Positions 1-64,000 of a DNA stretch of 64,000 bases are shown piece by piece. The notes under the pieces are model-generated. The model searched no databases. It saw only the letters and a list, made by a program, of their open reading frames with translations, and had not been told where the DNA came from. Position numbers and translations under genes: made by a program. Positions within the stretch are counted from its first letter, which is position 1. Each line of letters opens with the position of its first letter. Location of the stretch: positions 1 to 64,000 of the forward strand of contig JBCCHT010000017.1 of the NCBI GenBank assembly GCA_039028615.1. The letters are read 5' to 3'. This stretch comes from Myxococcota bacterium. GTDB taxonomy: Bacteria > Myxococcota_A > Polyangia > Nannocystales > Nannocystaceae.

Positions 1-157
1 CCACTGCCGAAGGCACTGAAGACGGACCCAGCGACGAGCCAGCCCACGATGAGGCCCGCGAAGGCCATTCCGACCTCCGTAAACCCTGGCCACAGCCGAC
101 TCCAGCGCGACGACACGAGGCCGAAGCATGCCGGGCCCACATCACGCCAGCAAGCGC

Positions 158-186
158 TTGCCAGCGAGGCCAGGCTTGGGTAGCTT
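158..186 (+). promoter_or_regulatory. Putative sigma70-type promoter for tRNA-Ser
   Basis: TTGCCA (158-163), 17-nt spacer, TAGCTT (181-186), about 50 nt upstream of the tRNA. Confidence 0.45.
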
Positions 187-238
187 CCCGGCCCCGAACG
201 AATCGAGGCACCCGAGAGGGTGCGCGCAAATACCCAGT

Positions 239-325
239 GGAATGGTGGCCGAGTGGCTGAAGGCACAGGTTTGCTAAATCTGCGTAGGGGAAACTCTACC
301 GAGGGTTCGAATCCCTCCCGTTCCG
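239..325 (+). tRNA. tRNA-Ser (anticodon GCT)
   Basis: Acceptor stem GGAATGG/CCGTTCC; D arm GCCGAGTGGCTGAAGGC; anticodon arm CAGGT-TTGCTAA-ATCTG; long variable arm GTAGGGGAAACTCTAC; T arm GAGGG-TTCGAAT-CCCTC; discriminator G; CCA not encoded (CCG follows). Confidence 0.96.
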
Positions 326-329
326 CCGC

Positions 330-371
330 AAGCCCCCGATCGATTCGTCGATCGGGGGCTTCGCCGTTTTT
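330..371 (+). terminator. Intrinsic terminator after tRNA
   Basis: Perfect 14-bp stem AAGCCCCCGATCGA-TTCG-TCGATCGGGGGCTT followed by CGCCGTTTTT. Confidence 0.75.
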
Positions 372-562
372 GGCGGGAGCTCGAGGAAAGCGTCGCCGGC
401 GGCGCGGCGAGGGGTGGCGCGAAGAGGACGGCGAGCCGAGCGGCGCGAGCTGAGGGCGGGTGGCCCGGGGCAGGCCGTAGGCCCCACGGGTCGCCCGAGA
501 CGGAAGGCATGCGCACCGACGAACGTGGCGCCGGCCGGGGGGCATCGGGCTATCGTTGAAGG

Positions 563-1387
563 ATGCGGATCCCGTCCCGCCCCCGATGGTCGTCGGCCCT
601 CACGCTGGCCCTGCTCGCCACCTTTGCCTGCGAGTCGACGGACGACGCGCTGGACAAGGCGGAGAAGGCCACGCGCAACGCTTCGCAAAAAGCGTACGAC
701 GCTTCGAAAGACAAGGCGGGCGAGCTGGCGGGCAAGGCCGGCGACAAGGCGCTGGAGCTGGGCAACGACGCGGTCGATGCTTCGAAGAAGAAGGCGGGCG
801 AGCTCGGTGATCAGGCGGCCGCAAAGGCGACGGAGCTGGGCAACGACGCGGTCGATGCTTCGAAAGAAAAAGCAGGCGAGCTCGCCGACGATGCACTCGA
901 CGCGACGAAGAAGGGCGTGCGAGCGCTGTACGACGATCTTCGCAACGACGGTGAGCTGAGTCAGAGCGCGAAGGCTTGGTTCAAGGAGCACGCGACGTCG
1001 GCGAGCATCGAAGACATCGTGACCAAGGGAGTGCAGCTGGCTCCGGTGGCGTTGGAGGCGAGCCGAGTCCTTTCGGATGCGGTGGAGAGCGACGTGGCGG
1101 TGGAGCCGATCTTCCAGAAGATCGACGAGGACACGGCGAAGGTCGACGCCGCGATCGGCGACATGCCTCGCGTCGAGGTGGTCAACGACGTGACGGTGGG
1201 CTTCAAGCAGATGGATCAACTCGACGCGCACACGGACATCAAGCAGCGCGCGTACTTGGTGATGTGGCGCCACGAGGGGCACTTGCTCGGCTTCGTGTAT
1301 CGATCGACGCGCACGATCGACGTGGACAAGTTGGTGGCGGAGACGCCGCGACTGATCCGTTTGAGCCAGGCGGCGCTCGAAGATTGA
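563..1387 (+). CDS. Putative lipoprotein with LEA-like amphipathic helical repeats
   Basis: Signal peptide with lipobox (LATFAC); about 26-aa repeat DASKxKAGEL...ELGNDAV with a 78-nt DNA period. Confidence 0.7.
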   Translation: MRIPSRPRWSSALTLALLATFACESTDDALDKAEKATRNASQKAYDASKDKAGELAGKAGDKALELGNDAVDASKKKAGELGDQAAAKATELGNDAVDASKEKAGELADDALDATKKGVRALYDDLRNDGELSQSAKAWFKEHATSASIEDIVTKGVQLAPVALEASRVLSDAVESDVAVEPIFQKIDEDTAKVDAAIGDMPRVEVVNDVTVGFKQMDQLDAHTDIKQRAYLVMWRHEGHLLGFVYRSTRTIDVDKLVAETPRLIRLSQAALED

Positions 1388-1580
1388 ACCCGAGTGATTT
1401 CGCGGCTCTAAGCGAAAACGCGGAGTCGGCGAGGTAACGCGACTGCGGACCGGGCGTTGCACCACGCGATGCCCCGCGGTCCCGCCGGGGCACGCGATCG
1501 GGACAAGGCCGGCAAAACCACGTAGGATGCTCGGCTCAAGTCCTACTCAGGACACCCCACGACAAGAGGATCCACCCACC

Positions 1581-1970
1581 ATGGACATCAAGACCATTTC
1601 GGCAACTCTGGCAATTCTCGGCGGCAGCATCGTCGTGCCCGCTTGTGACGACGCGAAGAAAGACGCGGCGGAGGTCAAGAAGGACGACAAGAAGAAAGAC
1701 GCCAAGAAGGACGACAAGAAAGCCGACGCCAAGGCCGACGACAAAGCCGACGCCAAGGCCGACGCCAAAGCCGACGCCAAGAAGGCCGAAGGCTCCTGCG
1801 GCGAGGGCTCCTGCGGCGCCAAGAAGGGCGGCGAGGGCTCCTGCGGCGCCGACAAGAAGGCCGCTCCCGCGGGCGAAGAGGGCAAGACCGCCGCGGCCAA
1901 GGCCGGCGAGGGCGATGCCAAGGCCGAGGCCCCCGCGGCCGACGCGAAGGCCGACGCCGACAAGTCCTGA
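1581..1970 (+). CDS. Low-complexity K/D/A-rich lipoprotein with EGSCG repeats (HvfA-like metallophore precursor candidate)
   Basis: ATG at 1581 after AGAGGA; lipobox VVPAC; EGSCGEGSCG...EGSCG. Confidence 0.7.
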   Translation: MDIKTISATLAILGGSIVVPACDDAKKDAAEVKKDDKKKDAKKDDKKADAKADDKADAKADAKADAKKAEGSCGEGSCGAKKGGEGSCGADKKAAPAGEEGKTAAAKAGEGDAKAEAPAADAKADADKS

Positions 1971-2003
1971 GGCACTGACGCCTCGGCGTGGTACTCGGTT
2001 GGC

Positions 2004-3518
2004 GTGAACACTCCGCTCACGCTCGGCCGGCTCCTCGCCGGAATCGAACCGGCGCCGCAGTATTTCGACTGCGGCCCGGACACCACGATCGCCGCCCTGC
2101 ACGTCGACTCGCGACACGTCGACCACGGGGCGGCGTTCTTGGCGTTAAAGGGGCTGACCCACGATGCGCACGCGTTCGTGAACCAGGCCCGCGAGCAAGG
2201 AGCGAGCGTCTTGCTGGTGCAGGACGACCTCGTGGGGCCGCTGTCCGGTCCGGTAGTACGACTGCGCGACAGCTGGGCGGCCTACCCCCAGATCGCGGCC
2301 AACCGCTTCGACCGCCCGAGCGAGTCGCTGACCTTGGCCGGGGTGACGGGGACGAACGGCAAGACGACGACGGCCCACCTGGTCGGCTCGGCACTCGAGC
2401 ACGCGGGCGTTCGCCACGCTCGGCTCGGCACCACGGGCAACTGGCTGGTCGACCACGAGGACACGGCGGGCTTCACCACGCCCTTTCCTCTCGAGCTGCA
2501 GGCGCTGCTGGCCGACGTCCGCGCGCGCGGAGGCACGCACGGAGTGATGGAGGTGTCGTCGCACGCGTTGGCCCAGGGGCGAGCGCGACCGCTTTCGTTC
2601 GCGGCGGTGGGGCTCACGAGCTTCAGCCAGGATCACCTCGACTTCCACGCCACGATGGACGAGTACCTGGACGCGAAGTGTCGGCTGGCGTCCGAGCACT
2701 TGCGCGAGGACGGGATCGCGGTGGCCGCCGTCGACCCGAACCCGGAGGCGGCCACGCGATTTCTGGCCGGGGCCCGGTCGCCGCGACGCTGGCGCGCGTC
2801 CCGAGGGGCGGAGCCGGAGGCCGAGCTGCTGGTGGAGCGCGTCGAGGCGACGGCGCACGGCCTGCATGCCCGCATTCGAACGCCAGCCGGACCGGCGGAG
2901 CTGTCGACCCCGCTCATCGGCGACTTCAACCTCGACAACCTGATGGTGGCCCTCGGACTCGGCCTCGGCCTCGGCCTCGAGCTGCCCCAGATGCTCGAGG
3001 CGCTGAGCACCACGATGGGCGCGCCCGGCCGACTGCAGCGCGTCACCGAGCCCGAGGTGCAGGGGCCGACGGTATTGGTCGACTACGCCCACACGCCGGA
3101 TGCGGTCGCGCGCGCGCTGGAGGCCGTACGCCCCACGTGCCGCGGCCAGCTGGTCGTGCTGCTCGGTTGTGGGGGAGACCGCGATGCGGGCAAGCGCCCA
3201 CAGATGGGCGAGGTGGCGGCGACGGGCGCCGATCGGTTCTGGGCGACCTCGGACAACCCTCGCTCGGAGGACCCGGAATCGATCGTCGACATGATGCTGG
3301 CGGGGGTGCCCGCAGGCCGCCGAGATCGGGTGCAGCGCTGCACCGACCGCGCGTCGGCGATCGCTGGTGCCATCGCCGAGGCCGCGGACGAGGACACGGT
3401 CCTCATCGCGGGCAAGGGGCACGAGGACTACCAGGTCCTGGGTGACGGCACGATCCACTTCGACGACCGCGAGCACGCCCGAAAGGCCCTGCGGCGACGG
3501 GCCACCGATAACTCCTAA
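2004..3518 (+). CDS. murE: UDP-N-acetylmuramoyl-L-alanyl-D-glutamate--2,6-diaminopimelate ligase
   Basis: GVTGTNGKTTT P-loop, MEVSSH, DHLDFH, VDYAHTPD, GCGGDRD, DNPRSED (DAP specificity), AGKGHEDYQ. Confidence 0.96.
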   Translation: MNTPLTLGRLLAGIEPAPQYFDCGPDTTIAALHVDSRHVDHGAAFLALKGLTHDAHAFVNQAREQGASVLLVQDDLVGPLSGPVVRLRDSWAAYPQIAANRFDRPSESLTLAGVTGTNGKTTTAHLVGSALEHAGVRHARLGTTGNWLVDHEDTAGFTTPFPLELQALLADVRARGGTHGVMEVSSHALAQGRARPLSFAAVGLTSFSQDHLDFHATMDEYLDAKCRLASEHLREDGIAVAAVDPNPEAATRFLAGARSPRRWRASRGAEPEAELLVERVEATAHGLHARIRTPAGPAELSTPLIGDFNLDNLMVALGLGLGLGLELPQMLEALSTTMGAPGRLQRVTEPEVQGPTVLVDYAHTPDAVARALEAVRPTCRGQLVVLLGCGGDRDAGKRPQMGEVAATGADRFWATSDNPRSEDPESIVDMMLAGVPAGRRDRVQRCTDRASAIAGAIAEAADEDTVLIAGKGHEDYQVLGDGTIHFDDREHARKALRRRATDNS

Positions 3519-3585
3519 TTCGAGGGGGGCCGATGTCGGTGATCCGGCGCTGAATCCTTGACGCCACGCGGCGCCAACCCGCAAG

Positions 3586-4959
3586 ATGGCGCTCGGAGGG
3601 CATGTTCAAATGGTATTGGCTTCGCTGCTGACGGCTGCATCACTCATGGGGGCCTCCGGGCTCACCGTCCCCGCTCAACCGAGCGCCAACGAGCCGGTCG
3701 ATCCGCCTCCGGGCATGCCCATCACCGATCCGAATTTCGACCCGACGCCGACCGGCATCGGCCACGAGCCGGACGCCCAAGGAGCCTTCAACACTCCGAC
3801 CATTCTGTTCGTCAACTTCGACGGGCCGATGATGAACGGAGGCTGCGGGAACGACTCGCGCAACAACTGCACGACGATCTTCCCGAACACCCAGTTCAAC
3901 CCGTCGCCGTCCGACGACGCGACCCGAGCCGCGGTGGTCCAGGCCACGCGCGAGGACGTCGAAGACTTCGGGGTCATCGTGGTCGGCGAGCGACCGCCCG
4001 AGGGCAACCCCTATGCGATGGTGGTCGTGGGTACGCCGGCCGGCGGCGCCCCGGCGGGGGTCGGTGGTGTCGCGCCGGGTATCGACTGCGGCAACAACAA
4101 CCCGAACATCACGAGCTTCTCGTTCCTGGTGAACAGCAGCGCCAACGTACAGGCCACCGTCATCCACCAGGAGGCGGCGCATACGTGGGGCCTCGAGCAC
4201 GTCGACGACGACACGGATAACCTGTTCCCGACCACGGGCGGCACCAGCAACCCGCGCTACCAGGACGTCTGCAGCCAGATCGTCTCCAACACCCAGCTCG
4301 ACCCCAGCGGCTCGAGCTGCAACTCGGTGCACACCATGTTCTGCAGCGCGAACATGCAGAACTCCTACCAGGAGATGCTGCTGCTGTTCGGGCCGCCCAT
4401 CCCCGACACGATCGCGCCCTCGGTCATCATCGAGTCGCCCACCGAGGGGCAGGTCCTCGACTACAACGAGGCCTTCGATCTCACCATCACGCTCGACGAC
4501 GATCGTCGCCCGCAGGTGCTCGACACGCTGATCTTCTTCGACGAGGTCGAAGCGGCCAGCACCGCGCTCATCAACACCACGCTGACCTTCCCGGTGATGG
4601 GCGGCGACCCGCCCGGAGGTCACGGGCTGAGCAACGGCATGCACACGATCACGGTCGAGATCGCCGACGAGGCGGGTAACCCGGCCTCGGCCTCGGTCAA
4701 CATCGAGATCACGGGCAGCCCCTTCGGCAACCCCAGCGGTGAAGAGACGGGCGCCGACGAGAGCGGCGGCGATCCGACCGCGGGCGACGGCGACTCGGGG
4801 GGCACGGAGCCGGGAGGCACGGCCGCCGAGGCGACCACCGCCGACATCGACGACGGCTCGGCCGAAGGCTGCGGCTGCCGAAGCCAGGCTCCGGGCTCGG
4901 GCCCTGCGCCGTGGCTCGTGCTGCTCATGGCCGCCGGCTTCGTTCGCCGCCGCAACTAG
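3586..4959 (+). CDS. Secreted zincin/matrixin-like protein with Ig-like domain and MYXO-CTERM sorting signal
   Basis: Signal peptide; HQEAAHTWGLEH motif; DTIAPSVIIESP..G Ig-like segment; C-terminal GCGC...hydrophobic helix...RRRN. Confidence 0.75.
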   Translation: MALGGHVQMVLASLLTAASLMGASGLTVPAQPSANEPVDPPPGMPITDPNFDPTPTGIGHEPDAQGAFNTPTILFVNFDGPMMNGGCGNDSRNNCTTIFPNTQFNPSPSDDATRAAVVQATREDVEDFGVIVVGERPPEGNPYAMVVVGTPAGGAPAGVGGVAPGIDCGNNNPNITSFSFLVNSSANVQATVIHQEAAHTWGLEHVDDDTDNLFPTTGGTSNPRYQDVCSQIVSNTQLDPSGSSCNSVHTMFCSANMQNSYQEMLLLFGPPIPDTIAPSVIIESPTEGQVLDYNEAFDLTITLDDDRRPQVLDTLIFFDEVEAASTALINTTLTFPVMGGDPPGGHGLSNGMHTITVEIADEAGNPASASVNIEITGSPFGNPSGEETGADESGGDPTAGDGDSGGTEPGGTAAEATTADIDDGSAEGCGCRSQAPGSGPAPWLVLLMAAGFVRRRN

Positions 4960-5266
4960 AGGCAACCCCGAGATCGGGGGCCCCAACCCACACGCCGATC
5001 GGTCCCATCGGTGTGTAGTGCCGTGCCCGAGGGTCCGCGCGGGCCATCGGGCATCGGTGCGAGATGAGCCGCTTAGCATGCCCCTGTGCCTCTGCTCGTC
5101 GGCACGAAACACGAAACCGGCACGAATTGCCGACGACGAACGGCCGTTGGCCGGGGTCGAAACCGCCGCGGCCGCGTCGCCGAGGGACTACACGAGTGCC
5201 GTATGTGGGTTTGCGGACCGCCGACCGGCCCAAGTACGATGGTGCGTGAACCTTAAGTGAGCCGCC

Positions 5267-6589
5267 ATGCGCAATAACGTTGGACCTTGGTTGAGTGTGA
5301 TGTTCGTACCCGCGCTCGCGCTGGCATGCACTCCCGACTATCGCGAAGAGAACGGGGACAGCATGCTCTCCGCCGCTCCCCAGGAGACGGGCACCGAAGA
5401 CGGTGAAGAGGACGACGGAACCACCGTCCTTCCCACCGCCACCGGATCGGGCACCGCGGTCGGCAGCGGCGAGGTGGACACCACCGCCGCCTCGGATACC
5501 GCCCCGCCGGTCTTCGACCTGAACATGCCGCCCGACATCCCGCTCGACTGCAACAAGGACGGTGGCGCAGGCGGAGATCCAGACCAGTCCTACATCTGGA
5601 TCTCCAACAGCAACGAGGGGACGATCTCGAAGATCAACACCGAGACGATGATCGAGGAGGGCCGCTACATGACGCGGCCCGGGCCCAACGGCAACCCCTC
5701 GCGCACTTCGGTGAACTTCAACGGAGACGTGGCCGTCGCCAACCGCGAGGGTGGCATCACCAAGATCTTCGCCAAGCCCCAAGACTGCCCCGATCCGACC
5801 AACACCTCCACGGGCCCCGACGACGTCAAGCCGTGGCCGGACGGGTGCATCGACTGGTACATCCCCTTCCCCTACGCGTCGCAGCGACCGATCGCGTGGA
5901 CGCAGGGCGAGTACAACAAGGACACCTGTCGCTACGACAACACCAAGGTCTGGACCTCGGGCTACAACACGTCGATCGACGTCTTGCTGCTCGATGGCGA
6001 CACCGGCACGGTGGACTCGACCATCGCCATCGGGGGCGGGGTCGACCCGGGTGAGTTCGGGTTCTACGGCGGCGCGGTCGATGGCGAGTCCAACTTCTGG
6101 GCCAGCCAGATCGGCAACGGGCACCTGCTGCGGGTCAATCGAGAGACCCTGGCCTGGGACGTCTGGCTCACGCCGACCTACGCCTACGGCATCACCGTCG
6201 ACCACATGGGGCAGGTGTGGACCTGCCACGACGATGCCGCGCGCTTCGACCCCATGACCGAGCTGTGGGACGTGGCGGTGGGCGTCGGGGGCAACGGCGG
6301 CTGCATGGAAGACGGCGAGGGCACGCTGTGGATCGCCAACAACCCCATCGTCGGCGTCGACATCATGACGATGGAAGTCACCCAGACGATCGACCTGCCC
6401 CACTACGTACACGGGATCAGCATCGACTTCCGCGGCAACGTGTGGGCGCCCGCGATCTTCGACAACCGGGCCTATCGCGTCGACCCCACCAACGGCAGCT
6501 TCAACAGCGTGACCGGGCTGAACAACCCCTACACGTACAGCGACATGACCGGGTTCGCCCTCAGCATCGCGGGCGGCATCCCGGGATAG
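5267..6589 (+). CDS. Lipoprotein with beta-propeller (Vgb-lyase-like repeats), myxobacterial family
   Basis: Lipobox LALAC; T/G-rich linker; YIWISNS..GTISKINT, NPSRTSV, YGITVD..G.VW repeats, PYTYSDMTG. Confidence 0.7.
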   Translation: MRNNVGPWLSVMFVPALALACTPDYREENGDSMLSAAPQETGTEDGEEDDGTTVLPTATGSGTAVGSGEVDTTAASDTAPPVFDLNMPPDIPLDCNKDGGAGGDPDQSYIWISNSNEGTISKINTETMIEEGRYMTRPGPNGNPSRTSVNFNGDVAVANREGGITKIFAKPQDCPDPTNTSTGPDDVKPWPDGCIDWYIPFPYASQRPIAWTQGEYNKDTCRYDNTKVWTSGYNTSIDVLLLDGDTGTVDSTIAIGGGVDPGEFGFYGGAVDGESNFWASQIGNGHLLRVNRETLAWDVWLTPTYAYGITVDHMGQVWTCHDDAARFDPMTELWDVAVGVGGNGGCMEDGEGTLWIANNPIVGVDIMTMEVTQTIDLPHYVHGISIDFRGNVWAPAIFDNRAYRVDPTNGSFNSVTGLNNPYTYSDMTGFALSIAGGIPG

Positions 6590-6654
6590 CCGTCGCCGAT
6601 CTCGAGCCTCGACGGGGCGCGGACCGAGCCATCGGGTCGCGCCCTTCGTCTTGG

Positions 6655-7425
6655 CTAGAGCCTCAGCAGCTCGGCCGCACGGGAGTCGCGAACCGTGGCC
6701 AGGCCCGCGGTCAGTCGCGCCAACACGGCCTCGGCATCGTCTTCGGGACCCAAGGCGGTGAGCACGGCGAAATTGTCGGTCGACCCGAGCCCGTTGCGGG
6801 TGTCTCCGATGGGGTTGGTGGCGGCCGCCGTCGCGTGATGCCGCAGCCGCTGCACCCACTCGTGGGTGTCGTCGGCCGAGACCTCGGGCAGCAGCACCGC
6901 AAACGACCCTTCGTCGAAGCGCGCCACCGTGTGCCGATGCAGCGCGGTGTCCTCGAGCTCCATGGCGATGCTCCGCAGCGTGGCCTCCCACGCCAGATCG
7001 CGGCTGCGTTGCGCACGATCGAGCAGGTCGATCGCGAGCACCACCACCGCGAGCGGCTGCTCGCCCTTGCGCGCCGCCTCGATCTCCCGCGGCAGGACGT
7101 CGTCGAGATAGCGGCGGGTGAAGGCCTGGGTGGCATCGTCGACCAGGGCCAGGCGCTGCATCAGCTGGGCATGGCGATCATCGAGGTCGTCTCCGGCCAG
7201 CAACGAGAAGACCTCGGCGCCCACCGTCACGCGCTCGCCATCGGCAATGGTGCGCTCGGGCACCTTCTTGCCGCTGACCACCCATGCCCCGTCGACGCGA
7301 CGTACGTTCACCGTGGGCCCGGCACCGAGCTCCAACGATGAATCGACGGTCAGGTCGTACCGGCGCCCCAGGTCGTCCCCCCGCAGGGCGACCAGAGTCG
7401 CCAGCGGTTCCGCAGGCCGATCCAC
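6655..7425 (-). CDS. Degenerate GGDEF-domain protein
   Basis: D.ATQAFTRRYL, PLAVVVLAID, VARFDEGSFAVLLP in place of ARYGGEEF. Confidence 0.7.
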   Translation of the reverse strand: MDRPAEPLATLVALRGDDLGRRYDLTVDSSLELGAGPTVNVRRVDGAWVVSGKKVPERTIADGERVTVGAEVFSLLAGDDLDDRHAQLMQRLALVDDATQAFTRRYLDDVLPREIEAARKGEQPLAVVVLAIDLLDRAQRSRDLAWEATLRSIAMELEDTALHRHTVARFDEGSFAVLLPEVSADDTHEWVQRLRHHATAAATNPIGDTRNGLGSTDNFAVLTALGPEDDAEAVLARLTAGLATVRDSRAAELLRL

Positions 7426-7545
7426 GGGCCCACCCTATCACTCGGCCCCGGCCCTTCGCACCACACCGCGGCAGTTTCAGCGTAGCCCGGACAGACCCGA
7501 ATCGGCATCGCCCGAACCTCGGCCCGGGCGATGTCGCGTCTTCGC

Positions 7546-8103
7546 TCAGCGAGTCCCGGGGAAGATCCCCAGGATGCCCGAGACCGCGGTGTCGATGACC
7601 ACCTTGGGATCGTCACCTTTGTTCAAGCGCTTGGTCGCCCAGCCATGCCAGACCTCGCGGCCCCCCACGCGATCGGCGAGATAGACGTTGAGCGTGCCCT
7701 CGGTCTGCGTCTCCCCGGGGCCGTCCATGGTCACCGCCGTGCCCGGGCCGCCCTCGAGGCGGTAGCGCGTGCGCAGACCCACCGAGAACGCGACGAGCAG
7801 TTCCGCCTCCTCGGCGCTGACCAGGGTCAGGCCCTTCGCGGCCAGCTCGCGATCGATGGCGGCGCGGATCAGCGTCTCGTTGTCCTTGGTCCGGACCGTC
7901 TCGTTGCCCTCGCCGAAGCCGATCAACACCAGCTCATCGGTGATCCAGGCGTAGGTCTTGGCCGACTCGAGCTCGTAGTCGGGGGCCCGCTCGGCCTTGA
8001 GCTGAGTCGAAGCACAGCCCGCGAGCAGCAGCACGCCCCCCGCCAGCATGGACAACGCCCCTCGGCGCGAAACGGATGATCGGAACGCGGAAGTCCTCGA
8101 CAT
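7546..8103 (-). CDS. DUF4136-like lipoprotein (possibly Tat-exported)
   Basis: SRRGAL twin-arginine plus LLLAGC lipobox; KTYAW, IDRELAAKG, TEGTLNVYLAD...VWHG; start chosen at the internal ATG. Confidence 0.7.
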   Translation of the reverse strand: MSRTSAFRSSVSRRGALSMLAGGVLLLAGCASTQLKAERAPDYELESAKTYAWITDELVLIGFGEGNETVRTKDNETLIRAAIDRELAAKGLTLVSAEEAELLVAFSVGLRTRYRLEGGPGTAVTMDGPGETQTEGTLNVYLADRVGGREVWHGWATKRLNKGDDPKVVIDTAVSGILGIFPGTR

Positions 8104-8237
8104 GGTCGCGCCGATGGTAGCGACCCCGCCCCGACATGCCCAACGCCCCGACGAGCCGCGAGCCGTTCGCTCCCTCACCGACAGGCCCGAATCGACCACG
8201 GACGGCCGATTCAGGCCTCGCACGGTATGCTGTCTCA

Positions 8238-9533
8238 GTGAGGTTTCCGCGGCCGCTTTTTGCGCTCTTGGTCGGTTGCCAGCCCTCCGTGGCCCCGCTC
8301 CCCGCCCCGCCGCCGGAACCGACTGCAGACGTGCAGGCCGAGCCTGCACCCCAGCCGCCTCCCGTCGAGGCCACGCCCACGCCTCCCCCTCCGCCCCCGG
8401 CCCTCGTCTTCGTCGGCGACGGCTGGGTGCGAGACCCCGACGATCCGCAGGCGCCCCTCATCCGACTCATCCGGCTCGACCCGGCGAGCGAGGACCCGCC
8501 GACCGCGACCCAGGCCCTGCTCGACGGGCTCGAGCCGCTCATGGAGTGCTACGAGGCCGTGCTCCAGACCAACCCGGACTGGCGCTTCACCCTCTCGTTG
8601 CACCGCGACGAACCCCGCGAGCCCGGCGACGACGACTTGGGGTTGTTCGTACGACCGGAGGCGCCGGGCTTCGAGGTCTGTGCTCGGCTGAGCTTCCAGC
8701 AAGTGCTGCCGAAGCTCGCCGACGATCCGCACGGGCGCTACGCGATGCGGGCCTACCCTCGCCGGTCCGACGCGCCGCGCCTGCGGATGCCCCGAGCCGA
8801 GGACGAAGTCACGCAGCGCCACGGCGGCTCGTGCTGGACCTACGAGAACTATCCGTGCGCGCCCAAGAAGCGCTGCAAGGCGCCGGAGTGGGTCCGCAGC
8901 CAGTGTCACCACCCCGCCGAGCGCCCCGGCGTGGCTCTGCGCTGGGCCTTGCAACCGGTGGACCGCGGCCGTCAGGCGATCGTCGGGCTGGAGCTGGTCG
9001 GCACCGACGACGAGGTCGTGTGGACCGTGCCGCTCGACGCGGACGATGCGGAGCGCATGGGCAACCTCGCCCGCGACGACGCCCAGCGGCACCTCGACCA
9101 CTTTCGCGATCGCCGACTGCCCGGCTCGCTGTGGGTCGAGCTTCGACCCACAGCGATCGTGGTGGCCGACCGAGCGGGCGTACGCGCGATGGATCGTCGG
9201 AGCGGTCGCGTCGTCTTTCGCTATGCGGCCCCGCCTCCGCCCGAGTCGAAGTTCTGGTTCGACGGGGGAACCTACGTGGCCCGCCGAGGTTCCCGTCGCT
9301 GCGAAGGCGATGCGGGCCATGGTGCGTTCGCAGCCTTGTGTGGGCCGGACCTGCTGTACTTCGATGGGCACACCTTCGCCGTGATCGAGACCGAATCGGG
9401 CTTCTCCGTGCGGGGCGAGACCAGCCAACCGCAACACCGTGGCAATGCGCCGGGCAGCGGGGTGCGACCGGTTGCCGCATATCGAGCGGCACGGGTCCGG
9501 CTGGACCTCGAAGGCATCATTTACCTGGAATGA
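8238..9533 (+). CDS. Hypothetical lipoprotein (Pro-rich N-terminus)
   Basis: Long ORF with typical high-GC3 codons; LLVGC lipobox after GTG 8238; start uncertain. Confidence 0.55.
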   Translation: MRFPRPLFALLVGCQPSVAPLPAPPPEPTADVQAEPAPQPPPVEATPTPPPPPPALVFVGDGWVRDPDDPQAPLIRLIRLDPASEDPPTATQALLDGLEPLMECYEAVLQTNPDWRFTLSLHRDEPREPGDDDLGLFVRPEAPGFEVCARLSFQQVLPKLADDPHGRYAMRAYPRRSDAPRLRMPRAEDEVTQRHGGSCWTYENYPCAPKKRCKAPEWVRSQCHHPAERPGVALRWALQPVDRGRQAIVGLELVGTDDEVVWTVPLDADDAERMGNLARDDAQRHLDHFRDRRLPGSLWVELRPTAIVVADRAGVRAMDRRSGRVVFRYAAPPPPESKFWFDGGTYVARRGSRRCEGDAGHGAFAALCGPDLLYFDGHTFAVIETESGFSVRGETSQPQHRGNAPGSGVRPVAAYRAARVRLDLEGIIYLE

Positions 9534-9579
9534 CGCACGCGCGCGTCGGGTTGGCCGGACTTCGCTGGAGAGTCCGCCC

Positions 9580-10626
9580 ATGCCATCGACCGAGCGCCCC
9601 CGCATTGCCCCCTTGGCCCTGCTGACCTTCGCCGCCGTGGGAGCGGGCACCAGCGCCCTGCTGCTCCACGAGTACCTCGTGCCCGGCGCAGGCGCGTGTG
9701 GTCCCGAAGGAGGCTGTGCCACGGTTCGCGACTCGGCCTATGCCTCGCTCCTCGGCATTCCCCTGCCCGCCCTCGGCCTCGCCTTCTTCTCGCTCTTCGG
9801 CGCTTCCGTGCTCGTCCCAGCCCTTCGCGCGCGTCGCCTGCCCGCCTGGCTCGGCGGCATCGGCAGCCTCGGCGCGCTCGGTCTGCTCGCCATTCAGGCC
9901 CTCGTGCTGGGCGCGTGGTGTCCGTTCTGCGTCGTCGTCGACCTGTGCGCGCTGAGCCTGGGCCTCGCCGTGGTCCTGCCTTCGTTGACCAACCCTCAGC
10001 TCACCATCCGGGGCTCGGCCGCGGCGGGCATCGTCGCGGTGGGTCTCGCCGTGCCCATGGCCATCGGCGTCGTGCTGCGTCCCGTGCCTCCGCCGCCCAC
10101 CGTCGAGCCCGGCCCCGCCTCCATCGCCACCGCCCCCACCGAGGGCCGGGCCACCATCGTCGAGTTCATCGACTTCCAGTGCCCCTTCTGCCGCCGCCAG
10201 CACGCCACCCTCGCCAAGATCCTCGACAGCTACGGCGAGCGCGTGCGGGTGCAGACCCATCACCTTCCTCTCGAGCGCATCCACCCCCAGGCCCGCGAAG
10301 CGGCGCGAGTGGCCTGCTGCGCCGAGGAGCAAGGCAAGGACGAAGCGGTCATCCACGCCCTGATGCAGGCCGAGGACCTGTCGCCTGCGGGCTGCCGCGA
10401 GACCGCCGAGCAAGCGGGAGTCGACGGCGAGGCGCTGTCCGCCTGTCTCGAGTCCGAGCGCCCCGACGAGCGCCTGCAGGCCGACGCCGCCCAGGCCAAG
10501 GCCAACGGCGTCCGCAGCCTGCCCACCGTGTTCATCGGCGGACAGCGCTTCCAGGGGGCGCGCGACGAAGCGACGCTGCGCAATGCGATCGAGCGGGCGC
10601 TGGCGGGCCAGCCCACGCCGACCTGA
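9580..10626 (+). CDS. VKOR (vitamin K epoxide reductase) domain fused to DsbA-like thioredoxin
   Basis: Loop cysteines ACGPEGGC..V..S, LLGIP, WCPFC; then IVEFIDFQCPFC, HP.A..AA, GVRSLPT. Confidence 0.88.
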   Translation: MPSTERPRIAPLALLTFAAVGAGTSALLLHEYLVPGAGACGPEGGCATVRDSAYASLLGIPLPALGLAFFSLFGASVLVPALRARRLPAWLGGIGSLGALGLLAIQALVLGAWCPFCVVVDLCALSLGLAVVLPSLTNPQLTIRGSAAAGIVAVGLAVPMAIGVVLRPVPPPPTVEPGPASIATAPTEGRATIVEFIDFQCPFCRRQHATLAKILDSYGERVRVQTHHLPLERIHPQAREAARVACCAEEQGKDEAVIHALMQAEDLSPAGCRETAEQAGVDGEALSACLESERPDERLQADAAQAKANGVRSLPTVFIGGQRFQGARDEATLRNAIERALAGQPTPT

Positions 10627-10631
10627 AGCCC

Positions 10632-12905
10632 CTACTTCTTCTTGCTGCTCTTGGGTCGCGGCGCCGCGACCTCGAGGTCCTGCAGCAAGTCTTCGAGCGC
10701 GATCTTCTTCTCGAGTCGCTGGCTCTGCAGCTCGACGATCTTCCGGCCGATGCGGTCGCCCTCGGTGGTGAACTCCTCGAGCCGCGTGTTGAGCTTGCGG
10801 CGCAGCGCGTTGGCGGCCGGATCCTTCTTGATCGCCTCGAGGTTGTTGCGCGTGACGTTGGCGCGCTGGTTGAGCTCGACCTGCTGCGCCCGCAGGCCCT
10901 CGACCTCGGTGTCGATGCGGCCGATCTCGCGGCGTAGGTCGACGACCGGCTGGATCTGGGCTCGAATGTCGGCCCCCAGATCGGTGGAGACGACGAGGGT
11001 CTCGAGCAGACCGAGCGCGCGCCCGTCCCAGATGCTGATGGTGGTGGTCGACGGGGTCTGCTCGACGACGACGGCGCTGCCCTCGGTGCGCCCCTTGGCG
11101 ACCTTCACCGGGACGAGGTAGCCGTCGGCGAGCACCTCGGTGCCCTCGGGGGGCTCGACGAGATCGTAGTTCCAGCCCGCCTTGCTGTGGCGCACGAGCA
11201 CGGCGTAGGGCTCGTCCGCCTTCCTGCCCTTGACCGACCAGGTGGTGGTGGTGCGAGAGAAGCTCTCGACCTCGAGCACGCCGCGGGCAATCTTCAGCAG
11301 GTGCATCTCGTCGCCCGAGTACTGGGTGGACGAGCTGACGAGGATGCTGGGCTCGACGGCAAAGGGAATGGTGGCGCTGGTGTTGGTGCTCACCGCCTCG
11401 CTCAGGCCCTCGCCCACGAAGCTGTCGCCCGCGTAGATGCTGATGGGACCCGGCTCGAGCACGAAGGGCGTGCTGTTGGTGAAGCGCACGACCCGATAGG
11501 GATTGGCGTCGTAGCCCACGCCAGCCCCCCCGGGGCGATACAAGAAGGTCTGCTCCGCCTTCACGTCCTGGTTGAGGATGGCGACCATGGTGGAGCTGCC
11601 GTTGGGTACGGAGACGCGCTCGCCGAGGTCGTAGCGGGTCATGCCGCTGACCTGCTTGGCGCGTGCATTGGCCTGGGTGCTGCGCCGTAGGGCCTCGAGG
11701 TCGACGCCGCTGACGGGGCCGCGCGGAGCGGAGGGCTTGGCGGTGCCCGACGGCGCGGAGATCGAGCGATCGGCCTTGTTGCGGCGCTTGCTCTCCTTCT
11801 TCAGCCGACCCGAGGCGACCTTCTCGTCCGCGGCGTATCCCCCCGCTTCCATGTCGCCATCGTCGTAGGCGTAGGGGTCCATCGCCTCGGCCGGCGCTTC
11901 CTCGAGCTCTTCGTAGACGTCGTCTTCCCCGTAGCCGCCGTAGGTCGTCTCGCCCAGGGCCACGGTGGCTCGCTTGCGTACGCCGGACTCGGTCAGGTCG
12001 CTGCGATGCACGGTACGAGGCGTGTGAAGGTCGTAGCGAAACGCGATGGGCTCGCCCGAGGTGAGGGCCATCTTCACGTCGTCCCAGTCTTCGCCGCTGG
12101 TGTTGTCCACCACCGCCCAGGCCTGGAGCAGCGCGTCGCCCTTGCCCTCGTCGGGGAGCACCACGCGATAGGTGGGCTTCCACATCGGCGCGGAGACGAC
12201 ATAGCTGACGGTGACGTCGTGGGTCTTGTCGCCGACGAGGCGAATGGCGATCTCCACCTGCTGGAACATGCCCTCGCCCGCGCTCGCGTCGAGGCGCCGA
12301 TGCAGCTGCATGGCCAGGTCGCCGTCGTGCAGCGAGATGTCGCGGACCTTGGACAGCCGCACCACTCGCAGCTCGTCGCCTCGCATCAGCGTGACCTTGT
12401 GGTCGCGCTGCGAGGGCCCGCCGCGACCATCACCGCCGCGCAGGGTCGGGCGCGCGTCGGGATCGGGCTCGTCGACGATGCGCTCGACCAACACCACGCG
12501 CCCGCGCACCGGGCCCAGCGAGGTGTGCAGCGTGACTTCCGTCCCGCGCAGACCGTCGAGCAGCTGCGCGATGCTCCCGCGGCCCGGCGCCAAGGCGGTC
12601 AAGGCAGCGGCGGCCCAGGTCTCTGGCTCCAGGGGCATCGAGATGCTCACCGCTTGGCCATTGCGATCGACCACGGTCAGGCTCTTGAGCAAGTCGTTGA
12701 CCTGGTCACGGCGAACGCGAATGCGCAGCTCGGACTCGTCGATCTCACCCTGGCGTTCGAAATAGCCGACGCCGTTGCGGTAGAGCACCACCCGCTCGAG
12801 ATCGAGATCGGTCGCGGCGTCCGGGTATCGATGACGCGTGGTGCCGGCACACGCGGCGGTGGACAGGGCGAGAAGAGCGAGACTGACGAGCGTGGGCGTG
12901 CGCAT
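10632..12905 (-). CDS. DUF4139-like lipoprotein
   Basis: LSTAAC lipobox; RVVLYRNGVGYFER, DLLKSLTV, WKPTYR, AVVDNTSGEDWDDVKMALTSG; coiled-coil C-terminus. Confidence 0.8.
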   Translation of the reverse strand: MRTPTLVSLALLALSTAACAGTTRHRYPDAATDLDLERVVLYRNGVGYFERQGEIDESELRIRVRRDQVNDLLKSLTVVDRNGQAVSISMPLEPETWAAAALTALAPGRGSIAQLLDGLRGTEVTLHTSLGPVRGRVVLVERIVDEPDPDARPTLRGGDGRGGPSQRDHKVTLMRGDELRVVRLSKVRDISLHDGDLAMQLHRRLDASAGEGMFQQVEIAIRLVGDKTHDVTVSYVVSAPMWKPTYRVVLPDEGKGDALLQAWAVVDNTSGEDWDDVKMALTSGEPIAFRYDLHTPRTVHRSDLTESGVRKRATVALGETTYGGYGEDDVYEELEEAPAEAMDPYAYDDGDMEAGGYAADEKVASGRLKKESKRRNKADRSISAPSGTAKPSAPRGPVSGVDLEALRRSTQANARAKQVSGMTRYDLGERVSVPNGSSTMVAILNQDVKAEQTFLYRPGGAGVGYDANPYRVVRFTNSTPFVLEPGPISIYAGDSFVGEGLSEAVSTNTSATIPFAVEPSILVSSSTQYSGDEMHLLKIARGVLEVESFSRTTTTWSVKGRKADEPYAVLVRHSKAGWNYDLVEPPEGTEVLADGYLVPVKVAKGRTEGSAVVVEQTPSTTTISIWDGRALGLLETLVVSTDLGADIRAQIQPVVDLRREIGRIDTEVEGLRAQQVELNQRANVTRNNLEAIKKDPAANALRRKLNTRLEEFTTEGDRIGRKIVELQSQRLEKKIALEDLLQDLEVAAPRPKSSKKK

Positions 12906-13098
12906 GATGAGGGGGAGCCAAGGACAATAGCGAACCTGCGAGCTTGTACGCACGAGCGGAACGACGCGGTGTGTTTGGCAGACGACACCGCGCGGTGACA
13001 TTCGTGGTCCAAAGCCCCCCGACGCGACAGCGCGCATTCCGCAAAACAGCGGTTTTGGGCGCACGGACGGCCGCGTACGAGGCTATGATGCCCAAGCC

Positions 13099-14892
13099 GT
13101 GTCGGAAGTTCTCGTTGGTCCTTTTGGTGAGCTCTACGAGCTGTCGACGCGCTTCGATCTGATGGGCCCGGTCGCCTCCACGGTGACGCTGCGCGACGCG
13201 GAGTCGTGGAGCCGCACGCTGAACTGGGTCGTCGACCATCCCGACAACCTCGTCGCCCTCCGCAATACGCTGATGCGCGCGGTTCCAAGCCTCGGGGCCG
13301 AAGCACGAGACCTGGCCGAGAAGCGCCTGCTCGAGTTGTTTGCGCGCGAGCTGGCCTCGGGCGAAGTGGTCATCTCCACGCGGGACCGACTGCGGCCCAA
13401 TGTCGACCTCCTCGACGACGTGCCCGAAGACCTCACCGCGCTCGATGAAGCGGACGCGGGAGACTCCGACCGCGGCACCGAAGAGACGACGCCCGCCCCC
13501 GCCCCCGTGGTCGAGTGCGTCTTGGACGTGGTCACGTACGCGTGCAGCCACAAGGGCGAGCGCAAGGCGGCGCTGCGTCTCGAGGCGGGCACCTCCACCA
13601 AATCCCGCGTACTCGAGGTCATCGCCGCCGACAAGGGCAACGGTGACATCATCACCGTCACCCCGCAGTACAGCGCCGCCCCCTGCTCGACCCACGCTAC
13701 CAAGGCGTTGCTGGTGCGCGGCCGCGGCCTGAACGAGACGCTGGGGCAAGGGGAGCAGCAGGTCGAGGTCTTCTACGACAGCATCGATCAGACCGACCTG
13801 CTCGGCTACTTCTGGTCGTGGAACAAGAGCGGGCACGACTTCACCTTCAGCCCGCAGGTCTGCACCGGGCACGGCGTCTCGGCCACCGTGCGGGTCTATC
13901 CCGCGCTCGAGGCCTCGGCCCACATCATGCTGATGCTCGAGACCCGCAACCGGGTCGACAACGTCGTCGCCAAGGCGCAGTCGCGGGGCTACCACGAAAA
14001 GCGCGGGCGCCCGGCGTTCACCGAGTGGCGCTTCGAGGTCGCGGCCAAGGTCAAGTACGGCCCGCACGCCTCCGAGTTCAGCATCGGCAACAAGGACCAG
14101 CGCAAGGACCCGGGCCGGGTCGAGCGCTGGGCCGCCTTCAACCGCCTGATCAAGCGCTCGATCGACGTCTTCGCCGACAACCTCGCGCAGTACGCCTGCG
14201 TCTCGATGGTCGGGGGCTCGACCGACGACAAGGTCCCGGTCCTGCAGCTGCGCCCGATGTTCCCGCAGCTCGAGATCGAGTACACGGGCAAGTACGAAGA
14301 GATCGCCTCGTCACCCAAGGTGGGCACGGCCTGGAGCGTGAAGCTCAAGGCCAACCCGCTGCTGGGGCTCGAGGCACGCCTGGAGATCCTCGCGCTGTTC
14401 ATCCAGGCGATGAAGCGCTTCCCCAAGACGGCCCCGGTCGGCTACGGCCTCGAGAAGGTCCGCGAGTGGGCCAAGAAGAAGAAGCAGACCATCGAGCTTT
14501 ATATCGCCCTGCAGGGGGTCATCGAGGGCGACTGCGGCATCGAGAAGAAGGCCGAGCTGGCCAAGGGCAGCGCCACCGGGCACATCCAGGGCGCGATCAA
14601 GGTGCTCTTCGAGGCCGTGGCTGCGCTGGGCTCCTCGGGCTACATCGGGTTCGCCTTCGGGGCGGAGGTCAAGGGCAACACCGGCCTCGCCGTGCGGCTC
14701 CAGCTCGACCACGACAGCAAGGGCGTGTTCATGGCCGGCAAGTTCGTGCTGCTGGAGTGCAAGTTCAAGGCGGCCGCCTGGGCCTCGGGCAAGTTCATCT
14801 GGGAGATCAAGGAATCCTACGAAGGCGAGTTCCAGTTCTGGCAGGAGCGCGACCTGCTGAGCACGGGCAACAAGTACGTGCTCACCAACTGA
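13099..14892 (+). CDS. Hypothetical protein (Lys/Gly-rich, beta-rich C-terminal half)
   Basis: 597-aa ORF with strong high-GC3 coding pattern; no motif recognised. Confidence 0.7.
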   Translation: MSEVLVGPFGELYELSTRFDLMGPVASTVTLRDAESWSRTLNWVVDHPDNLVALRNTLMRAVPSLGAEARDLAEKRLLELFARELASGEVVISTRDRLRPNVDLLDDVPEDLTALDEADAGDSDRGTEETTPAPAPVVECVLDVVTYACSHKGERKAALRLEAGTSTKSRVLEVIAADKGNGDIITVTPQYSAAPCSTHATKALLVRGRGLNETLGQGEQQVEVFYDSIDQTDLLGYFWSWNKSGHDFTFSPQVCTGHGVSATVRVYPALEASAHIMLMLETRNRVDNVVAKAQSRGYHEKRGRPAFTEWRFEVAAKVKYGPHASEFSIGNKDQRKDPGRVERWAAFNRLIKRSIDVFADNLAQYACVSMVGGSTDDKVPVLQLRPMFPQLEIEYTGKYEEIASSPKVGTAWSVKLKANPLLGLEARLEILALFIQAMKRFPKTAPVGYGLEKVREWAKKKKQTIELYIALQGVIEGDCGIEKKAELAKGSATGHIQGAIKVLFEAVAALGSSGYIGFAFGAEVKGNTGLAVRLQLDHDSKGVFMAGKFVLLECKFKAAAWASGKFIWEIKESYEGEFQFWQERDLLSTGNKYVLTN

Positions 14893-14904
14893 GCCCTGTC
14901 GAGG

Positions 14905-15564
14905 CTACGGAACGGCGGCGGCCGGGTTCGCCTCGATGCGTACCGCGGCCCGGATGTCGTCGGCGACATGGGCGAGGTAGCGGAACTCGATGCCGTGCCG
15001 TTCCACCAGCTCCGAGAACGCGCGGAACTCGTGCTCGGTGAAGCCGGGGTAGTTGTAGAACTCGTCGAAGAGGATGATCGAGCCGGGCACGAGGCGAGAC
15101 ACCAACGCGTCGAGCACCTGCTGGGTCGAGCGATACAGGTCGCAGTCGATGTGCAGCAGCGCCACCGGTCCGGGGTGCTCACGCAGGAAGCCGGGCAAGG
15201 TCTGGTGGAACCATCCTTTGACGAGCGTCACGTTGGACTCGGGCAGCCGGGGCACGCGGCCCCCGAGGTCGAAGTAGCCCTTGGGCCAGTCGCCGCGGGG
15301 CCCTCCCTCCCAGGCCTCGGGCAAGCCTTCGAAGGAATCGAAGCCGTACAGCGGACCCGGGTGCCGTCGCGCCATGTAGCGGATGGTGCGGCCGAGATAC
15401 ACGCCGAACTCCAGCCATAGCCCGTCGACGCTCACCTGCTCCATGCAGTAGTCGAGGTACTCGGTGATGCGAATGCCCTCGGGCACCCACCACTGCACGC
15501 CCTCGGGCGGCGGCAGGCGATGGAAGGCGGGGCTGCGGTGCAAGGGGGCGAGGTCGGTGTTCAT
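14905..15564 (-). CDS. TylF/MycF-like class I SAM-dependent methyltransferase
   Basis: LEFGVYLG, GFDSFEGLPE, LVKGWFHQTLP, LLHIDCDLY, ILFDEF; ATG lies 1 nt after the GNAT stop. Confidence 0.85.
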   Translation of the reverse strand: MNTDLAPLHRSPAFHRLPPPEGVQWWVPEGIRITEYLDYCMEQVSVDGLWLEFGVYLGRTIRYMARRHPGPLYGFDSFEGLPEAWEGGPRGDWPKGYFDLGGRVPRLPESNVTLVKGWFHQTLPGFLREHPGPVALLHIDCDLYRSTQQVLDALVSRLVPGSIILFDEFYNYPGFTEHEFRAFSELVERHGIEFRYLAHVADDIRAAVRIEANPAAAVP

Positions 15565-15565
15565 G

Positions 15566-16378
15566 TCAGTGCGCCTGGTCGTGCTGGAGGTACGCGGTGA
15601 AGGTCGAGCCAGCGTCGCGAAAACCGACTCGCTCGTAGGTGGAGCGGGCGGCCGAGTTGTCGACATCGACGGTGAGGTGGACCCGAGGCCGAAGTCCCAA
15701 GAGTTCTTGGGTCATGAAGGCGGTGAGCGCCGTGCCGTAGCCACCGCCGCGATGACGAACGAAGGTGAAGGTGCCGCCCAGCATCGCGTAGTGCTCGGTC
15801 TCGCCGAGGCGGCGCACCACGGAGACCAGCTCGCGCTCGATCTCGAGGACGGCGACCCGCGACTCGGGCACGACCTCCCGCGCCCAGTCGCATCGCACAC
15901 TGACCCGCCGCTCTCGCTCGTAGGCCGCGGCGTAGCCCTCGAGTCGGTCGCAGTCGGCCAAGGTCGCCCAGCGCCCCTCGCCCGGGGTTTGCACGCGCGC
16001 GCAGACCATTGCCCGTTGATGGTGCGCCCGGCCGACGCGGGTGGATCCGGGCAGCGCATCGACCAGCGCGTCGACCAACGCTCCGGGTACGATCACCTTG
16101 CTGGGGCGGCGGCGCGCCACCAGCTGGGGTACGAAGGACGACAGCCGCCGTGGATCCCGGGCGTGCAGCAGCCACAGGCCCGATGGCAAGACGAGCGAGA
16201 CACCCGTGACCTCCGTGCCCGCTTCGAGGATCTCGAAGTCGGTGCCGACCGGCAGCACGCCACGACCCAGGATGATCTCGGCGATGATCTCCTCCGACTC
16301 GAACTCCGCCAGCCACCGTCGGGCGCGCTCGATCTCGCTGCGGTTCGACGACCGGGGCATGGCCGCGACCGCGCTCAC
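15566..16378 (-). CDS. GNAT-family acetyltransferase
   Basis: HRGGGYGTAL acetyl-CoA loop; LTVDVDNSAARSTYERVGF; GTGA overlap with the upstream YcaO. Confidence 0.85.
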   Translation of the reverse strand: MSAVAAMPRSSNRSEIERARRWLAEFESEEIIAEIILGRGVLPVGTDFEILEAGTEVTGVSLVLPSGLWLLHARDPRRLSSFVPQLVARRRPSKVIVPGALVDALVDALPGSTRVGRAHHQRAMVCARVQTPGEGRWATLADCDRLEGYAAAYERERRVSVRCDWAREVVPESRVAVLEIERELVSVVRRLGETEHYAMLGGTFTFVRHRGGGYGTALTAFMTQELLGLRPRVHLTVDVDNSAARSTYERVGFRDAGSTFTAYLQHDQAH

Positions 16379-17598
16379 GAAGCCCGCCCCCGCACGCGGA
16401 TCCGACGACCGAGCCAGAAGCCGTCGTGCATCGCCTCGGACATGCCGGGCACGATCACCCGCACCACCGCGACGGGATCGTCGGCGGGATTGACCCGCAC
16501 CCGGAGCACCCGATCGAAGCCATCCTCGGCGAGGCGAGCCACGATGGCATCGAGCGCATCACCCAGATCGTCCGGCGGCGTCGCGGCCTCGCGCGGGGCG
16601 GGCTCGGCCGGGCCTTCGCTGGGCAGCCAGATCTGCTTGGGCTGTGGGCCCAGCTCACGGACGCGCTGCAGCTCCTGGGCGATGCGATCGAAGTCTTCGC
16701 GGGCGCCGTTGATGAAGGCCAGGCGCGACTGGGTCGCCTCGAGCACCGCCTGCTCGAGCGCGAGGAAGGCATCGGGATGCGCACACAGGCCGAACGCGGG
16801 GAAGATCCCGTCGTCGCGGGACAGGTCGCGCAGGGCCGCGGCATAGGTGGTCACGCCCCCCAAGCCGGGCAAGCGATGCACGGCGAGGCCGATGTCGAGG
16901 TCCTCGAGTCGCTCACGCAGGGCTCGCAAGCGGGGCGAGGTGCACGACTCGAGGTCGACCGGGGTGGCCCGACGCGCGAGCCGAGCCACCGCCCAGGCAT
17001 CGCGCTCGATCACCTCGAGCAGGCCGTAGAAGGTCGCTTCGGTCTCGTTGGCCCCGCTCGCCAGCCCCGTGCTGCGCCAGGCGACGGGGTTGGCCGCGCC
17101 CTCGATGCGACGGTAGGGGCACTGCACGTCGTGGGCGGGAATCCAGCAGGGCTGCCCCTCGGCATCGTGGCCGGGGTACCACGCCAGCGGCACGTCACCC
17201 GGGTCTTGGACGCCGTGGGCCAGCGGTACGGAAGCCAGCTGCACATGGGCCTGCCCCGTCGCGCGTAGCTCCGAGGGCCGAGCAATGTGGGGCTCGAGAT
17301 CGGGCTGCTCACCGTAGTGGCGCTCGATGGCCTCCATGAGCGCACCGATCCGTGCCTCACCCGAGGTCCAGGCCTTGCCGTTGAGCACGGTGATGTTGCC
17401 CGGCACATCGACCGCGGCGGGACGCGTGGCTTGCCAGCAGGGCACACCGAGTCGATCCAAACCGGTCAGATCGGTCGGCCGCACCGCGCCGAGCAATCGG
17501 GCGTGGGCTTCGGCCACGGGCAGGAACTCGGCGGCGGTGGTGCTACGCCACTGAGCGCTGGCCACGGTACAGGGGGGCGTCGAAAATACGTGGTTCAT
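16375..17598 (-). CDS. ycaO: YcaO-family protein (TfuA-associated type), copy 2
   Basis: DLTGLDRLGVP, EAIER, STGLASG, EVIERD, QSRLAFINGARED, VVRVIVPG; ATGA overlap with tfuA. Confidence 0.88.
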   Translation of the reverse strand: MNHVFSTPPCTVASAQWRSTTAAEFLPVAEAHARLLGAVRPTDLTGLDRLGVPCWQATRPAAVDVPGNITVLNGKAWTSGEARIGALMEAIERHYGEQPDLEPHIARPSELRATGQAHVQLASVPLAHGVQDPGDVPLAWYPGHDAEGQPCWIPAHDVQCPYRRIEGAANPVAWRSTGLASGANETEATFYGLLEVIERDAWAVARLARRATPVDLESCTSPRLRALRERLEDLDIGLAVHRLPGLGGVTTYAAALRDLSRDDGIFPAFGLCAHPDAFLALEQAVLEATQSRLAFINGAREDFDRIAQELQRVRELGPQPKQIWLPSEGPAEPAPREAATPPDDLGDALDAIVARLAEDGFDRVLRVRVNPADDPVAVVRVIVPGMSEAMHDGFWLGRRIRVRGRAS

Positions 17599-18248
17599 GA
17601 CTGGGCGTCTCGCAGGGAATGCAGGAGGGCGAGGGCATCGAGCCGCTTGCGGTCGACGCGATGGGGATGAGCCGTAACGAATTCGAGGAGGGCTTCGGCC
17701 TCGGGTACGAGATCGGGATCGGCCGCGGCACGCTCCCCCAGCGCCTCCCAGCAGCGATCCTCGAAGGGCAGCGCGCGGGCGATCGCGAGCAGGGCATCTC
17801 GGCCTTCGTTCGACAGCAGCCCCGCTTCGTGGGCCAAGGCCAAGCCCCAGCGGAGGTTGACCAAAGGCACGGTGACGGGGGCGCGACTGCGGGGCTCGAA
17901 GAGCAAGGCCACCTCGTCGTCGGCCTCGATCGTGCCGTCGCGGTAGGCCTCGAAGATCCAGCCCACCCCGTGCATGCCCAGGCACTCGCACTCCGCAGCC
18001 CGGAGCGCGCCCATCGAAGAGCTGCCCCAGATCTCGACCCCGGCCGCGAGCGCCCGACGGATCTCGGCGACCGAGACGGACAGCGACTGGCCGAACTCGC
18101 CGTCGATGATCCCGATGCGTCGGACGCCCCGGGCCACCACCTGCGGCAGGTCGCCGCGGCGAATGGGCTCGCGGTACTCGACGTCGAGGGACTGCCCCGC
18201 CGCCGCGTGGTCGAGGGAGGGGCCGAGAAACACCACGGTCTCAAGCAT
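17595..18248 (-). CDS. tfuA: TfuA-like protein
   Basis: VVFLGPSL, PIRRGDL, IGIIDGEF, GSSSMGALRAAE, GMHGVG.IF, DDEVAL, LVNLR, KRLDA. Confidence 0.93.
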   Translation of the reverse strand: MLETVVFLGPSLDHAAAGQSLDVEYREPIRRGDLPQVVARGVRRIGIIDGEFGQSLSVSVAEIRRALAAGVEIWGSSSMGALRAAECECLGMHGVGWIFEAYRDGTIEADDEVALLFEPRSRAPVTVPLVNLRWGLALAHEAGLLSNEGRDALLAIARALPFEDRCWEALGERAAADPDLVPEAEALLEFVTAHPHRVDRKRLDALALLHSLRDAQS

Positions 18249-19524
18249 CGGTCTGGCCTTTCGCGTAACGCAGCAGCCGTCGGCCGATCCGCAGGTCGTT
18301 GCGCAGAAGCTCGAGCCCGGGCACCACCGCGCGCACGACGGAGAAGGGCAAGTCGGGCAGCGTGAGGTCGACGGCCAGCACGCGCTCGAGGTCGGCCGCC
18401 CGCAGGCGTTCCTGAACCGTGCGCAGGTCCTGCGCGGTACTGTCGGCCGATTGATCCTCGAACGCGTCGAGCCGGGTCCGACGGCCCTCGTCACCGAGCC
18501 ACGCCGCGGCTCGCGTGCGGGCGTCTTCGTAGCTGCCTTCGCGACTGCCCAGGTGCACGTCGAGGTCCTCGCGCGCGCCCGACAGCACGGTGGCCCGGGA
18601 CAGCGCCGCTTCGGTCAGGGCGCGGCACAGACCCACCGCCGGGTCGAGATGACAGCCCGAGCCCCCGTTGATCAGCATGGGATCGGCCCGCAGCGGATCG
18701 TCGATGATGGCGTGGAACACGGGGATCCCGATGGCGTTGGTGAACACCCGAACCCGAATGTCGATCTGTGCCTCGGCGTAGGCGTCGATGAGCCCGCGCA
18801 AGGGCTGCGCTTCGATGGCGTCGAGGTCGAGCACGGCCCCGCGCCGCGGGTCGCCCTGCGCGAAGGCCATGAGGTCGCGCTCGACCAGCTCGAGCACCGC
18901 ATGCAAGGTCGCCTCGGTGCGGCTATTGCCCGAGGCGAGCCCGTTGGTGGTCGACGTGATGAGATAGGGCTCTTCGGTGTGCGGCATGATGGCGGCGACG
19001 GCCGGGACCCAGACCACGTCACCGCCCTCGCCCAGCTCGCGGGCGGGCCACCACTCGAGCGAGGCGTCGGAGGTGAAGCGATGCTTGCGAGCCAAGATCA
19101 GCTCGCGCGGATGCACGATGGGCCCCCACGCCCGTGCCTGCTCGACGGTGCCCCTCGGGCCATGACGTCCGTTTCGCTCGGCGCAGTAGCGCTCGATGGC
19201 CTCGAGCAGACCCGAGGCCCGAGCCGCCTGCGGAGTGACCCCCTTGCCGCCGGTCACCGTGATCGTCTCGTCGGCGGCCGCGGGCCGGATGGTGTTGTAG
19301 GCGGGGATCTTCAGGCGATCGAGCCCGGTGATCTCGGCGACGCGGGTGATCCCTGCGACCGATCGAGAGCGTTCGGCCAGGGCTACCGTCTCGAACAAGG
19401 TGCGCTCGCGATGGGTCCCGCCGCGCATCGCCTTGCGGGTCTCGGCGGGCGTACCCACGAATGCCTCTCGCGCGGGAGGCAGCGGGAGCTGGCAGGGGGG
19501 CAGGACGGGGACGGGTGCGTTCAC
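18241..19524 (-). CDS. ycaO: YcaO-family protein (TfuA-associated type), copy 1
   Basis: GTHR, GITRVAEITGLDRL.IP, GKG.T...A..S...EAIER, TNGLASGN, ELVERD, SR...SGAREDL, VVRAVVPGLE; GTG start overlaps the DUF692 stop. Confidence 0.92.
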   Translation of the reverse strand: MNAPVPVLPPCQLPLPPAREAFVGTPAETRKAMRGGTHRERTLFETVALAERSRSVAGITRVAEITGLDRLKIPAYNTIRPAAADETITVTGGKGVTPQAARASGLLEAIERYCAERNGRHGPRGTVEQARAWGPIVHPRELILARKHRFTSDASLEWWPARELGEGGDVVWVPAVAAIMPHTEEPYLITSTTNGLASGNSRTEATLHAVLELVERDLMAFAQGDPRRGAVLDLDAIEAQPLRGLIDAYAEAQIDIRVRVFTNAIGIPVFHAIIDDPLRADPMLINGGSGCHLDPAVGLCRALTEAALSRATVLSGAREDLDVHLGSREGSYEDARTRAAAWLGDEGRRTRLDAFEDQSADSTAQDLRTVQERLRAADLERVLAVDLTLPDLPFSVVRAVVPGLELLRNDLRIGRRLLRYAKGQTDA

Positions 19525-21017
19525 GAGGCAACCTCCATGGGCTCGGCGTGGCGGACGGAGAGTTTTCCGCCCTCGCGGTGAAAGGACATCGTGGTGGGAC
19601 TCGGTGGCGGCGGGGGCTGGCCTTCCAGCACCGCATTGACGACCGCCGTGACCGGATGGCGATATTCGACGCAGAGCCGCGGGCCTCGGGTGCCATGGGG
19701 GCGAGCCGGGACGCCGCGGTTGGCCACGCGCGAGACGTCGTGGAGAAACGCGAAGGCCTCGCGCACCGCAGCGGGCAGCGTGGGCATGGTGCTCAACGCG
19801 ACGAAGCCCTCTTCTTTGGTGGGCACGCCCATCGAGCCCGCGGGGCGCTGCGCCAAGATCTCGCGCCAGGCCCCTTCGCGAGAGCCGAACACGGTGCAGG
19901 CGAGGAGATCGGCCAAGGGCGGGAGCACGCGGATCTGCCTGAGCAGGCGATCGCTGGCTTCGCGCCACGCCGCGGTCGGCACGGCGGCGAGGCTCTGGTC
20001 GACCTCCAACGCCCCCGATTCGTGGGCGCGCAGGCGCTCGCCCTCTTCGAGCAGGGCTCGAACCTGGCGCTGGGCCGCAGCCAACGACGCGGGGCCGGGC
20101 TGCCCCAGCCGCTCGAGCACGGCCGTCTTCGGAGACGGCGAGCGATGACACCGTCGCCCCGACTGCGCCAGGGCCCGCAACGCCACGATCCCGGGCAGCG
20201 CAGCCAGGGCCGACAGCGAGCGCCGCACGATGGGCAGCTGCGCGCTATGGCACTCGAGCACCACCGACCGCAGGTTCGGGCAGCGATCGATCGCGTGCGC
20301 CACCAGCTCGACCAACTCGGGCAGCAGGTCGTGACCGTGCTCTTCGTCGTACCAGCGGGGCCCAGGCACCCGACGACCGCCCGAGACGTGCAGCTCGACC
20401 ACGTGGTCCAGGGGCAGGCGGTCGAGACACTCCAGCGGATCGATGCCTTCGAGCTGCGCCGCCACCAGCCAGTGACTGACGTCGAGCACGATCCCGCAGC
20501 CACACGCCTCGGTCAGCGCGGTGAACAACTCCGCGGGACGCAGGGGCCCGATCTCCAGCGGCAGCGGCGGAAGCTCGCACAAGAAGGGCCGCCCCAAGGC
20601 CGCGCACAGATCGGCATGACGACGCGCCACCAACTGCACCGCCCGCTCGTCGAGCACGGGCGGCCAGAACGGCCCCGCCACGGGCACCTGCCCCTCGAGC
20701 CGCCACACGGCCAGGTCCTCGACCACCCACACCGCGCCCAGGGCGTCGGCCACCGCTCGAGTCTGCGCGAGCAGCTCGGCGGGCATGGGATCGGTGGAGA
20801 TCGGCGACAGGCGGCTACCGTGCAGGCTCACCGACAGCGACGACGGCAGCCGTGACGCGAGCTCACCGAAGTCCAGCTCGGGGTCGAAGGGCTCGACGAA
20901 GTCGACGTGCGCCCGAACCTGCGGATCATCGAGGCGCGAGTCGTACTCGTGTCCGGCGATGCCCAGGCCGAGCCCGAGCACGGGGAGCGATTGAAGTGCA
21001 GAGGTCATGCGCGGCAC
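19521..21017 (-). CDS. DUF692 / MNIO (multinuclear non-heme iron oxidative enzyme) with C-terminal extension
   Basis: LGLGLG, SLHGSRLS, W..EDL, LCELPP, CGIVLDVSH, LPLDHVVELHVSGG, DEEHG, VVLEC. Confidence 0.85.
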   Translation of the reverse strand: MPRMTSALQSLPVLGLGLGIAGHEYDSRLDDPQVRAHVDFVEPFDPELDFGELASRLPSSLSVSLHGSRLSPISTDPMPAELLAQTRAVADALGAVWVVEDLAVWRLEGQVPVAGPFWPPVLDERAVQLVARRHADLCAALGRPFLCELPPLPLEIGPLRPAELFTALTEACGCGIVLDVSHWLVAAQLEGIDPLECLDRLPLDHVVELHVSGGRRVPGPRWYDEEHGHDLLPELVELVAHAIDRCPNLRSVVLECHSAQLPIVRRSLSALAALPGIVALRALAQSGRRCHRSPSPKTAVLERLGQPGPASLAAAQRQVRALLEEGERLRAHESGALEVDQSLAAVPTAAWREASDRLLRQIRVLPPLADLLACTVFGSREGAWREILAQRPAGSMGVPTKEEGFVALSTMPTLPAAVREAFAFLHDVSRVANRGVPARPHGTRGPRLCVEYRHPVTAVVNAVLEGQPPPPPSPTTMSFHREGGKLSVRHAEPMEVAS

Positions 21018-21020
21018 CGT

Positions 21021-22517
21021 TCAGCGGGAGAGGTTGAGCACGGGGAGATGGCGAGGCGAGGCAGTGGCGGGGCGCGTGGGCACCAGGCCGTAGTCGCTCA
21101 GGTCCGTGGCGGCGTAGGCCTGCTCGACGGGGACCAGCGGCGTGTAGTGCTGTCGGACCAGGGCGGCCAGCACCTGCCGATGCGAGCGGGCGAGATCGGC
21201 GTACAGCTCGAGGGTCAGGCCGATCAGGGACTTGCGCCCGTCACAGGCCTCCTCGATCACCCCGTCGTATCCGCGCCCGGCCGAGTGCGCCCGGTGGTAG
21301 CACTCGCCCCCGCAGGCATGGCGGGCCCAGCAGCTGCGGCAGGGCTCGCGCTGGTCGACCCGCTTGGCCAACGGCACCCGGCGCTGGGCCGAGGTCAGCC
21401 CGTCCCGCACGTGCCCCAAGGCGAAGTCGTCCTCCTCGAGGAAGTGATGGCAGGGGTACAGCGTGCCGCTCGGGGCCACGCCGAGCGAGGAGACCCCCGT
21501 GGTGCAGGGATACCAGCTGGTCACGTTGGCGCGGCGCTCGACCAAGCGACCCAGGATGTTGGAGAAGGGGGCGACGGCCAGCACCTCGCCCGCGAGCAGC
21601 CGCTCCCGATACCAGTGCATCAGCTCGACCACGTCGGGCACGTCGCCGCGGCGGCCGAACCCGTCCTCGCCGTAGGCCGTCTGGATGTGGATGTCGTTGA
21701 AGCCGAGGTCTCGGAACCAGCGCGCCAGCGGGAGGATGGCCCGGGCCTCGGCCGCCACCGCGTTGACCCGACGCCAAGGGATCGCCAGCCGATCCATCAT
21801 GCGACGAATGTTGCGGAGCACCAGCTTGGCCGTGCCTCGGCCGTTCTTGAACACCCGGTGCGCGTCGTTGATGGTGGGCGGCCCGTCGAGGCTCACCACC
21901 ACGCCGATCTCGTTGTCGTTGATCCAGTCGATGAGTTCGTCGGTGACCCCGGTGCCGTTGGTATAGACGCTGACCGACAGGGTGATGCCCCGCTCGGCGC
22001 AGCGCTGCCGGCCATAGGCGACCATCTCGTATAGGCGTGCCTTCTCGAGCAGGGGCTCGCCGCCGATGAAGCACAGCGACAGCTGCTTCTCGTCGCCCGC
22101 CTGGTCGACGAAGGCGTCGATGGTCTCGCGACCGACCTGCGCCGACATGCCGCGCGGGACCTCGCTGCCCTTGCGATCTTTGCTGTCGAGCTCGTTGTAG
22201 CAGTAGCTACAGCCCATATTGCAGTGATAGGTGTTGCCCACGTTGAGCCGCGTGAGCACCTTGGCGACCCCTTCGGCCGCGGTGAACGAGGGCGGGCGCG
22301 TGATCACGGGCAAGACCCGCTGCAGCGCGGCGAGGTCGTCGGCACTCGGCTCCGCGCTGGCCCTTCGCCCTTCGGCCATCGCCTCGGCCCGCCGCATGAG
22401 CTCGGCCGGTCCGCGGATCACGGCCATGCTGTCGGGGTTGTAGAGAATCCGCCGCCCGTCGTCGGGCGCGATGGGATCCAGCCCCTCGATGGGTCGGGGT
22501 CGTGATTCGGTCGTCAT
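21021..22517 (-). CDS. Radical SAM/SPASM peptide maturase
   Basis: CNMGCSYC, FIGGEPLL, TNG, SLDG; SPASM CTTG...G.LYPCH, CRSCWARHACGGEC...C; N-terminal ILYNPDSM segment could be an RRE. Confidence 0.92.
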   Translation of the reverse strand: MTTESRPRPIEGLDPIAPDDGRRILYNPDSMAVIRGPAELMRRAEAMAEGRRASAEPSADDLAALQRVLPVITRPPSFTAAEGVAKVLTRLNVGNTYHCNMGCSYCYNELDSKDRKGSEVPRGMSAQVGRETIDAFVDQAGDEKQLSLCFIGGEPLLEKARLYEMVAYGRQRCAERGITLSVSVYTNGTGVTDELIDWINDNEIGVVVSLDGPPTINDAHRVFKNGRGTAKLVLRNIRRMMDRLAIPWRRVNAVAAEARAILPLARWFRDLGFNDIHIQTAYGEDGFGRRGDVPDVVELMHWYRERLLAGEVLAVAPFSNILGRLVERRANVTSWYPCTTGVSSLGVAPSGTLYPCHHFLEEDDFALGHVRDGLTSAQRRVPLAKRVDQREPCRSCWARHACGGECYHRAHSAGRGYDGVIEEACDGRKSLIGLTLELYADLARSHRQVLAALVRQHYTPLVPVEQAYAATDLSDYGLVPTRPATASPRHLPVLNLSR

Positions 22518-22537
22518 GCGTGCTCGTCCTCGGCTCG

Positions 22538-22582
22538 AGAAAAGGGAGCCACCGCGAAGCCCCGGAGGGCTCCGCGGCAGCC
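22538..22582 (-). terminator. Strong hairpin with U-tract between precursor and maturase genes
   Basis: On the minus strand GGCTGCCGCGGAGCCC-TCCG-GGGCTTCGCGGTGGCT forms 16 bp with G-U pairs, then CCCTTTTCT. Confidence 0.65.
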
Positions 22583-22590
22583 GTACGGGC

Positions 22591-22755
22591 TCAGTTCGGC
22601 GAGGGCTCGACCGCGCTGATGTTGCAGGCCACGACGATGCAGTTCGCCGATCGGCCGCCGATCACCTTCTCCAGGTCCTCGATGTCGATGTCGACGATGT
22701 CGAGCTCCCGGTCATCTCGTTCGTTGTCTCGAGTGGGGTTCTTCGGTTCGTTCAT
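22591..22755 (-). CDS. RiPP precursor peptide (54 aa, double-glycine leader)
   Basis: MNEPKNPTRDNERDDRELDIVDIDIEDLEKVIGG-RSANCIVVACNISAVEPSPN; first gene of the maturase operon. Confidence 0.85.
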   Translation of the reverse strand: MNEPKNPTRDNERDDRELDIVDIDIEDLEKVIGGRSANCIVVACNISAVEPSPN

Positions 22756-23213
22756 GTTGTTTTTCGTTGTGTTGTTGTTGGGGAAAACGAGCGCACCAAC
22801 GAGGCGCACCCGCGTCGTTCGAGCTCGGCACACGAAGATGCGTGCACCGGCCCAAGGGACGTTCGATGGTTCGAGCCACACGGGTCCGCCACCAGCAACG
22901 GGGGGCCCGGGTCCGAAGGTTGTCAGCGTAGGGTTTCGGATCAGGGGGGCCACCGACGCGGGCCCCCTTTGCACAACATGCGCAACGCTCAGGGTTCGTT
23001 TGTCATCGCTCGAGTCGGTCGCCTCAAAAGTCCACCAGGCGTCCGACTGTCAAATCCAAGAAGTCGTCGACCCCGAGTTGCACGCCGCGTACCAAGGCGC
23101 GCCGCCGGCGAAATCGCGGTGCTCGGGGCTATGCTCCCGGTTTCGGCCTACAGGGCGGAGACCACAGATCGTAGGGTCGAGCCTACAGCGGCCGTGCTAC
23201 AAGAACCTCGGCC

Positions 23214-24059
23214 ATGACCGACGCCAAGGTTCCCATCTACGAGGTGGTGCTGACCGCGAGCGATCTCGACATCGAGGTCCGCGTCAACGACGTGCCGGTC
23301 ATGCGGGTCGGCGGCGGCCATGTCGAGACCAAGTTCGACGTCAACCCGCACGTGTTCACGGGCAAAAACCACCTGGGGGCCGTGGTCCGGCCCCCCGGCG
23401 ACGCCCCGAACTATTCTCCGGGAGCACGAGCGGAGATCGAGCTGCGCGTGCTCGGTTTTCCCGGCAACGACCTGGTCGACCCTCGCGGCCGACTCGTCTT
23501 CGAGGCGAGCGGGGTCGAGGCGGGCGAGGCCTTCGCTCACTCGTGGACGCCCGAGGGCGCCGAGCCGGTCGTGCGTCAGGCTCGGGCCGGCCTCGCCTTT
23601 CGCTCGCGGATCCCCGTCGATCTCATGACCCCCTTTCCACCGTGGGGTTGGCTGAGCGCCGACACCCTCAACGACGGACCGGTCGTCTTCGACGAGCTGC
23701 ACACCGAGCTCGAGGCGCTGTGGAGTCTGGTGCAATCCAAGGACACGGCCACGCTCGAGGCGGTCGCGGCCGAGCAAGCCATCGATTGGCAGATCGCCTA
23801 CGGCCTCGACAGCGAGGACGAAGCGCAGCGCCTGCTGGGCGTCGCCGACACGCTGGGCGATCCCGACGTGGAAGCCCTGCCGCTGCCCGATCCGGGCGAT
23901 CTACGGCTGCAGCTGCTCGGCTTCCGCAAGCTGGCACGGTTGGTCGACGCGGACGGCAAGGATCCGATCACCCTCGGCGTCCGCAATGCCCCCCACATGA
24001 CCGGGCGATTCACGGCGATGTTCTGCCGCCGTGACGGATCCTGGGTCATGATTCGGTAG
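23214..24059 (+). CDS. Hypothetical protein
   Basis: 281-aa ORF with good codon pattern; N-terminal DIEVRVNDVPV; no function recognised. Confidence 0.7.
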   Translation: MTDAKVPIYEVVLTASDLDIEVRVNDVPVMRVGGGHVETKFDVNPHVFTGKNHLGAVVRPPGDAPNYSPGARAEIELRVLGFPGNDLVDPRGRLVFEASGVEAGEAFAHSWTPEGAEPVVRQARAGLAFRSRIPVDLMTPFPPWGWLSADTLNDGPVVFDELHTELEALWSLVQSKDTATLEAVAAEQAIDWQIAYGLDSEDEAQRLLGVADTLGDPDVEALPLPDPGDLRLQLLGFRKLARLVDADGKDPITLGVRNAPHMTGRFTAMFCRRDGSWVMIR

Positions 24060-24080
24060 GCGTCGGCCTGAAATCATCGC

Positions 24081-24129
24081 GACCCCGCGACGCCCCCCAT
24101 GCAATGGGTTTCGGGCCGGTCGCGGGGTC
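24081..24129. terminator. Inverted repeat between convergent ORFs
   Basis: GACCCCGCGAC...GTCGCGGGGTC with an inner CCCAT..ATGGG pairing. Confidence 0.45.
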
Positions 24130-24161
24130 TGCTGTTTGGGGTTTGAACTTCGGGTCCTGCT

Positions 24162-24308
24162 TCAGGCGCGGTGGCGGAGCGGCCGCTTCGGGGCCAAGCG
24201 ACGGTTGGACCAGTCGCGGTCGAGAAGGCCTTCGCGGGTCAGTGCCAGGGCGCTCGAGCCCAGGACGAGAGTCAACATCGCACAGGTCAGGATGGTGAAG
24301 ATGCTCAT
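24162..24308 (-). CDS. Putative 48-aa small membrane or secreted protein
   Basis: MSIFTILTCAMLTLVLGSSALALTREG...; purine-rich RBS AGGGGAAAGGGAAA; sigma54-like motif upstream. Confidence 0.45.
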   Translation of the reverse strand: MSIFTILTCAMLTLVLGSSALALTREGLLDRDWSNRRLAPKRPLRHRA

Positions 24309-24355
24309 GACGTTTCCCTTTCCCCTAGAGGTCAGAGGAAGTTGGCCTCCCCCTA

Positions 24356-24372
24356 TGCGATGGGCGTGCCAA
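24356..24372 (-). promoter_or_regulatory. Putative sigma54 (-24/-12) promoter
   Basis: Minus strand TTGGCACGCCCATCGCA = TGGCAC plus GG-N10-GC spacing. Confidence 0.55.
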
Positions 24373-24550
24373 CCCATGGCCTCAGCCAACCTCCCGAATT
24401 CATGTGGTTCCTGATGGGACTCAACGCACTGGCAAGCATCGTGGCCAGGCAAGGCCTCGGATCGAGCCTCGAGCTGGCTACCGGTGTGGCCGATCGGGCC
24501 GTAAACGCGCCCCCAGTGGCAGGCACCGTAGCCAGCCCCGATGGGCGGCT

Positions 24551-25510
24551 ATGATTCAGCCGATGCTGGCCGGGGAAACACGGCTAGCGGCGACGCGCGA
24601 ATTCGCAGTACACCGAGGTCCTCTCGTGGTCATGAAGCCCGGCCAGCGCTACGGCGCGTTCCAAATCATCGAGCACATCGGCTCGGGCAGTTTTGGGCAC
24701 GTTTACCGAGCAAAAGATCCTCGCTTCAAGCAACACATCGCGCTCAAGGTGTCGCTCGCCCCGGTGACCGCGGTCGACGTCGCCCAGCGAGCGCTGCGAG
24801 AGGTCGCGGTCATGCGAACGCTGACCAACGCGCATGCGGTCAACATCTACGACTGCGGCCTGCAACGCGACGGTCACATCTTCGTGGTGATGGACCTGCT
24901 CGACGGGCTACCCCTCGATCGCTGGCACGACTTCGATCGTCCCCTGGCGCCGGGCTGGGTCTGCCACGTCATGCACCAGTGTTGCTTGGGGCTGGTGGAG
25001 GCGCACGACCGCGGCATCGTGCATCGCGATCTCAAGCCGGCCAACATCTTCGTGCAAGAGGACGTCTACGTCCGGGTGCTCGACTTCGGGCTCGCCCGCT
25101 CCTGGGACGACAGCTCGATCATCGGCAGTGACGCCACGGGCACGCACATGCTGGTGGGCACCGCTCACTATGCGCAGCCCGAGCAGATGAAGACCCGCGA
25201 GCTCACCCCCGCGGCCGATGTCTACAGCCTGGGCATGGTGATGTACGAGCTCGCCACCGGGCATACCCCCTTCGTCGCGGACAAGTCGGTGAGCCAGGTG
25301 ATCGACGAGTGGCGCAAGACGCCGATCGCCTGGATGCGCGGCCACACGGGCGCCGCCATCGTGCCGCCCTCCCGCTACCTGCCGCCGGGTCACGAGGACC
25401 TCGAGCGAGTCATGATGCAGATGCTCGACAAGGATCCGAGCAAGCGGCCGCCCAACGCCCGCGTGCTGGCCGACCTCATCGAAGAAGCCTGGCCCGCCAC
25501 AGACGAGTAG
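24551..25510 (+). CDS. Hanks-type Ser/Thr protein kinase
   Basis: IGSGSFGHVY, IALKV, HRDLKPANIF, VLDFGLAR, GTAHYAQPE, DVYSLG; start 24551 or 24632. Confidence 0.93.
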   Translation: MIQPMLAGETRLAATREFAVHRGPLVVMKPGQRYGAFQIIEHIGSGSFGHVYRAKDPRFKQHIALKVSLAPVTAVDVAQRALREVAVMRTLTNAHAVNIYDCGLQRDGHIFVVMDLLDGLPLDRWHDFDRPLAPGWVCHVMHQCCLGLVEAHDRGIVHRDLKPANIFVQEDVYVRVLDFGLARSWDDSSIIGSDATGTHMLVGTAHYAQPEQMKTRELTPAADVYSLGMVMYELATGHTPFVADKSVSQVIDEWRKTPIAWMRGHTGAAIVPPSRYLPPGHEDLERVMMQMLDKDPSKRPPNARVLADLIEEAWPATDE

Positions 25511-25514
25511 GGCC

Positions 25515-26837
25515 TCAGCTCGACTCGGCCGCCTGCGCCCAGGCACGCCAGCTCTCGCAGACGTCGCGGCCTTCGGTGGCGCGCTCGATCTCCTGACGGA
25601 TGGCGTCGCCGAGGCTCTCGATCTCGTCGTAGGACACCGGGCCCTCGTGGAAGATGTGGGCGTCGCCCAGATCGAAGGGGCTGGTGTGCTCCGAGGGCGT
25701 GCAGGTCAGCTCGAAGACCACGCGCCCGGGCGGGCCCTCGGCCGTCAGGCGCAGGCCCTCGGCGTAGGTATCGAGGGCGACGAGCGACCACCCGGCGAGG
25801 TCGCTGCCCGCGACGAAGGGCCCGAGGCGATCGATCCCCGTGCGTCGCGGGGTGTCGGGCTCGCCTGCGTCGCCGCGCGGGGATGATGCCGGCGAGCCCC
25901 CCGGAGGATCGGTCTCCTCCGCGTACCACCGATGGTAGCGAGCCCCCTGGTAGGCCATGCTGCCCAGCCAGCCCACCGCGAGCACTGCCACCAGCGGCTT
26001 GAAGATCCGCGTGTCGAGCACTCCGCCGGGCCTCGGCTCCGGCTCGGTCAGCTCGCGGAAGGGCCAGCCGAAGAGCACGAGCAGGAACATCGACTCGCCG
26101 TACATGATCCCGGTGAGCAAGAAGATGTTGAAGTGCATCCCCACCAGGCCCAAGGCGGCCACCGCCCGGAGCCGTCGCCCGCCGAGCATGCCGATACCCA
26201 GGCCCTCGACCACGATGGTGGCCACGGCGAACGCCACCGCGATGCCCGGCGAATGGGCGGCCCACACCCGATAGCCGTTGAGCCAGGTGTCGGCGACCAT
26301 CCCGGTCTGGTTGACCACCGAGGCCTGGATCGAGGTGCCGTCGATCCAGGCCAGGCCGCCGTAGAGCACCTTGCTGATCGACGCGCTGAAGTACGCCGCC
26401 CCCAAGAGCGCCCGCGAACCGGTGGCCGCGAAGACCTCGTCCTCCGGTTGCTCCCGCGACCTGGCCAGCGCGAGCCCGGCGAGCCACCCCAGCAGGGTCA
26501 AGCCGCTGAAGAACATGTGCCGCCAGGGCGAGCCGAACAGCTGGGTGTGCGCGGTGCTCAGCAAGACCAGCGCCCCCAAGGCCACGGCGCCCGAGCGCAG
26601 CCGACCGGGGCGCATGCCGAAGGACACCGCGCCCACGATGCCCACCACCATCAGCAGGCTCCGACCGGGCATCGACGACACCGCGCCCACCAACCAATTC
26701 CAGTCGGTGCTCGGTGCCCGCGCCCGGGCGTCAGCGACGAAGAAGAAGTAGGCGACCAGATCCAGCGCCACGACGGTGGCCAGGCCGATCCGGAGCGTGC
26801 GCGTGATGGAGCGATCGGTCACGGGGACACTCGACAC
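25515..26837 (-). CDS. Polytopic membrane protein (HTTM-like) with soluble C-terminal domain
   Basis: Multiple hydrophobic segments; YFSASISK, WIDGT, MHFNIFLLTGI. Confidence 0.6.
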   Translation of the reverse strand: MSSVPVTDRSITRTLRIGLATVVALDLVAYFFFVADARARAPSTDWNWLVGAVSSMPGRSLLMVVGIVGAVSFGMRPGRLRSGAVALGALVLLSTAHTQLFGSPWRHMFFSGLTLLGWLAGLALARSREQPEDEVFAATGSRALLGAAYFSASISKVLYGGLAWIDGTSIQASVVNQTGMVADTWLNGYRVWAAHSPGIAVAFAVATIVVEGLGIGMLGGRRLRAVAALGLVGMHFNIFLLTGIMYGESMFLLVLFGWPFRELTEPEPRPGGVLDTRIFKPLVAVLAVGWLGSMAYQGARYHRWYAEETDPPGGSPASSPRGDAGEPDTPRRTGIDRLGPFVAGSDLAGWSLVALDTYAEGLRLTAEGPPGRVVFELTCTPSEHTSPFDLGDAHIFHEGPVSYDEIESLGDAIRQEIERATEGRDVCESWRAWAQAAESS

Positions 26838-27253
26838 TCGGCGATGACGCAGTCCCCCGTCTGCCGCGGGGGCTCGCCCGCTTCGACCAGCCAGTTGCGT
26901 CGGATGATCTCCACCCGCTGCGGCCCGCCGCCGGGGTGGGTCTGCACGTAGTTGGCCGTGTCATCGTCCAGGTACTGGATGGTCGGCGACTCGTTGCAGA
27001 TGCTCTCCTTGGTGTCGATCGGCACGCTGCAATCGAAGGCGTCGTACGAGGTGATCGAGTGCACCTGCCCTCGATCGTCGCGCGCCAGCAGGTAGCTGGC
27101 TTGGCGCTCGGGCACGGTGGAGTACATGGAGAAGGTGTCGAAGGGATAGATGAGCGAGGCGATCTGCGTGCCGCGGGCCAGGTCGAAGCGCGCGATCCAG
27201 GCCACCAGCAGGTAGCCCAGCGCGCACAGGACCCCGAAGCGCAGCGAGCTCAT
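26819..27253 (-). CDS. Hypothetical membrane-anchored protein
   Basis: N-terminal TM helix; YPFDTFSMYS; ATGA overlap with the upstream gene. Confidence 0.6.
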   Translation of the reverse strand: MSSLRFGVLCALGYLLVAWIARFDLARGTQIASLIYPFDTFSMYSTVPERQASYLLARDDRGQVHSITSYDAFDCSVPIDTKESICNESPTIQYLDDDTANYVQTHPGGGPQRVEIIRRNWLVEAGEPPRQTGDCVIAECRVSP

Positions 27254-28866
27254 GACTCCTCCCGGCACTCCAGCACGAAGCGAGCGAAGCCGGGGATGAA
27301 CCACCGCACGCGAGCTTCGTCCGCCATGCGGAAGCGCTGGAAGTCACTCCAGTGCCGGCAGGTCTCGGGGGTGCTCTCGCAGTCGGAGCACGGGTCCTTG
27401 GTCACCCGGGAGGCGCAGCGCCACACGGACGTGGGGATCGATTGCACCCGCGACGGTGACTGCTGCGCCAGCCCGCCCAGGTAGGCATCGAGAGCGGCCC
27501 GCACCGCGGGGCGCTCGCGCTCGATGGCCCCCGAGTCCACGCGTTCGAACCATTCGCGGAACACGGCGACCAGCTCGGACTTCTCGACCGCGCGCAGGTG
27601 CGGCTTCATGGCGACCTGCACCTCCTCCCACTCGACGATGTTGGCGTGGTGGTTGGGACCCGCCCAGGTGGGGATGCCCCAGACCAGCGGCTCGCACACG
27701 TTGTGCCCCATTGCCGAGACCAAGGTGCCGCCCACGAAGGCGCCCTTCCCTACCCCGTAGATCGCCCGGAGCATGCCCGTGCACTCGACGATGACCGCGT
27801 CGGGGTCCTCGCCGTCCCCCTCGGCCAGCTCCGAGAGCAACACGGCGCGGCCCAGGCTCGAAGCGGCGGCACGGACCGCGGCCCTCACCGGCTCCCCATC
27901 CATCCCTCGTATCCACCAGTGCCGCGGGACCAGCACCAGCGTGGCGTCCCGCCGATCGCCGCGCGCTTCCTCGAACGCATCGGCCAGCAGCTTGTCTTCC
28001 CCCGGATGCGTGGAGCCGGCCGTGAACACGTGGCGGCGTCTCCCCAGCGCCAGCAGAGCCTCCATGCTCGAGGTCCAGCTCCACGCCGAGCCCTCGTCGC
28101 GCCCGTTGTCGTAGTGCGAAGCCGCGGGGCGAATGCCGGACTCCGTAAACCACCGCAGAGGATCGGTGACTCCGTTGTCGCGGATCATCGTGTAGAGCAC
28201 GACCAGATCGGCGGACTTGTCCAGCCAGTCGGTGGCCACCTCGTCGGGGCTGGCCCGCTGGCGCTGGACCCTCTTGCCCGTGACCGCCGCCTCCGCCCAC
28301 ATGTCGCGCTCGTCGAGGACCTCCTGGGGCACGGCCCCGGTGGGATAGATGCTCGGGTCGGCGATGATGTTCAGGCGCTCGAGGTGGAGCTTGGCCGCTC
28401 TACGCTGCTGGGCGATCAGTCGCTTCTCGTTCGCTTCGGTACGCGGCCCCAGCTCGAGGGACATCGCGAAGATCTCGACCGTGGCCTCGGCCACGTGGAG
28501 GTCGTACTCGAGCTGGCAAATGTCGGCCGAGTTGACCGCCGACTCGCCCATGGCCGACTTCGGGGGCACCGCCCGCAGCCTCGCGTGCGCGCGCCCGATC
28601 TGCTCGCAGCGCCGCTCGAGGCCGTCGGCCATGGTCAGCAGATTCCGCAGCCGGTTCTTTCGCTGCGTCGGGCCCTTTCGCCCGGTTCGCAGCGCGCTCA
28701 GGCGCCCCAGCAGGAACTTCAGGGGTCCTGCCAGCGTGGGGAGCTGCCCGTCTTCGGGGGTGGGAGGCAGCGGATTGCCCGCTCGGGAGGCCTCTTGCAC
28801 GTCGGCCAAGCGCTGCAGCCACCGCTTGAGCTGCTGCACATCCTGTTCGAGCGGGGTGCCGGCCAT
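27250..28866 (-). CDS. Glycosyltransferase with WaaA/KdtA-like C-terminal domain and unrelated helical N-terminus
   Basis: AGSTHPGED, LVLVPRH, TGML, AFVGGTLV...GHNVCEP...G.P...GPN. Confidence 0.7.
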   Translation of the reverse strand: MAGTPLEQDVQQLKRWLQRLADVQEASRAGNPLPPTPEDGQLPTLAGPLKFLLGRLSALRTGRKGPTQRKNRLRNLLTMADGLERRCEQIGRAHARLRAVPPKSAMGESAVNSADICQLEYDLHVAEATVEIFAMSLELGPRTEANEKRLIAQQRRAAKLHLERLNIIADPSIYPTGAVPQEVLDERDMWAEAAVTGKRVQRQRASPDEVATDWLDKSADLVVLYTMIRDNGVTDPLRWFTESGIRPAASHYDNGRDEGSAWSWTSSMEALLALGRRRHVFTAGSTHPGEDKLLADAFEEARGDRRDATLVLVPRHWWIRGMDGEPVRAAVRAAASSLGRAVLLSELAEGDGEDPDAVIVECTGMLRAIYGVGKGAFVGGTLVSAMGHNVCEPLVWGIPTWAGPNHHANIVEWEEVQVAMKPHLRAVEKSELVAVFREWFERVDSGAIERERPAVRAALDAYLGGLAQQSPSRVQSIPTSVWRCASRVTKDPCSDCESTPETCRHWSDFQRFRMADEARVRWFIPGFARFVLECREES

Positions 28867-28902
28867 GCCCCCGCACTCTACCGCAAAGTCGCCGGCCCTC
28901 GC

Positions 28903-30087
28903 CTACGGGTCGCCCGCGTCCAACGGGTCCTCGTACTGCTTGGTCACCAACGCCTCGGTGAGCTCGAGCTGCTCGAGGATGTCCGCGATCCGGCGCGACG
29001 AATCGGGCCGAAAATACGGGTTCGCGTCGTCTTGCAGATCCAGCGCGGCCAGCTCGACGAGCCCGTTGCGAATGGCCTCGAGCGAGGTCTCCACGTGAAT
29101 GGTGTGCTCCGAGCACTGCCGGTTCTTTTGCCGCAGCCCGATGTTGAGCGCGGGCAGCCGCAGCGACGGCGCCTCGAGGATTCCACACGAGGAATTGCCC
29201 ACCAGGCCCGCGGACGACCGCAGCAACGAGAGGAACTCGTAGCGCGGCAGCGAGGGCACCACCGTGTAGCGATCGGCGAGCCCCTCGAGCAGGTCGCGGA
29301 TCACTCCGCTGTCCGGGTCGTTGTTGCTCGAGACCCACAGCACCCGACGTTCGGGGGCCTCGGCCAGCCACTCGTCGAGCGCCCCTCGCAGGTTGGAGGC
29401 GACCTCGGCCGGCGCCGCGGCATCTTGGGCGCAGGGGTGGAACAAGGCCACCAGGTACTGGCCCTCGACCAACCCGAAGCGAGGCAGGACGTCCTCGGGG
29501 GCCGCCATGTGCCCGCGGGCGATCTCGTCGAGCTGCGGCGCTCCGACGACGTGGATACGCCAACCGTGCTCACCCAGGGCGCGGACCCGACGGGCACACA
29601 GGTCGTTGGCCACCAGGTGCACGTGGGCGATGCGGGAGATCGCGTGGCGGAAGAACCCATCGAAGTGCCCGGAGACCTCACCGCCCTGGATGTGGGCGGT
29701 GGCGATTCCCAGGCTCGTGGCCGCGATCGCCACGATGAGCTGCTCGCGGCGATCGCCCGAGAGCAACACGACGTCCGGGGCCATCTCGGTGAGCACCCCG
29801 GCCACCCGCTGCATCAGCACGCCCAGGTCCTCGATCGACGACGTGGCCGACCGCTCCGGGCGGGTGTTCTGGATGATCGAGTCGAGCGTGAACCCGTCCC
29901 GCTCGAACTCGCGGTAGGTCTCGCCGAAGTCGGGGTCCGCATGCATCTCGCACACGATGACCCGCAGCTGCACGCCCTCGCGGCGCTGCAGCTCCTTCAT
30001 GACGGGACGGATGTAGCCGTACTCGCCACGAGAACCGCTGAAGACCGCGATGGTCCGTGGGGCGGGCCGTTCTAGGTCTGAAACCAT
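28903..30087 (-). CDS. neuC: UDP-N-acetylglucosamine 2-epimerase (hydrolysing, NeuC-like)
   Basis: SGSRGEYG, LSGDRRE, HIQGGE.SG, RHAISR.AH.H, VGAPQLD, GNSSCGI.EAPS, NIGLRQ. Confidence 0.88.
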   Translation of the reverse strand: MVSDLERPAPRTIAVFSGSRGEYGYIRPVMKELQRREGVQLRVIVCEMHADPDFGETYREFERDGFTLDSIIQNTRPERSATSSIEDLGVLMQRVAGVLTEMAPDVVLLSGDRREQLIVAIAATSLGIATAHIQGGEVSGHFDGFFRHAISRIAHVHLVANDLCARRVRALGEHGWRIHVVGAPQLDEIARGHMAAPEDVLPRFGLVEGQYLVALFHPCAQDAAAPAEVASNLRGALDEWLAEAPERRVLWVSSNNDPDSGVIRDLLEGLADRYTVVPSLPRYEFLSLLRSSAGLVGNSSCGILEAPSLRLPALNIGLRQKNRQCSEHTIHVETSLEAIRNGLVELAALDLQDDANPYFRPDSSRRIADILEQLELTEALVTKQYEDPLDAGDP

Positions 30088-30782
30088 GGACTCTCCGTGG
30101 GGTCGACCGCCCGCTCGGCATACGCCTCGGCCATGCCGAACTCGAACTCGGTGTCGATGTCCACGGCCTCCTCTTCGGGAATGTCGAACAGGTACGGGTC
30201 TCCCGGTACGTCGCGAAAGATCGGCTCGCCGGCGACGAACCGCTCGCGCGGGAACAGATGGAAGGCGTGGGCCACCCGGTGCACCTGCGGGCTGCGCTTG
30301 GTGTCGCCGATGCCCAGGTCGACCTGCACCAGGGGTCGGCCGTCTTCGCCGTAGAGCCAGTCGCGTCGGGTGACCACCGACGTCATGGCGTCGATGCTCT
30401 CGTCGGACTCGAGCTGATCGATGGCCCGACTGAGGGTGCCCGGCCGCATGAAGGGATGGCACGCGTTCATGAACGCGATGTGAGTCGTGCTGGCCCGCGC
30501 GTAGTGGGCGTTGATCACCACCTGCGGGGCATCCCCGGCGACGGCCTCGGGCGCCCGCTCGAGCAGCTCGACGCCCTCGGGTCGTACCCGCTCGAACAGC
30601 TCGCGCAGGGGGGCCTCGGCCACGCAGAAGAACCGCTCGTCAGCGTCCACGTGGGCCAGCTTGCGCAACGCGATCTCGGCCAACGAGCTGCCCGCGAAGG
30701 GACGGGTCATCTTGTCCTTGCAACGGCTGGACCGAAGTCGCGCATTGAGCATGACGGCGACGGAACGGGTCATCCGTGGCAC
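30072..30782 (-). CDS. Acylneuraminate/ulosonate cytidylyltransferase family (NeuA-like)
   Basis: NARLRSSRCKDK, NACHPF, EAVDIDTEFEF. Confidence 0.8.
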   Translation of the reverse strand: MPRMTRSVAVMLNARLRSSRCKDKMTRPFAGSSLAEIALRKLAHVDADERFFCVAEAPLRELFERVRPEGVELLERAPEAVAGDAPQVVINAHYARASTTHIAFMNACHPFMRPGTLSRAIDQLESDESIDAMTSVVTRRDWLYGEDGRPLVQVDLGIGDTKRSPQVHRVAHAFHLFPRERFVAGEPIFRDVPGDPYLFDIPEEEAVDIDTEFEFGMAEAYAERAVDPTESPWFQT

Positions 30783-30846
30783 CCGGGCACTCGCGCAAGA
30801 GGCGCATTGCTTCTGTCAGGCACGGCGCCAGCATAATATCGCCATC

Positions 30847-31866
30847 ATGTCCGTTGCCAAGCTGTTGGAGGCCTCTCGTCCCCTCGTGGTCGCAGAGGCG
30901 TGCGACAACCATTTCGGTTCCTTAGATCGGGCCTTCGCCATGATCGACGCAGCTCACGCGGCGGGAGCCGACGTCGTGAAGTTCCAGCACCACATCGCGC
31001 GGGCGGAGATGCTGCAAGACCTGCCTTTGTCGGACAACTTCGACGAGAGCTTGTGGGAGTTCCTGGAGCGCTGCGCACTCTCCGTGGACGACCACGCGAA
31101 GGTCATGGCCCACGCCGAGCAGCGCGGGATCCAGTACCTGTGCACTCCGTTCTCGATCGTGGCTGCTCGCGAGCTGCAGACCCTGGGCCTTCGCGAGTTC
31201 AAGATCGGCTCCGGGGAGCTGCGGGACCTGTGGTACCTTGAACAGTTGGCCGAAATGGCCGACCACCTGATCCTGTCGACGGGCATGTGTACGCCCGAGG
31301 AGATCGACGCCACGGTGCAGGCCATCGGCGGGAAGGTGCGGGTGAGCCTGATGAACTGCACCAGCGCCTACCCGACGCGCCACGCCGACGTGACGCTGAG
31401 CATGATCCCCGTGCTCAAGCAGCGCTACCCGGAGCTGTCCATCGGGCATAGCGACCACACGCCGGACAACTACACCTGCTTCGGCGCGGTGGCCCTGGGC
31501 GCGACCATGGTGGAGAAGCACTTCACCCTCGACCGCTCGCTGGGGGGCCCCGACGCCTCGGTCTCCATCGAGCCCGACGAGCTCGCCGACCTCGTCGCGG
31601 GCGTGCGTGCGATCGGCGAGGCCTCCCACGGTGAAAAGCGCATCCGCGATTCCGAGTCGCCCGTGCGCGCGTGGGCCTACCGCAGCGTCGTCACCACCCA
31701 GGCGATCCCCAAGGGCACCACCCTCGGGCCCGAGCACATCTGCACCAAGCGACCGGGGACGGGCATCGCCTCCGCCGACTACCGCCAGGTGCTCGGCTGC
31801 GTGGCCACGACCGACCTCGACGACAACCACCTGCTCTCCTGGGACGACCTGCAGCGTCCCGCGTAG
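30847..31866 (+). CDS. neuB: N-acetylneuraminate/nonulosonate synthase family (NeuB-like) with SAF domain
   Basis: AEA..NH.G, GADVVKFQ, CTPFS, KIGSGE, LSTGM, CTSAYP, GHSDHT, EKHFTLDR, KRPGTGI. Confidence 0.9.
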   Translation: MSVAKLLEASRPLVVAEACDNHFGSLDRAFAMIDAAHAAGADVVKFQHHIARAEMLQDLPLSDNFDESLWEFLERCALSVDDHAKVMAHAEQRGIQYLCTPFSIVAARELQTLGLREFKIGSGELRDLWYLEQLAEMADHLILSTGMCTPEEIDATVQAIGGKVRVSLMNCTSAYPTRHADVTLSMIPVLKQRYPELSIGHSDHTPDNYTCFGAVALGATMVEKHFTLDRSLGGPDASVSIEPDELADLVAGVRAIGEASHGEKRIRDSESPVRAWAYRSVVTTQAIPKGTTLGPEHICTKRPGTGIASADYRQVLGCVATTDLDDNHLLSWDDLQRPA

Positions 31867-31875
31867 CGGCGGGCT

Positions 31876-33534
31876 CTAGCGCTCGTCGAAGACGTAGTCG
31901 CCCAGCACCAGCACGTCGATCTCCGTCGACCGAAAGCAGTCGATGGCCTCACGCGGCGTGTTGACGATGGGCTGCCCCTTGACGTTGAACGAGGTGTTCA
32001 GCAGCACGGGGCACTGCGTGCGCTGCTCGAAGGCCTGCAGCAAGCGATGGAAGCGATCGTTGTCGGCGGCCGAGACCGTCTGCACCCGGGCCGTGCCGTC
32101 GTGGTGGATCGTGGCCGGGATCGACTCGAGGCCGGCCGGGCGGGCCCGGGCCGCGATCAGCATGTGCGGGCTCGGCTGCGACAGCTCGAAGAACTCCGAC
32201 GCGCGGTCTTCGAGCACGGCCGGCGCAAAGGGGCGGAAGTCCTCGCGGAACTTCACCCGCCGGTTGAGGGTGTCCTTCATCTGCGCGGGAAAGGGCGCGG
32301 TGATGATGCTGCGGTTGCCCAGCGCCCGCGGCCCATGCTCGGAGCGCCCCTGAAACCAGCCCACGATCGCGCCCGCAGCCAAATGCTCGGCCGTGTCCGC
32401 GAACACGTCCTTGGAGCGCACCGCCTCCAAGCCAGCGTCGGTGGCTGCCTGCACGATCTGCGCGTCGTCGAAGCCCGAGCCGAGATACGGGTTGCGAAAC
32501 CGCAGCGGCCGTAGCCCGGGGTCGTGGGCTCGCTGGGCGAGGTAGCACGAACCGACGCAGCCGCCGTTGTCGCCCGCCGCCCAGAACACGAAGATGTCGT
32601 CGAAGATCCGCATGCGCTCGATGGCCCCGTTCATCGAGCAGTTGAGCGCCACCCCGCCGGCCAGGCACAGGCGGCGATGGTCGGGGCGAAGCTCGCGGGC
32701 GCGTCGCAGCTGGCCGGTCACGATGGTCTCGAGGCGCTGCTGCACCGCCGCCGCCACGTCCATGTGGTGCTGGGTGACCGGGGCCTCGGGCTGCCGTCGC
32801 GGGCCGAAGGTCGACAGGAAGCGCTCGCTGATCCACGTGTCGCGCTTCGTCGGGTAGGCGAACCACTCGGGGTTGATGCGAACCCCGAAGTCGCCGTCGA
32901 CCTCGATCATCTCGCGGAACACGTCCTCGTAGGTCCTCGAGCCCCGCGGTACCGTATGGCTCGGATCGCCGAAGCCGGCCAAGCCCATCACGATCCCCTC
33001 GTCGCAGCTGATCTTCCAGCCCAGGTAAAACGTGATGGCGGTGTAGACCAGCCCCAAGGAGTGGGGGAACGCGCTGCCGCCGTGCAGGACCTCCAGGCCG
33101 CTGGGGTCGGCGGCACACAGCAGAGACGACGTGTTCTCGCCGATCGCGTCGTAGCTGGCCACGATCGCCCGATCGAAGCCACTGGGGTAGTACGCAGTCG
33201 CGACGTGACACTCGTGGTGCGAGTGAAACGTGACCGGGCCGGAATAGCCGAGCTCGCGCTGCACCAGCTGTTCGTACTGCGGCCGTGACCGGGTCGCCCG
33301 ACGCGGTGTGCCCTCGGGGATCAGCTCGGGATCGAAGTTGAAGGCGACCTCATCGATGTCGCTCAACGTGATCCCGGCCATGCGAAGGCAGTCCATGACC
33401 GCTTCGGTGGGGAAGGCCCGGGTGTGTTTTTCCCCCGTGTAGCGCTCCTGCTCGCAGACGGCCACGATGCGCCCGTCCATCATCAACGCGGCGGCCGTGT
33501 CCCAGCCCCCGTGGGAGATCCCCAGGATGTTCAC
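31876..33534 (-). CDS. Carbamoyltransferase (NodU/CmcH family)
   Basis: ILGIS...DTAAAL, EQERYT..KH, HHECH, GIVMGLA, LAGGVALNC, E.GPRALGNRS, FRPFAP, RVQTV, LNTSFN. Confidence 0.93.
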   Translation of the reverse strand: MNILGISHGGWDTAAALMMDGRIVAVCEQERYTGEKHTRAFPTEAVMDCLRMAGITLSDIDEVAFNFDPELIPEGTPRRATRSRPQYEQLVQRELGYSGPVTFHSHHECHVATAYYPSGFDRAIVASYDAIGENTSSLLCAADPSGLEVLHGGSAFPHSLGLVYTAITFYLGWKISCDEGIVMGLAGFGDPSHTVPRGSRTYEDVFREMIEVDGDFGVRINPEWFAYPTKRDTWISERFLSTFGPRRQPEAPVTQHHMDVAAAVQQRLETIVTGQLRRARELRPDHRRLCLAGGVALNCSMNGAIERMRIFDDIFVFWAAGDNGGCVGSCYLAQRAHDPGLRPLRFRNPYLGSGFDDAQIVQAATDAGLEAVRSKDVFADTAEHLAAGAIVGWFQGRSEHGPRALGNRSIITAPFPAQMKDTLNRRVKFREDFRPFAPAVLEDRASEFFELSQPSPHMLIAARARPAGLESIPATIHHDGTARVQTVSAADNDRFHRLLQAFEQRTQCPVLLNTSFNVKGQPIVNTPREAIDCFRSTEIDVLVLGDYVFDER

Positions 33535-34487
33535 GTCAGCCCTCCCACTTCGGCGCCATGCGGAAAATGCCGGCAGTCGTAGCGCGGCAAGGCTTGCCGG
33601 GCACGCGGGTCGGCCAGGTGGTGAGGCGCGACGTCCTCGGGCTCGAGGCTGAAGCACCAATCGACGCCGGCCTCGAGCAGCAGGTCGACGGAGCGCTCGT
33701 CGAACGACTCCGCCCCCCCGTAGGGATACGCGAAGGTCCGGGCCGAGCCGCGGCAGTGCTGGGCGACCCACGAGAGCGATTCGAAGATCTCCTCGCGCTG
33801 CTCGGCTGCGCTCAGCTCGCTGAGCGAGTCGTGGCGAATCGAGTGCGCGCCCATGATCATCCCGTGGGCATCCATGTCCTGAATTTCCTGCGGGCTCAGG
33901 TAGATCATGCTCGGCTCCAGCTGCGGGAGATGGCGCTGCAGCAACGACGCGGTCAGGGCCCATCGAGCGTCCGTGTGCAGGTACCGTCGCCCGTTGATCA
34001 TCCGCTTGAGCGCGCCCGCGGGGGCATCCACCTCGCCCCGGTAGCGCTGCCGATAGTCGTCGCGAGCCTCGGCCCGCAGCGCATCGGGGTGCCCGTCGAC
34101 CCACGCCATCGCGTCGCGCAGCACGACCTCGGGCGCGACCGCTCCGAGCAGGTGGTGAATCGCGTGCACGGGCAAGACCTCGCCCTGCGTGTGCGGAGCG
34201 GCGGCGATGTAGAACACCCCCGTCAGCCCGCGGGAGCGCAGCTCGGGATAGACCACGTCGTAGTGGCTGCGCAGACCGTCGTCGAAGGTCAACACGGCCA
34301 CGTCCTCCGGGGCCTCGCGACGGCCCGACAACATCTCGATGAGCTCCGCCGCGCTCGGGAAATGCCAGCGCTGCTGCAGGTGATCGAGCTGTCGACGAAA
34401 GCTCTCCGGTTCCAGACGTCGGATGCCACCGGGACGGGGGAACCGTGCATCGGGGCCTCGCACGTAGTGGTACAAGATCGCCTTCAC
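33531..34487 (-). CDS. Polysaccharide deacetylase family protein
   Basis: ILYHYV, LTFDDG, GAHS..H, FAYPYG. Confidence 0.88.
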   Translation of the reverse strand: MKAILYHYVRGPDARFPRPGGIRRLEPESFRRQLDHLQQRWHFPSAAELIEMLSGRREAPEDVAVLTFDDGLRSHYDVVYPELRSRGLTGVFYIAAAPHTQGEVLPVHAIHHLLGAVAPEVVLRDAMAWVDGHPDALRAEARDDYRQRYRGEVDAPAGALKRMINGRRYLHTDARWALTASLLQRHLPQLEPSMIYLSPQEIQDMDAHGMIMGAHSIRHDSLSELSAAEQREEIFESLSWVAQHCRGSARTFAYPYGGAESFDERSVDLLLEAGVDWCFSLEPEDVAPHHLADPRARQALPRYDCRHFPHGAEVGGLT

Positions 34488-34696
34488 GTTGGAGCCCCTG
34501 GACTATCGCAGGCAGCACGGAGCGCATACAACCGTCCGCTGCCGCGCGGCTCCCGCGGGGCGCCCATGCGATACTTCGTAGCCCACCCCTCGTGACTCCA
34601 CCTTCGAAACGCGGGACGGCACGGCCCCAACCCACCTCCAAGCGGTCGGGTCGAGGCCTTCGATTGCGCCAGCCACCGCCGTGGAGCGCACCGCTG

Positions 34697-36889
34697 GTGG
34701 ACGCCGAGGTCCGGCGGGTCAGGATCGGCGCGACGCGACGCGGGCTGGTGTACGAGCTGGCGGTCGACGGGGGTGCAGCTCGGATTCAGCTGCCCTCCGA
34801 CGGGCGGACGGGCTTCGCCTGGCCCCTGCTGCAGGCCAAAGCGAGCCCGGGGGTCACGTTGGTGGCCGACGCCGTCTCGCGCCTACGGGACGACGCCAGC
34901 TTCCGTACCGACGTCAACCGCCACGCGTGGCTGCTGGGTCGGCTCTCGGGCACCGCCCTGCCCCATGCTCATCGCCCCTCGGACCTCGAGCGTTCGCTCG
35001 CCGAGCTGATGGAGACCCTCACCCACGAGGACCAAGCGCTGCGGCTGCCCGCGAACGCCCACGCCACCGACCCCTTCATCGCCGGCTTGTCGCGCTACTT
35101 CGCGGTGGTGCACGGCGAGTGGCCGAAGGTCTTCGCGCCGACCGAGCCCGGCATCACCGACTGGGCCGACCCCATCCACGCGCTATTCAACGGCGACGTC
35201 GAGGCGCTGCAACGGCTGTCTCGCGAGACCTCGCTCGCCGGCTCACCGCTGGCCAACATCGTCGGCACCCTCTTCAAGGACATCGGGTTCATCGACGCGG
35301 GCGTGGACCTCATCGCCAGCAGCGTGGCGGGGCTCGAGCCGACGGAGCAGGCCGACGTCCTGCTCGGGCTCGGACAGGTCCAGGGGCGCACGGGCAAGCT
35401 CGCCGACGCCCAGGCGACCCTGCGCCAGGCCGCCATGCTCTCCGGCCACGATGCTCGTTTCTCTCGCCGTGTCGCGGCCGAGCTGGTGCGGGTGGGTGCG
35501 ATCGACGACGCGTATCTCGTGCTCGACGAGTACTGCACGAAAGACCCGGACAACGCGGACACGCTGGTCGAGCTGATCAAGCTGCTGCTCTTCGCCGGGC
35601 AGTGGGACCGCGCGCTCGAGCGGCTCGACCGGGTCGAAGCCCTCGCCCCCGAGCGCCCCGAGATCCTCCGGTACCGGGGCGCCATCGCGGTCGAGCGTCG
35701 GCAGCTCGATCGGGCGGTCCAGCTGCTCGAAGCGTTGATCGCGGCTCATCCTTCGGATCGCGAGGGGCGGACCTGGCTGGTCGAGGCGCTGATCCACCGC
35801 GGGCAGCTCGACGAGGCCCGGTCTCATCACCACGAAGCGCGGGCGGAGCACGACAGCGCGGTCCACATCCTCTTGCACGGTGCGCTCGCCAAGCAGGGAC
35901 GGGTGTCACGTGACGCCGAGCTGACCGCGTTGCTCACCGAGCTGGGCGACGAGGTCGACCCGGAGCAGATGGTGACCGAGCAGACCCGGGCACGGATCCT
36001 CGAGCACCTCGCCTCGCTCCGCGGCAGCCGCGGAGAGGTGCTCGTACAGGTCGACCCCTCGAGCACCGGGCCCACCGGGGTCCGCATGTTCGGGATGAAG
36101 AAGGTCGAGACCCGCTTGCAGAGCCGCACCGAGGCGGCCGAGGCGGTCAAGAGCATCATGCACGTGCCGGTCGAGCAGGTCCTGGCGACCTTTGCCGAGC
36201 TCGAGCAGCGCTACCCCGAGTCCCCCCACCCCTTCTTCTATCGCGGCGAGATCCACCTGTGGATGGGCGACTACGACGACGCGCTGAGGGACTTCGAGAC
36301 GGGGCTCCAACGCGATGCCGCGCGCTGGGGCTACGTGGGGCCGGCCGCCGTGCACATCTTGCGAGGCAACTACGACGCGGTGCCCGAGCTGATCGCCGAG
36401 TGCAACCGTCGGTTCCCGCCCGTCCCCAGCGCTTCGACCTCCATCTACCTCGGCGAGATGCACCGCCGCCGCGGCGAGCTCGACGTGGCCGCGAAACAAC
36501 TGACCGAGTCGCTGCGCGTGAAGCCGGGGCGCATCTCGGCATGGATCAACCTGGCGCTGGTGCACGAGCAGGCGGGTCACGCCGACGAAGCAGCCGAAGT
36601 CTTCGCCCGGATCCAACGCTGGGCCCCACGGCTTCTGTGGGACAGCCGGCGCGCGGTCGAGGCCTCGGGCGGAGCGCGGTGCAGCTGGCCTCCCACCGCC
36701 GCCGACATGCCCGTCTTGCTCGAGCAGAGCCTCACGATGATGCGAGGCAATCGCTCGTCCCACTGCGTCACCTACTTCGACCACGACGGGAAGTTCCGGC
36801 GGGTCTTCGACGCGGGGCACTGGCGAGAACAACTCAGCCGCATGCGCGTGCTCTTGTTCGCCGAGAGCCGCCGACGCCTGGTGGAGTGA
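34697..36889 (+). CDS. Tetratricopeptide repeat protein
   Basis: Repeated TPR-like helix pairs (YRGEIHLWMGDYDDAL; YLGEMHRRRGELDVA; AWINLALVH); start uncertain. Confidence 0.75.
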   Translation: MDAEVRRVRIGATRRGLVYELAVDGGAARIQLPSDGRTGFAWPLLQAKASPGVTLVADAVSRLRDDASFRTDVNRHAWLLGRLSGTALPHAHRPSDLERSLAELMETLTHEDQALRLPANAHATDPFIAGLSRYFAVVHGEWPKVFAPTEPGITDWADPIHALFNGDVEALQRLSRETSLAGSPLANIVGTLFKDIGFIDAGVDLIASSVAGLEPTEQADVLLGLGQVQGRTGKLADAQATLRQAAMLSGHDARFSRRVAAELVRVGAIDDAYLVLDEYCTKDPDNADTLVELIKLLLFAGQWDRALERLDRVEALAPERPEILRYRGAIAVERRQLDRAVQLLEALIAAHPSDREGRTWLVEALIHRGQLDEARSHHHEARAEHDSAVHILLHGALAKQGRVSRDAELTALLTELGDEVDPEQMVTEQTRARILEHLASLRGSRGEVLVQVDPSSTGPTGVRMFGMKKVETRLQSRTEAAEAVKSIMHVPVEQVLATFAELEQRYPESPHPFFYRGEIHLWMGDYDDALRDFETGLQRDAARWGYVGPAAVHILRGNYDAVPELIAECNRRFPPVPSASTSIYLGEMHRRRGELDVAAKQLTESLRVKPGRISAWINLALVHEQAGHADEAAEVFARIQRWAPRLLWDSRRAVEASGGARCSWPPTAADMPVLLEQSLTMMRGNRSSHCVTYFDHDGKFRRVFDAGHWREQLSRMRVLLFAESRRRLVE

Positions 36890-36896
36890 TTCGACG

Positions 36897-38117
36897 ATGA
36901 CGTCTGCAGGGCCCCTCTCCGACATCCAGCTCGCGGTGATGCCGGCACAGCCGGAGCACGAGACCCGCGTGTTCCTGCAGATCGACGACTTCCCCGCGGT
37001 GGTCGACGTCGGAGGGCAGAAGAAGCCCGGCGTGCTGGTGCTGGCCGGGTACACGCTCTACGGCGATGCCGTCCGCAACGCGGCCCCGAACCTGCGCGCC
37101 TTCGGCATCGCGCTAGGGCGCCTGTCCGCCGCCTGGGGATCGCGACTCGCCCCGTCGAGCCAGGCCGCGGCCTTGCGCCATGCCGTCGAAGACCCCGCCG
37201 CCCACCTCCGCGTGCTGCGTTGGGCCGCGGGCATGGAGATGAACGCCGAGGTCTGGACCACCTCGGACTTCCGCTTTCTCGCCGCGTTCGCCCCGAGCTT
37301 CGACGCCGCCGAGCTCCGAGCGCACAAGCACGCGCTCAAGCGCGCCGCCCTGAGCGAGCTTCGTCCCGAGTTCCTCGCCGCTCCGCACGTGTTCGTCCTG
37401 GGTCACGCGCGTAGCGGCACGCGATGGCTGGTGCGAGTCCTCGAGGAGATCTGCCGGGCGGGCGGGGCCGCGGTTCGCTTCGGCCCCATGGTGGAGCCCG
37501 GTCACGCCAAGCTGGTCTCGGAGCTCGGAGACACGGGAGGGCTCTTCGCCGACTCGGGGGAGGTCCCCGTCGCGGAGACCGACGATCCGGCCGTGCTCAT
37601 GCAACGGCTGTGTCCAATCCCCGGCTACTTGGCGTGCAAGCTGGCGTTCCAGTACGCCTCGAAGCTGGAGCTCTTTCCCAACGCCCGGCCCTTCGTGATC
37701 GTGCGAGATCCGAGGAACGTATTCCTGTCGAAAAAGGCGTTCCTCCCCGATCGCCCTCGCCATGTGCGGGAGCACCTGCGCGGCTTCGTCCGCGGCATGC
37801 TCACGGCCCGTAACGACGCCGAGCGTATTGGAGCACCGTGCATTCGTTACGAGGACATGCTCGAAAAGCCGCGCGAGACCTTTGCCGGCCTGGCCGAGTC
37901 ACTGGGTGTGACCCTCGACGACGAGGCCCTACGTGACTTGGTCGGGCGCACCAGCTTCAAGGCGATGAGCGGAGGCCGTGCCTACGGCGATCGCCGCAAT
38001 GGCGAGTACATGCGCGGCGGGTCACAGTGGGAGACCGAGTTCAATGACGACGACCGAGCGTGGATCGCCGACAACCTCGGCTCGGAACTCGAAACGCTCG
38101 GCTACGACCTCGAGTAA
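36897..38117 (+). CDS. Sulfotransferase-domain protein
   Basis: 5'-PSB GHARSGTRWL, 3'-PB IVRDPRNVFLS, IRYEDM. Confidence 0.82.
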   Translation: MTSAGPLSDIQLAVMPAQPEHETRVFLQIDDFPAVVDVGGQKKPGVLVLAGYTLYGDAVRNAAPNLRAFGIALGRLSAAWGSRLAPSSQAAALRHAVEDPAAHLRVLRWAAGMEMNAEVWTTSDFRFLAAFAPSFDAAELRAHKHALKRAALSELRPEFLAAPHVFVLGHARSGTRWLVRVLEEICRAGGAAVRFGPMVEPGHAKLVSELGDTGGLFADSGEVPVAETDDPAVLMQRLCPIPGYLACKLAFQYASKLELFPNARPFVIVRDPRNVFLSKKAFLPDRPRHVREHLRGFVRGMLTARNDAERIGAPCIRYEDMLEKPRETFAGLAESLGVTLDDEALRDLVGRTSFKAMSGGRAYGDRRNGEYMRGGSQWETEFNDDDRAWIADNLGSELETLGYDLE

Positions 38118-38176
38118 GTGGCGAAAGCCGCACGCGTGACAGCGCTGAAATCTCGCCCGTACGGTCGGCGGGACCT

Positions 38177-40135
38177 ATGGAGCGAAGCCGATCGTCGGTG
38201 CTATCCTCGCGCCTCTTTTCCTTGGAGAGAACATTGGCACACGGATCGGCTTCGGTTACCAGGCTCCTGCTCTGCGCGCCATTTGGCGCCCTCGCTTTCT
38301 CCGCGGCCACCACCGCGAACGCGGCGAGCCCGACTTACTACGACAACTCCGCGACGTTTCTGGGCGACCTCTCCACCACCGTCACCGACGACTACTCCGA
38401 CGGCGGCTACGGGTTCATCCAGAACAACGCCACCATGAGCAACGTGCTCGGCGAGACGGACTACGAGAGCACCGGGCTCGACAACCAGAACACGGTGTTC
38501 AACTCGGGCGGCGACTTCCGCTACTGCTCGGGCTGCACGGGCTCGTTCCGGCTGTCGTTCCAGACGACCAGCGTAGGCACGGGCTCGGGCGTCATCGGGG
38601 CCGGCTTCTTCGTCGAGTCCCACGACCTGAGCTCCCCCTACGTCGCGTTCGTCACCTTCGCCGACGGCACCACCGAGAACGTGGCCCTACCTGCGGGCGG
38701 CAACTTCTGGGGCGTGACCGCGGCCGAGCGCATCGAGTCGATCCACATCGGTCTGCCCGGGGGCGTCGCCACGACCAGCGGCAACTTCGCAATCGACGAT
38801 CTGGTCGTCGGCGACGGCGTGGTGCCCGATAGCGACTGCTGCTCCGACAGCCCGATGAACCTGCCCGGCTGCCTCGACCTGACCTGCGAGGCGTCGGTCT
38901 GTGCAGCCCTGCCCTTCTGCTGCGACACCGAGTGGGACAACCTGTGCGCGTTCCAGGCCGAGGCCCTGTGCCCCGCCGTGTGCAATAGCTGCGGCAACGG
39001 GGTCGTGGCCGATGGCGAGGAGTGCGACGACGGGGGCGAGTCGGCCACCTGCAACGCCGACTGCACCTTTGCCGAGTGCGGCGACCTCCAGATCAACGCC
39101 AGCGCGGGCGAAGACTGTGACGAGGGCGGCATCGAGTCCGCGACCTGCGACGCCAACTGCACCGCGGTGGCCTGTGGCGACGGCGACCTCAACCTCACCG
39201 TCGGCGAAATCTGTGACGGCGGGGGCGAGACGGTCGACTGCGACACCGACTGCACCCCGGCCGAGTGCGGCGACCTCACCGTCAACAACACCGCGGGCGA
39301 GACCTGCGACGACGGTGCCCGCTCGGCCGGCTGCAACGCCGACTGCACCACCGCCAGCTGCGGTGATGGTGTCCTCAACGCCACGGCAGGCGAAATCTGC
39401 GACGCCGGCGGTGAGTCGGCCGAGTGCGACGTCGACTGCACCGTGGCCGAGTGCGGCGACGCGGTCGTCAACGCCACCGCGGGCGAGGCCTGCGACACGG
39501 GGGCCGAGTCCGTCGAGTGCAACGACGACTGCACCGTCGCGGCCTGCGGCGACGGCATCCTCAACACCGCGGCGGGTGAGAACTGCGACGACGGAGGCGA
39601 GACGGCCACCTGCGACATCGACTGCACCGTCGCCAACTGCGGAGACGGGGTCGTCAACACCACCGCGGGCGAAGAATGCGACGACTCGGGCGAGTCGGCC
39701 GAGTGCGACGACAACTGCACCGTGGCCGAGTGCGGCGACGGAGTGATCAACGTCAGCGCGGGCGAAGAGTGCGAGGACACCAACACCGAGGACGGCGACG
39801 GGTGCTCTTCGCAGTGCACCATCGAGCGAGACTCGGGCAGCAGCAGCGGCGGCGGGTCGACCGGGGACTCCGGCAACGCCGAGGGTGACACCACGGCCGC
39901 GGGTGGCGACACCACGGGCGACGACGCCAACGACGAGACCGCGACGCCGGGCTCCACCAGCACCACCGGGTCCACGGGCGCGACCGGGAGCGGCGACACG
40001 GCCGACGCAGCCGAGCCCGCGGGCGGCTGCAACTGCTCGACCAGCGACGAGGGGCAGACCCCGGGCGTGGTCTGGTCCCTGCTCGCTCTATTCGGTTTCG
40101 GCGCCGCGCGTCGCCGCCGACGCCGAGCCGCCTGA
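38177..40135 (+). CDS. Myxococcal Cys-rich repeat protein with MYXO-CTERM
   Basis: Signal-like segment; nine CGDG..N..AGE.CD....S..C..DCT units; GGCNCS...WSLLALFGFGAARRRRRR. Confidence 0.85.
   Translation: MERSRSSVLSSRLFSLERTLAHGSASVTRLLLCAPFGALAFSAATTANAASPTYYDNSATFLGDLSTTVTDDYSDGGYGFIQNNATMSNVLGETDYESTGLDNQNTVFNSGGDFRYCSGCTGSFRLSFQTTSVGTGSGVIGAGFFVESHDLSSPYVAFVTFADGTTENVALPAGGNFWGVTAAERIESIHIGLPGGVATTSGNFAIDDLVVGDGVVPDSDCCSDSPMNLPGCLDLTCEASVCAALPFCCDTEWDNLCAFQAEALCPAVCNSCGNGVVADGEECDDGGESATCNADCTFAECGDLQINASAGEDCDEGGIESATCDANCTAVACGDGDLNLTVGEICDGGGETVDCDTDCTPAECGDLTVNNTAGETCDDGARSAGCNADCTTASCGDGVLNATAGEICDAGGESAECDVDCTVAECGDAVVNATAGEACDTGAESVECNDDCTVAACGDGILNTAAGENCDDGGETATCDIDCTVANCGDGVVNTTAGEECDDSGESAECDDNCTVAECGDGVINVSAGEECEDTNTEDGDGCSSQCTIERDSGSSSGGGSTGDSGNAEGDTTAAGGDTTGDDANDETATPGSTSTTGSTGATGSGDTADAAEPAGGCNCSTSDEGQTPGVVWSLLALFGFGAARRRRRRAA
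38990..39826 (+). repeat. Tandem coding repeat of about 93 nt (31 aa), 9 units
   Basis: Units counted from the translation. Confidence 0.8.
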
Positions 40136-40191
40136 GCAGCTCGCCGGTTGGGGGGCGGCGCTTCCGTCCGCTCCCCGACGCCTCCGCTCGA

Positions 40192-42183
40192 CTACTCGAG
40201 GTTCGAGCGGAGGATGGTCAGTGAGTCGACCTCGGTGCCGTCGACGTCGTAGACGGTGGCCACGAGCGCCGGGTCGACGGCACTCGTGTCGATCTCGAGG
40301 TTCATGAAGTAGTTGCTGCCGCTGAAGCAGTTGACCAGCTCGCCGCCGATGGGCGGGCAGGCGGCGATCGAGCTGTTGGCCATGGCCGACGACGTCAGCT
40401 CGGGGATGGGATAGCCCCCCTTCACCGCGGGCAGGGTTCGGAACTCCGAGCGACGGATGTCGCCCGAGAGCAGCACCACCCCGGTGATGACCTCGTCGGC
40501 GATGTGCTGCAGCAGGCGCTGCTGCGCCGTGGGGAAGTTGGCCCACGACTGGCTCGCCGTGCTGTCGAGCGAGAACTGGCTGCCGCTGGCGATGAGCTTG
40601 AAGGTCGCGGTAGAGGCCGAGAGCGCATCGAGCAGCCACTGCTCCTGCGCGTCACCAGTGATCGAGTCGTCGAGCCCACGGTAGTAGCGATCGTCGATCA
40701 TGAAGATGTCGACGTCGCGATACGAGTGCATGCTGAAGATGCCCGGCGTGACCGCGAGCCCGTACGAAGGGTTGGCCCAGTACTCGGAGAAGGCCTGCAG
40801 CGAGAACTGCTTGCCAGTGGCGTTGCCGTCCTCACCGGAGCCCGTGTAGTCCAGGTCGTCCCAGATCGACAGGATCGAAGCCTCGTGCTGGAGCACGCTC
40901 CGCAGCCCTCGGCTGCGAGTGTAGCGGTAGTACTGCCGCAGCGTGGTCAGGTTGGAGGAGCCAGCGAAGTGGTTGTCGCCGAGGAACAGGAACACGTCGG
41001 GCTCGACGTCGCGAACCCCCTGCCAGATCGGCTGGTCGTCGGCGCCCGCCGAGGAGCCCATCGCCATCGACCACGTGCCGGACTCGCCCACGTCGGGGGC
41101 GGTGTTGAACGACCACGGGCCGTAGCGCGTACCGTCGATCTCGATGTCGTAGAAGTACTCCGTGTCGGGAGTCAGGCCGCCCACGTGCACGGTCTCGGTG
41201 AAGTCGTTCACGATGACCGGATAGCCGTAGTCCACGACCGGCGCGGACTGGAGCTCGACGAGGCTGGTGGCGACACGCAGCAGCACCGCCCGCGTGTGGT
41301 CGGTGCGGTACCAGATGCGCGCGTCGGTGGGCCCCATCGCGCCGAGCATGGGACCGTGCGTGATCGGGGTCGGCCAGATGGTGTCGCAGTGATTGCCGAA
41401 ACCGTCGGGATCGGCCCAGGCCGACAGCTCGCCCTCGCCGTTGCCGAAGTAGATGTCGAGCCCGTCCCGGCAATAGACCGGGTTGCCATCGAACGAGACC
41501 TGGAACCCCAGCGGCTTCCAAGCGTCGTTCCCCTCCGAGGTCAGGTAGAACTCCATGCTCTGGATGTCGGCGACGGCCGCCCCGTCCGCGTCGATGGTCA
41601 TGACGTCGTAGTTGGCGCGCCCCCGGTCCGCCCAGTCCTCGATGTCGAGCGCCTGGCACAGCCCGAGATCCGGGAAGCACACCTCGAACGAGTCGCCGCT
41701 CTCCGCGTCGGCCTCGACGTCGGTGTGCACGGTGATGTGAATCGTGTCGACCGTATCGCCGAAGGTGGGCGGGCCCGGATCCATGCACCCTTCGCCGTCG
41801 TTGGGCACGCCCTCGTCGATCTCTTCGTTGCAGTTCTGGTCGATGCCGTCGCAGACCTCGACCCCGTCGGCAAAGCCGGTCGGGTCGTCACCGTTGCAAT
41901 CCTCGGGCTCGCCGGTTCCCGTGGTCGTGTCCGATGACGCGTCGGTATCCCCGTCGCTCGTGGTCGTGTTCCCCCCCGCGCCCGTCGAGGACTCGTCGTC
42001 TGGAGAGGGAGTGCCCGTGGTGGTGGTCGCCTCGACCGTTCCGGTCGAGGTCGGATCCTCCGTGTCGAGCATCGTGTCGGGAGGGTCGAAACAACCGATC
42101 GCCGTCGAGCCGAACACCAAGGAAAAAATCGTAGAGCATGCGGCATCGCGGCGCTTACCGGGCATGCCATCATGCTGCCTCAT
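40192..42183 (-). CDS. PhoD-like metallophosphatase-fold lipoprotein (metal ligands appear substituted)
   Basis: TAIGC lipobox; EVCDGIDQNCNEEIDEG motif; HGPMLG, GLTPDTEYFY, FLGDN, IWDD, MIDDRYYR, Q.QWL, LLSGD. Confidence 0.8.
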   Translation of the reverse strand: MRQHDGMPGKRRDAACSTIFSLVFGSTAIGCFDPPDTMLDTEDPTSTGTVEATTTTGTPSPDDESSTGAGGNTTTSDGDTDASSDTTTGTGEPEDCNGDDPTGFADGVEVCDGIDQNCNEEIDEGVPNDGEGCMDPGPPTFGDTVDTIHITVHTDVEADAESGDSFEVCFPDLGLCQALDIEDWADRGRANYDVMTIDADGAAVADIQSMEFYLTSEGNDAWKPLGFQVSFDGNPVYCRDGLDIYFGNGEGELSAWADPDGFGNHCDTIWPTPITHGPMLGAMGPTDARIWYRTDHTRAVLLRVATSLVELQSAPVVDYGYPVIVNDFTETVHVGGLTPDTEYFYDIEIDGTRYGPWSFNTAPDVGESGTWSMAMGSSAGADDQPIWQGVRDVEPDVFLFLGDNHFAGSSNLTTLRQYYRYTRSRGLRSVLQHEASILSIWDDLDYTGSGEDGNATGKQFSLQAFSEYWANPSYGLAVTPGIFSMHSYRDVDIFMIDDRYYRGLDDSITGDAQEQWLLDALSASTATFKLIASGSQFSLDSTASQSWANFPTAQQRLLQHIADEVITGVVLLSGDIRRSEFRTLPAVKGGYPIPELTSSAMANSSIAACPPIGGELVNCFSGSNYFMNLEIDTSAVDPALVATVYDVDGTEVDSLTILRSNLE

Positions 42184-42532
42184 TTGCGGTGACCGTCAAA
42201 GGGTTTGAGCCTCGTAGCACTCGACATGAGGGCGCCTACGCGGCAATCCACGTTCACCGTGCGAATCAACCAACGCGCGGCACCAATAAAGGACTGGCCA
42301 CAACAGTCGTGGCCACGGTGGCTAGCGGGGAACCGACTGCACCCCGGCTTCGAACGGCAACGAACGAACCGCTCGCGCGTTGCCACGCACGCGAACATCT
42401 CCACGCGATCACGGTCGTCCGACCGTTCGTTAGGCAAGCGCGGTCTGTGATCCGCGACATCGACACGCCGTCGATGACTCGTCCTCGATAACGTCGAGCG
42501 CAGCCGTGTGTCGGGCACCGAGCCCGAGCCGA

Positions 42533-44920
42533 CTACTTGCTCTCGGGGTTGCTCAGCTCGGCCGCGACCCGCTCGTGGAAGCCGGCGGGGATCGACTCGT
42601 GCCGACGCGGATCGTCGATGGGTCGCACGAGGTCTTCGGCCGCGATGATCCACGGCGGCTCCGGTACGCGATCGAGTTCGTAGAAGCCGCCGCAGAAGCA
42701 CGCGTGCGGACACGAAGCGCACTGCTCCTTGCGGGTGCGCCGAGCCGCCAGGTACTCGCCCAGATTCACCGTCTCGTTGTTCACGAACACCATGTGCCGC
42801 GAGAGCTTGGCGAGGTCCCCCTGCAGCAGCTCGGTGTGGTCGGGCATGAAGCAGAAGGGCAGGTTGATGACCTGGAACTTCATGCGATCGCGGAACTCGT
42901 CGATCACCTCGGTGGCGATGCGAGCCGCGTCGGCGGTATCGGGTGCGACCCCACGCGTCGCACGTCCGAAGGGAGTGAGGAACTGGATGTTGAGCCACGG
43001 CAAGCCGAGCTTCAGGCTCAGCTGCGCCAGCTCCCGCAGCTTGCGGTAGTTCCCCTTGGTGAGCGTGACGTTCATGCCGAGCTCTACGCCGGGCGGCGCA
43101 TGCTTGACACAATTTTCGATGCCCCCGCAGGTCTGCTCGAAGGCCTCGGCCACGCCGACCTGCTGCGCGTGCGTGCGCTGGTCGGGGCCGTGCACGGAGA
43201 ACAGCAGCGTGGTCAGACCGCTGCGGACCAGCTCCTTGGCGTACCCGTCGTAGAAGCAGCGGCGGCCGTTGGTGGTGACGTTGATGCGCTCGTAACCCAG
43301 CGACCGGGCGGCGCGGATGAGCGGCACCAGCTCGGGGTTGAGCGTCGGCTCGCCGCCGTCGAAGTCGACCATGCGGACGCCCTTTTGGCGCCACTTGACC
43401 AGGTGCTCGCGCTGCCGCGTGGGGTGCCCCTGGATCTGCGTCCGAGTGCCCACCGCACAGAACGTGCAGTGGTTGTTGCAGACGTAGGTGACGTTCATGA
43501 TGAGCTTCTGCGGCGCGAGCGTGGCCTGCACGCGCTGCTGGAAGGTCCACATGAAGCGCTCGAGCAGCTCCGAGCTGAGCTCGCTGCCCGTCTGAGAGGG
43601 CGCCATCTGAAAGCGCGGCCCCCAGTCCTCGACGATCGGCAACGAGCGCCCCTCGGCCAGCGGCGTCCCCGGCAGCGGCGTGGCGAACTGGACGGCGGGA
43701 TAGGCCCCGTACTCGTCGAGGAGCTCGAGCGCGAACGCCAGCGTCTCGTTGACCTCGGCCGCCGTCTCCGAGGGCAAGCCGATCATGTAGTGGATCATCA
43801 GCGGCACGCCGACCTCGTGGGCGTTGCGAGCCGCGTTGCGGATGGTGTCGAGGTCGAGCCGCTTGCCCACCACCGAGTCGATCACCCGCAGCGAGCCGCT
43901 CTCGGCCGAGACGCTGACGGTGGTCACCCGGCCGCGCATGCGCGCGAGGTGGTCGCGCTCGAGGTAGTCGGCCCGCATTCCGTTGGGCACGTCGAAGGCC
44001 AGGTCGTGGGTTTCGACCGCGGCCAGGAAGGTCTCGAAGTGGCTCTTGCGAACGTTGATGAGCTCGTCGAGCACCGCCAGGCGCGTCGCCTTGCACTCTT
44101 TGGCCAGGAACTCGACGTAGCGCCCGAGGTACTCCTTCGAGTAGCGGCGCTGGGTCTTGGGCGCGCCCTCGAGGCGATCGGGGTTGGAGCTGCAGTGCAG
44201 GCAGGTGAAGGGGCACCCGCGCGAGGTCACCAGCGGCAGGGTCCGCCCGTCGATGGGGAAGGCCCACGCACCCCGGCCCAGCTTGGCGACGAAGCGCCCG
44301 TGAAACTGCTGGTAGTGCTGCAGGTCCACCGCGTCCCAGGCAGGAAAGGGCAGCGCGTCGAGATCGGCCGGGCGCTCGCCCGAGATCACGCGCCCTTCGA
44401 CATCACCGCGAACGAGACCGAGCACGGAGACCTCGGCCTCGTACTTCACCCAGTGGTCGGCTTCGGGGTAGCTGGCCAGCACCTGAGCCCCGTCGCACTC
44501 CACGTAGTGCTGCCCGGACTGATAGCAGTCGGCCAGGATGATGGTGGCCTCGGGGTGGCGCGCCCGCAGCTGCTCCAGCACGGCCGCGAGCACGTCGTCA
44601 CGATGCGGCGGGCGGTGGAAGGGCGCGTAGGCGACGACGATATGCGACCACTGGGGCGCGGCCTCGCCCTCGTCGGCACGCAGGCAGGCCTCGACCACGC
44701 TTTCCACCGGGGCACCGAGGTGCGCCCGGTCGTCGTCTCGCCACGACAGGTCGGAGTCGGGCAAGCAGAAGGCGTCGACGATCCGCACCGAGCCCTCGTC
44801 TTGCAGCGCTTGCCGCAGCGAGGCCCCGACCTGAAGCGCCCCCAGGTTGGTCAGGTAGGGATAGTCGATGAAGTCCCTCGCTACCGTGAGCGGAGGGTGA
44901 ACGACGAGCACCTGGTTCAT
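42533..44920 (-). CDS. B12-binding radical SAM protein with a second, HxsC-like radical SAM domain
   Basis: N-terminal cobalamin-binding-like domain; TSRGCPFTCLHC; YMIGLP.ET; second VCNNHCTFC with DGGEPT, NLPFC and CASCPHACFCGG. Confidence 0.88.
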   Translation of the reverse strand: MNQVLVVHPPLTVARDFIDYPYLTNLGALQVGASLRQALQDEGSVRIVDAFCLPDSDLSWRDDDRAHLGAPVESVVEACLRADEGEAAPQWSHIVVAYAPFHRPPHRDDVLAAVLEQLRARHPEATIILADCYQSGQHYVECDGAQVLASYPEADHWVKYEAEVSVLGLVRGDVEGRVISGERPADLDALPFPAWDAVDLQHYQQFHGRFVAKLGRGAWAFPIDGRTLPLVTSRGCPFTCLHCSSNPDRLEGAPKTQRRYSKEYLGRYVEFLAKECKATRLAVLDELINVRKSHFETFLAAVETHDLAFDVPNGMRADYLERDHLARMRGRVTTVSVSAESGSLRVIDSVVGKRLDLDTIRNAARNAHEVGVPLMIHYMIGLPSETAAEVNETLAFALELLDEYGAYPAVQFATPLPGTPLAEGRSLPIVEDWGPRFQMAPSQTGSELSSELLERFMWTFQQRVQATLAPQKLIMNVTYVCNNHCTFCAVGTRTQIQGHPTRQREHLVKWRQKGVRMVDFDGGEPTLNPELVPLIRAARSLGYERINVTTNGRRCFYDGYAKELVRSGLTTLLFSVHGPDQRTHAQQVGVAEAFEQTCGGIENCVKHAPPGVELGMNVTLTKGNYRKLRELAQLSLKLGLPWLNIQFLTPFGRATRGVAPDTADAARIATEVIDEFRDRMKFQVINLPFCFMPDHTELLQGDLAKLSRHMVFVNNETVNLGEYLAARRTRKEQCASCPHACFCGGFYELDRVPEPPWIIAAEDLVRPIDDPRRHESIPAGFHERVAAELSNPESK

Positions 44921-44929
44921 CGGGTGCCC

Positions 44930-46783
44930 CTACTCGGCCGCGCCGGCGACGTTCACCGGCTGCATGCACCCGTAGCTGTGCGCCCGGACGTAGTTGACGT
45001 GCACACCCTGGCAAGAGGCGTCGTACATGCACGTCTTACAGCGCAGTGACTTCGTGAAGTAGTGGTCCTGGATGTACTTCTTGGCGTAGCGGAAGATCTC
45101 GAGGTGCCCCTTGGCGTCGAGCATCGAGCCGTCGAAGGTCTTCGGCATGGCCCGCGGCTCGCGACCGGCGATGCAGGCGGGGATGCCTTCGAAGGGGATC
45201 TCGGCCTCCAGCTCGGCGAAGAACGCGTTGAGATCGACGTCCGCTTTAGACGAAGCGGTGAGCTTGGCGTGGGTGGGCTGGCGAAGGATCAAGCCCTCGG
45301 GCACCTTGGCCAGAGACTTCACCCAGTCGGCGTTGGAGCGGTCGAGCATGAGCAAGACCTCGAAGTCGCCGCGCAGATCGAGGAAGCGCTGGGCTTGCTC
45401 GTGATCGCGAACGATCACCTGGGCCAGCTTCAGCTCGGAGATCGCCCTGCCGGACTCGAGCGCCTCGAAGAGCCCGCTGTTGTCGGCCAGCTCGAGAGCG
45501 AGCTCGGTCGGACCGGGGTAGTGGGCAGCTTCTTGCAGCGCCGCGTCGAGGGTGGGCGCAACGACCCACAGTCGTCGGGCGCCCGCCTCGGCCCCGAGCT
45601 CGGGCGGCGCGAGATACTTGGGCGGCGTGCCCGTGCCGTACATCGGCAGGCTCAGGCGCAGGCGCTCGGCCGTCTTGCCCTCCGAGGCACCGGCCGCTTC
45701 CGCGGTGGTCTGATCGGAGTCGAGCATGAGCGCTTCGCGGGTCTCGCTGCGCTGACGACTGGCCGGGTCGCCGCCGTACACGGGCGGGAGCTTGGCTTCC
45801 CAGTCGGTGTCGACGCGGTAGACCTCGAAGTCTCGCTCGGCCAGCCGCTCGCGTCGCTCGTCGAGGCGATCGCAGAGCGGCTCGAGGTAGCAGTGGCTGC
45901 ACCGATGCGGCGCGCGGCAGTCCAGCGGCACGCCCTTCTCGAGCAGGTAGCCGTACTCTTCTTTGCGCCCGCGGACCTCGTCGTTGAGCTTGTACGGGTC
46001 CTGGATCAGGTGCTCGTAGCCCTCGAGGTGCTGAGGCGGGAAGCGGTTGAGCCAGATGTGGACATCCGGGCGCTCGGAGTAGGCGAAGGCCTCGAGCAAG
46101 TACGGACGCATCTGCTCGAGGTCGTAAAAGAGCGTCTCCTTGCCTTCCGTGTAGGCCCGGCCGAAGGGAATCACGTGCAGGAGGTCGTACTCGAGCACCC
46201 CCATGTCCGTGAACTTCTTCAGCATCGTGGGCAGCTGCTTGACGTTGCCCCGATTGACGCAGATGTCGATGTTGATGATGGGGCGGCCATCGGCCAGCGC
46301 GAGCTGGAGACCCTTGATCTCCTGCTCGAAGGCCCCCTTGGTGCCCACCAAGGCGTCGTGGATCTTGGCGTTGGGCCCGTGGATCGAGAACGTGATCTCA
46401 CCGAGGCCCGCGTCGAGAGCCGCGCGGAGGAACTCGGGGTAAGCAAACAGCCGCCCGTTGGTCACCGTCTGGATCCGCTCGTAGCCCGCGAGCGAGCCGA
46501 GGCGAACGAACTCCACGAAGTTGGGGTGGATGGTGGGCTCACCCCCGGAGAGGATCAGCCGCTCGGCGCCCTTGCGACGGCCGTCGAGGATCTGCGCCTT
46601 GATCTCTTGGTTGTTCCGGTTGGTGCCGTTGTGCGTGTGCGAGTCGAGGCAAAAGATGCAGTGATCGTTGCAATCGAAGGTCAGCCGCACCCAGTTGCGT
46701 TTTTGGTGAGCCGCCGCCTCGTGGGCCACGATCTTTTCGGTCCGCTCCTGAGCGGTCTCGGCACCAGCGTTTAGCCCGTCCAC
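44930..46783 (-). CDS. HxsC-like radical SAM protein with extended C-terminal module
   Basis: CNDHCIFC, LSGGEPTIHP, TNGR; CSHC...C; C-terminal GIPAC and CKTCMYDASCQG. Confidence 0.85.
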   Translation of the reverse strand: MDGLNAGAETAQERTEKIVAHEAAAHQKRNWVRLTFDCNDHCIFCLDSHTHNGTNRNNQEIKAQILDGRRKGAERLILSGGEPTIHPNFVEFVRLGSLAGYERIQTVTNGRLFAYPEFLRAALDAGLGEITFSIHGPNAKIHDALVGTKGAFEQEIKGLQLALADGRPIINIDICVNRGNVKQLPTMLKKFTDMGVLEYDLLHVIPFGRAYTEGKETLFYDLEQMRPYLLEAFAYSERPDVHIWLNRFPPQHLEGYEHLIQDPYKLNDEVRGRKEEYGYLLEKGVPLDCRAPHRCSHCYLEPLCDRLDERRERLAERDFEVYRVDTDWEAKLPPVYGGDPASRQRSETREALMLDSDQTTAEAAGASEGKTAERLRLSLPMYGTGTPPKYLAPPELGAEAGARRLWVVAPTLDAALQEAAHYPGPTELALELADNSGLFEALESGRAISELKLAQVIVRDHEQAQRFLDLRGDFEVLLMLDRSNADWVKSLAKVPEGLILRQPTHAKLTASSKADVDLNAFFAELEAEIPFEGIPACIAGREPRAMPKTFDGSMLDAKGHLEIFRYAKKYIQDHYFTKSLRCKTCMYDASCQGVHVNYVRAHSYGCMQPVNVAGAAE

Positions 46784-46872
46784 AGGGCACCACTATAGCC
46801 GATATGGTCGACGCGAAGTTGGCCGAGCTTGGGCACACACCCGCGATTGCAGGCACGAGTCACCCGCCGTGC

Positions 46873-48066
46873 TCAGTTCCCGCCGGATGAGTCGCGGCCT
46901 CGCTCCAGGTTCATCCCGCGACTCTCGATACGCTGCCCTTCGCGCCGACGCTTCGACTCGTAGAGCCGCTGACCCCGGTCGGTCAGGCGCCCCACCGCCA
47001 CGACGTTCCCATCGGGCCGGGGTGGGACGGCGATGGACGGGTGCGATTCGGCCTGAGGGAGCGCCCCCGCGTTGTGCTGCGCAAACTCACGCCGCCATTG
47101 CTCCATGCTCTGGAAGCGGTTGCTGGGGTCGCTGCCGTCGAAGAGCACCGATCGGACGATGGCGTCGCGGTCGACGAAGATCGGATAGAGCTCGGCCGGA
47201 TCGTAGCCATCGCCGCGGTCGAAGAGGCCGCCGCAGATCGATCGCACCGAGCAGCGCTCGCAGCTCTTGGCGTAGCGATGGCCCCAGGCCGTCTGGCGGA
47301 CCGTCTGCTTGTCGTCGAGGAAGTGCACGATGCGCTCCTCGCATTTGACGATCTTGCGGGTTTCCGTGCTGGCCCAGGCGAAATCCGTCATGTAGCACAG
47401 CGGCACCTTCTCGACTCGGAAGGTACGCCCGCTCTTGTGCAGCATTCGCATGGCGCGGTGCAGCGACAGCTCGAAGTCGGCCAGCCGCGGCGTGAACATG
47501 TCTTGGTTGACCTCGGCCCGGCCCATCGAGGGATCGAGGTTGTTCCACACGAAGTGGCGGATCCCCGGGTGGTGCTCGATCCAGTGGGCGATGCCCTCGT
47601 GCAGGTGGCCGGCGTTGAGCTTGTTGATGACGCAGTTGATGTTGACTTCGACGCCGTTTTCCAGCGCGTTGCCGACTGCGGCATAGGCGGAGTCGAGCGT
47701 GCCCTCGGTGCCCCGCAGCACCGCCTCGACCTCGGGGCGGGTCGAGTAGACGGACACGTGCACCAGCTTCAGGCCCGCGTTCGCCATGTCGCGGGCGAAC
47801 TTCGGATCGGAGAGCCGCGATCCGTTGGTGATCATCCGAACGTGCAGCCCCTGATTGGACGCATACTCGGCGATCTTGGGCAGCTCGGGATGTAGCGTCG
47901 GCTCGCCGCCCGTCAGGATGACCCCGAAGTAGCCCCGCTCGACGAAGTCGTCGACCAGCACCCGCATGGAGTCGAAGTCATGCGTGTACGGGGACGTCGG
48001 GTTCGAGCAGAAACCACACAGGTGGTTACAGTGCCGAACCACCTGGATGTAGCCGATGTTGGCCAT
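46873..48066 (-). CDS. HxsC-like radical SAM protein
   Basis: CNHLCGFCSNP, LTGGEPTLHP, ITNG, VPLC, CERCSVRSICGG. Confidence 0.85.
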   Translation of the reverse strand: MANIGYIQVVRHCNHLCGFCSNPTSPYTHDFDSMRVLVDDFVERGYFGVILTGGEPTLHPELPKIAEYASNQGLHVRMITNGSRLSDPKFARDMANAGLKLVHVSVYSTRPEVEAVLRGTEGTLDSAYAAVGNALENGVEVNINCVINKLNAGHLHEGIAHWIEHHPGIRHFVWNNLDPSMGRAEVNQDMFTPRLADFELSLHRAMRMLHKSGRTFRVEKVPLCYMTDFAWASTETRKIVKCEERIVHFLDDKQTVRQTAWGHRYAKSCERCSVRSICGGLFDRGDGYDPAELYPIFVDRDAIVRSVLFDGSDPSNRFQSMEQWRREFAQHNAGALPQAESHPSIAVPPRPDGNVVAVGRLTDRGQRLYESKRRREGQRIESRGMNLERGRDSSGGN

Positions 48067-48141
48067 GGGAGCTGAAGGACGTGAAGCCGCCAGAGGCGGC
48101 TTCACGAGGTCGCGGCCGAGGCCGCCGGCCCTAGGTGGGCG

Positions 48142-49935
48142 CTAGATCCACTCCGCGATGATCGTGTACGGAGCGCACACGTCGGGCAGACCCGGGACGG
48201 GAAGGACCTCGACCCAGAAGCTGGGCGGCAGCGGGTGCGGTGCCGTGTAGTTGGCGTCGCCGCAGTTGCCGAAGTTGCCGTCGCCTTGGCCGTCGGTGTC
48301 GTCGCACGAATCGGACCACTCCCAGAGGGTGTTGAACCCAGGCCCGGGCAGGGTGGTGTCGTTCGTGTTGTCGGTCTGCGCCGCGCCGACCGGGCCGTCG
48401 TTGAACGGCACGGTGTAGTTCAGCGGATCTTCGCAGCCGCTCGGGATGATGTCCTCGAAGACGCGGAAGCGGACGTTGGTGTTGCCGATGTCGGCCGGGT
48501 TGCCCGGGTTCGCCGGATCGTCGATGTAGATCCGCAGCGTACCGCCGAGCTTGGAGCCGCTGCGGTCGACCGCATCGCTGGCGTCGAAGACCACCTCGAC
48601 GTAGTCGCGGGCGCCCGAGACACCGACCAAGCCGGTGGTGCTGTCCGAGCTGCCGAAGGCGATGGAACCGACGGCCGGGATCCGCTCCGCGCTGGCGCAG
48701 TCGTTGTTGCCCGGGTCGTCGTCGCAGTCGGGCTGACACGTGGAGGAGCAGCCGTCGTTGTCGTCGAGGTCTCCGTCGTCGCAGCCCTCGCCCGCGCTCA
48801 CGTTCTGGATGCCGTCACCACACTCGACGAGGGTGCAGTTGGAGTTACACGTGGGCGACTCGCCCGCGTCGTCACACTCCTCGCCGGCCGACACGTTGAC
48901 GATGCCGTCGCCGCAGGAGGTGAGCGTACAGTCGGCGTTGCAGGTGGCCGAGACGCCACCGTCGTCGCACTGCTCGCCCGCCAGCGTGTTGAGGACACCG
49001 TCGCCACAGACCGGGTCGGAGCAGTCGGCGTCACACGTCGCCGTCTGCATCGCGAAGTCGTCGCAGTCCTCGCCCGCGAGGCCGTTGGTGATGCCGTCGC
49101 CACACTCGGGAACGGTGCAGTCGGGATCGCAAGTCGCCGACTCGCCCGCGTCGTCGCAGTCCTCGCCCGCGGTGGCGTTGTGGACTCCGTCGCCACACTC
49201 GGCCGGAGTGCAGTCGATGTCGCAAGTCGAGGACTCGCCGTCATCGTCACAAATCTCGCCGACGGCACTGTTGACGTAGCCGTCGCCGCATTGGACGAAG
49301 GTACAGTCCGCATCACAGACGTCGGTGCGCATGCCGTCGTCGCACTGCTCGCCCGAGGTGATGTTGAGGACACTGTCGCCGCAGACGACGAAGGTACAGT
49401 CGATGTCGCAGTTGGCCGACTCGCCGCCTTCGTCACACTCCTCGGCCGCCGTCGGGTTGGTCAGGCCGTCGCCACACGCCGCGAGCGTACAGTCGTAGTC
49501 ACACGTCGCCGACTCGCCACCGTCGTCGCACTCCTCGCCTGCCGCCGTGTTCGTGACGCCGTCACCACAAAGCACGCTCGTACAGTCGGCGTTGCAGTTC
49601 GCCGTCTCGCCACCGTCGTCGCAGTCCTCACCCGGGTCGACGTTGCCGTCACCACAAAGAGGACCGCCTTCGCTCGAGCTGTCGGACGTGTCGTCGGCAC
49701 CGGTGTCGTCGGGATCGACGGAGGTCGTGCTGTCGCCGCTGGTTCCACCCATCGACATCGCACTCGTCTGCTCTTCCGTCGTGGCGACTTCACCACCCGT
49801 CGTGGTCTCTTCCATCGTGCCGGCAGTGGTTCCTCCTCCACCGCCGGCCGAGGTGTCGACTCCGTCGTCGCCGCACGCGAATATTCCTAGAGAGCCATAA
49901 ACTAAAAACGGCAAGACCCGATTGCGACGCGGCAT
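48142..49935 (-). CDS. Myxococcal Cys-rich repeat lipoprotein
   Basis: GIFAC lipobox; T/G linker; ten CGDG..N..AGE.CDD.GES..C..DCT units. Confidence 0.85.
   Translation of the reverse strand: MPRRNRVLPFLVYGSLGIFACGDDGVDTSAGGGGGTTAGTMEETTTGGEVATTEEQTSAMSMGGTSGDSTTSVDPDDTGADDTSDSSSEGGPLCGDGNVDPGEDCDDGGETANCNADCTSVLCGDGVTNTAAGEECDDGGESATCDYDCTLAACGDGLTNPTAAEECDEGGESANCDIDCTFVVCGDSVLNITSGEQCDDGMRTDVCDADCTFVQCGDGYVNSAVGEICDDDGESSTCDIDCTPAECGDGVHNATAGEDCDDAGESATCDPDCTVPECGDGITNGLAGEDCDDFAMQTATCDADCSDPVCGDGVLNTLAGEQCDDGGVSATCNADCTLTSCGDGIVNVSAGEECDDAGESPTCNSNCTLVECGDGIQNVSAGEGCDDGDLDDNDGCSSTCQPDCDDDPGNNDCASAERIPAVGSIAFGSSDSTTGLVGVSGARDYVEVVFDASDAVDRSGSKLGGTLRIYIDDPANPGNPADIGNTNVRFRVFEDIIPSGCEDPLNYTVPFNDGPVGAAQTDNTNDTTLPGPGFNTLWEWSDSCDDTDGQGDGNFGNCGDANYTAPHPLPPSFWVEVLPVPGLPDVCAPYTIIAEWI
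48727..49656 (-). repeat. Tandem coding repeat of about 93 nt (31 aa), 10 units
   Basis: Units counted from the translation. Confidence 0.8.
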
Positions 49936-50323
49936 GCCGCCAGTGTACCGCCCTCCGGCGGCACAGCTAAGCCGAAACTTCGGCAATGATCGGTGAAAGG
50001 TGGCGGCACCCCGTCGATGGCGCGATCGAGATCGTCCGAAATCGTCTGGCATGCCGCCCGCGGGATCTGCGTGGGGTCACGGGTCGAGTGGCGGACGAGC
50101 GGGCCCTCACCCCCAATCGGCCGGCTGCGATCGGCTGAACCCGCAGGAAATCCGTGACGGATGTGCGGAACTAGGCTCGCGCAACCCACGATGGTCGGGT
50201 CATCCCCTCGCGTCGGTCCTCGGGACGGCGAAGCGGCAGTCCGACGTGCGGGGTCGCGGGCGTCGTTCGAAAAACACCGCTCGGCGTTGACCGTCTCCCG
50301 CCCGAATCGCTAGCGTTCCGCCG

Positions 50324-51169
50324 TTGGCATCCCCGGGCTCGAAGCACGCGCGCTGGCCTGATGGCCTTCTATTCGCCAAGCGCCACGAGCGCTGGCGCGA
50401 GCAGACCTCCGAGGATCCGCGTCTGGCCGCGCTTCGTGCGCGAGACGGCTCCGACGATGACATCGTTTCGACGGTGGCGGCCGCTCGTTCGGCGGGGTTC
50501 GAGCAGATCGTGCTGCAGCACGACGATCCGTCGGACGAGGCTCCACGCGATTGGGCGGCGCTCCGCGACGCTGGCCTCACCGCGGTGAGCGTGCGAGTCG
50601 AGGGCGGCACCGCGGACCTGCACGACTTCATCGCGGCTCAAACTCCCGACCGCCCCGCGCCCGACTTGGTCACCCTCGAGGCGACGTGTCGGCAGATTCG
50701 ACAGCACGGCCTGGCGATCCACTTCCGCACTCGGGTCGCTCGATCGAACTTTCGATCCCTCGAAGGTGTGCTTCGCCGGGCGATGGCCTGGGACGCGAAG
50801 ACGTGGACGTTGGAGTATCTGCCACTGCGCAGCACCGAGCTCCCGCCCGAGGGCGTAGGCCACGCGCACCCTCGATTGGCCTTGAGCCTGCCCTGGGTTT
50901 TGCGTTCGGGTGCGCGAGCTGCGGCCCGGCGCGTCGTGTTTGCACTGCGCGGCGCTCCGCTGTGTTTGCTGGGTCCCTTGGCTCCCCACGCCGTGCTCGA
51001 ACAACCCGCCGGCTTCGGCCCGACCTGCGAATCCTGCCCGGCTCGCAACGGCTGTGTCGGTGCCGATCCGACGTACCTCGAGCGCTTCGGACTCGACGAA
51101 CTGCGACCGCGAGCAACCCCCACCACGCCGAGCGTCGGCTGGTGGTCGGTCGCTCCGATCCTTTATTAA
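50324..51169 (+). CDS. Degenerate HxsC-like radical SAM-fold protein lacking CxxxCxxC
   Basis: VSVRVEGG.ADLHD, RSN, APLC, CESCPARNGCVG retained; no CxxxCxxC; start uncertain. Confidence 0.6.
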   Translation: MASPGSKHARWPDGLLFAKRHERWREQTSEDPRLAALRARDGSDDDIVSTVAAARSAGFEQIVLQHDDPSDEAPRDWAALRDAGLTAVSVRVEGGTADLHDFIAAQTPDRPAPDLVTLEATCRQIRQHGLAIHFRTRVARSNFRSLEGVLRRAMAWDAKTWTLEYLPLRSTELPPEGVGHAHPRLALSLPWVLRSGARAAARRVVFALRGAPLCLLGPLAPHAVLEQPAGFGPTCESCPARNGCVGADPTYLERFGLDELRPRATPTTPSVGWWSVAPILY

Positions 51170-51178
51170 AATTCGTCC

Positions 51179-52660
51179 CTACTGGACGAAGTGATCGCGG
51201 GGACGGAAGGTCGTCCACCGATCGAAGATCTCGAGCACCTCGGGATCGTTGCTCGCGAGCTTCTCGAACAGGTAGTCCTGGATGCCCTTGTGCACCTGGC
51301 ACACGGCGTTGTCCGGCATCCGACCAAACACCGTTCCCTGGGTGTTGTAGTTGTACGCGCTGTTCGTGCCGCAGTACGGCTTATAGGCACAAGACGCGCA
51401 ATCGGGCTGGCCTTCGAGGTTGGTGGCCAGGGTCATCGCCCGCACCGTCTCACTTCCCACGAGATCTCGGTACTTGGTCTCGCCGACCCGACCGATCTCG
51501 AACAAGCCCTTGCCCATCTCGTAGAGCATGCGGCCCTCGTCGCAGGTGAACACGCGCCCGTCGTAGTTGTAGGCGAGCGCGCCGATCCCTGCCCCCGCCG
51601 GGCTGCGGCAGTCGAGATAGTTGGGGTCTACACCCCGCAAGATCTTCGTCAAGAAGATCGCGGCGTAGCGCTCGAGGATCTCCACGCCCTTCTTGTTCAG
51701 CTCGATCATGTAGTCGAGCGACTGGCGGTAGTACTCGACGTAGTCGCCGCGCGGGTACTCGATCTTCAGGCGGGTGCGCTCGGCGAAGCCGAAGGGATCG
51801 ACCGGCCGCAGGAAGATCGTCTTGAAGCCGAGGTCGATGTACGTGTCGATGACCTTCTTGGCCATGCCCAGCGTGGACTTGGTCGTCGTGAGCAGGGCCT
51901 CCACGTGATAGAGGCTCGAGTCGAGACCGCGGTCGATGTAGGCCTGGTTGATCTTGCGGATCCAGTGCACCGCCCGCTGGTGCGCATCCTGGGTGGGAAG
52001 CTTGCGCTGGGCGTTGTGCAGCGCCTCGGGCCCGTCGATGCTGGTGCAGATCTGCACCTTGTTCTCGAGCAGGTACTCGAACTTCTCGTCGTCCATCAGC
52101 GCGAGGTTGCTGACCATCGTGAACTCGAGCTGCTTGCCCGCCGTCTCGTTGCGCTTCCGGGCGTACTCGATGATGTGCTTGACGACGGGGAAGTTGACGA
52201 GCGGCTCACCGCCCTGGAACTCGATGGTGACCGAGGGGCTGGTGGACTCGAACACGAGGTCGACGGCGCGCTCGGCCGTCTCCGGCGTCATGTCGACGTT
52301 GGGCGTGTCGAGGTTGGCCCGCGACGCGTGGCAGTAGACGCAGGTCTCGTTGCACCGCAGCGTCACGATCATCAGGTGCAGGATGGGGCCCCGATGCACG
52401 AAGTAGTGGCGCTCGCGCATCTGGTCGATGGCCGCCGTGACGTCGTAGGTGGCCGCCAGGAAGTTCTTCTCGCTGAGCTTGGTCTCGAGCTCCGAGCCCT
52501 CGGGCACCGTGCCCTCGACGTAGTGCTTGAACTCCGCCGCTGACAGGATCAGCCAGTTCCCCTCGAAGTTGGTGATGAGGAAGTCGTCGCCGACCTTTCG
52601 ATAACGAAAGTAGGCCTGCGTCCCCGCCTTGGGCTCGGTTTGCGAAAGTCTCATGCTCAT
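51179..52660 (-). CDS. hxsB: His-Xaa-Ser system radical SAM maturase HxsB
   Basis: LHLMIVTLRCNETCVYCHAS, TIEFQGGEPLVNF, CTSIDGP, SPAGAGIGALAYNYDG.VFTCDEGRML, CASCAYKPYCG. Confidence 0.9.
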   Translation of the reverse strand: MSMRLSQTEPKAGTQAYFRYRKVGDDFLITNFEGNWLILSAAEFKHYVEGTVPEGSELETKLSEKNFLAATYDVTAAIDQMRERHYFVHRGPILHLMIVTLRCNETCVYCHASRANLDTPNVDMTPETAERAVDLVFESTSPSVTIEFQGGEPLVNFPVVKHIIEYARKRNETAGKQLEFTMVSNLALMDDEKFEYLLENKVQICTSIDGPEALHNAQRKLPTQDAHQRAVHWIRKINQAYIDRGLDSSLYHVEALLTTTKSTLGMAKKVIDTYIDLGFKTIFLRPVDPFGFAERTRLKIEYPRGDYVEYYRQSLDYMIELNKKGVEILERYAAIFLTKILRGVDPNYLDCRSPAGAGIGALAYNYDGRVFTCDEGRMLYEMGKGLFEIGRVGETKYRDLVGSETVRAMTLATNLEGQPDCASCAYKPYCGTNSAYNYNTQGTVFGRMPDNAVCQVHKGIQDYLFEKLASNDPEVLEIFDRWTTFRPRDHFVQ

Positions 52661-52671
52661 TGAATCCGGAC

Positions 52672-53199
52672 CTACTGCTGCTCGGCCTGCTCGGGGGAGG
52701 GTTCGTCCGACGGTTCTACGGCGGCGTCTTCGGGGACCTCGGTGGCGCTGTCGGGGGAGGGCTTGTCGTGGCGTTGCTCCCACGACATCGCGATGCCGAG
52801 CGGATCTTCGAGTGCCTCCTCGCTGATCCCGTCGTCGCCCGCGAGCTGCTCGGTGCTGCCGAGCGCTTGCGCCATGACGAACTCCATGGTGCCGATGTTC
52901 TGCGCCTCGACCTGCTGCACGAGCACCTCGCCCGCGACCATGTCCTCGAAGTCGTTGCCCAGCTGCTCCCAGGCGTCCTCATCAGCGACATCCCCGCGCG
53001 CGACGAGGGTGACCCGCATGGTGGATTCGCCCGCGGCTTCCACTGCCACGTAGCAACGGTCGATGAAGCGGTAGGCGGCGTGGAGAAGCGCGGGGACCGG
53101 CACTTGCCGCTCGTCGACTTCCCAGGAGATCGCCCCTTCGTGCCGGGTCGACTTCATCGCCGGCGACGGAGCTTCAGAGGTTGCTGCGGTCGTTGTCAT
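52672..53199 (-). CDS. hxsD: HxsD-like protein
   Basis: ALLHAAYRFIDRCYV...GNDFED...EDPLGIAMSWE; directly upstream of hxsB. Confidence 0.75.
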   Translation of the reverse strand: MTTTAATSEAPSPAMKSTRHEGAISWEVDERQVPVPALLHAAYRFIDRCYVAVEAAGESTMRVTLVARGDVADEDAWEQLGNDFEDMVAGEVLVQQVEAQNIGTMEFVMAQALGSTEQLAGDDGISEEALEDPLGIAMSWEQRHDKPSPDSATEVPEDAAVEPSDEPSPEQAEQQ

Positions 53200-53396
53200 A
53201 GCCCTCGCATTAGGCTTTTTACCGCAGGGTGGGGTACGGCGTCGCCCCGATGTCGGTGTTCTCGTCGGCGCGCGGCGGCCCACGTGGACACGAACGACGT
53301 CCGAGCGTGGCTGCCCTTTTCGCCGATCCGCGCATCCAACGCGATCCGACCCGGCCCTCCTGGAGGCGAAAGCGATTTCGCCATCCGATAGATCGT

Positions 53397-53426
53397 TTGA
53401 CCATCCCAGGAGCCGCCCCCTACAAT
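53397..53426 (+). promoter_or_regulatory. Putative sigma70-type promoter
   Basis: TTGACC-N18-TACAAT, 16 nt before ATG 53443. Confidence 0.5.
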
Positions 53427-53442
53427 CGTTACAGAGTTCGCC

Positions 53443-53988
53443 ATGGCCAATACGCTGCAAGAAAAACTGGGTCGACGTACGTTCCTCGCTTCTGGGGTGG
53501 CCGCCGTCGGAGCAGTGGCGGCGACGTCGACCGTAGCGAACGCGGCGACGCCCGAGGCCAAGGCCCTCGCTCGCACCAATGCCCGGCGCGGCGATGCTCG
53601 CTACGGCTTCGAAGATCCCGATCACGACGAGCTGCAGCTGCTCGGTCTCACCGCCGGCATGATGGTCGGGCCCTACACCATCGAGCGCGTGGCCATGCGC
53701 GAGGGTGCCGCCCGCATCGAGGCGAAGGGCCAGGGCACTCAGTTCCGCGTCGACGTCCTTCGTCGCAGCCGGTCGCCCAAGGCGCTGGCCGACGTCGGCG
53801 AGTTCAGCCTGTACCTGTGCAACCACGGCAGCGGGAACTACCGCACCGAGGAGGCGGCAGGCGTCGGCGTGCTCACCCTCGCCAAGTACCTCGAGACGGC
53901 CAAGCCCGAGGTGCCCGAAGCACTGATGACGTACGCCGATCGTCGCCTCATGCACCCGATCCGCCACACCGGCCTCGGCCGTCCGTAG
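53443..53988 (+). CDS. Tat-exported hypothetical protein
   Basis: LGRRTFLASG twin-arginine signal with ANA cleavage site. Confidence 0.75.
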   Translation: MANTLQEKLGRRTFLASGVAAVGAVAATSTVANAATPEAKALARTNARRGDARYGFEDPDHDELQLLGLTAGMMVGPYTIERVAMREGAARIEAKGQGTQFRVDVLRRSRSPKALADVGEFSLYLCNHGSGNYRTEEAAGVGVLTLAKYLETAKPEVPEALMTYADRRLMHPIRHTGLGRP

Positions 53989-54035
53989 GCCGTGAGCCTC
54001 GGGCACCCGCGAACGAACAAACGACCGAGTCAACG

Positions 54036-55952
54036 GTGAATGGGCCAGACCTCTCACCGGGTCTGACCACGCGTAGGCCCGTCGCACCCGATCCCTCGGC
54101 ACGCCCGACCAAGGCGCTGATCAAGGTCGGCTACGGCTGCAACGATCACTGTAGCTTCTGCCACACCCTCGACGTCCGCCACATCCAGGGCGAGGCGATC
54201 GAGGTGCATCGCAAGATCCGTCGGGCCAAGGCGCTCGGCCACTCGATGATCGTGCTGTCCGGGGGCGAGCCCACCATTCGCCCCGAGCTTCTGGCCTGGG
54301 CCAAGCACACCGCCGCGCTCGGGCTCGACTTCGGGTTGGTCACCAACGGCCGGATGCTGAGCTACCCCAAGCTCGTCGCCAAGCTGCTCAAGTATCGGCT
54401 GCGCTACGTCTATCTGTCGCTGCACGGGGGCACGGCCAAGATCCACAACTTGATGGTCCGCAGCCACGCCTTCGAGGAGACCTTCGGCGCCGTCGCTCAG
54501 CTGTCGGGCAAGGGCCTCGATTTTTCCGTCAACTGCGTGATCACCAAGCACAACGTCGAGCACCTCAAAGGGGTCGTCGACGCGCTGCTGCCCTACCCCG
54601 ACGTCCCGCTCAAGTTCTCGATGGTCGAGCCCAAGGGCGGCGGCAAGAGCCTCTTCGATCACATCATCCCGCGGGTCGAACACGTGGCCCAGCGCGTGCG
54701 CGAGGCCATCGCCTACGGCGAGTCGCTCACCGATGGCGATGGCACCGACGGCGTCCCGCCGCGGGGTCGCTGGCTCACGCACGGGGGCATTCCACTGTGC
54801 CTGATGCGAGGCTTCGAAGATCGCTACGACGATCTTCGCACCCACGGCTTCGACACGATGACGGAGATCGGCGAGCCCGACTTCTTCCCCGTCGACGACG
54901 ACAACAAGGTCCAGACCGACAAGTGTGCTCGCTGCTCGCTGTCGGGGGCGTGTCCGGGGCTCTACGTCGGCTACAACGCGCGCTTCGGCGACGACGAGCT
55001 GCGCCCGGTCATGGACCAGCCGCGCTCCAACTCGTTCAACTACACGCTCGAGGCCTCCGTCCCCGCGGCGGGGCCTCGGTGCAAGGTACTCGACTCCGGG
55101 CTCGCCCCCTGGGAGTACGGCCGGCACCTGTTCGTCAGGCGCGGCGACATCATCGAGCGCTATCGCAGCCGCACCCGTGACTTCTCCGATCGCGAAATCT
55201 CGGAGGTCAAGCACGAGCGCGGGCAGATCTACCTCGACGTCAGCACCAAGGCCGCGCCCGACGACTTCGCCAAAGACCTCGTCCAGCTGCAGCGCGCCTC
55301 GGTGTGCACCGACTGCCCCGAGTACCGCGACTGCACCGGCCTGTTCGAGCCCGTACGAGAGTCGGTATTCGAACGCGACGACGCCCGGGTTCGCGAACTC
55401 GTCGGCTCGCTCTCCGGCCGCGTGCTCGACGTGGGCTGCGGCGAAGGCCCGTACAGCGAGCTGCTCGCGCCGCTCACCCGAGCCGGCACCGTCGAGTACG
55501 TGGGCATCGATCCCCACGAGCAGCGGATCGCTCAGCTCGGCGAGCGCTGGCCGTGGGCCACCCTGCTGGCCACCACCGCCGAAGACCTCGCCGCCCGCGT
55601 GGCCACCGACGAACAGCTCGGGCGCTTCGATCACGTGCTCGTGTTGCGAAGCTGGAACCACATGCGCGAGCCCCAGGCGCTGCTGCGAGCGCTCGGCGGC
55701 CTGCTCGTCCCCGGCGGCACGCTCACCCTGGTGGACAACGAGGCCTTCGGGTTGGCCCGCTCGGAAGAGCAGACCGGCCACGCCGAGGCGGGCCCGGCCG
55801 AGTTCGAGCACTACCGCAACGACGGCGCCGAAGAAGCCGAGGCGATCGTCGCTCAGCTCGATCTGCCGCTCGAGCCGCTCGAGTCGCACGCCGTGCGCCC
55901 CGGACGGAGCAACCAGTGGCTGCTGCGCTACCGCTGGGCCCCGGCCGACTGA
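54036..55952 (+). CDS. HxsC-like radical SAM protein fused to class I methyltransferase
   Basis: CNDHCSFC, LSGGEPTIRP, GIPLC, CARCSLSGACPG, second CTDCPEYRDCTG, RVLDVGCGEG, YVGIDP, LVPGG. Confidence 0.85.
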   Translation: MNGPDLSPGLTTRRPVAPDPSARPTKALIKVGYGCNDHCSFCHTLDVRHIQGEAIEVHRKIRRAKALGHSMIVLSGGEPTIRPELLAWAKHTAALGLDFGLVTNGRMLSYPKLVAKLLKYRLRYVYLSLHGGTAKIHNLMVRSHAFEETFGAVAQLSGKGLDFSVNCVITKHNVEHLKGVVDALLPYPDVPLKFSMVEPKGGGKSLFDHIIPRVEHVAQRVREAIAYGESLTDGDGTDGVPPRGRWLTHGGIPLCLMRGFEDRYDDLRTHGFDTMTEIGEPDFFPVDDDNKVQTDKCARCSLSGACPGLYVGYNARFGDDELRPVMDQPRSNSFNYTLEASVPAAGPRCKVLDSGLAPWEYGRHLFVRRGDIIERYRSRTRDFSDREISEVKHERGQIYLDVSTKAAPDDFAKDLVQLQRASVCTDCPEYRDCTGLFEPVRESVFERDDARVRELVGSLSGRVLDVGCGEGPYSELLAPLTRAGTVEYVGIDPHEQRIAQLGERWPWATLLATTAEDLAARVATDEQLGRFDHVLVLRSWNHMREPQALLRALGGLLVPGGTLTLVDNEAFGLARSEEQTGHAEAGPAEFEHYRNDGAEEAEAIVAQLDLPLEPLESHAVRPGRSNQWLLRYRWAPAD

Positions 55953-55961
55953 GTCGACTCG

Positions 55962-57176
55962 CTAGCCGAGATCGGTCGCGGCCGTGCCCGCGTCGTAGTA
56001 GCGCTCCATGAAGTGCGCATCGAGCCGGGCGAGCTCGTCGACCAGCCCGCGCCCCACCGTCGTGGGTTGGGCCGCCTCGACGACCGTCGTCACCGCCTCG
56101 TGATTCGACGCCACGATCTGGGCCAGCCGCCGCCGAAAGTCGGGACGCGACGACCACGGGTGCTTCGCTTCGATCAGCCGCTCGTAGAGCTTCGCCACGG
56201 GCAAGAAGGCATGCGCCGCCAACAACACCCCGTGCAGCGGACGCGGGTCGGGCCGCACGGGCGAGCTGTGCATCGAGGTGAACGCGTTGAGCAAGACCCG
56301 ATCGATCTCGAACAGCGCGTTGAGCTTGTTGTGGGAAAACTCGTGGATCAGCGCTTCGGCCATCACCATCGCGTTGGGATGGAGGCTGAGATAGACGGTG
56401 CCGATCGCCTCGGCGTACGACGCCGACAAGTGCTGGTGGTCATCGAACCCGACCGGGACCACCCGCTGGATGTACAGCTGCATCTCCGCGAAGAGCGTCG
56501 GCATCCGGGCTTCGATGATCCCCAGCGCCTCGTCGAGGGTCTGGACCCAGTCGTCCGCGGAGCGATCTCCCAGCGACAACGCGTTGCCGAATTTGTCGGG
56601 GTGAGCCTCGAGCTCGGCGATGGGGTTGTTGTCCTCGAGGGCCAGGGTCAGCCCGCCGTGCAGCGCATGGGCCGTGGACTCGAGCTGGGCATCGGTACCG
56701 GCAGAAACTGCGTCCCTCACGCTCGTGCACACCGGGCGACCATCGGCATCCAGCCCCAGCAACTTCGGCCCTTCGAAGCGCAGAACCCGGACCTCCGCCG
56801 GGCAGGACCAGGTCGCGCGGCGGGGCAGCGTCACGATGCGTCGAGCAAAATCCTGCAGCTCGATCGGCCGATCCAGCACACCCAAGGCCCACAGCTCGAA
56901 GACCACGAGGGTCAGGTACTCCGCCGCCACGGCGAAATCTCGACGATGGCCCCGCGAAATGCAGCGGGCCAGGGTCGAAACATGGGTCCAACGAAAGACG
57001 CTGGCCAGCGCACCCGGGTTCGCTCGGGCCAGCTGCCGAAGCAGCCGTGCGAGCTCTGCCCACTGCTTGATGAACCGGGCCGGGGCCCCGGGGGGAGGCG
57101 GCAGCGAAGGAGCGGCCCGCAGCAGCGCCCCGAGACTCGCCGACAGCACACCGCGCGCCGTTCGAGACTCCGCCAT
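55962..57176 (-). CDS. HExxH-motif peptide-modification protein (aKG-HExxH type)
   Basis: SAS...IGTVYL, EALIHEFSHNKL, SPVRPDPRPLHGVLLAAHAF. Confidence 0.85.
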   Translation of the reverse strand: MAESRTARGVLSASLGALLRAAPSLPPPPGAPARFIKQWAELARLLRQLARANPGALASVFRWTHVSTLARCISRGHRRDFAVAAEYLTLVVFELWALGVLDRPIELQDFARRIVTLPRRATWSCPAEVRVLRFEGPKLLGLDADGRPVCTSVRDAVSAGTDAQLESTAHALHGGLTLALEDNNPIAELEAHPDKFGNALSLGDRSADDWVQTLDEALGIIEARMPTLFAEMQLYIQRVVPVGFDDHQHLSASYAEAIGTVYLSLHPNAMVMAEALIHEFSHNKLNALFEIDRVLLNAFTSMHSSPVRPDPRPLHGVLLAAHAFLPVAKLYERLIEAKHPWSSRPDFRRRLAQIVASNHEAVTTVVEAAQPTTVGRGLVDELARLDAHFMERYYDAGTAATDLG

Positions 57177-57359
57177 CGGGACGGTCAGGTCCTGCGGCAC
57201 CGTGACATTGGCTTTGGGCACTTCGGCAAATCCTACCTTCTGTTCGCGGGATGGACCCCTACGCGAGCGATCTCCGCCCGTTGATCCGCCACGGCTGCCG
57301 GCCCCGGTGGTGTACAATGGCGCGGCATCGGCGGGCTGGGACCCGCGTTCGACCACCCC

Positions 57360-57833
57360 ATGAGCGCTCTCCAAGGTTTCCCCAAGTCCTACACTCCGCG
57401 CGATGATGGCGGCGTCGACTTCCTGTGCAATGCACGGGTCTACCCGGCAGAAGCCATCTTTGCCGCCACATATGCGCTGCTCGACCGCGGCTACTTCCGC
57501 ATCGACCGCGACGACGACGGCAATCACATCATCCAGATCCACGCGCGGGAGGGCGAGTCAGTCCGAGATATCGTTGGGAGCCTCACCAATGAGCTGCTCT
57601 CTGCGGTCTGCAGGACCCACCTGCACCAGCGCAAAGAGGTGATCCTGGAGGCGGTGACCCTCGCGTCCATGGCGGGGGCCGTCGGACGCCCCGACCTCGA
57701 CGACCTCGAGGACTTCGACTTCTCCGAGGAGGGCCTCGACGATCCCCTCGGAATCGCCGTTTCCTGGGAAGAAAAGTACAAAAGTCCGAAAACGACCGCA
57801 TCTGAGCCCAAATCGGGCAAGGAGCCCTCATGA
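57360..57833 (+). CDS. hxsD: HxsD-like protein
   Basis: VYPAEAIFAATYALLDRGYF...LTNELL...DDPLGIAVSWEEKY. Confidence 0.8.
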   Translation: MSALQGFPKSYTPRDDGGVDFLCNARVYPAEAIFAATYALLDRGYFRIDRDDDGNHIIQIHAREGESVRDIVGSLTNELLSAVCRTHLHQRKEVILEAVTLASMAGAVGRPDLDDLEDFDFSEEGLDDPLGIAVSWEEKYKSPKTTASEPKSGKEPS

Positions 57834-58048
57834 ACATGCGACTCCACAGCGAGATCTACACCGAGGCGTCCGTATCCGCCGCGGTCGAGGCCTTCACGGA
57901 CTACTCCACCGTGAAAATGTCGCAGGATTCCAACTACTGGGTGGTCACCGTAGAGGACGAAGACCCCGAGCGGGCGCAGCTGATCGCGCACGAATTGGGG
58001 AACATGGCCCTCGGTTTGTCGATCGACGCCGGCGGATCAGCGCGCTAG
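57830..58048 (+). CDS. Short HxsD-like protein
   Basis: LHSEIY...V..AVEAF...ELGNMALG; ATGA overlap with the upstream hxsD. Confidence 0.65.
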   Translation: MNMRLHSEIYTEASVSAAVEAFTDYSTVKMSQDSNYWVVTVEDEDPERAQLIAHELGNMALGLSIDAGGSAR

Positions 58049-58138
58049 CCGCTATCTCGGGGCCGATCGACAAGAACGAGCGAGTTGTCGCTGTCGACCC
58101 CACCTCGAATGGTTTGGATGGTAAGGTAATCAAGTTCC

Positions 58139-58558
58139 ATGGCCGACCCCAAGACGAAGAAAAAGAACGGCCTGCCAACTTTCAAAAAGGGGGTGGGTGG
58201 TCAATTGACGGCGTCGGATCGGTCGCTGACCGACCGGGCGCTCGCGCTCGCGGAATCGGGACAGGGTCCGGTCTTCTTGGCCGACGCGTCTTCGATCGTC
58301 GCGCCGCAGCACGCGAGTCACGGTTCGCACGGTTCGCACGGTAGCCACGGTTCGCACGGTAGCCACGGCTCGCACGGTAGCCACGGTTCGCACGGTAGCC
58401 ACGGTTCGCACGGTAGCCACGGCTCGCACGGTAGCCACGGTTCGCACGGTAGCCACGGCTCGCACGGTAGCCACGGTTCGCACGGTAGCCACGGCTCGCA
58501 CGGTAGCCACGGTTCGCACGGTAGCCACGGTTCGCACGGCAGCCACGGTTCCTGGTAG
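58139..58558 (+). CDS. hxsA: His-Xaa-Ser repeat precursor HxsA (57-aa leader + HAS + 26x HGS + W)
   Basis: Translation; counted in DNA as 26 nine-nt units from 58319 to 58552. Confidence 0.9.
   Translation: MADPKTKKKNGLPTFKKGVGGQLTASDRSLTDRALALAESGQGPVFLADASSIVAPQHASHGSHGSHGSHGSHGSHGSHGSHGSHGSHGSHGSHGSHGSHGSHGSHGSHGSHGSHGSHGSHGSHGSHGSHGSHGSHGSW
58310..58552 (+). repeat. 9-nt/18-nt tandem repeat encoding (HxS)27
   Basis: CACGGTAGC alternates with CACGG(T/C)TCG. Confidence 0.95.
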
Positions 58559-58590
58559 CGACCCCGCTCGAAACGTCTTGGTGAAAACGC

Positions 58591-58622
58591 AGCCTCCGCC
58601 CCGTGGCGGGGGCTTCGTATTG
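58591..58622 (+). terminator. Hairpin terminator after hxsA
   Basis: AGCCTCCGCC-CCGT-GGCGGGGGCT followed by TCGTATT. Confidence 0.6.
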
Positions 58623-58629
58623 GTTCGAA

Positions 58630-59475
58630 CTACTTTCGCAGATAGTGGAAGTAAACGTTGGCCGGCGTCGGGTGAAGTGCCCGTCGCTCGTAGACATACG
58701 AAGCGATCCACGGCCGCAAGATGCCCGCGCCCGCGGCATCGAGGCGCTCGTTCATCGTCGTCATCATCGCGCGCAGCTTCGGATCGAGCGGGAGCCGTCC
58801 CTCGAGGAGCTCCGCCGATGCGGAGTGGAAGTACACCTGGCGCCGCTGGCTATGCACGCACTGCTGGAAGACCAGATAGCGACACCCGAGCACCAGCGTT
58901 CGGAAGGCGGTGAAGTTGCCGATCACCCGCGGCAGCCGTTTCGCGTCGAGCCGCACGTAGACCTTGAAGTCGTGCAGGCCCGAGGCATTGAAGTCGAGCC
59001 CGAGGATGCACATCGAGCTCGTGTCCAACGAGGGCGGCAGCTCGGGCGCCCCCACGGCCGCACGAAAGGCCTCCACCGTCTGGGCCGCAGGCCCGCGGAA
59101 CACCAAGTAATACTTCAGTCGTAGGGACGGCTCGGCCTCGATGCCCAGCACCACCTGGCGCACCGCGGGCGCATGGGCGCCGCCCTCGGAGAGCACGCGC
59201 CAAAACTCCTTCGGGATCGATACGCCCAGCGCTGCGACGATCGATTCGAAGCGCGTATTGGCCAGCGAGATCATCTCGCCCGACGGCGTCGCATCGAAGT
59301 AACAGGTCTCGCGCCAGGGTCGGAGCTCGCCGCCCATCCACGCCGAGTACTCCTCGAAGCTCGGCGGCGGTCCGTCGCCGCGGACCAACGCATCGAAGCG
59401 CGAGAAGCTGGCGGGTGCTTCGCCCCCGACCTCCGTCAAGGCTTCGAGCAGCGGGCTTCGGTGGCTCACCTCCAC
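58630..59475 (-). CDS. Hypothetical protein, possible LynF/TruF/PatF-like (ABBA-fold) prenyltransferase
   Basis: Strand pattern QVVLGIE...RLKYYLVF...ILGLDF...G..DFKVY...RQVYF...ANVYF. Confidence 0.5.
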   Translation of the reverse strand: MEVSHRSPLLEALTEVGGEAPASFSRFDALVRGDGPPPSFEEYSAWMGGELRPWRETCYFDATPSGEMISLANTRFESIVAALGVSIPKEFWRVLSEGGAHAPAVRQVVLGIEAEPSLRLKYYLVFRGPAAQTVEAFRAAVGAPELPPSLDTSSMCILGLDFNASGLHDFKVYVRLDAKRLPRVIGNFTAFRTLVLGCRYLVFQQCVHSQRRQVYFHSASAELLEGRLPLDPKLRAMMTTMNERLDAAGAGILRPWIASYVYERRALHPTPANVYFHYLRK

Positions 59476-59522
59476 CAGCCTACCGCCAACCCGCCTGCGG
59501 TTTCGTGATAACGTGCCGAGCC

Positions 59523-60407
59523 GTGTCCAGCGCAGGTGCCGAAGCTCGCCCGCGTTCGCCCCTGGTCCCGAGTACCGGGCAAGACCGGTTCTTCGACTAT
59601 TGCCTCCAGCCCTATCCGCCGCGCTGCGATCCCGCCGGGAAGCTCCGCGGCGAGAGCCTGCTGTGGAACAGCCTGCAGGTCGCGGGCCTGAGCGAAGCCG
59701 AGTACGCGGCCTTCGACGCCATTCGGGAGGCCGCTGGCCGGGACATGACCGTCTTCGGCGTGAAGTGGTTCGACGGGCGGCTGTCCTGGGAGATGTACTT
59801 CTACGACCCGCAGCGCGACGACGAGCAGATCACCGCCGCCGCGCTCCGTCAGGCTCTGAAGGGCGTGCTCGACCTGCGCCCCTACGTCCCCGACAGCACG
59901 CGCTACTTCATGTACAGCTTCGATCTCGACGCCGCCTCCGTGCGCGCCGCCTCCGTGCCCGAGATCAACGTGTACCTCCAGTTCCACGAGGGCCAGGGCG
60001 GGCACTCCTACGCCCTGCGCGAGGACTCCTGCGAGCTCCGCAACACCTATCGCTTCCACGAGCCCAAGCGGGAGATCGACGCGATCCTCCATCAGGTGCG
60101 GCGCAGCATGTGGGTCGACTTCTCCACCGTGCGCCTCGCCGACATCGTGCTCCCCGAGCTGTACGAGTGCATGAAGATCTGCGTCGCCAAGAAGCGCTAT
60201 GCGGATGCCATCTACTACTCGGGCATCAGCATCGATCAGCTGCGCTGGTTCCTGCATCGCTTCGAGTATCCCGACGCGGTGCGGTCCTTCGTCGACGAGC
60301 ACCACGCCGACTTCGCCCACCTGCTCTTCGACGTCGGCATCGACTATCGCAGCGGGCCCGACGGGCGCCTCGAGTACCCGAAGACGGGCTACTACTCCAC
60401 GCTCTGA
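59523..60407 (+). CDS. Hypothetical aromatic-rich protein (paralogue of 61683..62582)
   Basis: FDYCL.PY, KLRGESLLWNSL, TVFGVK, WEMYFYD, YYSGISIDQL, HLLFDVG; start uncertain. Confidence 0.7.
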   Translation: MSSAGAEARPRSPLVPSTGQDRFFDYCLQPYPPRCDPAGKLRGESLLWNSLQVAGLSEAEYAAFDAIREAAGRDMTVFGVKWFDGRLSWEMYFYDPQRDDEQITAAALRQALKGVLDLRPYVPDSTRYFMYSFDLDAASVRAASVPEINVYLQFHEGQGGHSYALREDSCELRNTYRFHEPKREIDAILHQVRRSMWVDFSTVRLADIVLPELYECMKICVAKKRYADAIYYSGISIDQLRWFLHRFEYPDAVRSFVDEHHADFAHLLFDVGIDYRSGPDGRLEYPKTGYYSTL

Positions 60408-60413
60408 GACCCC

Positions 60414-61643
60414 ATGGCTATCGATCTCCTCGTGATGCTCGACGACGACGGCCCGGCTCCGGGTGCGCTGCGAGGCTCGAGCACGCCCGGTCCCGAGTTC
60501 ACCCCGCGACCCTTCCTCGACTTTTGTAGGGGCGTCGGCGAAACGCTGCCCTACGAGCGACTCGTCTTCGTGGGCGATGGCGAGCCGCTCGAGCGCTATG
60601 GCTTCTCGGCCGTCGAAGCTGCTCACGAGGCCGGGTTCCGCAACATCCGCCTGCATACCCGACCCTGGCGGCTCACCGATCCGCGCCAGGCCTACGCCGT
60701 GGTCAACACCGGGGTCAGCGAGATCTGCGTGGGGCTGCACTCCACCGATCCCGAGCTCCACGATCGCCTCTGCGACCGCCCCGAGGACTTCCGCGCCGCT
60801 CAGCGGTGCCTTCGCAACATCGCCAAGCTCGAGGCCGAGGCCTCCGTGCACGTCGTCATGACCCGCGCCAACCTCGACCAGCTCGCCGATATCGCACGGC
60901 TCGCCATCGAGTCCGAGGCCCAGCGCGTCGAGTTTTGGGCCCATGCGCCCCTCGACCCCGAGCCCGAGCTGCGGGAGCTGCTCGCCCCGCTCGACGAGCT
61001 CGTCCCGCGACTGCTCGAAGCCGTCGATGTCTGCGAAGCCGGTCGAGTCCAGACCGCGATTCACCACGTCCCCGTCTGCCTGCTCGGCCGCGCGGGCGCG
61101 CTCGTGGACAACCACGAGCCCCACGACTTCCTGCCTCGGGCCGACTCGCGAGCGCGGCCGCGCTTCAACTGCCTGCACGAAGCGCAGTGCGACACCTCCG
61201 AGATCTGCCTCGGGTTGAGCCACGCCCACGTCAGTCGTTTCGGCTGGGAGCTGGAGCGCCTTCGGCCCGCCCCGCGCACGCGACCGTGGCGGGCCCGCGA
61301 CCGCAGCGTCGTGCGGATCGGCGAGCACGGCAGCGCCCCGCATGGTCACGCCCAGTGGCTCGCCCTGCTCGGACCCCACGCCGAGGGTGTCGAAGGCATC
61401 GTCCTCACCCGAGACGAAGCCCGCTACCCCATGCAGATGCCCGACGGCACCCGCTTCGACCTGCTCGTCACCGCCCGGGACGAGACCTCGCGGACCTTCG
61501 AGCAAAGCCGCTCCTTCAACCTCTCGTATACCGACGTCGAGGGCTCCGCGGGCGAACGCGCCATCGCGACCTTCCTCGAGCCCATCTTCCGCACCATCAC
61601 CGCCAACGACGACGGCACCCTCTCGCTGGATGCGAGAGTCTAG
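60414..61643 (+). CDS. Degenerate HxsC-like radical SAM-fold protein lacking CxxxCxxC, with extra C-terminal domain
   Basis: GDGEPL, VGLHS..PELHD, RANL, HVPVCL, C....QC...EICLG retained. Confidence 0.7.
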   Translation: MAIDLLVMLDDDGPAPGALRGSSTPGPEFTPRPFLDFCRGVGETLPYERLVFVGDGEPLERYGFSAVEAAHEAGFRNIRLHTRPWRLTDPRQAYAVVNTGVSEICVGLHSTDPELHDRLCDRPEDFRAAQRCLRNIAKLEAEASVHVVMTRANLDQLADIARLAIESEAQRVEFWAHAPLDPEPELRELLAPLDELVPRLLEAVDVCEAGRVQTAIHHVPVCLLGRAGALVDNHEPHDFLPRADSRARPRFNCLHEAQCDTSEICLGLSHAHVSRFGWELERLRPAPRTRPWRARDRSVVRIGEHGSAPHGHAQWLALLGPHAEGVEGIVLTRDEARYPMQMPDGTRFDLLVTARDETSRTFEQSRSFNLSYTDVEGSAGERAIATFLEPIFRTITANDDGTLSLDARV

Positions 61644-61682
61644 ATTGCGAGCCCTCGGCGCCGCGCATACCCTCTGAAGGCG

Positions 61683-62582
61683 TTGTCCTCCTCGGAAAAG
61701 CCCGCGGCCTCTTCATCGCCCGACGTCGAGCTCTACCCGGCGAGCGAGCACGACGTTCATATCGGCGTCAGCTTCGACACCTACCGGTTGTTGCGACCGA
61801 TCCAGGGCAAGATCCGCGCCGAGAACCTGCTGTGGAACTCGCTGTCGCACGCGGGGGTGCGCGAGACCTGGGAGGCGCCGCTGCGGGCAATTCAGTCGCT
61901 CGTGGGGCGTGACCGTACGATCTGGACGGTCGTGCTGGACCACGAATCGGGGGCGCTGTCGTGGGAGATCCGGGTGCTCAACGACGACGACGGTCGTGGC
62001 GCGCTCGGAGTATTTGGCCCGCTGCGCGAAGCCTTGATGCCTGGCGTCGAGCTGCCGGCCGTCGAGAGCCTGCCCGAGTATGCGGTGCTCACTCTGCGTT
62101 TCGATGCCACCTCGGCGCAGTCACCCGCGATGGCCATCGAGCTTCATCAGCCGGGTGCGACGCCGCGGCAGATGCAGCTGTCGCGGATCGATGGCGACGG
62201 GCTCCACCCCATCGGTCACGACGTCGCTCTGCACCCCAAGCGGGACATTCACGACGTGCTCGCGCAGATCAAGGACAGTCGCTTCGTCGACTACTCCAAG
62301 GATCGGCAGCTCCTCGGGCGGGCCTTGGTGCCCGAGCTGTTCGCGTGCCGCAGGGTCTACGTCGGGCGGCGGGATGACTGCGACGTGCTCGGGTTTTCGG
62401 GGATCAACATCGACCAGCTGAAGTTCGTGCATGCACGCTTCGAGTTTCCGGAGGCGATGCGGGCTTATCTCAACGATCACCGCGATCGGCTCGAGCACAT
62501 CATGTTCGATGTGACTACGGAGTACGTGGGTCGCGATGGGAAGATCGCCAATCTTCGGACCGGGTTTCGCTCGTGTTTCTAG
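61683..62582 (+). CDS. Hypothetical protein (diverged paralogue of 59523..60407)
   Basis: KIRAENLLWNSL, GRDRTIW, VPELFAC, FSGINIDQL, HIMFDV. Confidence 0.7.
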   Translation: MSSSEKPAASSSPDVELYPASEHDVHIGVSFDTYRLLRPIQGKIRAENLLWNSLSHAGVRETWEAPLRAIQSLVGRDRTIWTVVLDHESGALSWEIRVLNDDDGRGALGVFGPLREALMPGVELPAVESLPEYAVLTLRFDATSAQSPAMAIELHQPGATPRQMQLSRIDGDGLHPIGHDVALHPKRDIHDVLAQIKDSRFVDYSKDRQLLGRALVPELFACRRVYVGRRDDCDVLGFSGINIDQLKFVHARFEFPEAMRAYLNDHRDRLEHIMFDVTTEYVGRDGKIANLRTGFRSCF

Positions 62583-63394
62583 GCGGGCGGCTCGGTGGGA
62601 TTGCGCTGGTCTTCGGGCTTGGTGCCGTCGGCTGCAGCAAGCCCGTCTCCGGGCCGACGACGGGGGAGCCACCGCGGGAACAGAGCGTGGCGCGGGCACC
62701 CGAGGTCCTCGATCCGCCGCGAGCCGTGCCTGCGCGCTCGGGGCCGTGCCCGGATGGGATGATCTTGCTCGAACCGGCACCTGACGACGGGTTGGAGGCG
62801 TTTTGTCTCGGGGAGATCGAGGTGACGGTTGCGGAGTATCGGCGGTGTTTGGAGGCCGGGGTTTGTGATGCGATCGATCCCGATTTGATGGACCCGCCGC
62901 GCAAGGCGACGTTGTTGGGGGACGATGATCAGATGCCGATCAACTTCATCGGGGGGGATGAAGGGACGCAGTATTGTGGGTTCATCGGCGGGCGGCTACC
63001 GACCGAGGCGGAGTGGACGTGGGCAGCGGAGTCGGGCAAGGGCCAGCAGTACCCTTGGGGGAGCCAGACCGAATCCGACAAAGAATACTATTGCGGCGCC
63101 TGGATACGGCCGGGGCAGAACTTCACGGACCCCATTCCGTGCCGTGCTCGCCAATACTCCACAGATCGCACGGAGCAAGGGATCTACGACATGATGGGCA
63201 GCCTCAACGAGATCGTGGCTCAGGATGACGAAGGGAACTACGGTTCTGCTCACCCGCCTGCGACCAAGGGGACAGAGCCGAATCCGTCGAAAGTGGAATA
63301 CGTATCGAACAAGCGGACCTTCACTTTCCGCGGCTGGCCGTTCATGTACCAGGACCATCTGGGCCTACGCTGCGCCGGCACGCCAACACCGTAG
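62573..63394 (+). CDS. Formylglycine-generating enzyme (SUMF1/FGE-sulfatase) domain lipoprotein
   Basis: GAVGC lipobox; CPDGM, EVTVAEY, GGRLPTEAEW, YPWG, GIYDMMG, LGLRCA. Confidence 0.85.
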   Translation: MFLGGRLGGIALVFGLGAVGCSKPVSGPTTGEPPREQSVARAPEVLDPPRAVPARSGPCPDGMILLEPAPDDGLEAFCLGEIEVTVAEYRRCLEAGVCDAIDPDLMDPPRKATLLGDDDQMPINFIGGDEGTQYCGFIGGRLPTEAEWTWAAESGKGQQYPWGSQTESDKEYYCGAWIRPGQNFTDPIPCRARQYSTDRTEQGIYDMMGSLNEIVAQDDEGNYGSAHPPATKGTEPNPSKVEYVSNKRTFTFRGWPFMYQDHLGLRCAGTPTP

Positions 63395-64000
63395 TCACAG
63401 TTTGAGTTCGACGTGAAAGCGATCGAAGTCTTGAGCCAAATATCCCTTGGACTCGAACTCCTCATCGATGACCCCCGCAAGTTCAAACTCGACCTTCACG
63501 TCGAGTCCTTTGAACTCGGCATCGAGATAGGCGCCGAAGCGCTCGTCGTCGACATCGAAGATGAATCCCATCATCGCATCGAGCCCCAGGGACACGGTCA
63601 CGGTAATCGATCCGAGAAGGTCATAGTCTTCACCGAAGATCAGCTCGTCAAAGTCAGCCTTTCCAACCCCCGTCCACCTGAGCATTCCCCCAACCTCGAA
63701 CGTTGAGGCTCCCGGCTTTCCAGTACCAAACGACGGGATCTTCTTGTCCGGGTGCTCCACACGATAGTCTGGCGTGCCTCCGACGTCCCCAGAGAAAGAG
63801 CCCTCGAATTTGATGGAGCCTAAACGGGAGCGGATTTTATCGGGCAGCTTGTCCAGAATCTTGCGACCGATCTTTGACCGCTTCAGGTAGTTGAGGAGCT
63901 TCGAGAACGAGATCTCCATCTCCACCGAGCACTTCGCCAGCGGAGTGGCATCGACGAAGAAGAAGAACCCAAAGTAGCTCCGAAAATCTCTCTTCGTTCC
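63395..64000 (-). CDS. Partial hypothetical protein (3' end; runs off the window edge)
   Basis: Frame stays open from 64000 to the stop at 63395; visibly more AT-rich than the rest of the window. Confidence 0.65.
   Translation of the reverse strand, partial: GTKRDFRSYFGFFFFVDATPLAKCSVEMEISFSKLLNYLKRSKIGRKILDKLPDKIRSRLGSIKFEGSFSGDVGGTPDYRVEHPDKKIPSFGTGKPGASTFEVGGMLRWTGVGKADFDELIFGEDYDLLGSITVTVSLGLDAMMGFIFDVDDERFGAYLDAEFKGLDVKVEFELAGVIDEEFESKGYLAQDFDRFHVELKL

Follow-up and report, generated by a model that had tools for sequence, protein, structure and literature searches.

A gene cluster with radical SAM/SPASM, YcaO-TfuA, and MNIO enzymes in a Myxococcota bacterium represents an uncharacterised RiPP family

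Results

Organization of the cluster

The window (the whole 64,000-nucleotide stretch of Myxococcota DNA analysed here) carries a gene cluster that belongs to a real and uncharacterised RiPP family. A candidate new RiPP class had been proposed in the first-pass annotation; the cluster is an uncharacterised family and a new variant, but a new class is unproven. The family is rare and is seen at six loci, with the window showing the elaborated form. At all six, a short peptide is encoded directly upstream of an orthologous radical SAM/SPASM maturase (rSAM), with the YcaO1 and TfuA genes downstream, which supports the original view of a genuine RiPP cluster of these enzyme families.

The features are listed in Table 1. 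The eight co-oriented genes described previously are confirmed as ORFs with the expected domains, the Pfam matches being Radical_SAM, MbnB_TglH_ChrH, YcaO (twice), TfuA, GNAT, and TylF. The Pfam SPASM match of the rSAM is marginally below the cut-off (19.4 versus 21.5 bits). All gene junctions are also as first described: GTGA start/stop overlaps at 19521-24 (MNIO/YcaO1) and 16375-78 (YcaO2/GNAT), an ATGA overlap at 17595-98 (TfuA/YcaO2), an 8-nt overlap at 18241-48 (YcaO1/TfuA), and gaps of 3 nt (rSAM-MNIO) and 1 nt (GNAT-TylF). The MNIO gene starts with GTG, an ATG being available 9 nt further in, and the TylF-like ORF would encode 253 aa if started at the upstream ATG (15666). The GC content at the third codon position is 0.85-0.91 against 0.36-0.53 at the second in all eight ORFs, as expected for real genes. 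The hairpin between the precursor and rSAM genes (folded with 22518-22593) has a z value of -2.65, with equal stability in 1 of 200 shuffles, and may stabilise the precursor transcript or attenuate it. The window cluster itself encodes no protease or transporter.

Table 1. Features of the cluster in the window
Feature	Position	Strand	Remarks
Precursor peptide	22591-22755	minus	54 aa; same position at 5 other loci
Intergenic region and GC-rich hairpin	22518-22590	minus	between precursor and rSAM
Radical SAM/SPASM maturase (rSAM)	21021-22517	minus	498 aa; N-terminal RRE-like domain
MNIO (DUF692) TIM barrel and fused C-terminal domain	19521-21017	minus	Pfam MbnB_TglH_ChrH
YcaO1, thioamide-type	18241-19524	minus	427 aa; orthologue at 6/6 loci
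TfuA	17595-18248	minus	217 aa; 6XP8 match, E 2e-39
YcaO2	16375-17598	minus	407 aa; 31% identity to YcaO1
GNAT/FR47-like acyltransferase	15566-16378	minus	270 aa
TylF/MycF-like O-methyltransferase	14905-15564	minus	219 aa; same strand, membership uncertain

Distribution of the family

The MNIO, YcaO2, and GNAT genes occur at two of the six loci, the window and an Actinomycetota MAG (G073), which has the same six enzyme types in a different gene order; the other four loci are minimal. The G073 locus is spread over three contigs with overlaps of 127 nt at 100% and 120 nt at 95%. The window query recovers no TylF gene from the five other cluster-bearing genomes, so the membership of TylF is unproven, and it is rejected as an established cluster member. 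Of the eight genes, those for the peptide, rSAM, YcaO1, and TfuA form the unit kept at all six loci, and MNIO, YcaO2, and GNAT are an addition to it.

The rSAM profile matched none of 72 genomes of the same taxonomic family and none of 300 of the window's phylum. Besides G073 itself, none of 300 genomes of its phylum and none of 150 of its order was matched. Matches were found in 3 of 401 and 1 of 401 genomes of chaplin-bearing relatives, two samples that may overlap. A single-protein MNIO search in the same-family genomes gave only N-terminal matches (25-40%). In the metagenome scans, none of 101 candidates was confirmed with the MNIO alignment, and 80 of 275 loci were kept with the rSAM alignment (22-36% identity, with one short 45% match). 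These 80 loci were set aside as distant rSAMs, the other seven genes being unmatched. None of 15 viral contigs was positive, and plasmids gave a single distant match (32%). In a quick rSAM tree, the family forms one supported clade and the MNIO-linked rows are scattered; no order of events is claimed, because the tree is unrooted and has no clade test.

Precursor peptide

The 54-aa leader-core peptide reported earlier does head the operon. Its acidic leader ends with Gly33-Gly34, preceded by Ile/Leu/Val at positions -12/-7/-4, and its core is RSANCIVVACNISAVEPSPN. No family match above the cut-off is found in Pfam or NCBIfam, and no Sec signal is evident. In double-glycine leaders, the Gly-Gly pair is preceded by hydrophobic residues at -4, -7, and -12, and the system includes a C39 transporter. 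The window peptide has this residue pattern, which is absent at that position in the 16 other peptides. The double-Gly leader is therefore rejected as a family trait and is peculiar to the window genome, where three PCATs are encoded outside the cluster.

Cys44 is conserved in the family and is followed by Asn45; an extra Cys39 replaces the Arg of the relatives. In all 17 peptides, the residue after the Cys near the C terminus is Glu (14), Asn (2), or Asp (1), though this count overstates independence, because the peptides represent three lineages plus the window peptide and were retrieved with a profile derived from these same types. A six-residue motif, with the letters allowed in the 16 other peptides, is matched by one of the 50,567 small ORFs of the genome, the window peptide, the motif span having been picked after that peptide had been seen. 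In a search with a profile HMM of the 16 others, from which the window peptide was excluded, it ranks only 261st (2.3 bits), and its whole-sequence similarity to its counterparts is not significant. Three chemistries had been thought to converge on the 20-aa core; about six residues around Cys44 are conserved, but not the whole core.

Radical SAM enzyme

The rSAM has the CxxxCxxC motif at 99/103/106 and seven SPASM Cys residues (338, 356, 393, 396, 402, 406, and 425). The seven align with those of CteB and are invariant in 46 aligned homologues, giving the three-Cys AC1 and four-Cys AC2 that mark the CteB/PapB/QhpD type. Residues 11-72, with three strands and helices, align to the CteB N terminus and form a predicted RRE. 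The rSAM model (residues 7-443) superimposes on CteB (5WGG) with a Z of 38.1 and an rmsd of 3.0 over 415 aligned residues. The best NCBIfam models are the QhpD-type (203/453 bits, score/cut-off) and PapB (193/340) models, the SCIFF maturase model giving 153/425; the rSAM is below every NCBIfam cut-off and is not a member of these subfamilies. In the available portion of PMC10177961, the three-Cys cluster of CteB binds the substrate thiol. Known acceptors for the Cys are Asp, Glu, and Asn for PapB, QhpD, and a streptococcal Cys-Asn enzyme, as given in the accessible part of PMC11002830. No precedent for a non-alpha thioether from residue i to i+1 was found in the literature examined.

YcaO1, TfuA, and YcaO2

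YcaO1 scores 262 bits with TIGR03266 (cut-off 365) and 127 with the SagD-type model, and MJ1094, the thioamide-type enzyme of methanogens, is the nearest relative of both YcaOs. Azol(in)e-forming YcaOs (LAP/TOMM) have an E1-like partner and a C-terminal PxPxP. The PxPxP tail is absent from both YcaOs, no E1-like/ThiF partner is found among the eight genes, and TIGR03604 is below the cut-off; an azole-type LAP is thus rejected. As in thioamitides, TfuA adjoins a thioamide-type YcaO. Ser78 and Lys201 of TfuA align with a Ser and a Lys of 6XP8, which we take to be its catalytic pair. A Ser-Lys pair is stated in the available text of PMC13185837. YcaO2 keeps the nucleotide-binding Glu/Arg motifs and has an orthologue in the other MNIO-type locus only.

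MNIO and GNAT

The MNIO consists of a barrel (residues ~12-280; PF05114, 81.7 bits) and a fused C-terminal domain (~295-498), and its subfamily has 10 full-length representatives at 50% identity. The model matches TglH with a Z of 24.1 and an rmsd of 3.2 over 265 aligned residues, a fold search that barely covers the C-terminal domain. The metal-site positions His66, Glu100, Asp101, Glu148, Asp179, His182, His210, Glu255, and His257 are invariant in all 12 rows. The positions of Asp101 and His182 should be noted, since they are those of His and Asn in MbnB. A complex prediction of the MNIO with the precursor scored 0.02, from which no verdict is drawn either way.

No solved structure is related by sequence to the GNAT, which has a full-length orthologue in G073 only (39% identity). 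Lys is absent from the ten residues before the Cys through to the end in all 17 peptides, which favours N-terminal acylation; the same reasoning is used in PMC12636437.

Discussion

Proposed pathway and alternatives

From the observed genes, domains, motif conservation, and co-occurrence, we infer the chemical steps, sites, and order as follows. The RRE of the rSAM would bind the acidic leader, and the rSAM would join the Cys44 thiol to the side chain of another residue at a non-alpha carbon; Asn45 (Glu or Asp in relatives) is the likeliest partner, and the thioether ring would be unusually small. YcaO1 and TfuA, judging from their family, would use ATP to swap a nearby backbone carbonyl oxygen for sulfur. 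These two steps would constitute all the predicted chemistry at the four minimal loci. In the window and G073, the fused MNIO-partner enzyme may oxidise a residue immediately following the Cys, either a non-Cys residue or one modified beforehand, and YcaO2 may activate a second amide, most likely giving a second thioamide, with an amidine or cleavage also conceivable. The GNAT would acylate the N terminus exposed once the leader is removed. The window leader is probably cut after Gly-Gly, and the product is probably exported by a C39 peptidase-ABC transporter whose gene lies outside the cluster. TylF, if part of the pathway at all, may O-methylate a newly formed hydroxyl. We give this whole model, a non-alpha thioether from Cys44 and a YcaO1-TfuA thioamide followed by MNIO, YcaO2, and GNAT tailoring, an even chance of being correct.

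A bolder reading, which we regard as doubtful though conceivable, is a new RiPP class. It would have a non-alpha thioether between neighbouring Cys and Asx/Glx (a seven- or eight-membered ring) beside a backbone thioamide, with the window's MNIO-partner fusion, self-sufficient and having an altered iron-ligand set, oxidising the sulfur-rich unit, and YcaO2 performing a different reaction. If true, the product would be a scaffold resembling a small molecule, with previously undescribed chemistry.

Alternatively, the rSAM might form an alpha-carbon (sactionine) link or connect Cys44 with a position several residues upstream; the Asx/Glx at +1 would then serve for recognition or as the site of YcaO-TfuA action. 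Small alpha-linked rings exist, as in enteropeptin, and StdGH thioamidates at an Asn (the accessible part of PMC13174530). Position -6 from the Cys is Glu or Asp in ten peptides, but Met, Leu, His, or Asn in seven. The closest models and structure, moreover, are of the non-alpha maturases QhpD, PapB, and CteB, the sactisynthase SkfB giving a Z of 19.8 against 38.1 for CteB. We consider such a link rather unlikely.

The MNIO could also oxidise Cys39 or Cys44 to a metal-binding unit of the thiooxazole or oxazolone-thioamide type, making the product a metallophore. Cys is the residue modified by most characterised MNIOs (Table 1 in the available part of PMC12452194), the window core has two Cys residues, of which Cys39 could serve the MNIO, and the C-terminal domain resembles DUF2063, a partner of bufferin-type enzymes (an Atlas structure match with a TM of 0.56, a lead only). 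However, the MNIO is an unlikely reason for the presence of the Cys, because the five G073-type peptides have a single Cys in the C-terminal region and this Cys is equally conserved at the four MNIO-less loci. The MNIO is also far below the subfamily cut-offs (BufB 69/310, ApyH 61/400, HvfB 40/360, and ChrH 15/600 bits), and the peptide has no evident Sec signal. A metallophore is therefore an unlikely product.

The pathway might comprise only the peptide, rSAM, YcaO1, and TfuA, with MNIO, YcaO2, GNAT, and TylF hitch-hiking on another substrate or with YcaO2 as a non-catalytic partner. The absence of the four genes from the minimal loci, the restriction of TylF to the window locus, and a Gly in YcaO2 in place of the Ser of YcaO1 ahead of the first Glu-x-x-Glu-Arg motif are consistent with this. 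On the other hand, MNIO, YcaO2, and GNAT are interleaved, in two different orders, with the core genes, which they overlap, gene context being known for only these two MNIO-type loci. No second small substrate gene is seen in the operon, and both kinds of MNIO-type peptides extend further past the Cys than the minimal-type ones. MNIO and rSAM homologues lie on contigs of identical size in 5 of 11 cases (0.02 expected), giving five further pairs. Such hitch-hiking appears improbable. Chance assembly or misannotation, with the 54-aa ORF not a substrate, finds a point in the non-significant profile similarity but is hardly credible given that the genes overlap and show codon bias, that five other genomes have homologous clusters, and that a single small ORF fits the motif.

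Under the proposed pathway, the four minimal (rSAM, YcaO, TfuA) and two elaborated clusters form a natural series on a one-Cys motif, in which the role of each enzyme is separable. The first thioether-plus-thioamide RiPP to be characterised may come from this series, as may a ring size new to ranthipeptide maturases and the reaction of an MNIO subfamily that is so far unstudied. The series could also explain the two YcaOs in some TfuA clusters, a question left in the available text of Malit et al. (PMC8120280).

Comparison with known systems

The combination of rSAM/SPASM, MNIO, TfuA, and two YcaOs was not found in the open-access literature searched. The earlier statement that no characterised pathway has this combination holds for the three-way mix, but enzyme pairs are already known. 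DUF692 is not mentioned in the main texts of PMC8120280 and PMC6511847; the supplements of PMC8120280 (whose precursor-logo figures are not text-searchable) and PMC12452194 contain no match to this family, and the available parts of PMC13635244, PMC9576775, and PMC13185837 contain no such cluster. At least one minimal-type precursor, identical to P0217, is near TfuA in the accessible part of RiPPER Dataset 4 (PMC6511847, 2019 supplement). The genome mining of Malit et al. (2021), in its available text, predicted TfuA-YcaO families with rSAM/SPASM or several YcaOs; those with rSAM/SPASM have a stand-alone PqqD, a P450, and several Cys residues, and none is characterised there.

The std cluster of Streptomyces thermodiastaticus, as described in the available part of a 2026 preprint (PMC13174530), likewise has a characterised MNIO and YcaO-TfuA acting on one precursor. 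The thioamide is formed first, and the MNIO (StdE) acts only on the pre-modified peptide. In contrast to the present cluster, it has no radical SAM enzyme, one YcaO, a separate partner protein, a peptidase-carbamoyltransferase, and a core (SNKEWQE) without Cys. A std-type cluster is rejected here, since this core and the peptidase-carbamoyltransferase are both absent from the operon.

In the accessible accounts of aminopyruvatides (ApyHI, ApyD) and biphenomycin-like peptides, an MNIO and a radical SAM enzyme belong to one pathway, the MNIO acts on non-Cys residues, and apy has a methyltransferase. ApyD is, however, a B12 methylase, and no YcaO or TfuA is named for those pathways. The itf pathway of Bacteroides thetaiotaomicron (the available part of PMC11002830), without TfuA or MNIO there, modifies a single short core with both an rSAM/SPASM enzyme and a YcaO, the YcaO making an amidine and the rSAM a Trp-Ile C-C link.

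The ranthipeptides (CteB/thermocellin, PapB/freyrasin, and QhpD; PDB 5WGG and the available portions of PMC11002830 and PMC10177961) differ from the present family, which has, instead of CX3D or six Cys residues, a single conserved Cys with an acceptor-type residue directly after it (+1), a co-encoded YcaO-TfuA, and an rSAM under all NCBIfam cut-offs. They nevertheless share the RRE, radical SAM, and seven-Cys SPASM architecture, provide the best profile and structure matches, and have a Cys donor near Asp, Glu, or Asn, as here.

Organization of the cluster

The order, sizes and overlaps of the eight ORFs (precursor peptide, radical SAM enzyme, MNIO, YcaO1, TfuA, YcaO2, GNAT and TylF-like methyltransferase) all agree with the first-pass annotation, and its domain calls of radical SAM, MNIO, two YcaOs, TfuA, GNAT and TylF are backed by Pfam and NCBIfam. 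The SPASM domain of the radical SAM enzyme scores slightly below the Pfam cut-off; all seven cysteines are nonetheless there. The operon, whose GC content is that of the surrounding DNA, is limited by the end of a convergent gene and the start of a divergent gene, and neither product has an over-cut-off match in Pfam or NCBIfam. No protease or transporter gene lies within the operon. The methyltransferase had also been counted as a cluster member. The gene is present, but its membership is unproven, since no TylF gene was found in the five other cluster-bearing genomes. The window cluster is very probably a real RiPP pathway acting on the window peptide.

Positions of flanking genes and of additional features in the window, in its genome (G000) and in a minimal locus (L103)
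Feature	Sequence	Positions	Strand	Length
Flanking gene (convergent)	window	13099-14892	+	597 aa
Flanking gene (divergent)	window	23214-24059	+	281 aa
Putative glycan-modification genes	window	30072-38117		
Run of four radical SAM genes	window	42533-52783	-	
Fifth radical SAM gene	window	60414-61643	+	
Second TfuA-YcaO cluster	L110 (G000:C63)	5844-14627	-	
Peptide of that cluster, double-Gly leader	L110	10111-10299	-	63 aa
C39 peptidase-ABC transporters (three, on contigs other than the window's)	L111, L112, L113 (G000:C18 and C1)			
ORF close to a C39 transporter	L111	9463-10395		
Short ORF close to a C39 transporter	L112	2208-2405		
Protein encoded after JmjC gene	L103	4438-5037		200 aa

Precursor peptide

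Seventeen more peptide records came from the profile search; P0228, a longer-start duplicate, was left out and the 16 others were kept. In the window peptide and these 16, the residue after the last Cys is Glu in 14, Asn in 2 and Asp in 1, the next residue is Ile in 15 of the 17, and position −5 is Arg in 16/16 others and Cys39 in the window peptide, counts that overstate independence because the 16 fall into three lineages (10, 5 and 1) and the profile used to find them contained those types. The residues before the last Cys are mostly hydrophobic. When the 50,567 small ORFs of the genome are scored against an HMM of the 16 peptides, the window peptide comes 261st, so that its match is not significant. 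The window peptide is the sole match among these ORFs to a six-residue motif around the Cys, the span of which was chosen after the peptide had been seen. A double-Gly motif ends the window leader and is absent at that place in the 16 others. The short ORF close to the L112 transporter has a double-Gly-type leader and two Cys residues, and the ORF close to that of L111 is ATP-grasp ligase-like by eye.

Modifying enzymes

The top-scoring models for the radical SAM enzyme are QhpD-type and PapB maturases, neither reaching the cut-off. Its nearest solved relative is CteB, both by sequence (E 6e-59) and by structure (Z 38.1, model residues 7-443, with the N-terminal RRE region within). The seven SPASM cysteines are invariant across 46 aligned family members. 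In CteB, PapB and Tte1186 alike, the substrate thiol is bound by an auxiliary cluster with three Cys ligands (PMC10177961).

YcaO1 and YcaO2 share 31% identity, and MJ1094 is the closest match of both. Both keep the Glu/Arg nucleotide motifs and lack the PxPxP tail. TfuA aligns with 6XP8 over its length.

The MNIO model is confident (pLDDT 91) and matches TglH and MbnB for residues up to about 283. The metal-site positions are invariant in 12 aligned rows. Asp101 and His182 occupy the positions of the MbnB His and Asn, and His257 would stand in place of the catalytic Asp of MbnB. In the model, the last 200 residues are similar to partner proteins of the DUF2063 type (TM 0.56), a lead that the C-terminal part may be a fused partner protein. 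The fusion per se is not new, since comparable MNIO fusions are present in the same structure-match output. Six further MNIO-like genes (contigs C1, C2, C13, C22, C25 and C52; 27-32% identity over the barrel) were observed in the window's genome.

Related loci

The peptide, radical SAM enzyme, single YcaO and TfuA constitute a minimal form found in four chaplin-bearing genomes (G420, G658, G731 and G1114). No long-form MNIO, YcaO2 orthologue or full-length GNAT match was found in these four. An MFS gene comes after the minimal set in all of them (Pfam-tested for locus L104, judged by eye for the other three), and a JmjC oxygenase is an extra in G658 and G420 (Pfam-tested for locus L103). In L103 and, as a matching ORF, in L104, both minimal clusters, the JmjC gene is followed by one for a protein without a Pfam match.

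The window MNIO is a long form. A word-based search gave three full-length homologues at about 40% identity, and in an exhaustive search the full-length representatives at 50% identity numbered ten. When genomes were scanned with the MNIO alignment, an Actinomycetota MAG (G073) matched on two contigs. The order assembled from these and a third contig, with one overlap of 127 nt (100% identity) and one of 120 nt (95%), is peptide, radical SAM enzyme, GNAT, YcaO1, TfuA, MNIO, YcaO2 and ABC transporter. The proteins are 38-57% identical to their window counterparts. A class I methyltransferase upstream of the peptide is unrelated to the window TylF. One contig size, 17,035 nt, is recorded for both a G073-type MNIO and a G073-type peptide. 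Moreover, 5 of 11 MNIO-family proteins are on longest contigs of exactly the same size as one of those of 52 radical SAM homologues (0.02 expected with jittered lengths). These exact matches point to further MNIO-type loci, though they do not give the gene order.

Fifty-three proteins, including the window's, match the radical SAM enzyme with E below 1e-60; where a source is named, it is mostly Streptomyces or Kitasatospora. The enzyme was found in 0/72 genomes of the window's family and 0/300 of its phylum sample. Occurrence of the peptide-radical SAM-YcaO-TfuA family is sporadic. The family is a real, rare and uncharacterised RiPP family with two forms, minimal and elaborated.

Other loci in the window and its genome

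The second TfuA-YcaO (thioamide RiPP) cluster in the genome, at L110, encodes a B12-type radical SAM protein (weak Pfam match), a fused TfuA-YcaO, a PhyH dioxygenase, a radical SAM/SPASM protein, a JmjC-containing ORF and a peptide whose leader is similar to the window peptide's. It recalls the family in Fig. 5A of Malit et al. (fused tfuA-ycaO, two radical SAM genes and PhyH; PMC8120280). In the window, one gene in the run of four radical SAM genes has two radical SAM stretches; the run, with the fifth gene further on, is possibly another peptide-modifying locus. Genes for a nucleotidyltransferase-like protein, a polysaccharide deacetylase and a sulfotransferase probably serve unrelated glycan modification.

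Proposed biosynthesis

The Cys is conserved at loci without MNIO and would therefore be explained by the radical SAM enzyme (or YcaO). By analogy, the enzyme type points to a non-alpha thioether as product. A link from Cys44 to Asn45 is favored because position +1 alone always holds an acceptor-kind residue; the resulting ring would be unusually small, with no precedent found in the literature examined. YcaO1-TfuA would most likely install a thioamide nearby. The add-on enzymes may work later, on the modified unit or on the longer tail of MNIO-type peptides, by analogy with StdE, which requires a pre-modified substrate (PMC13174530). The JmjC oxygenases in two minimal clusters hint weakly that MNIO occupies a hydroxylation slot. 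GNAT would most likely acylate the new N-terminus, since Lys is absent near the core. We infer every step of this scheme (thioether, thioamide and add-on tailoring) and give the whole about an even chance.

Comparison with known systems

No paper on such a cluster was found in the full text of open-access PMC and bioRxiv, subscription journals and MIBiG lying outside this scope. MNIO is combined with YcaO-TfuA in the std cluster of Streptomyces thermodiastaticus (PMC13174530), as in the window, and with a B12 radical SAM enzyme in the aminopyruvatides, while itf pairs a radical SAM enzyme with an amidine-making YcaO (PMC11002830). Malit et al. predicted radical SAM/SPASM-TfuA-YcaO and multi-YcaO clusters with architecture unlike the window's (PMC8120280), and among the peptides in the RiPPER supplement (PMC6511847) is one that lies near a TfuA and belongs to the minimal type of the window family. 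Thus, each pair of chemistries is precedented, in print or by prediction; the triple was not found in the literature searched. The window family is a strong target, open to direct testing.

Follow-up and report, generated by a model that had tools for sequence, protein, structure and literature searches.

The sequence supports our reading of this locus as an expanded relative of the four-gene HXS system. In E. coli, where the system comprises HxsD-HxsB-HxsC-HxsA, HxsBCD mature HxsA, which blocks phage DNA entry in the periplasm; the four genes are found in >99.8% of systems, and 99.7% are from Pseudomonadota (PMC13128918). In common with that system, the window (the whole stretch of 64,000 nucleotides analysed here) encodes an HxS-repeat substrate, an HxsB above its family cut-off, HxsD-type proteins and HxsC-like ones; it differs in having six HxsC-like proteins in all, besides HExxH, methyltransferase, ABBA-fold and Tat proteins. 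We propose that the repeats are modified, carried to the envelope by Tat and deployed there as an HXS-like barrier to phage DNA, a proposal whose chances, taken as a whole, fall a little short of even. In the literature searched, which lay mostly outside subscription journals and consisted of main texts (supplements might list some cases), no description of a myxobacterial expanded Hxs form was found.

All the elements listed in the original prediction are present where it had placed them, in mixed orientation (Table 1). Its span holds as to content (42533–62582) but not as to the right end, as the cluster continues to ~111 kb of the contig, with 11 further radical SAM genes and with downstream tailoring genes (three PhyH, a JmjC cupin, an oxidoreductase and an amidohydrolase domain). 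Among the neighbours are NeuB, UDP-GlcNAc 2-epimerase, carbamoyltransferase, polysaccharide deacetylase, sulfotransferase, UbiA and an LPG-synthase TM protein. Promoter and terminator scans of the region stayed at chance level, and a terminator-like hairpin 3' of hxsA4 (58598–58613) is weak evidence because nine such sites were found in the region against 6.0 expected. The span also contains a Cys-rich repeat gene (48142–49935) that was missing from the earlier list. Its protein has 38 tblastn matches across the genome, and at the corresponding position there are two such genes in genome G046 and none in the other core loci; it is likely a passenger within the locus.

Table 1. Features of the expanded Hxs locus (bit scores are followed by family cut-offs where given).
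Feature	Position	Strand	Basis
Two-domain protein, HxsC-like half and N-terminal radical SAM half, 795 aa	42533..44920	-	Motifs and profile searches
HxsC-like radical SAM, 617 aa, middle region inserted	44930..46783	-	HxsC4 109 bits, below cut-off
HxsC-like radical SAM, ~397 aa	46873..48066	-	TIGR03977 96 bits, below cut-off
Myxobacterial Cys-rich repeat protein	48142..49935	-	TIGR02232 33.5 vs 20.8
Degenerate HxsC-like, without CxxxCxxC, with PLC and CxxCx5CxG; start uncertain (TTG at 50324 or 50474)	50324..51169	+	HxsC4 E 5e-6
HxsB radical SAM/SPASM maturase	51179..52660	-	TIGR03978 570 vs 370
HxsD-like protein 1, long form	52672..53157	-	TIGR03976 31 bits, cut-off 50
Twin-arginine signal protein, unnamed family	53443..53988	+	N-terminal LGRRTFL
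HxsC-like radical SAM fused to class I SAM methyltransferase	54036..55952	+	Radical_SAM 1e-21, Methyltransf_12 1e-12
aKG-HExxH peptide beta-hydroxylase (HEFSH)	55962..57221	-	TIGR04267 95 vs 40
HxsD-like protein 2, long form	57360..57833	+	TIGR03976 34 bits, cut-off 50
HxsD-like, short form	57830..58048	+	NF038315 65 vs 41
HxsA4 precursor: 57-residue leader, HAS(HGS)26, Trp	58139..58558	+	NF038313 129 vs 55
ABBA-fold protein U1, F-family peptide prenyltransferase-like	58630..59475	-	Model fold and weak profile similarity
ABBA-fold protein U2	59505..60407	+	AlphaFold2 model, fold comparison
Degenerate HxsC-like, without CxxxCxxC, copy of radical SAM gene at contig 66775	60414..61643	+	30% identity/380 aa
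U3, U2 paralogue	61683..62582	+	ABBA fold by homology to U2 only

The predicted hxsA is confirmed as an HxsA4 gene, and it and the adjoining short HxsD-like gene (57830–58558) both score above cut-off on their type-4 Hxs models of NCBIfam (HxsA4 NF038313, HxsD-like NF038315; the HxsC4 model is NF038332). The precursor has 139 residues; its core, starting at residue 58, holds 27 His-x-Ser triplets, with 27 His in 81 residues and no Arg or Lys. The Ser codons across the repeat are mixed (TCG 13, AGC 12, AGT 1, TCC 1), therefore the repeat is maintained at the protein level; this, together with the arrays in relatives, rules out an assembly artefact or a DNA microsatellite as its source. Only two HxS arrays occur genome-wide. 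In relatives, copy number is mostly 9–59, later triplets are HGS in 940 of 950 cases, and each of the 74 array ends closes with W (in 72 immediately, in two after HGR or HGQ), in a survey where some rows are duplicates or clipped at locus ends. The leader is conserved and carries just a weak apolar patch. No Pfam match to a signal-peptide or peptidoglycan-binding domain was found on HxsA4, which stops at the Trp after the repeats. Its 27 uncharged HGS-type repeats and terminal Trp differ from E. coli HxsA, where a signal peptide and a peptidoglycan-binding domain accompany just five HxS repeats, which are basic (PMC13128918).

HxsB was correctly predicted, and the genome has one more copy, on a different contig, with 568 bits on TIGR03978. 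Its closest solved chains are 5wgg (1e-23), 4k37, 8vpo and 9gm3. The locus resembles the cyclophane RiPPs, or triceptides, with an aKG-HExxH enzyme (ChlBH) in combining a radical SAM/SPASM protein, a TIGR04267 protein and an aromatic-x-Ser motif, but HxsB reaches only 45–50 bits against the XyeB/GrrM/FxsB/YhhB-type synthase families (cut-offs 310–450; GrrM/OscB 49 vs 310, YhhB 50 vs 445), and the core here is a 27-fold repeat whose HxS cross-link is putative. Three hxsD-like genes are indeed present, of which the short one passes its family cut-off while the other two, 29% identical to each other, match TIGR03976 below it. No HxsD protein exceeds the TIGR03976 cut-off of 50, the scores being 31 and 34 in the window and 49.7 for the copy on C5.

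The six HxsC-like paralogues (42533, in its C-terminal half, 44930, 46873, 50324, 54036 and 60414) stand as such, but not as HxsC proper, the best scores being 96 against 268 for HxsC and 109 against 500 for HxsC4. Among the proteins tested in this genome (96.7% complete), HxsC4 being searched genome-wide, none is above the HxsC or HxsC4 cut-off; this sets the locus apart from type-4 Hxs and from its own relatives, where true HxsC4 proteins (614 and 627 bits) adjoin hxsA4. A further difference from the type-4 families lies in the accessory proteins: the generic HExxH domain aside, none of them reaches the cut-off of a dedicated family. The motifs said to be shared are largely so: P[FLV]C is present in all six and CxxCx5CxG in five, 60414 having a Cx5Cx5CxG variant instead. 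Four of the HxsC-like domains have intact SAM-cluster motifs, while 50324 and 60414 lack both CxxxCxxC and GGE, so that, by motif, SAM cluster binding is impossible for them. CxxxCxxC is absent from all 22 aligned homologous stretches of 50324, a gene whose place between the Tat and HExxH genes is kept in relatives. The 60414 protein is 30% identical over 380 aa to the intact radical SAM protein at 66775 of the contig; the C-terminal domain of the two may be shared with the Tat protein (hhalign E 0.016 and 0.005 with probability <7%, hmmsearch iE ~0.01).

Two domains were absent from the earlier list, the N-terminal radical SAM domain of 42533 and the C-terminal methyltransferase domain of 54036. 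The class-B-like N-terminal half of 42533 (CxxxCxxC at 236; closest solved chain 6fd2) precedes the HxsC-like half (CxxxCxxC at 481, PFC and CxxCx5CxG). Its N-terminus is possibly cobalamin-binding, judging from weak PF02310 (B12-binding) matches in nine of 63 homologues, the best at 5e-4; the window protein has no such match, and B12-type radical SAM families match it below cut-off. The 44930 homologue lies within 10 kb of the two-domain homologue in 51 of 80 loci, and homologues of 46873 with 58–84% identity are found near hxs genes in relatives.

In 201 genomes of the phylum, the accessory genes are almost confined to those with hxsA4 or hxsB, and the co-occurrence test set by the original prediction thus did not refute it. 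Gene order, too, is preserved from genus to genus. The two-domain radical SAM gene is found in 42 of these genomes, all 42 with hxsB, and in none of the 127 hxsB-negative ones (59 of 73 in the order); the radical SAM-methyltransferase fusion in 19, all with hxsB; the HExxH gene in 42 and the Tat gene in 38, always with hxsA4 or hxsB; and U2 in 15, 14 of them with hxsB.

On this basis, multi-enzyme modification of the HxsA4 repeats is likely. HxsB and complexes of HxsC-like with HxsD proteins would introduce the core HxS modification at many of the triplets, with the motif-less HxsC-like copies perhaps serving as partner or substrate-binding subunits. The HExxH protein, identified as predicted and similar to solved structures (PDB 22nu, 2e-12; ChlH 8s5f, 0.003), would add beta-hydroxyls, probably on His and once the rings have formed; a cyclophane that is already in place is reported to be hydroxylated at Asp and His by an HExxH enzyme (PMC12636437). 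Methyls may be added by the methyltransferase and class-B-like domains. As for masses, the E. coli modification is +8 Da on SHRSS, read as +C-4H, and not a plain ladder of -2 Da steps as the original prediction had it; the premise that the product of the minimal hxsABCD system is unknown is outdated, E. coli HXS now being known to block phage DNA entry (PMC13128918). Iterative radical SAM modification of a repeat core is also seen in the TVG poly-cyclopropylglycine RiPP, where an Fe/aKG oxidase is likewise close by but which differs in its TVGG motif, its one radical SAM enzyme and its encoded peptidase and transporters (PMC9062424).

The model and homology evidence suggests that the locus carries three ABBA-fold proteins, U1, U2 and, by homology, U3. 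The "possible prenyltransferase" of the original prediction is U1, backed by its Atlas model, which matches a Trp_DMAT cluster at TM 0.76 and a PTase_Orf2 cluster at 0.68, by weak family profile matches (SmiF 9vt8, E 0.0013; 8ye0, E 0.0018) and by the invariant K-x-Y pairs K119-x-Y121 and K169-x-Y171; no Pfam family matches it above cut-off. Of the "two unknown paralogues", U2 is modelled as an ABBA barrel (AlphaFold2 pLDDT 94), with ten strands as in the PT barrel, whereas U3 is assigned by its similarity to U2 (31–32% identity; U2 profile match at E 4e-89). The U2 model matches 19 chains at Z of at least 8, every one an ABBA prenyltransferase (the best at 13.4, with an rmsd of 3.9 over 243 residues; the next fold follows at 6.8), and the top Foldseek matches are AmbP3, LimF, FAMD1 and KgpF, at ~7–16% identity to known ABBA prenyltransferases. 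At the sequence level, U2 found no family match, its PDB search was uninformative, and U1 and U2 have no profile similarity to each other. Both are akin to the LimF/KgpF F-family and to DMATS enzymes such as AuraA, U2 in its barrel and U1 in fold and weak profile similarity. AuraA has Lys-x-Tyr, while in U2 the K-x-Y pairs seem to be missing their Lys: read without residue-level superposition, its conserved Tyr92, 151, 176 and 231 have Glu, Asn, Asn and Ala two residues before them, and conserved Lys/Arg lie at other sites (81, 223–225, 287). This ABBA-fold family has 180 homologues; of the 120 that were listed, none bears a functional or Pfam name.

LimF geranylates His in RiPPs (PMC11696170), and the ABBA module might prenylate His or the terminal Trp as an optional and weaker step of the pathway. 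That the ABBA proteins act on HxsA is a tentative suggestion, because in relatives the module is often distant from hxsA and may not act on it; it is found in 11 of 73 genomes of the order, against 59 for the core two-domain enzyme, and most of the loci read do not have it close to hxsA. A second, juxtaposed pathway could make up the right-hand third of the locus, in which U1, U2, the dead radical SAM protein and U3 act with the downstream radical SAM and PhyH proteins on a substrate other than HxsA4. The module does stay together in eight genomes (G053, G058, G029, G052, G049, G054, G171, G200) whose DNA, as far as read, holds no HxS array. However, it lies among hxs-type genes in six others (G046, G031, G221, G165, G236, G243), hxsB is present in 14 of the 15 U2-bearing genomes of the phylum, and U2 is genetically linked to a radical SAM partner that is HxsC-like; we regard the two-pathway arrangement as a credible possibility, though not the probable one.

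How HxsA4, which appears to lack a signal peptide and a peptidoglycan-binding domain, would leave the cytoplasm is suggested by the Tat protein. Its LGRRTFL motif followed by an apolar stretch bears out the prediction; the family has 832 representatives, the RR motif is found in 98 of 137 full-length top matches, and a PDB search with the core gave nothing informative. Leader hydrophobicity (maximum 12-residue Kyte-Doolittle mean; ~7 of 69 leaders, N-gapped or partial, retained in the count) has a median of 0.82 in 34 Tat-positive genomes and 1.61 in 35 Tat-negative ones. Values of at least 1.5 are reached in one of 34 against 24 of 35, the sole Tat-positive exception being the window's own leader (1.52), and at a threshold of 2.0 the contrast is gone (0/34 vs 1/35). 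With a relaxed threshold, a Tat gene lies beside the hxsB or HExxH gene in three of five polar-leader "negatives" and in none of five hydrophobic-leader genomes. That the Tat protein accompanies precursors without a hydrophobic leader suggests hitchhiker export, for which there is precedent (PMC4273604), although the pattern may stem from few evolutionary events. HxsA4 would leave the cytoplasm as a Tat passenger, for which we see an even chance.

A divergent protease possibly removes the leader. A dedicated prepilin peptidase was rejected, since the sole A24 match in the genome maps to a different contig and in five hydrophobic-leader genomes no such gene adjoins hxs genes; an Rce1-like protease (contig position 84108) was set aside because it has no counterpart in the syntenic G046 cluster. 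In its most elaborate form, in which up to ~18 radical SAM domains together with hydroxylases and methylases, plus a new ABBA-barrel family, process poly-(His-Gly-Ser)-Trp into a lipidated, cross-linked polymer hitchhiking on a Tat carrier that replaced an ancestral hydrophobic pilin-like leader, the scheme is unlikely.

The mature product may block incoming phage DNA in the cell envelope, a role assigned by homology and to which we give slightly less than an even chance. The E. coli model leans on a basic Arg/Lys core and a peptidoglycan-binding domain (PMC13128918), and a simple copy of that role is made less likely by how widely Nannocystaceae retain the system and by the absence of Arg and Lys from the core. 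The system is kept in 52 of 73 genomes of the order, its genes are dispersed, and HxsB clusters by genus; the distribution looks more like that of a stable trait than of a mobile defence. In several genera the locus is syntenic and is flanked by one and the same EAL-domain gene. The same retention and synteny would fit a product that is matured and exported likewise but serves as a constitutive polymer of the envelope or surface, either structural or involved in cell interaction, as would the neighbours noted above (NeuB, UDP-GlcNAc 2-epimerase, polysaccharide deacetylase and others) and the result of PADLOC, which gave only generic cross-hits to radical SAM and methyltransferase domains (27 proteins). 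Yet PADLOC 2023 is older than HXS, of the loci read, that of G046 alone has the sugar genes next to it, and the sole tested homologous system is anti-phage (PMC13128918); we consider such a polymer improbable. More doubtful still is that HxsA4 is a multi-copy cassette from which each modified HGS unit is excised as a small metabolite or cofactor. The identical repeats, their free copy number, the many oxidative tailoring genes downstream and the repeat core of the TVG pathway (PMC9062424) would suit this, but no conserved protease was seen, the Rce1-like one included, E. coli HxsA remains a protein, and the terminal Trp is invariant.

His-rich peptides bind metals. That the His content of the polymer makes it a metal chelator or store, as the original prediction had allowed, is nevertheless very unlikely and found no support, as no metal-transport or metal-regulator family is present among the neighbours scanned and alanine replacements in E. 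coli point to DNA engagement (PMC13128918).

If the modification of HxsA4 and its export with a Tat carrier are borne out, the locus would provide a new RiPP export route and an entry to HxS chemistry; both the +8 Da chemistry and the non-canonical export of HxsA are stated as open questions for E. coli, the full-length protein there having ended up in inclusion bodies and resisted attempts to reconstitute it (PMC13128918). The short leader-plus-repeat HxsA4 would be a cleaner substrate than full-length E. coli HxsA because its modifications appear as a mass ladder on the 281.11 Da HGS unit (standard residue masses). As several genera in culture carry the system (Nannocystis, Enhygromyxa, Plesiocystis, Paraliomyxa and Minicystis), it is experimentally accessible. 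The cluster is, furthermore, a catalogue of radical SAM enzymes without an assigned role, conserved motif-less copies included, and it adds an unnamed ABBA-fold family and an unnamed Tat protein family.

All of the genes listed for the Hxs locus in the original prediction are present in the window. The precursor, HxsA4, consists of a 57-residue leader, one HAS, 26 HGS triplets and a terminal Trp; as the Ser codons of the repeat are mixed, the repeat is one kept at the protein level. In profile searches, the curated cut-offs are passed by HxsA4, HxsB, the HExxH protein and the short form of HxsD-like protein, but neither by the two long HxsD-like forms nor by any of the six HxsC-like proteins. 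Six intact CxxxCxxC motifs lie within the locus span; the motif is missing from the products of the genes at 50324 and 60414, in which the auxiliary cysteines are retained. No HxsC4 over the cut-off was found in a search of the entire source genome (12.3 Mb, 96.7% complete); in relatives, a true HxsC4 directly follows hxsA4 in 10 of 20 loci read, with scores of 614 and 627 bits in the two tested. The nearest named records to the two-domain enzyme (795 aa) are myxobacterial: Paraliomyxa miuraensis at 85%, followed by Enhygromyxa, Plesiocystis, Nannocystis and others at ~50–70%, which points to a source within the Nannocystaceae. Elsewhere, one stretch (L128) encodes a tandem pair of precursors, of 59 and 35 triplets, and the precursors of genomes G133 and G188 have 49 triplets.

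By its HxsA4, HxsB and short HxsD, the locus is a member of the type-4 Hxs group. We liken it in its working to canonical HXS, from which it differs in falling outside the four-gene definition; PMC13128918 puts four-gene systems at more than 99.8% of HXS. The same paper describes an E. coli system that requires all four genes, in which HxsD is bound by HxsC, SHRSS carries a +8 Da (+C-4H type) modification, and 110 of 113 phages are restricted, at DNA entry; chemistry and export route are left unresolved there. Of two further papers, one lists hxsABCD (PMC8446631), and the other treats a TVG repeat pathway and cites Haft and Basu for HxsB/C (PMC9062424). We found no description of the expanded myxobacterial variant in the literature searched.

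The Hxs cluster runs past the window, which covers the initial 64 kb of contig C17, to ~111 kb of that contig (see table). Of the 11 additional radical SAM genes, 10 are over the Pfam cut-off, several carry a second radical SAM domain or are fused to another one (oxidoreductase, B12-binding), and 12 more CxxxCxxC motifs are present, along with three PhyH domains, a JmjC cupin, UbiA, an LPG-synthase transmembrane protein and an Rce1-like protease. Most of these downstream genes are kept in unchanged order in G046, a genome of the same genus, and homologues of several lie near the two-domain enzyme in other lineages, in 2–6 of 80 loci each. The source genome also has a dispersed second Hxs set, which includes a second Tat-family gene on contig C16.

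Several neighbouring features may be recorded here. A lower-GC insert separates U3 from its radical SAM partner, and is missing there in G046, as are the MYXO-CTERM protein and phosphatase genes from their place; most of the sugar-type genes are likewise upstream of the Hxs locus in G046. The radical SAM of the type encoded at 66775 and the PhyH/amidohydrolase protein are two genes in the source genome and a single called ORF in G046. A separate RiPP-like cluster in the window looks like a thioamide/MNIO pathway.

Coordinates of the Hxs sets and of neighbouring features
Feature	Location	Strand	Content
RiPP-like cluster	window 14905-22755	-	radical SAM, MNIO (PF05114), YcaO, TfuA, second YcaO, GNAT, TylF-type methyltransferase
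54-aa ORF of that cluster	window 22591-22755		
Sugar-type genes	window 28903-38117		UDP-GlcNAc 2-epimerase, NTP-transferase, NeuB, carbamoyltransferase, polysaccharide deacetylase, TPR protein, sulfotransferase
Between sulfotransferase and Hxs locus	window 38234-42117		MYXO-CTERM Cys-rich repeat protein, PhoD-like phosphatase
Lower-GC insert	contig C17 63395-66606 (L071:1395-4606)		OmpA-domain, unknown and peptidoglycan-binding proteins
Cluster continuation	contig C17 66775-110891 (L071-L073)		11 more radical SAM genes
Second Hxs set	contig C16 92248-92890 (L076)		short hxsD, hxsA4 of 11 triplets
Second Hxs set	contig C5 243238-248121 (L074)		hxsD-hxsB, HxsC-like gene
Single called ORF, G046	L032:4442-7915		66775-type radical SAM + PhyH/amidohydrolase, 1157 aa

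Co-occurrence of the accessory genes with hxsAB, proposed as a check in the original prediction, was profiled for the Hxs-locus genes across 201 genomes of the phylum, with the source genome included, close kin counted separately and E-value thresholds set query by query. The accessory genes are almost confined to genomes positive for hxsA4 (70), hxsB (74) or both (67). The two-domain enzyme (42/201) and the methyltransferase fusion (19/201) occur with hxsB in every case, the HExxH gene in 41 of 42 genomes (the remaining one has hxsA4), the Tat protein in 37 of 38 (the remaining one lies next to hxsA4) and the U2 family in 14 of 15. Within the order, 52 of 73 genomes have hxsA4 over the cut-off, 59 the two-domain enzyme and 11 U2. 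A recurrent gene order (methyltransferase fusion, hxsD, short hxsD, hxsB, hxsA4, hxsC4 and, encoded on the other strand, Tat, degenerate HxsC and HExxH) is whole or partial in the 20 loci read; in some, hxsA4 is almost solitary. In a tree of HxsB alone (39 rows, several long branches, no species tree beside it), genera group together, and the window HxsB falls inside a 20-row clade (99/99) with family members and the source genome's other copy.

Of what had been two unknown paralogues, one can be placed by predicted structure and the other by homology. The U2 model (pLDDT 94) matches ABBA prenyltransferases in all 19 chains at Z >= 8 (best 13.4, next fold 6.8), Foldseek is concordant, and U3 is a paralogue of U2. 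The earlier suggestion of a prenyltransferase is supported for U1 by a likeness to ABBA enzymes in its Atlas model and to F-family peptide prenyltransferases by profile (E ~0.001). Lys-x-Tyr pairs are in use in AuraA (PMC11696170); U1 retains two, and the strand tyrosines of U2 are preceded by Asn, Ala or Glu, which raises the possibility that neither U2 nor U3 is a prenyltransferase. U1, U2, the dead radical SAM protein, U3 and the active radical SAM partner travel together as one module. Of 13 genomes read, eight had no HxS array close to this module and five (G046, G031, G221, G165, G243) had the module among hxs-type genes, as did G236. In G031 (L195), the U2 module is immediately preceded by hxsD and a pair of short hxsB fragments, which may be what is left of a decayed window-type locus.

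Neither a signal nor a peptidoglycan-binding domain was found in the window HxsA4. Leaders, compared in 69 of the 70 hxsA4 genomes with about seven N-gapped or partial ones left in the count, fall into two classes: one retains FL-x-x-EEG with an apolar stretch after it, and may be pilin-like; the other is polar. Their median maximum hydropathy is 0.82 in 34 Tat-positive versus 1.61 in 35 Tat-negative genomes (family-level medians 0.66 over 10 families versus 1.61 over 18). At >= 1.5 there are 1/34 Tat-positive versus 24/35 Tat-negative leaders, at 1.7 0/34 versus 15/35, and at 2.0 0/34 versus 1/35; the lone Tat-positive exception at >= 1.5 is the window's own leader (1.52). Relaxed searches recovered a Tat gene in three of five polar-leader negatives versus none of five apolar-leader genomes, and no peptidase was found beside the apolar-leader hxs genes of five genomes. 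As the presence of HExxH tracks nearly the same split (33 genomes have both), the pattern may reflect a single ancient divergence. Tat hitchhiker export is established for other proteins (PMC4273604), and by analogy HxsA4 might be exported in this way.

Most likely, HxsB and complexes of HxsC-like proteins with HxsD would modify the triplets iteratively, and the HExxH and methylating domains would decorate the modified triplets; PMC12636437 describes an HExxH domain that hydroxylates Asp and His once the cyclophane has formed. The ABBA module could add optional lipidation of triplets, and the Tat carrier would export the finished product. Two other readings are live: that the product is a constitutive envelope polymer, and that the precursor is a multi-copy small-molecule cassette. 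Metal binding, raised earlier, finds no support here. We favour an HXS-like envelope barrier as the most likely role of the product, but only narrowly, because the core in the window, unlike that of E. coli HXS, is without Arg/Lys and a peptidoglycan anchor, and because the Hxs system of the window looks to be stably inherited.
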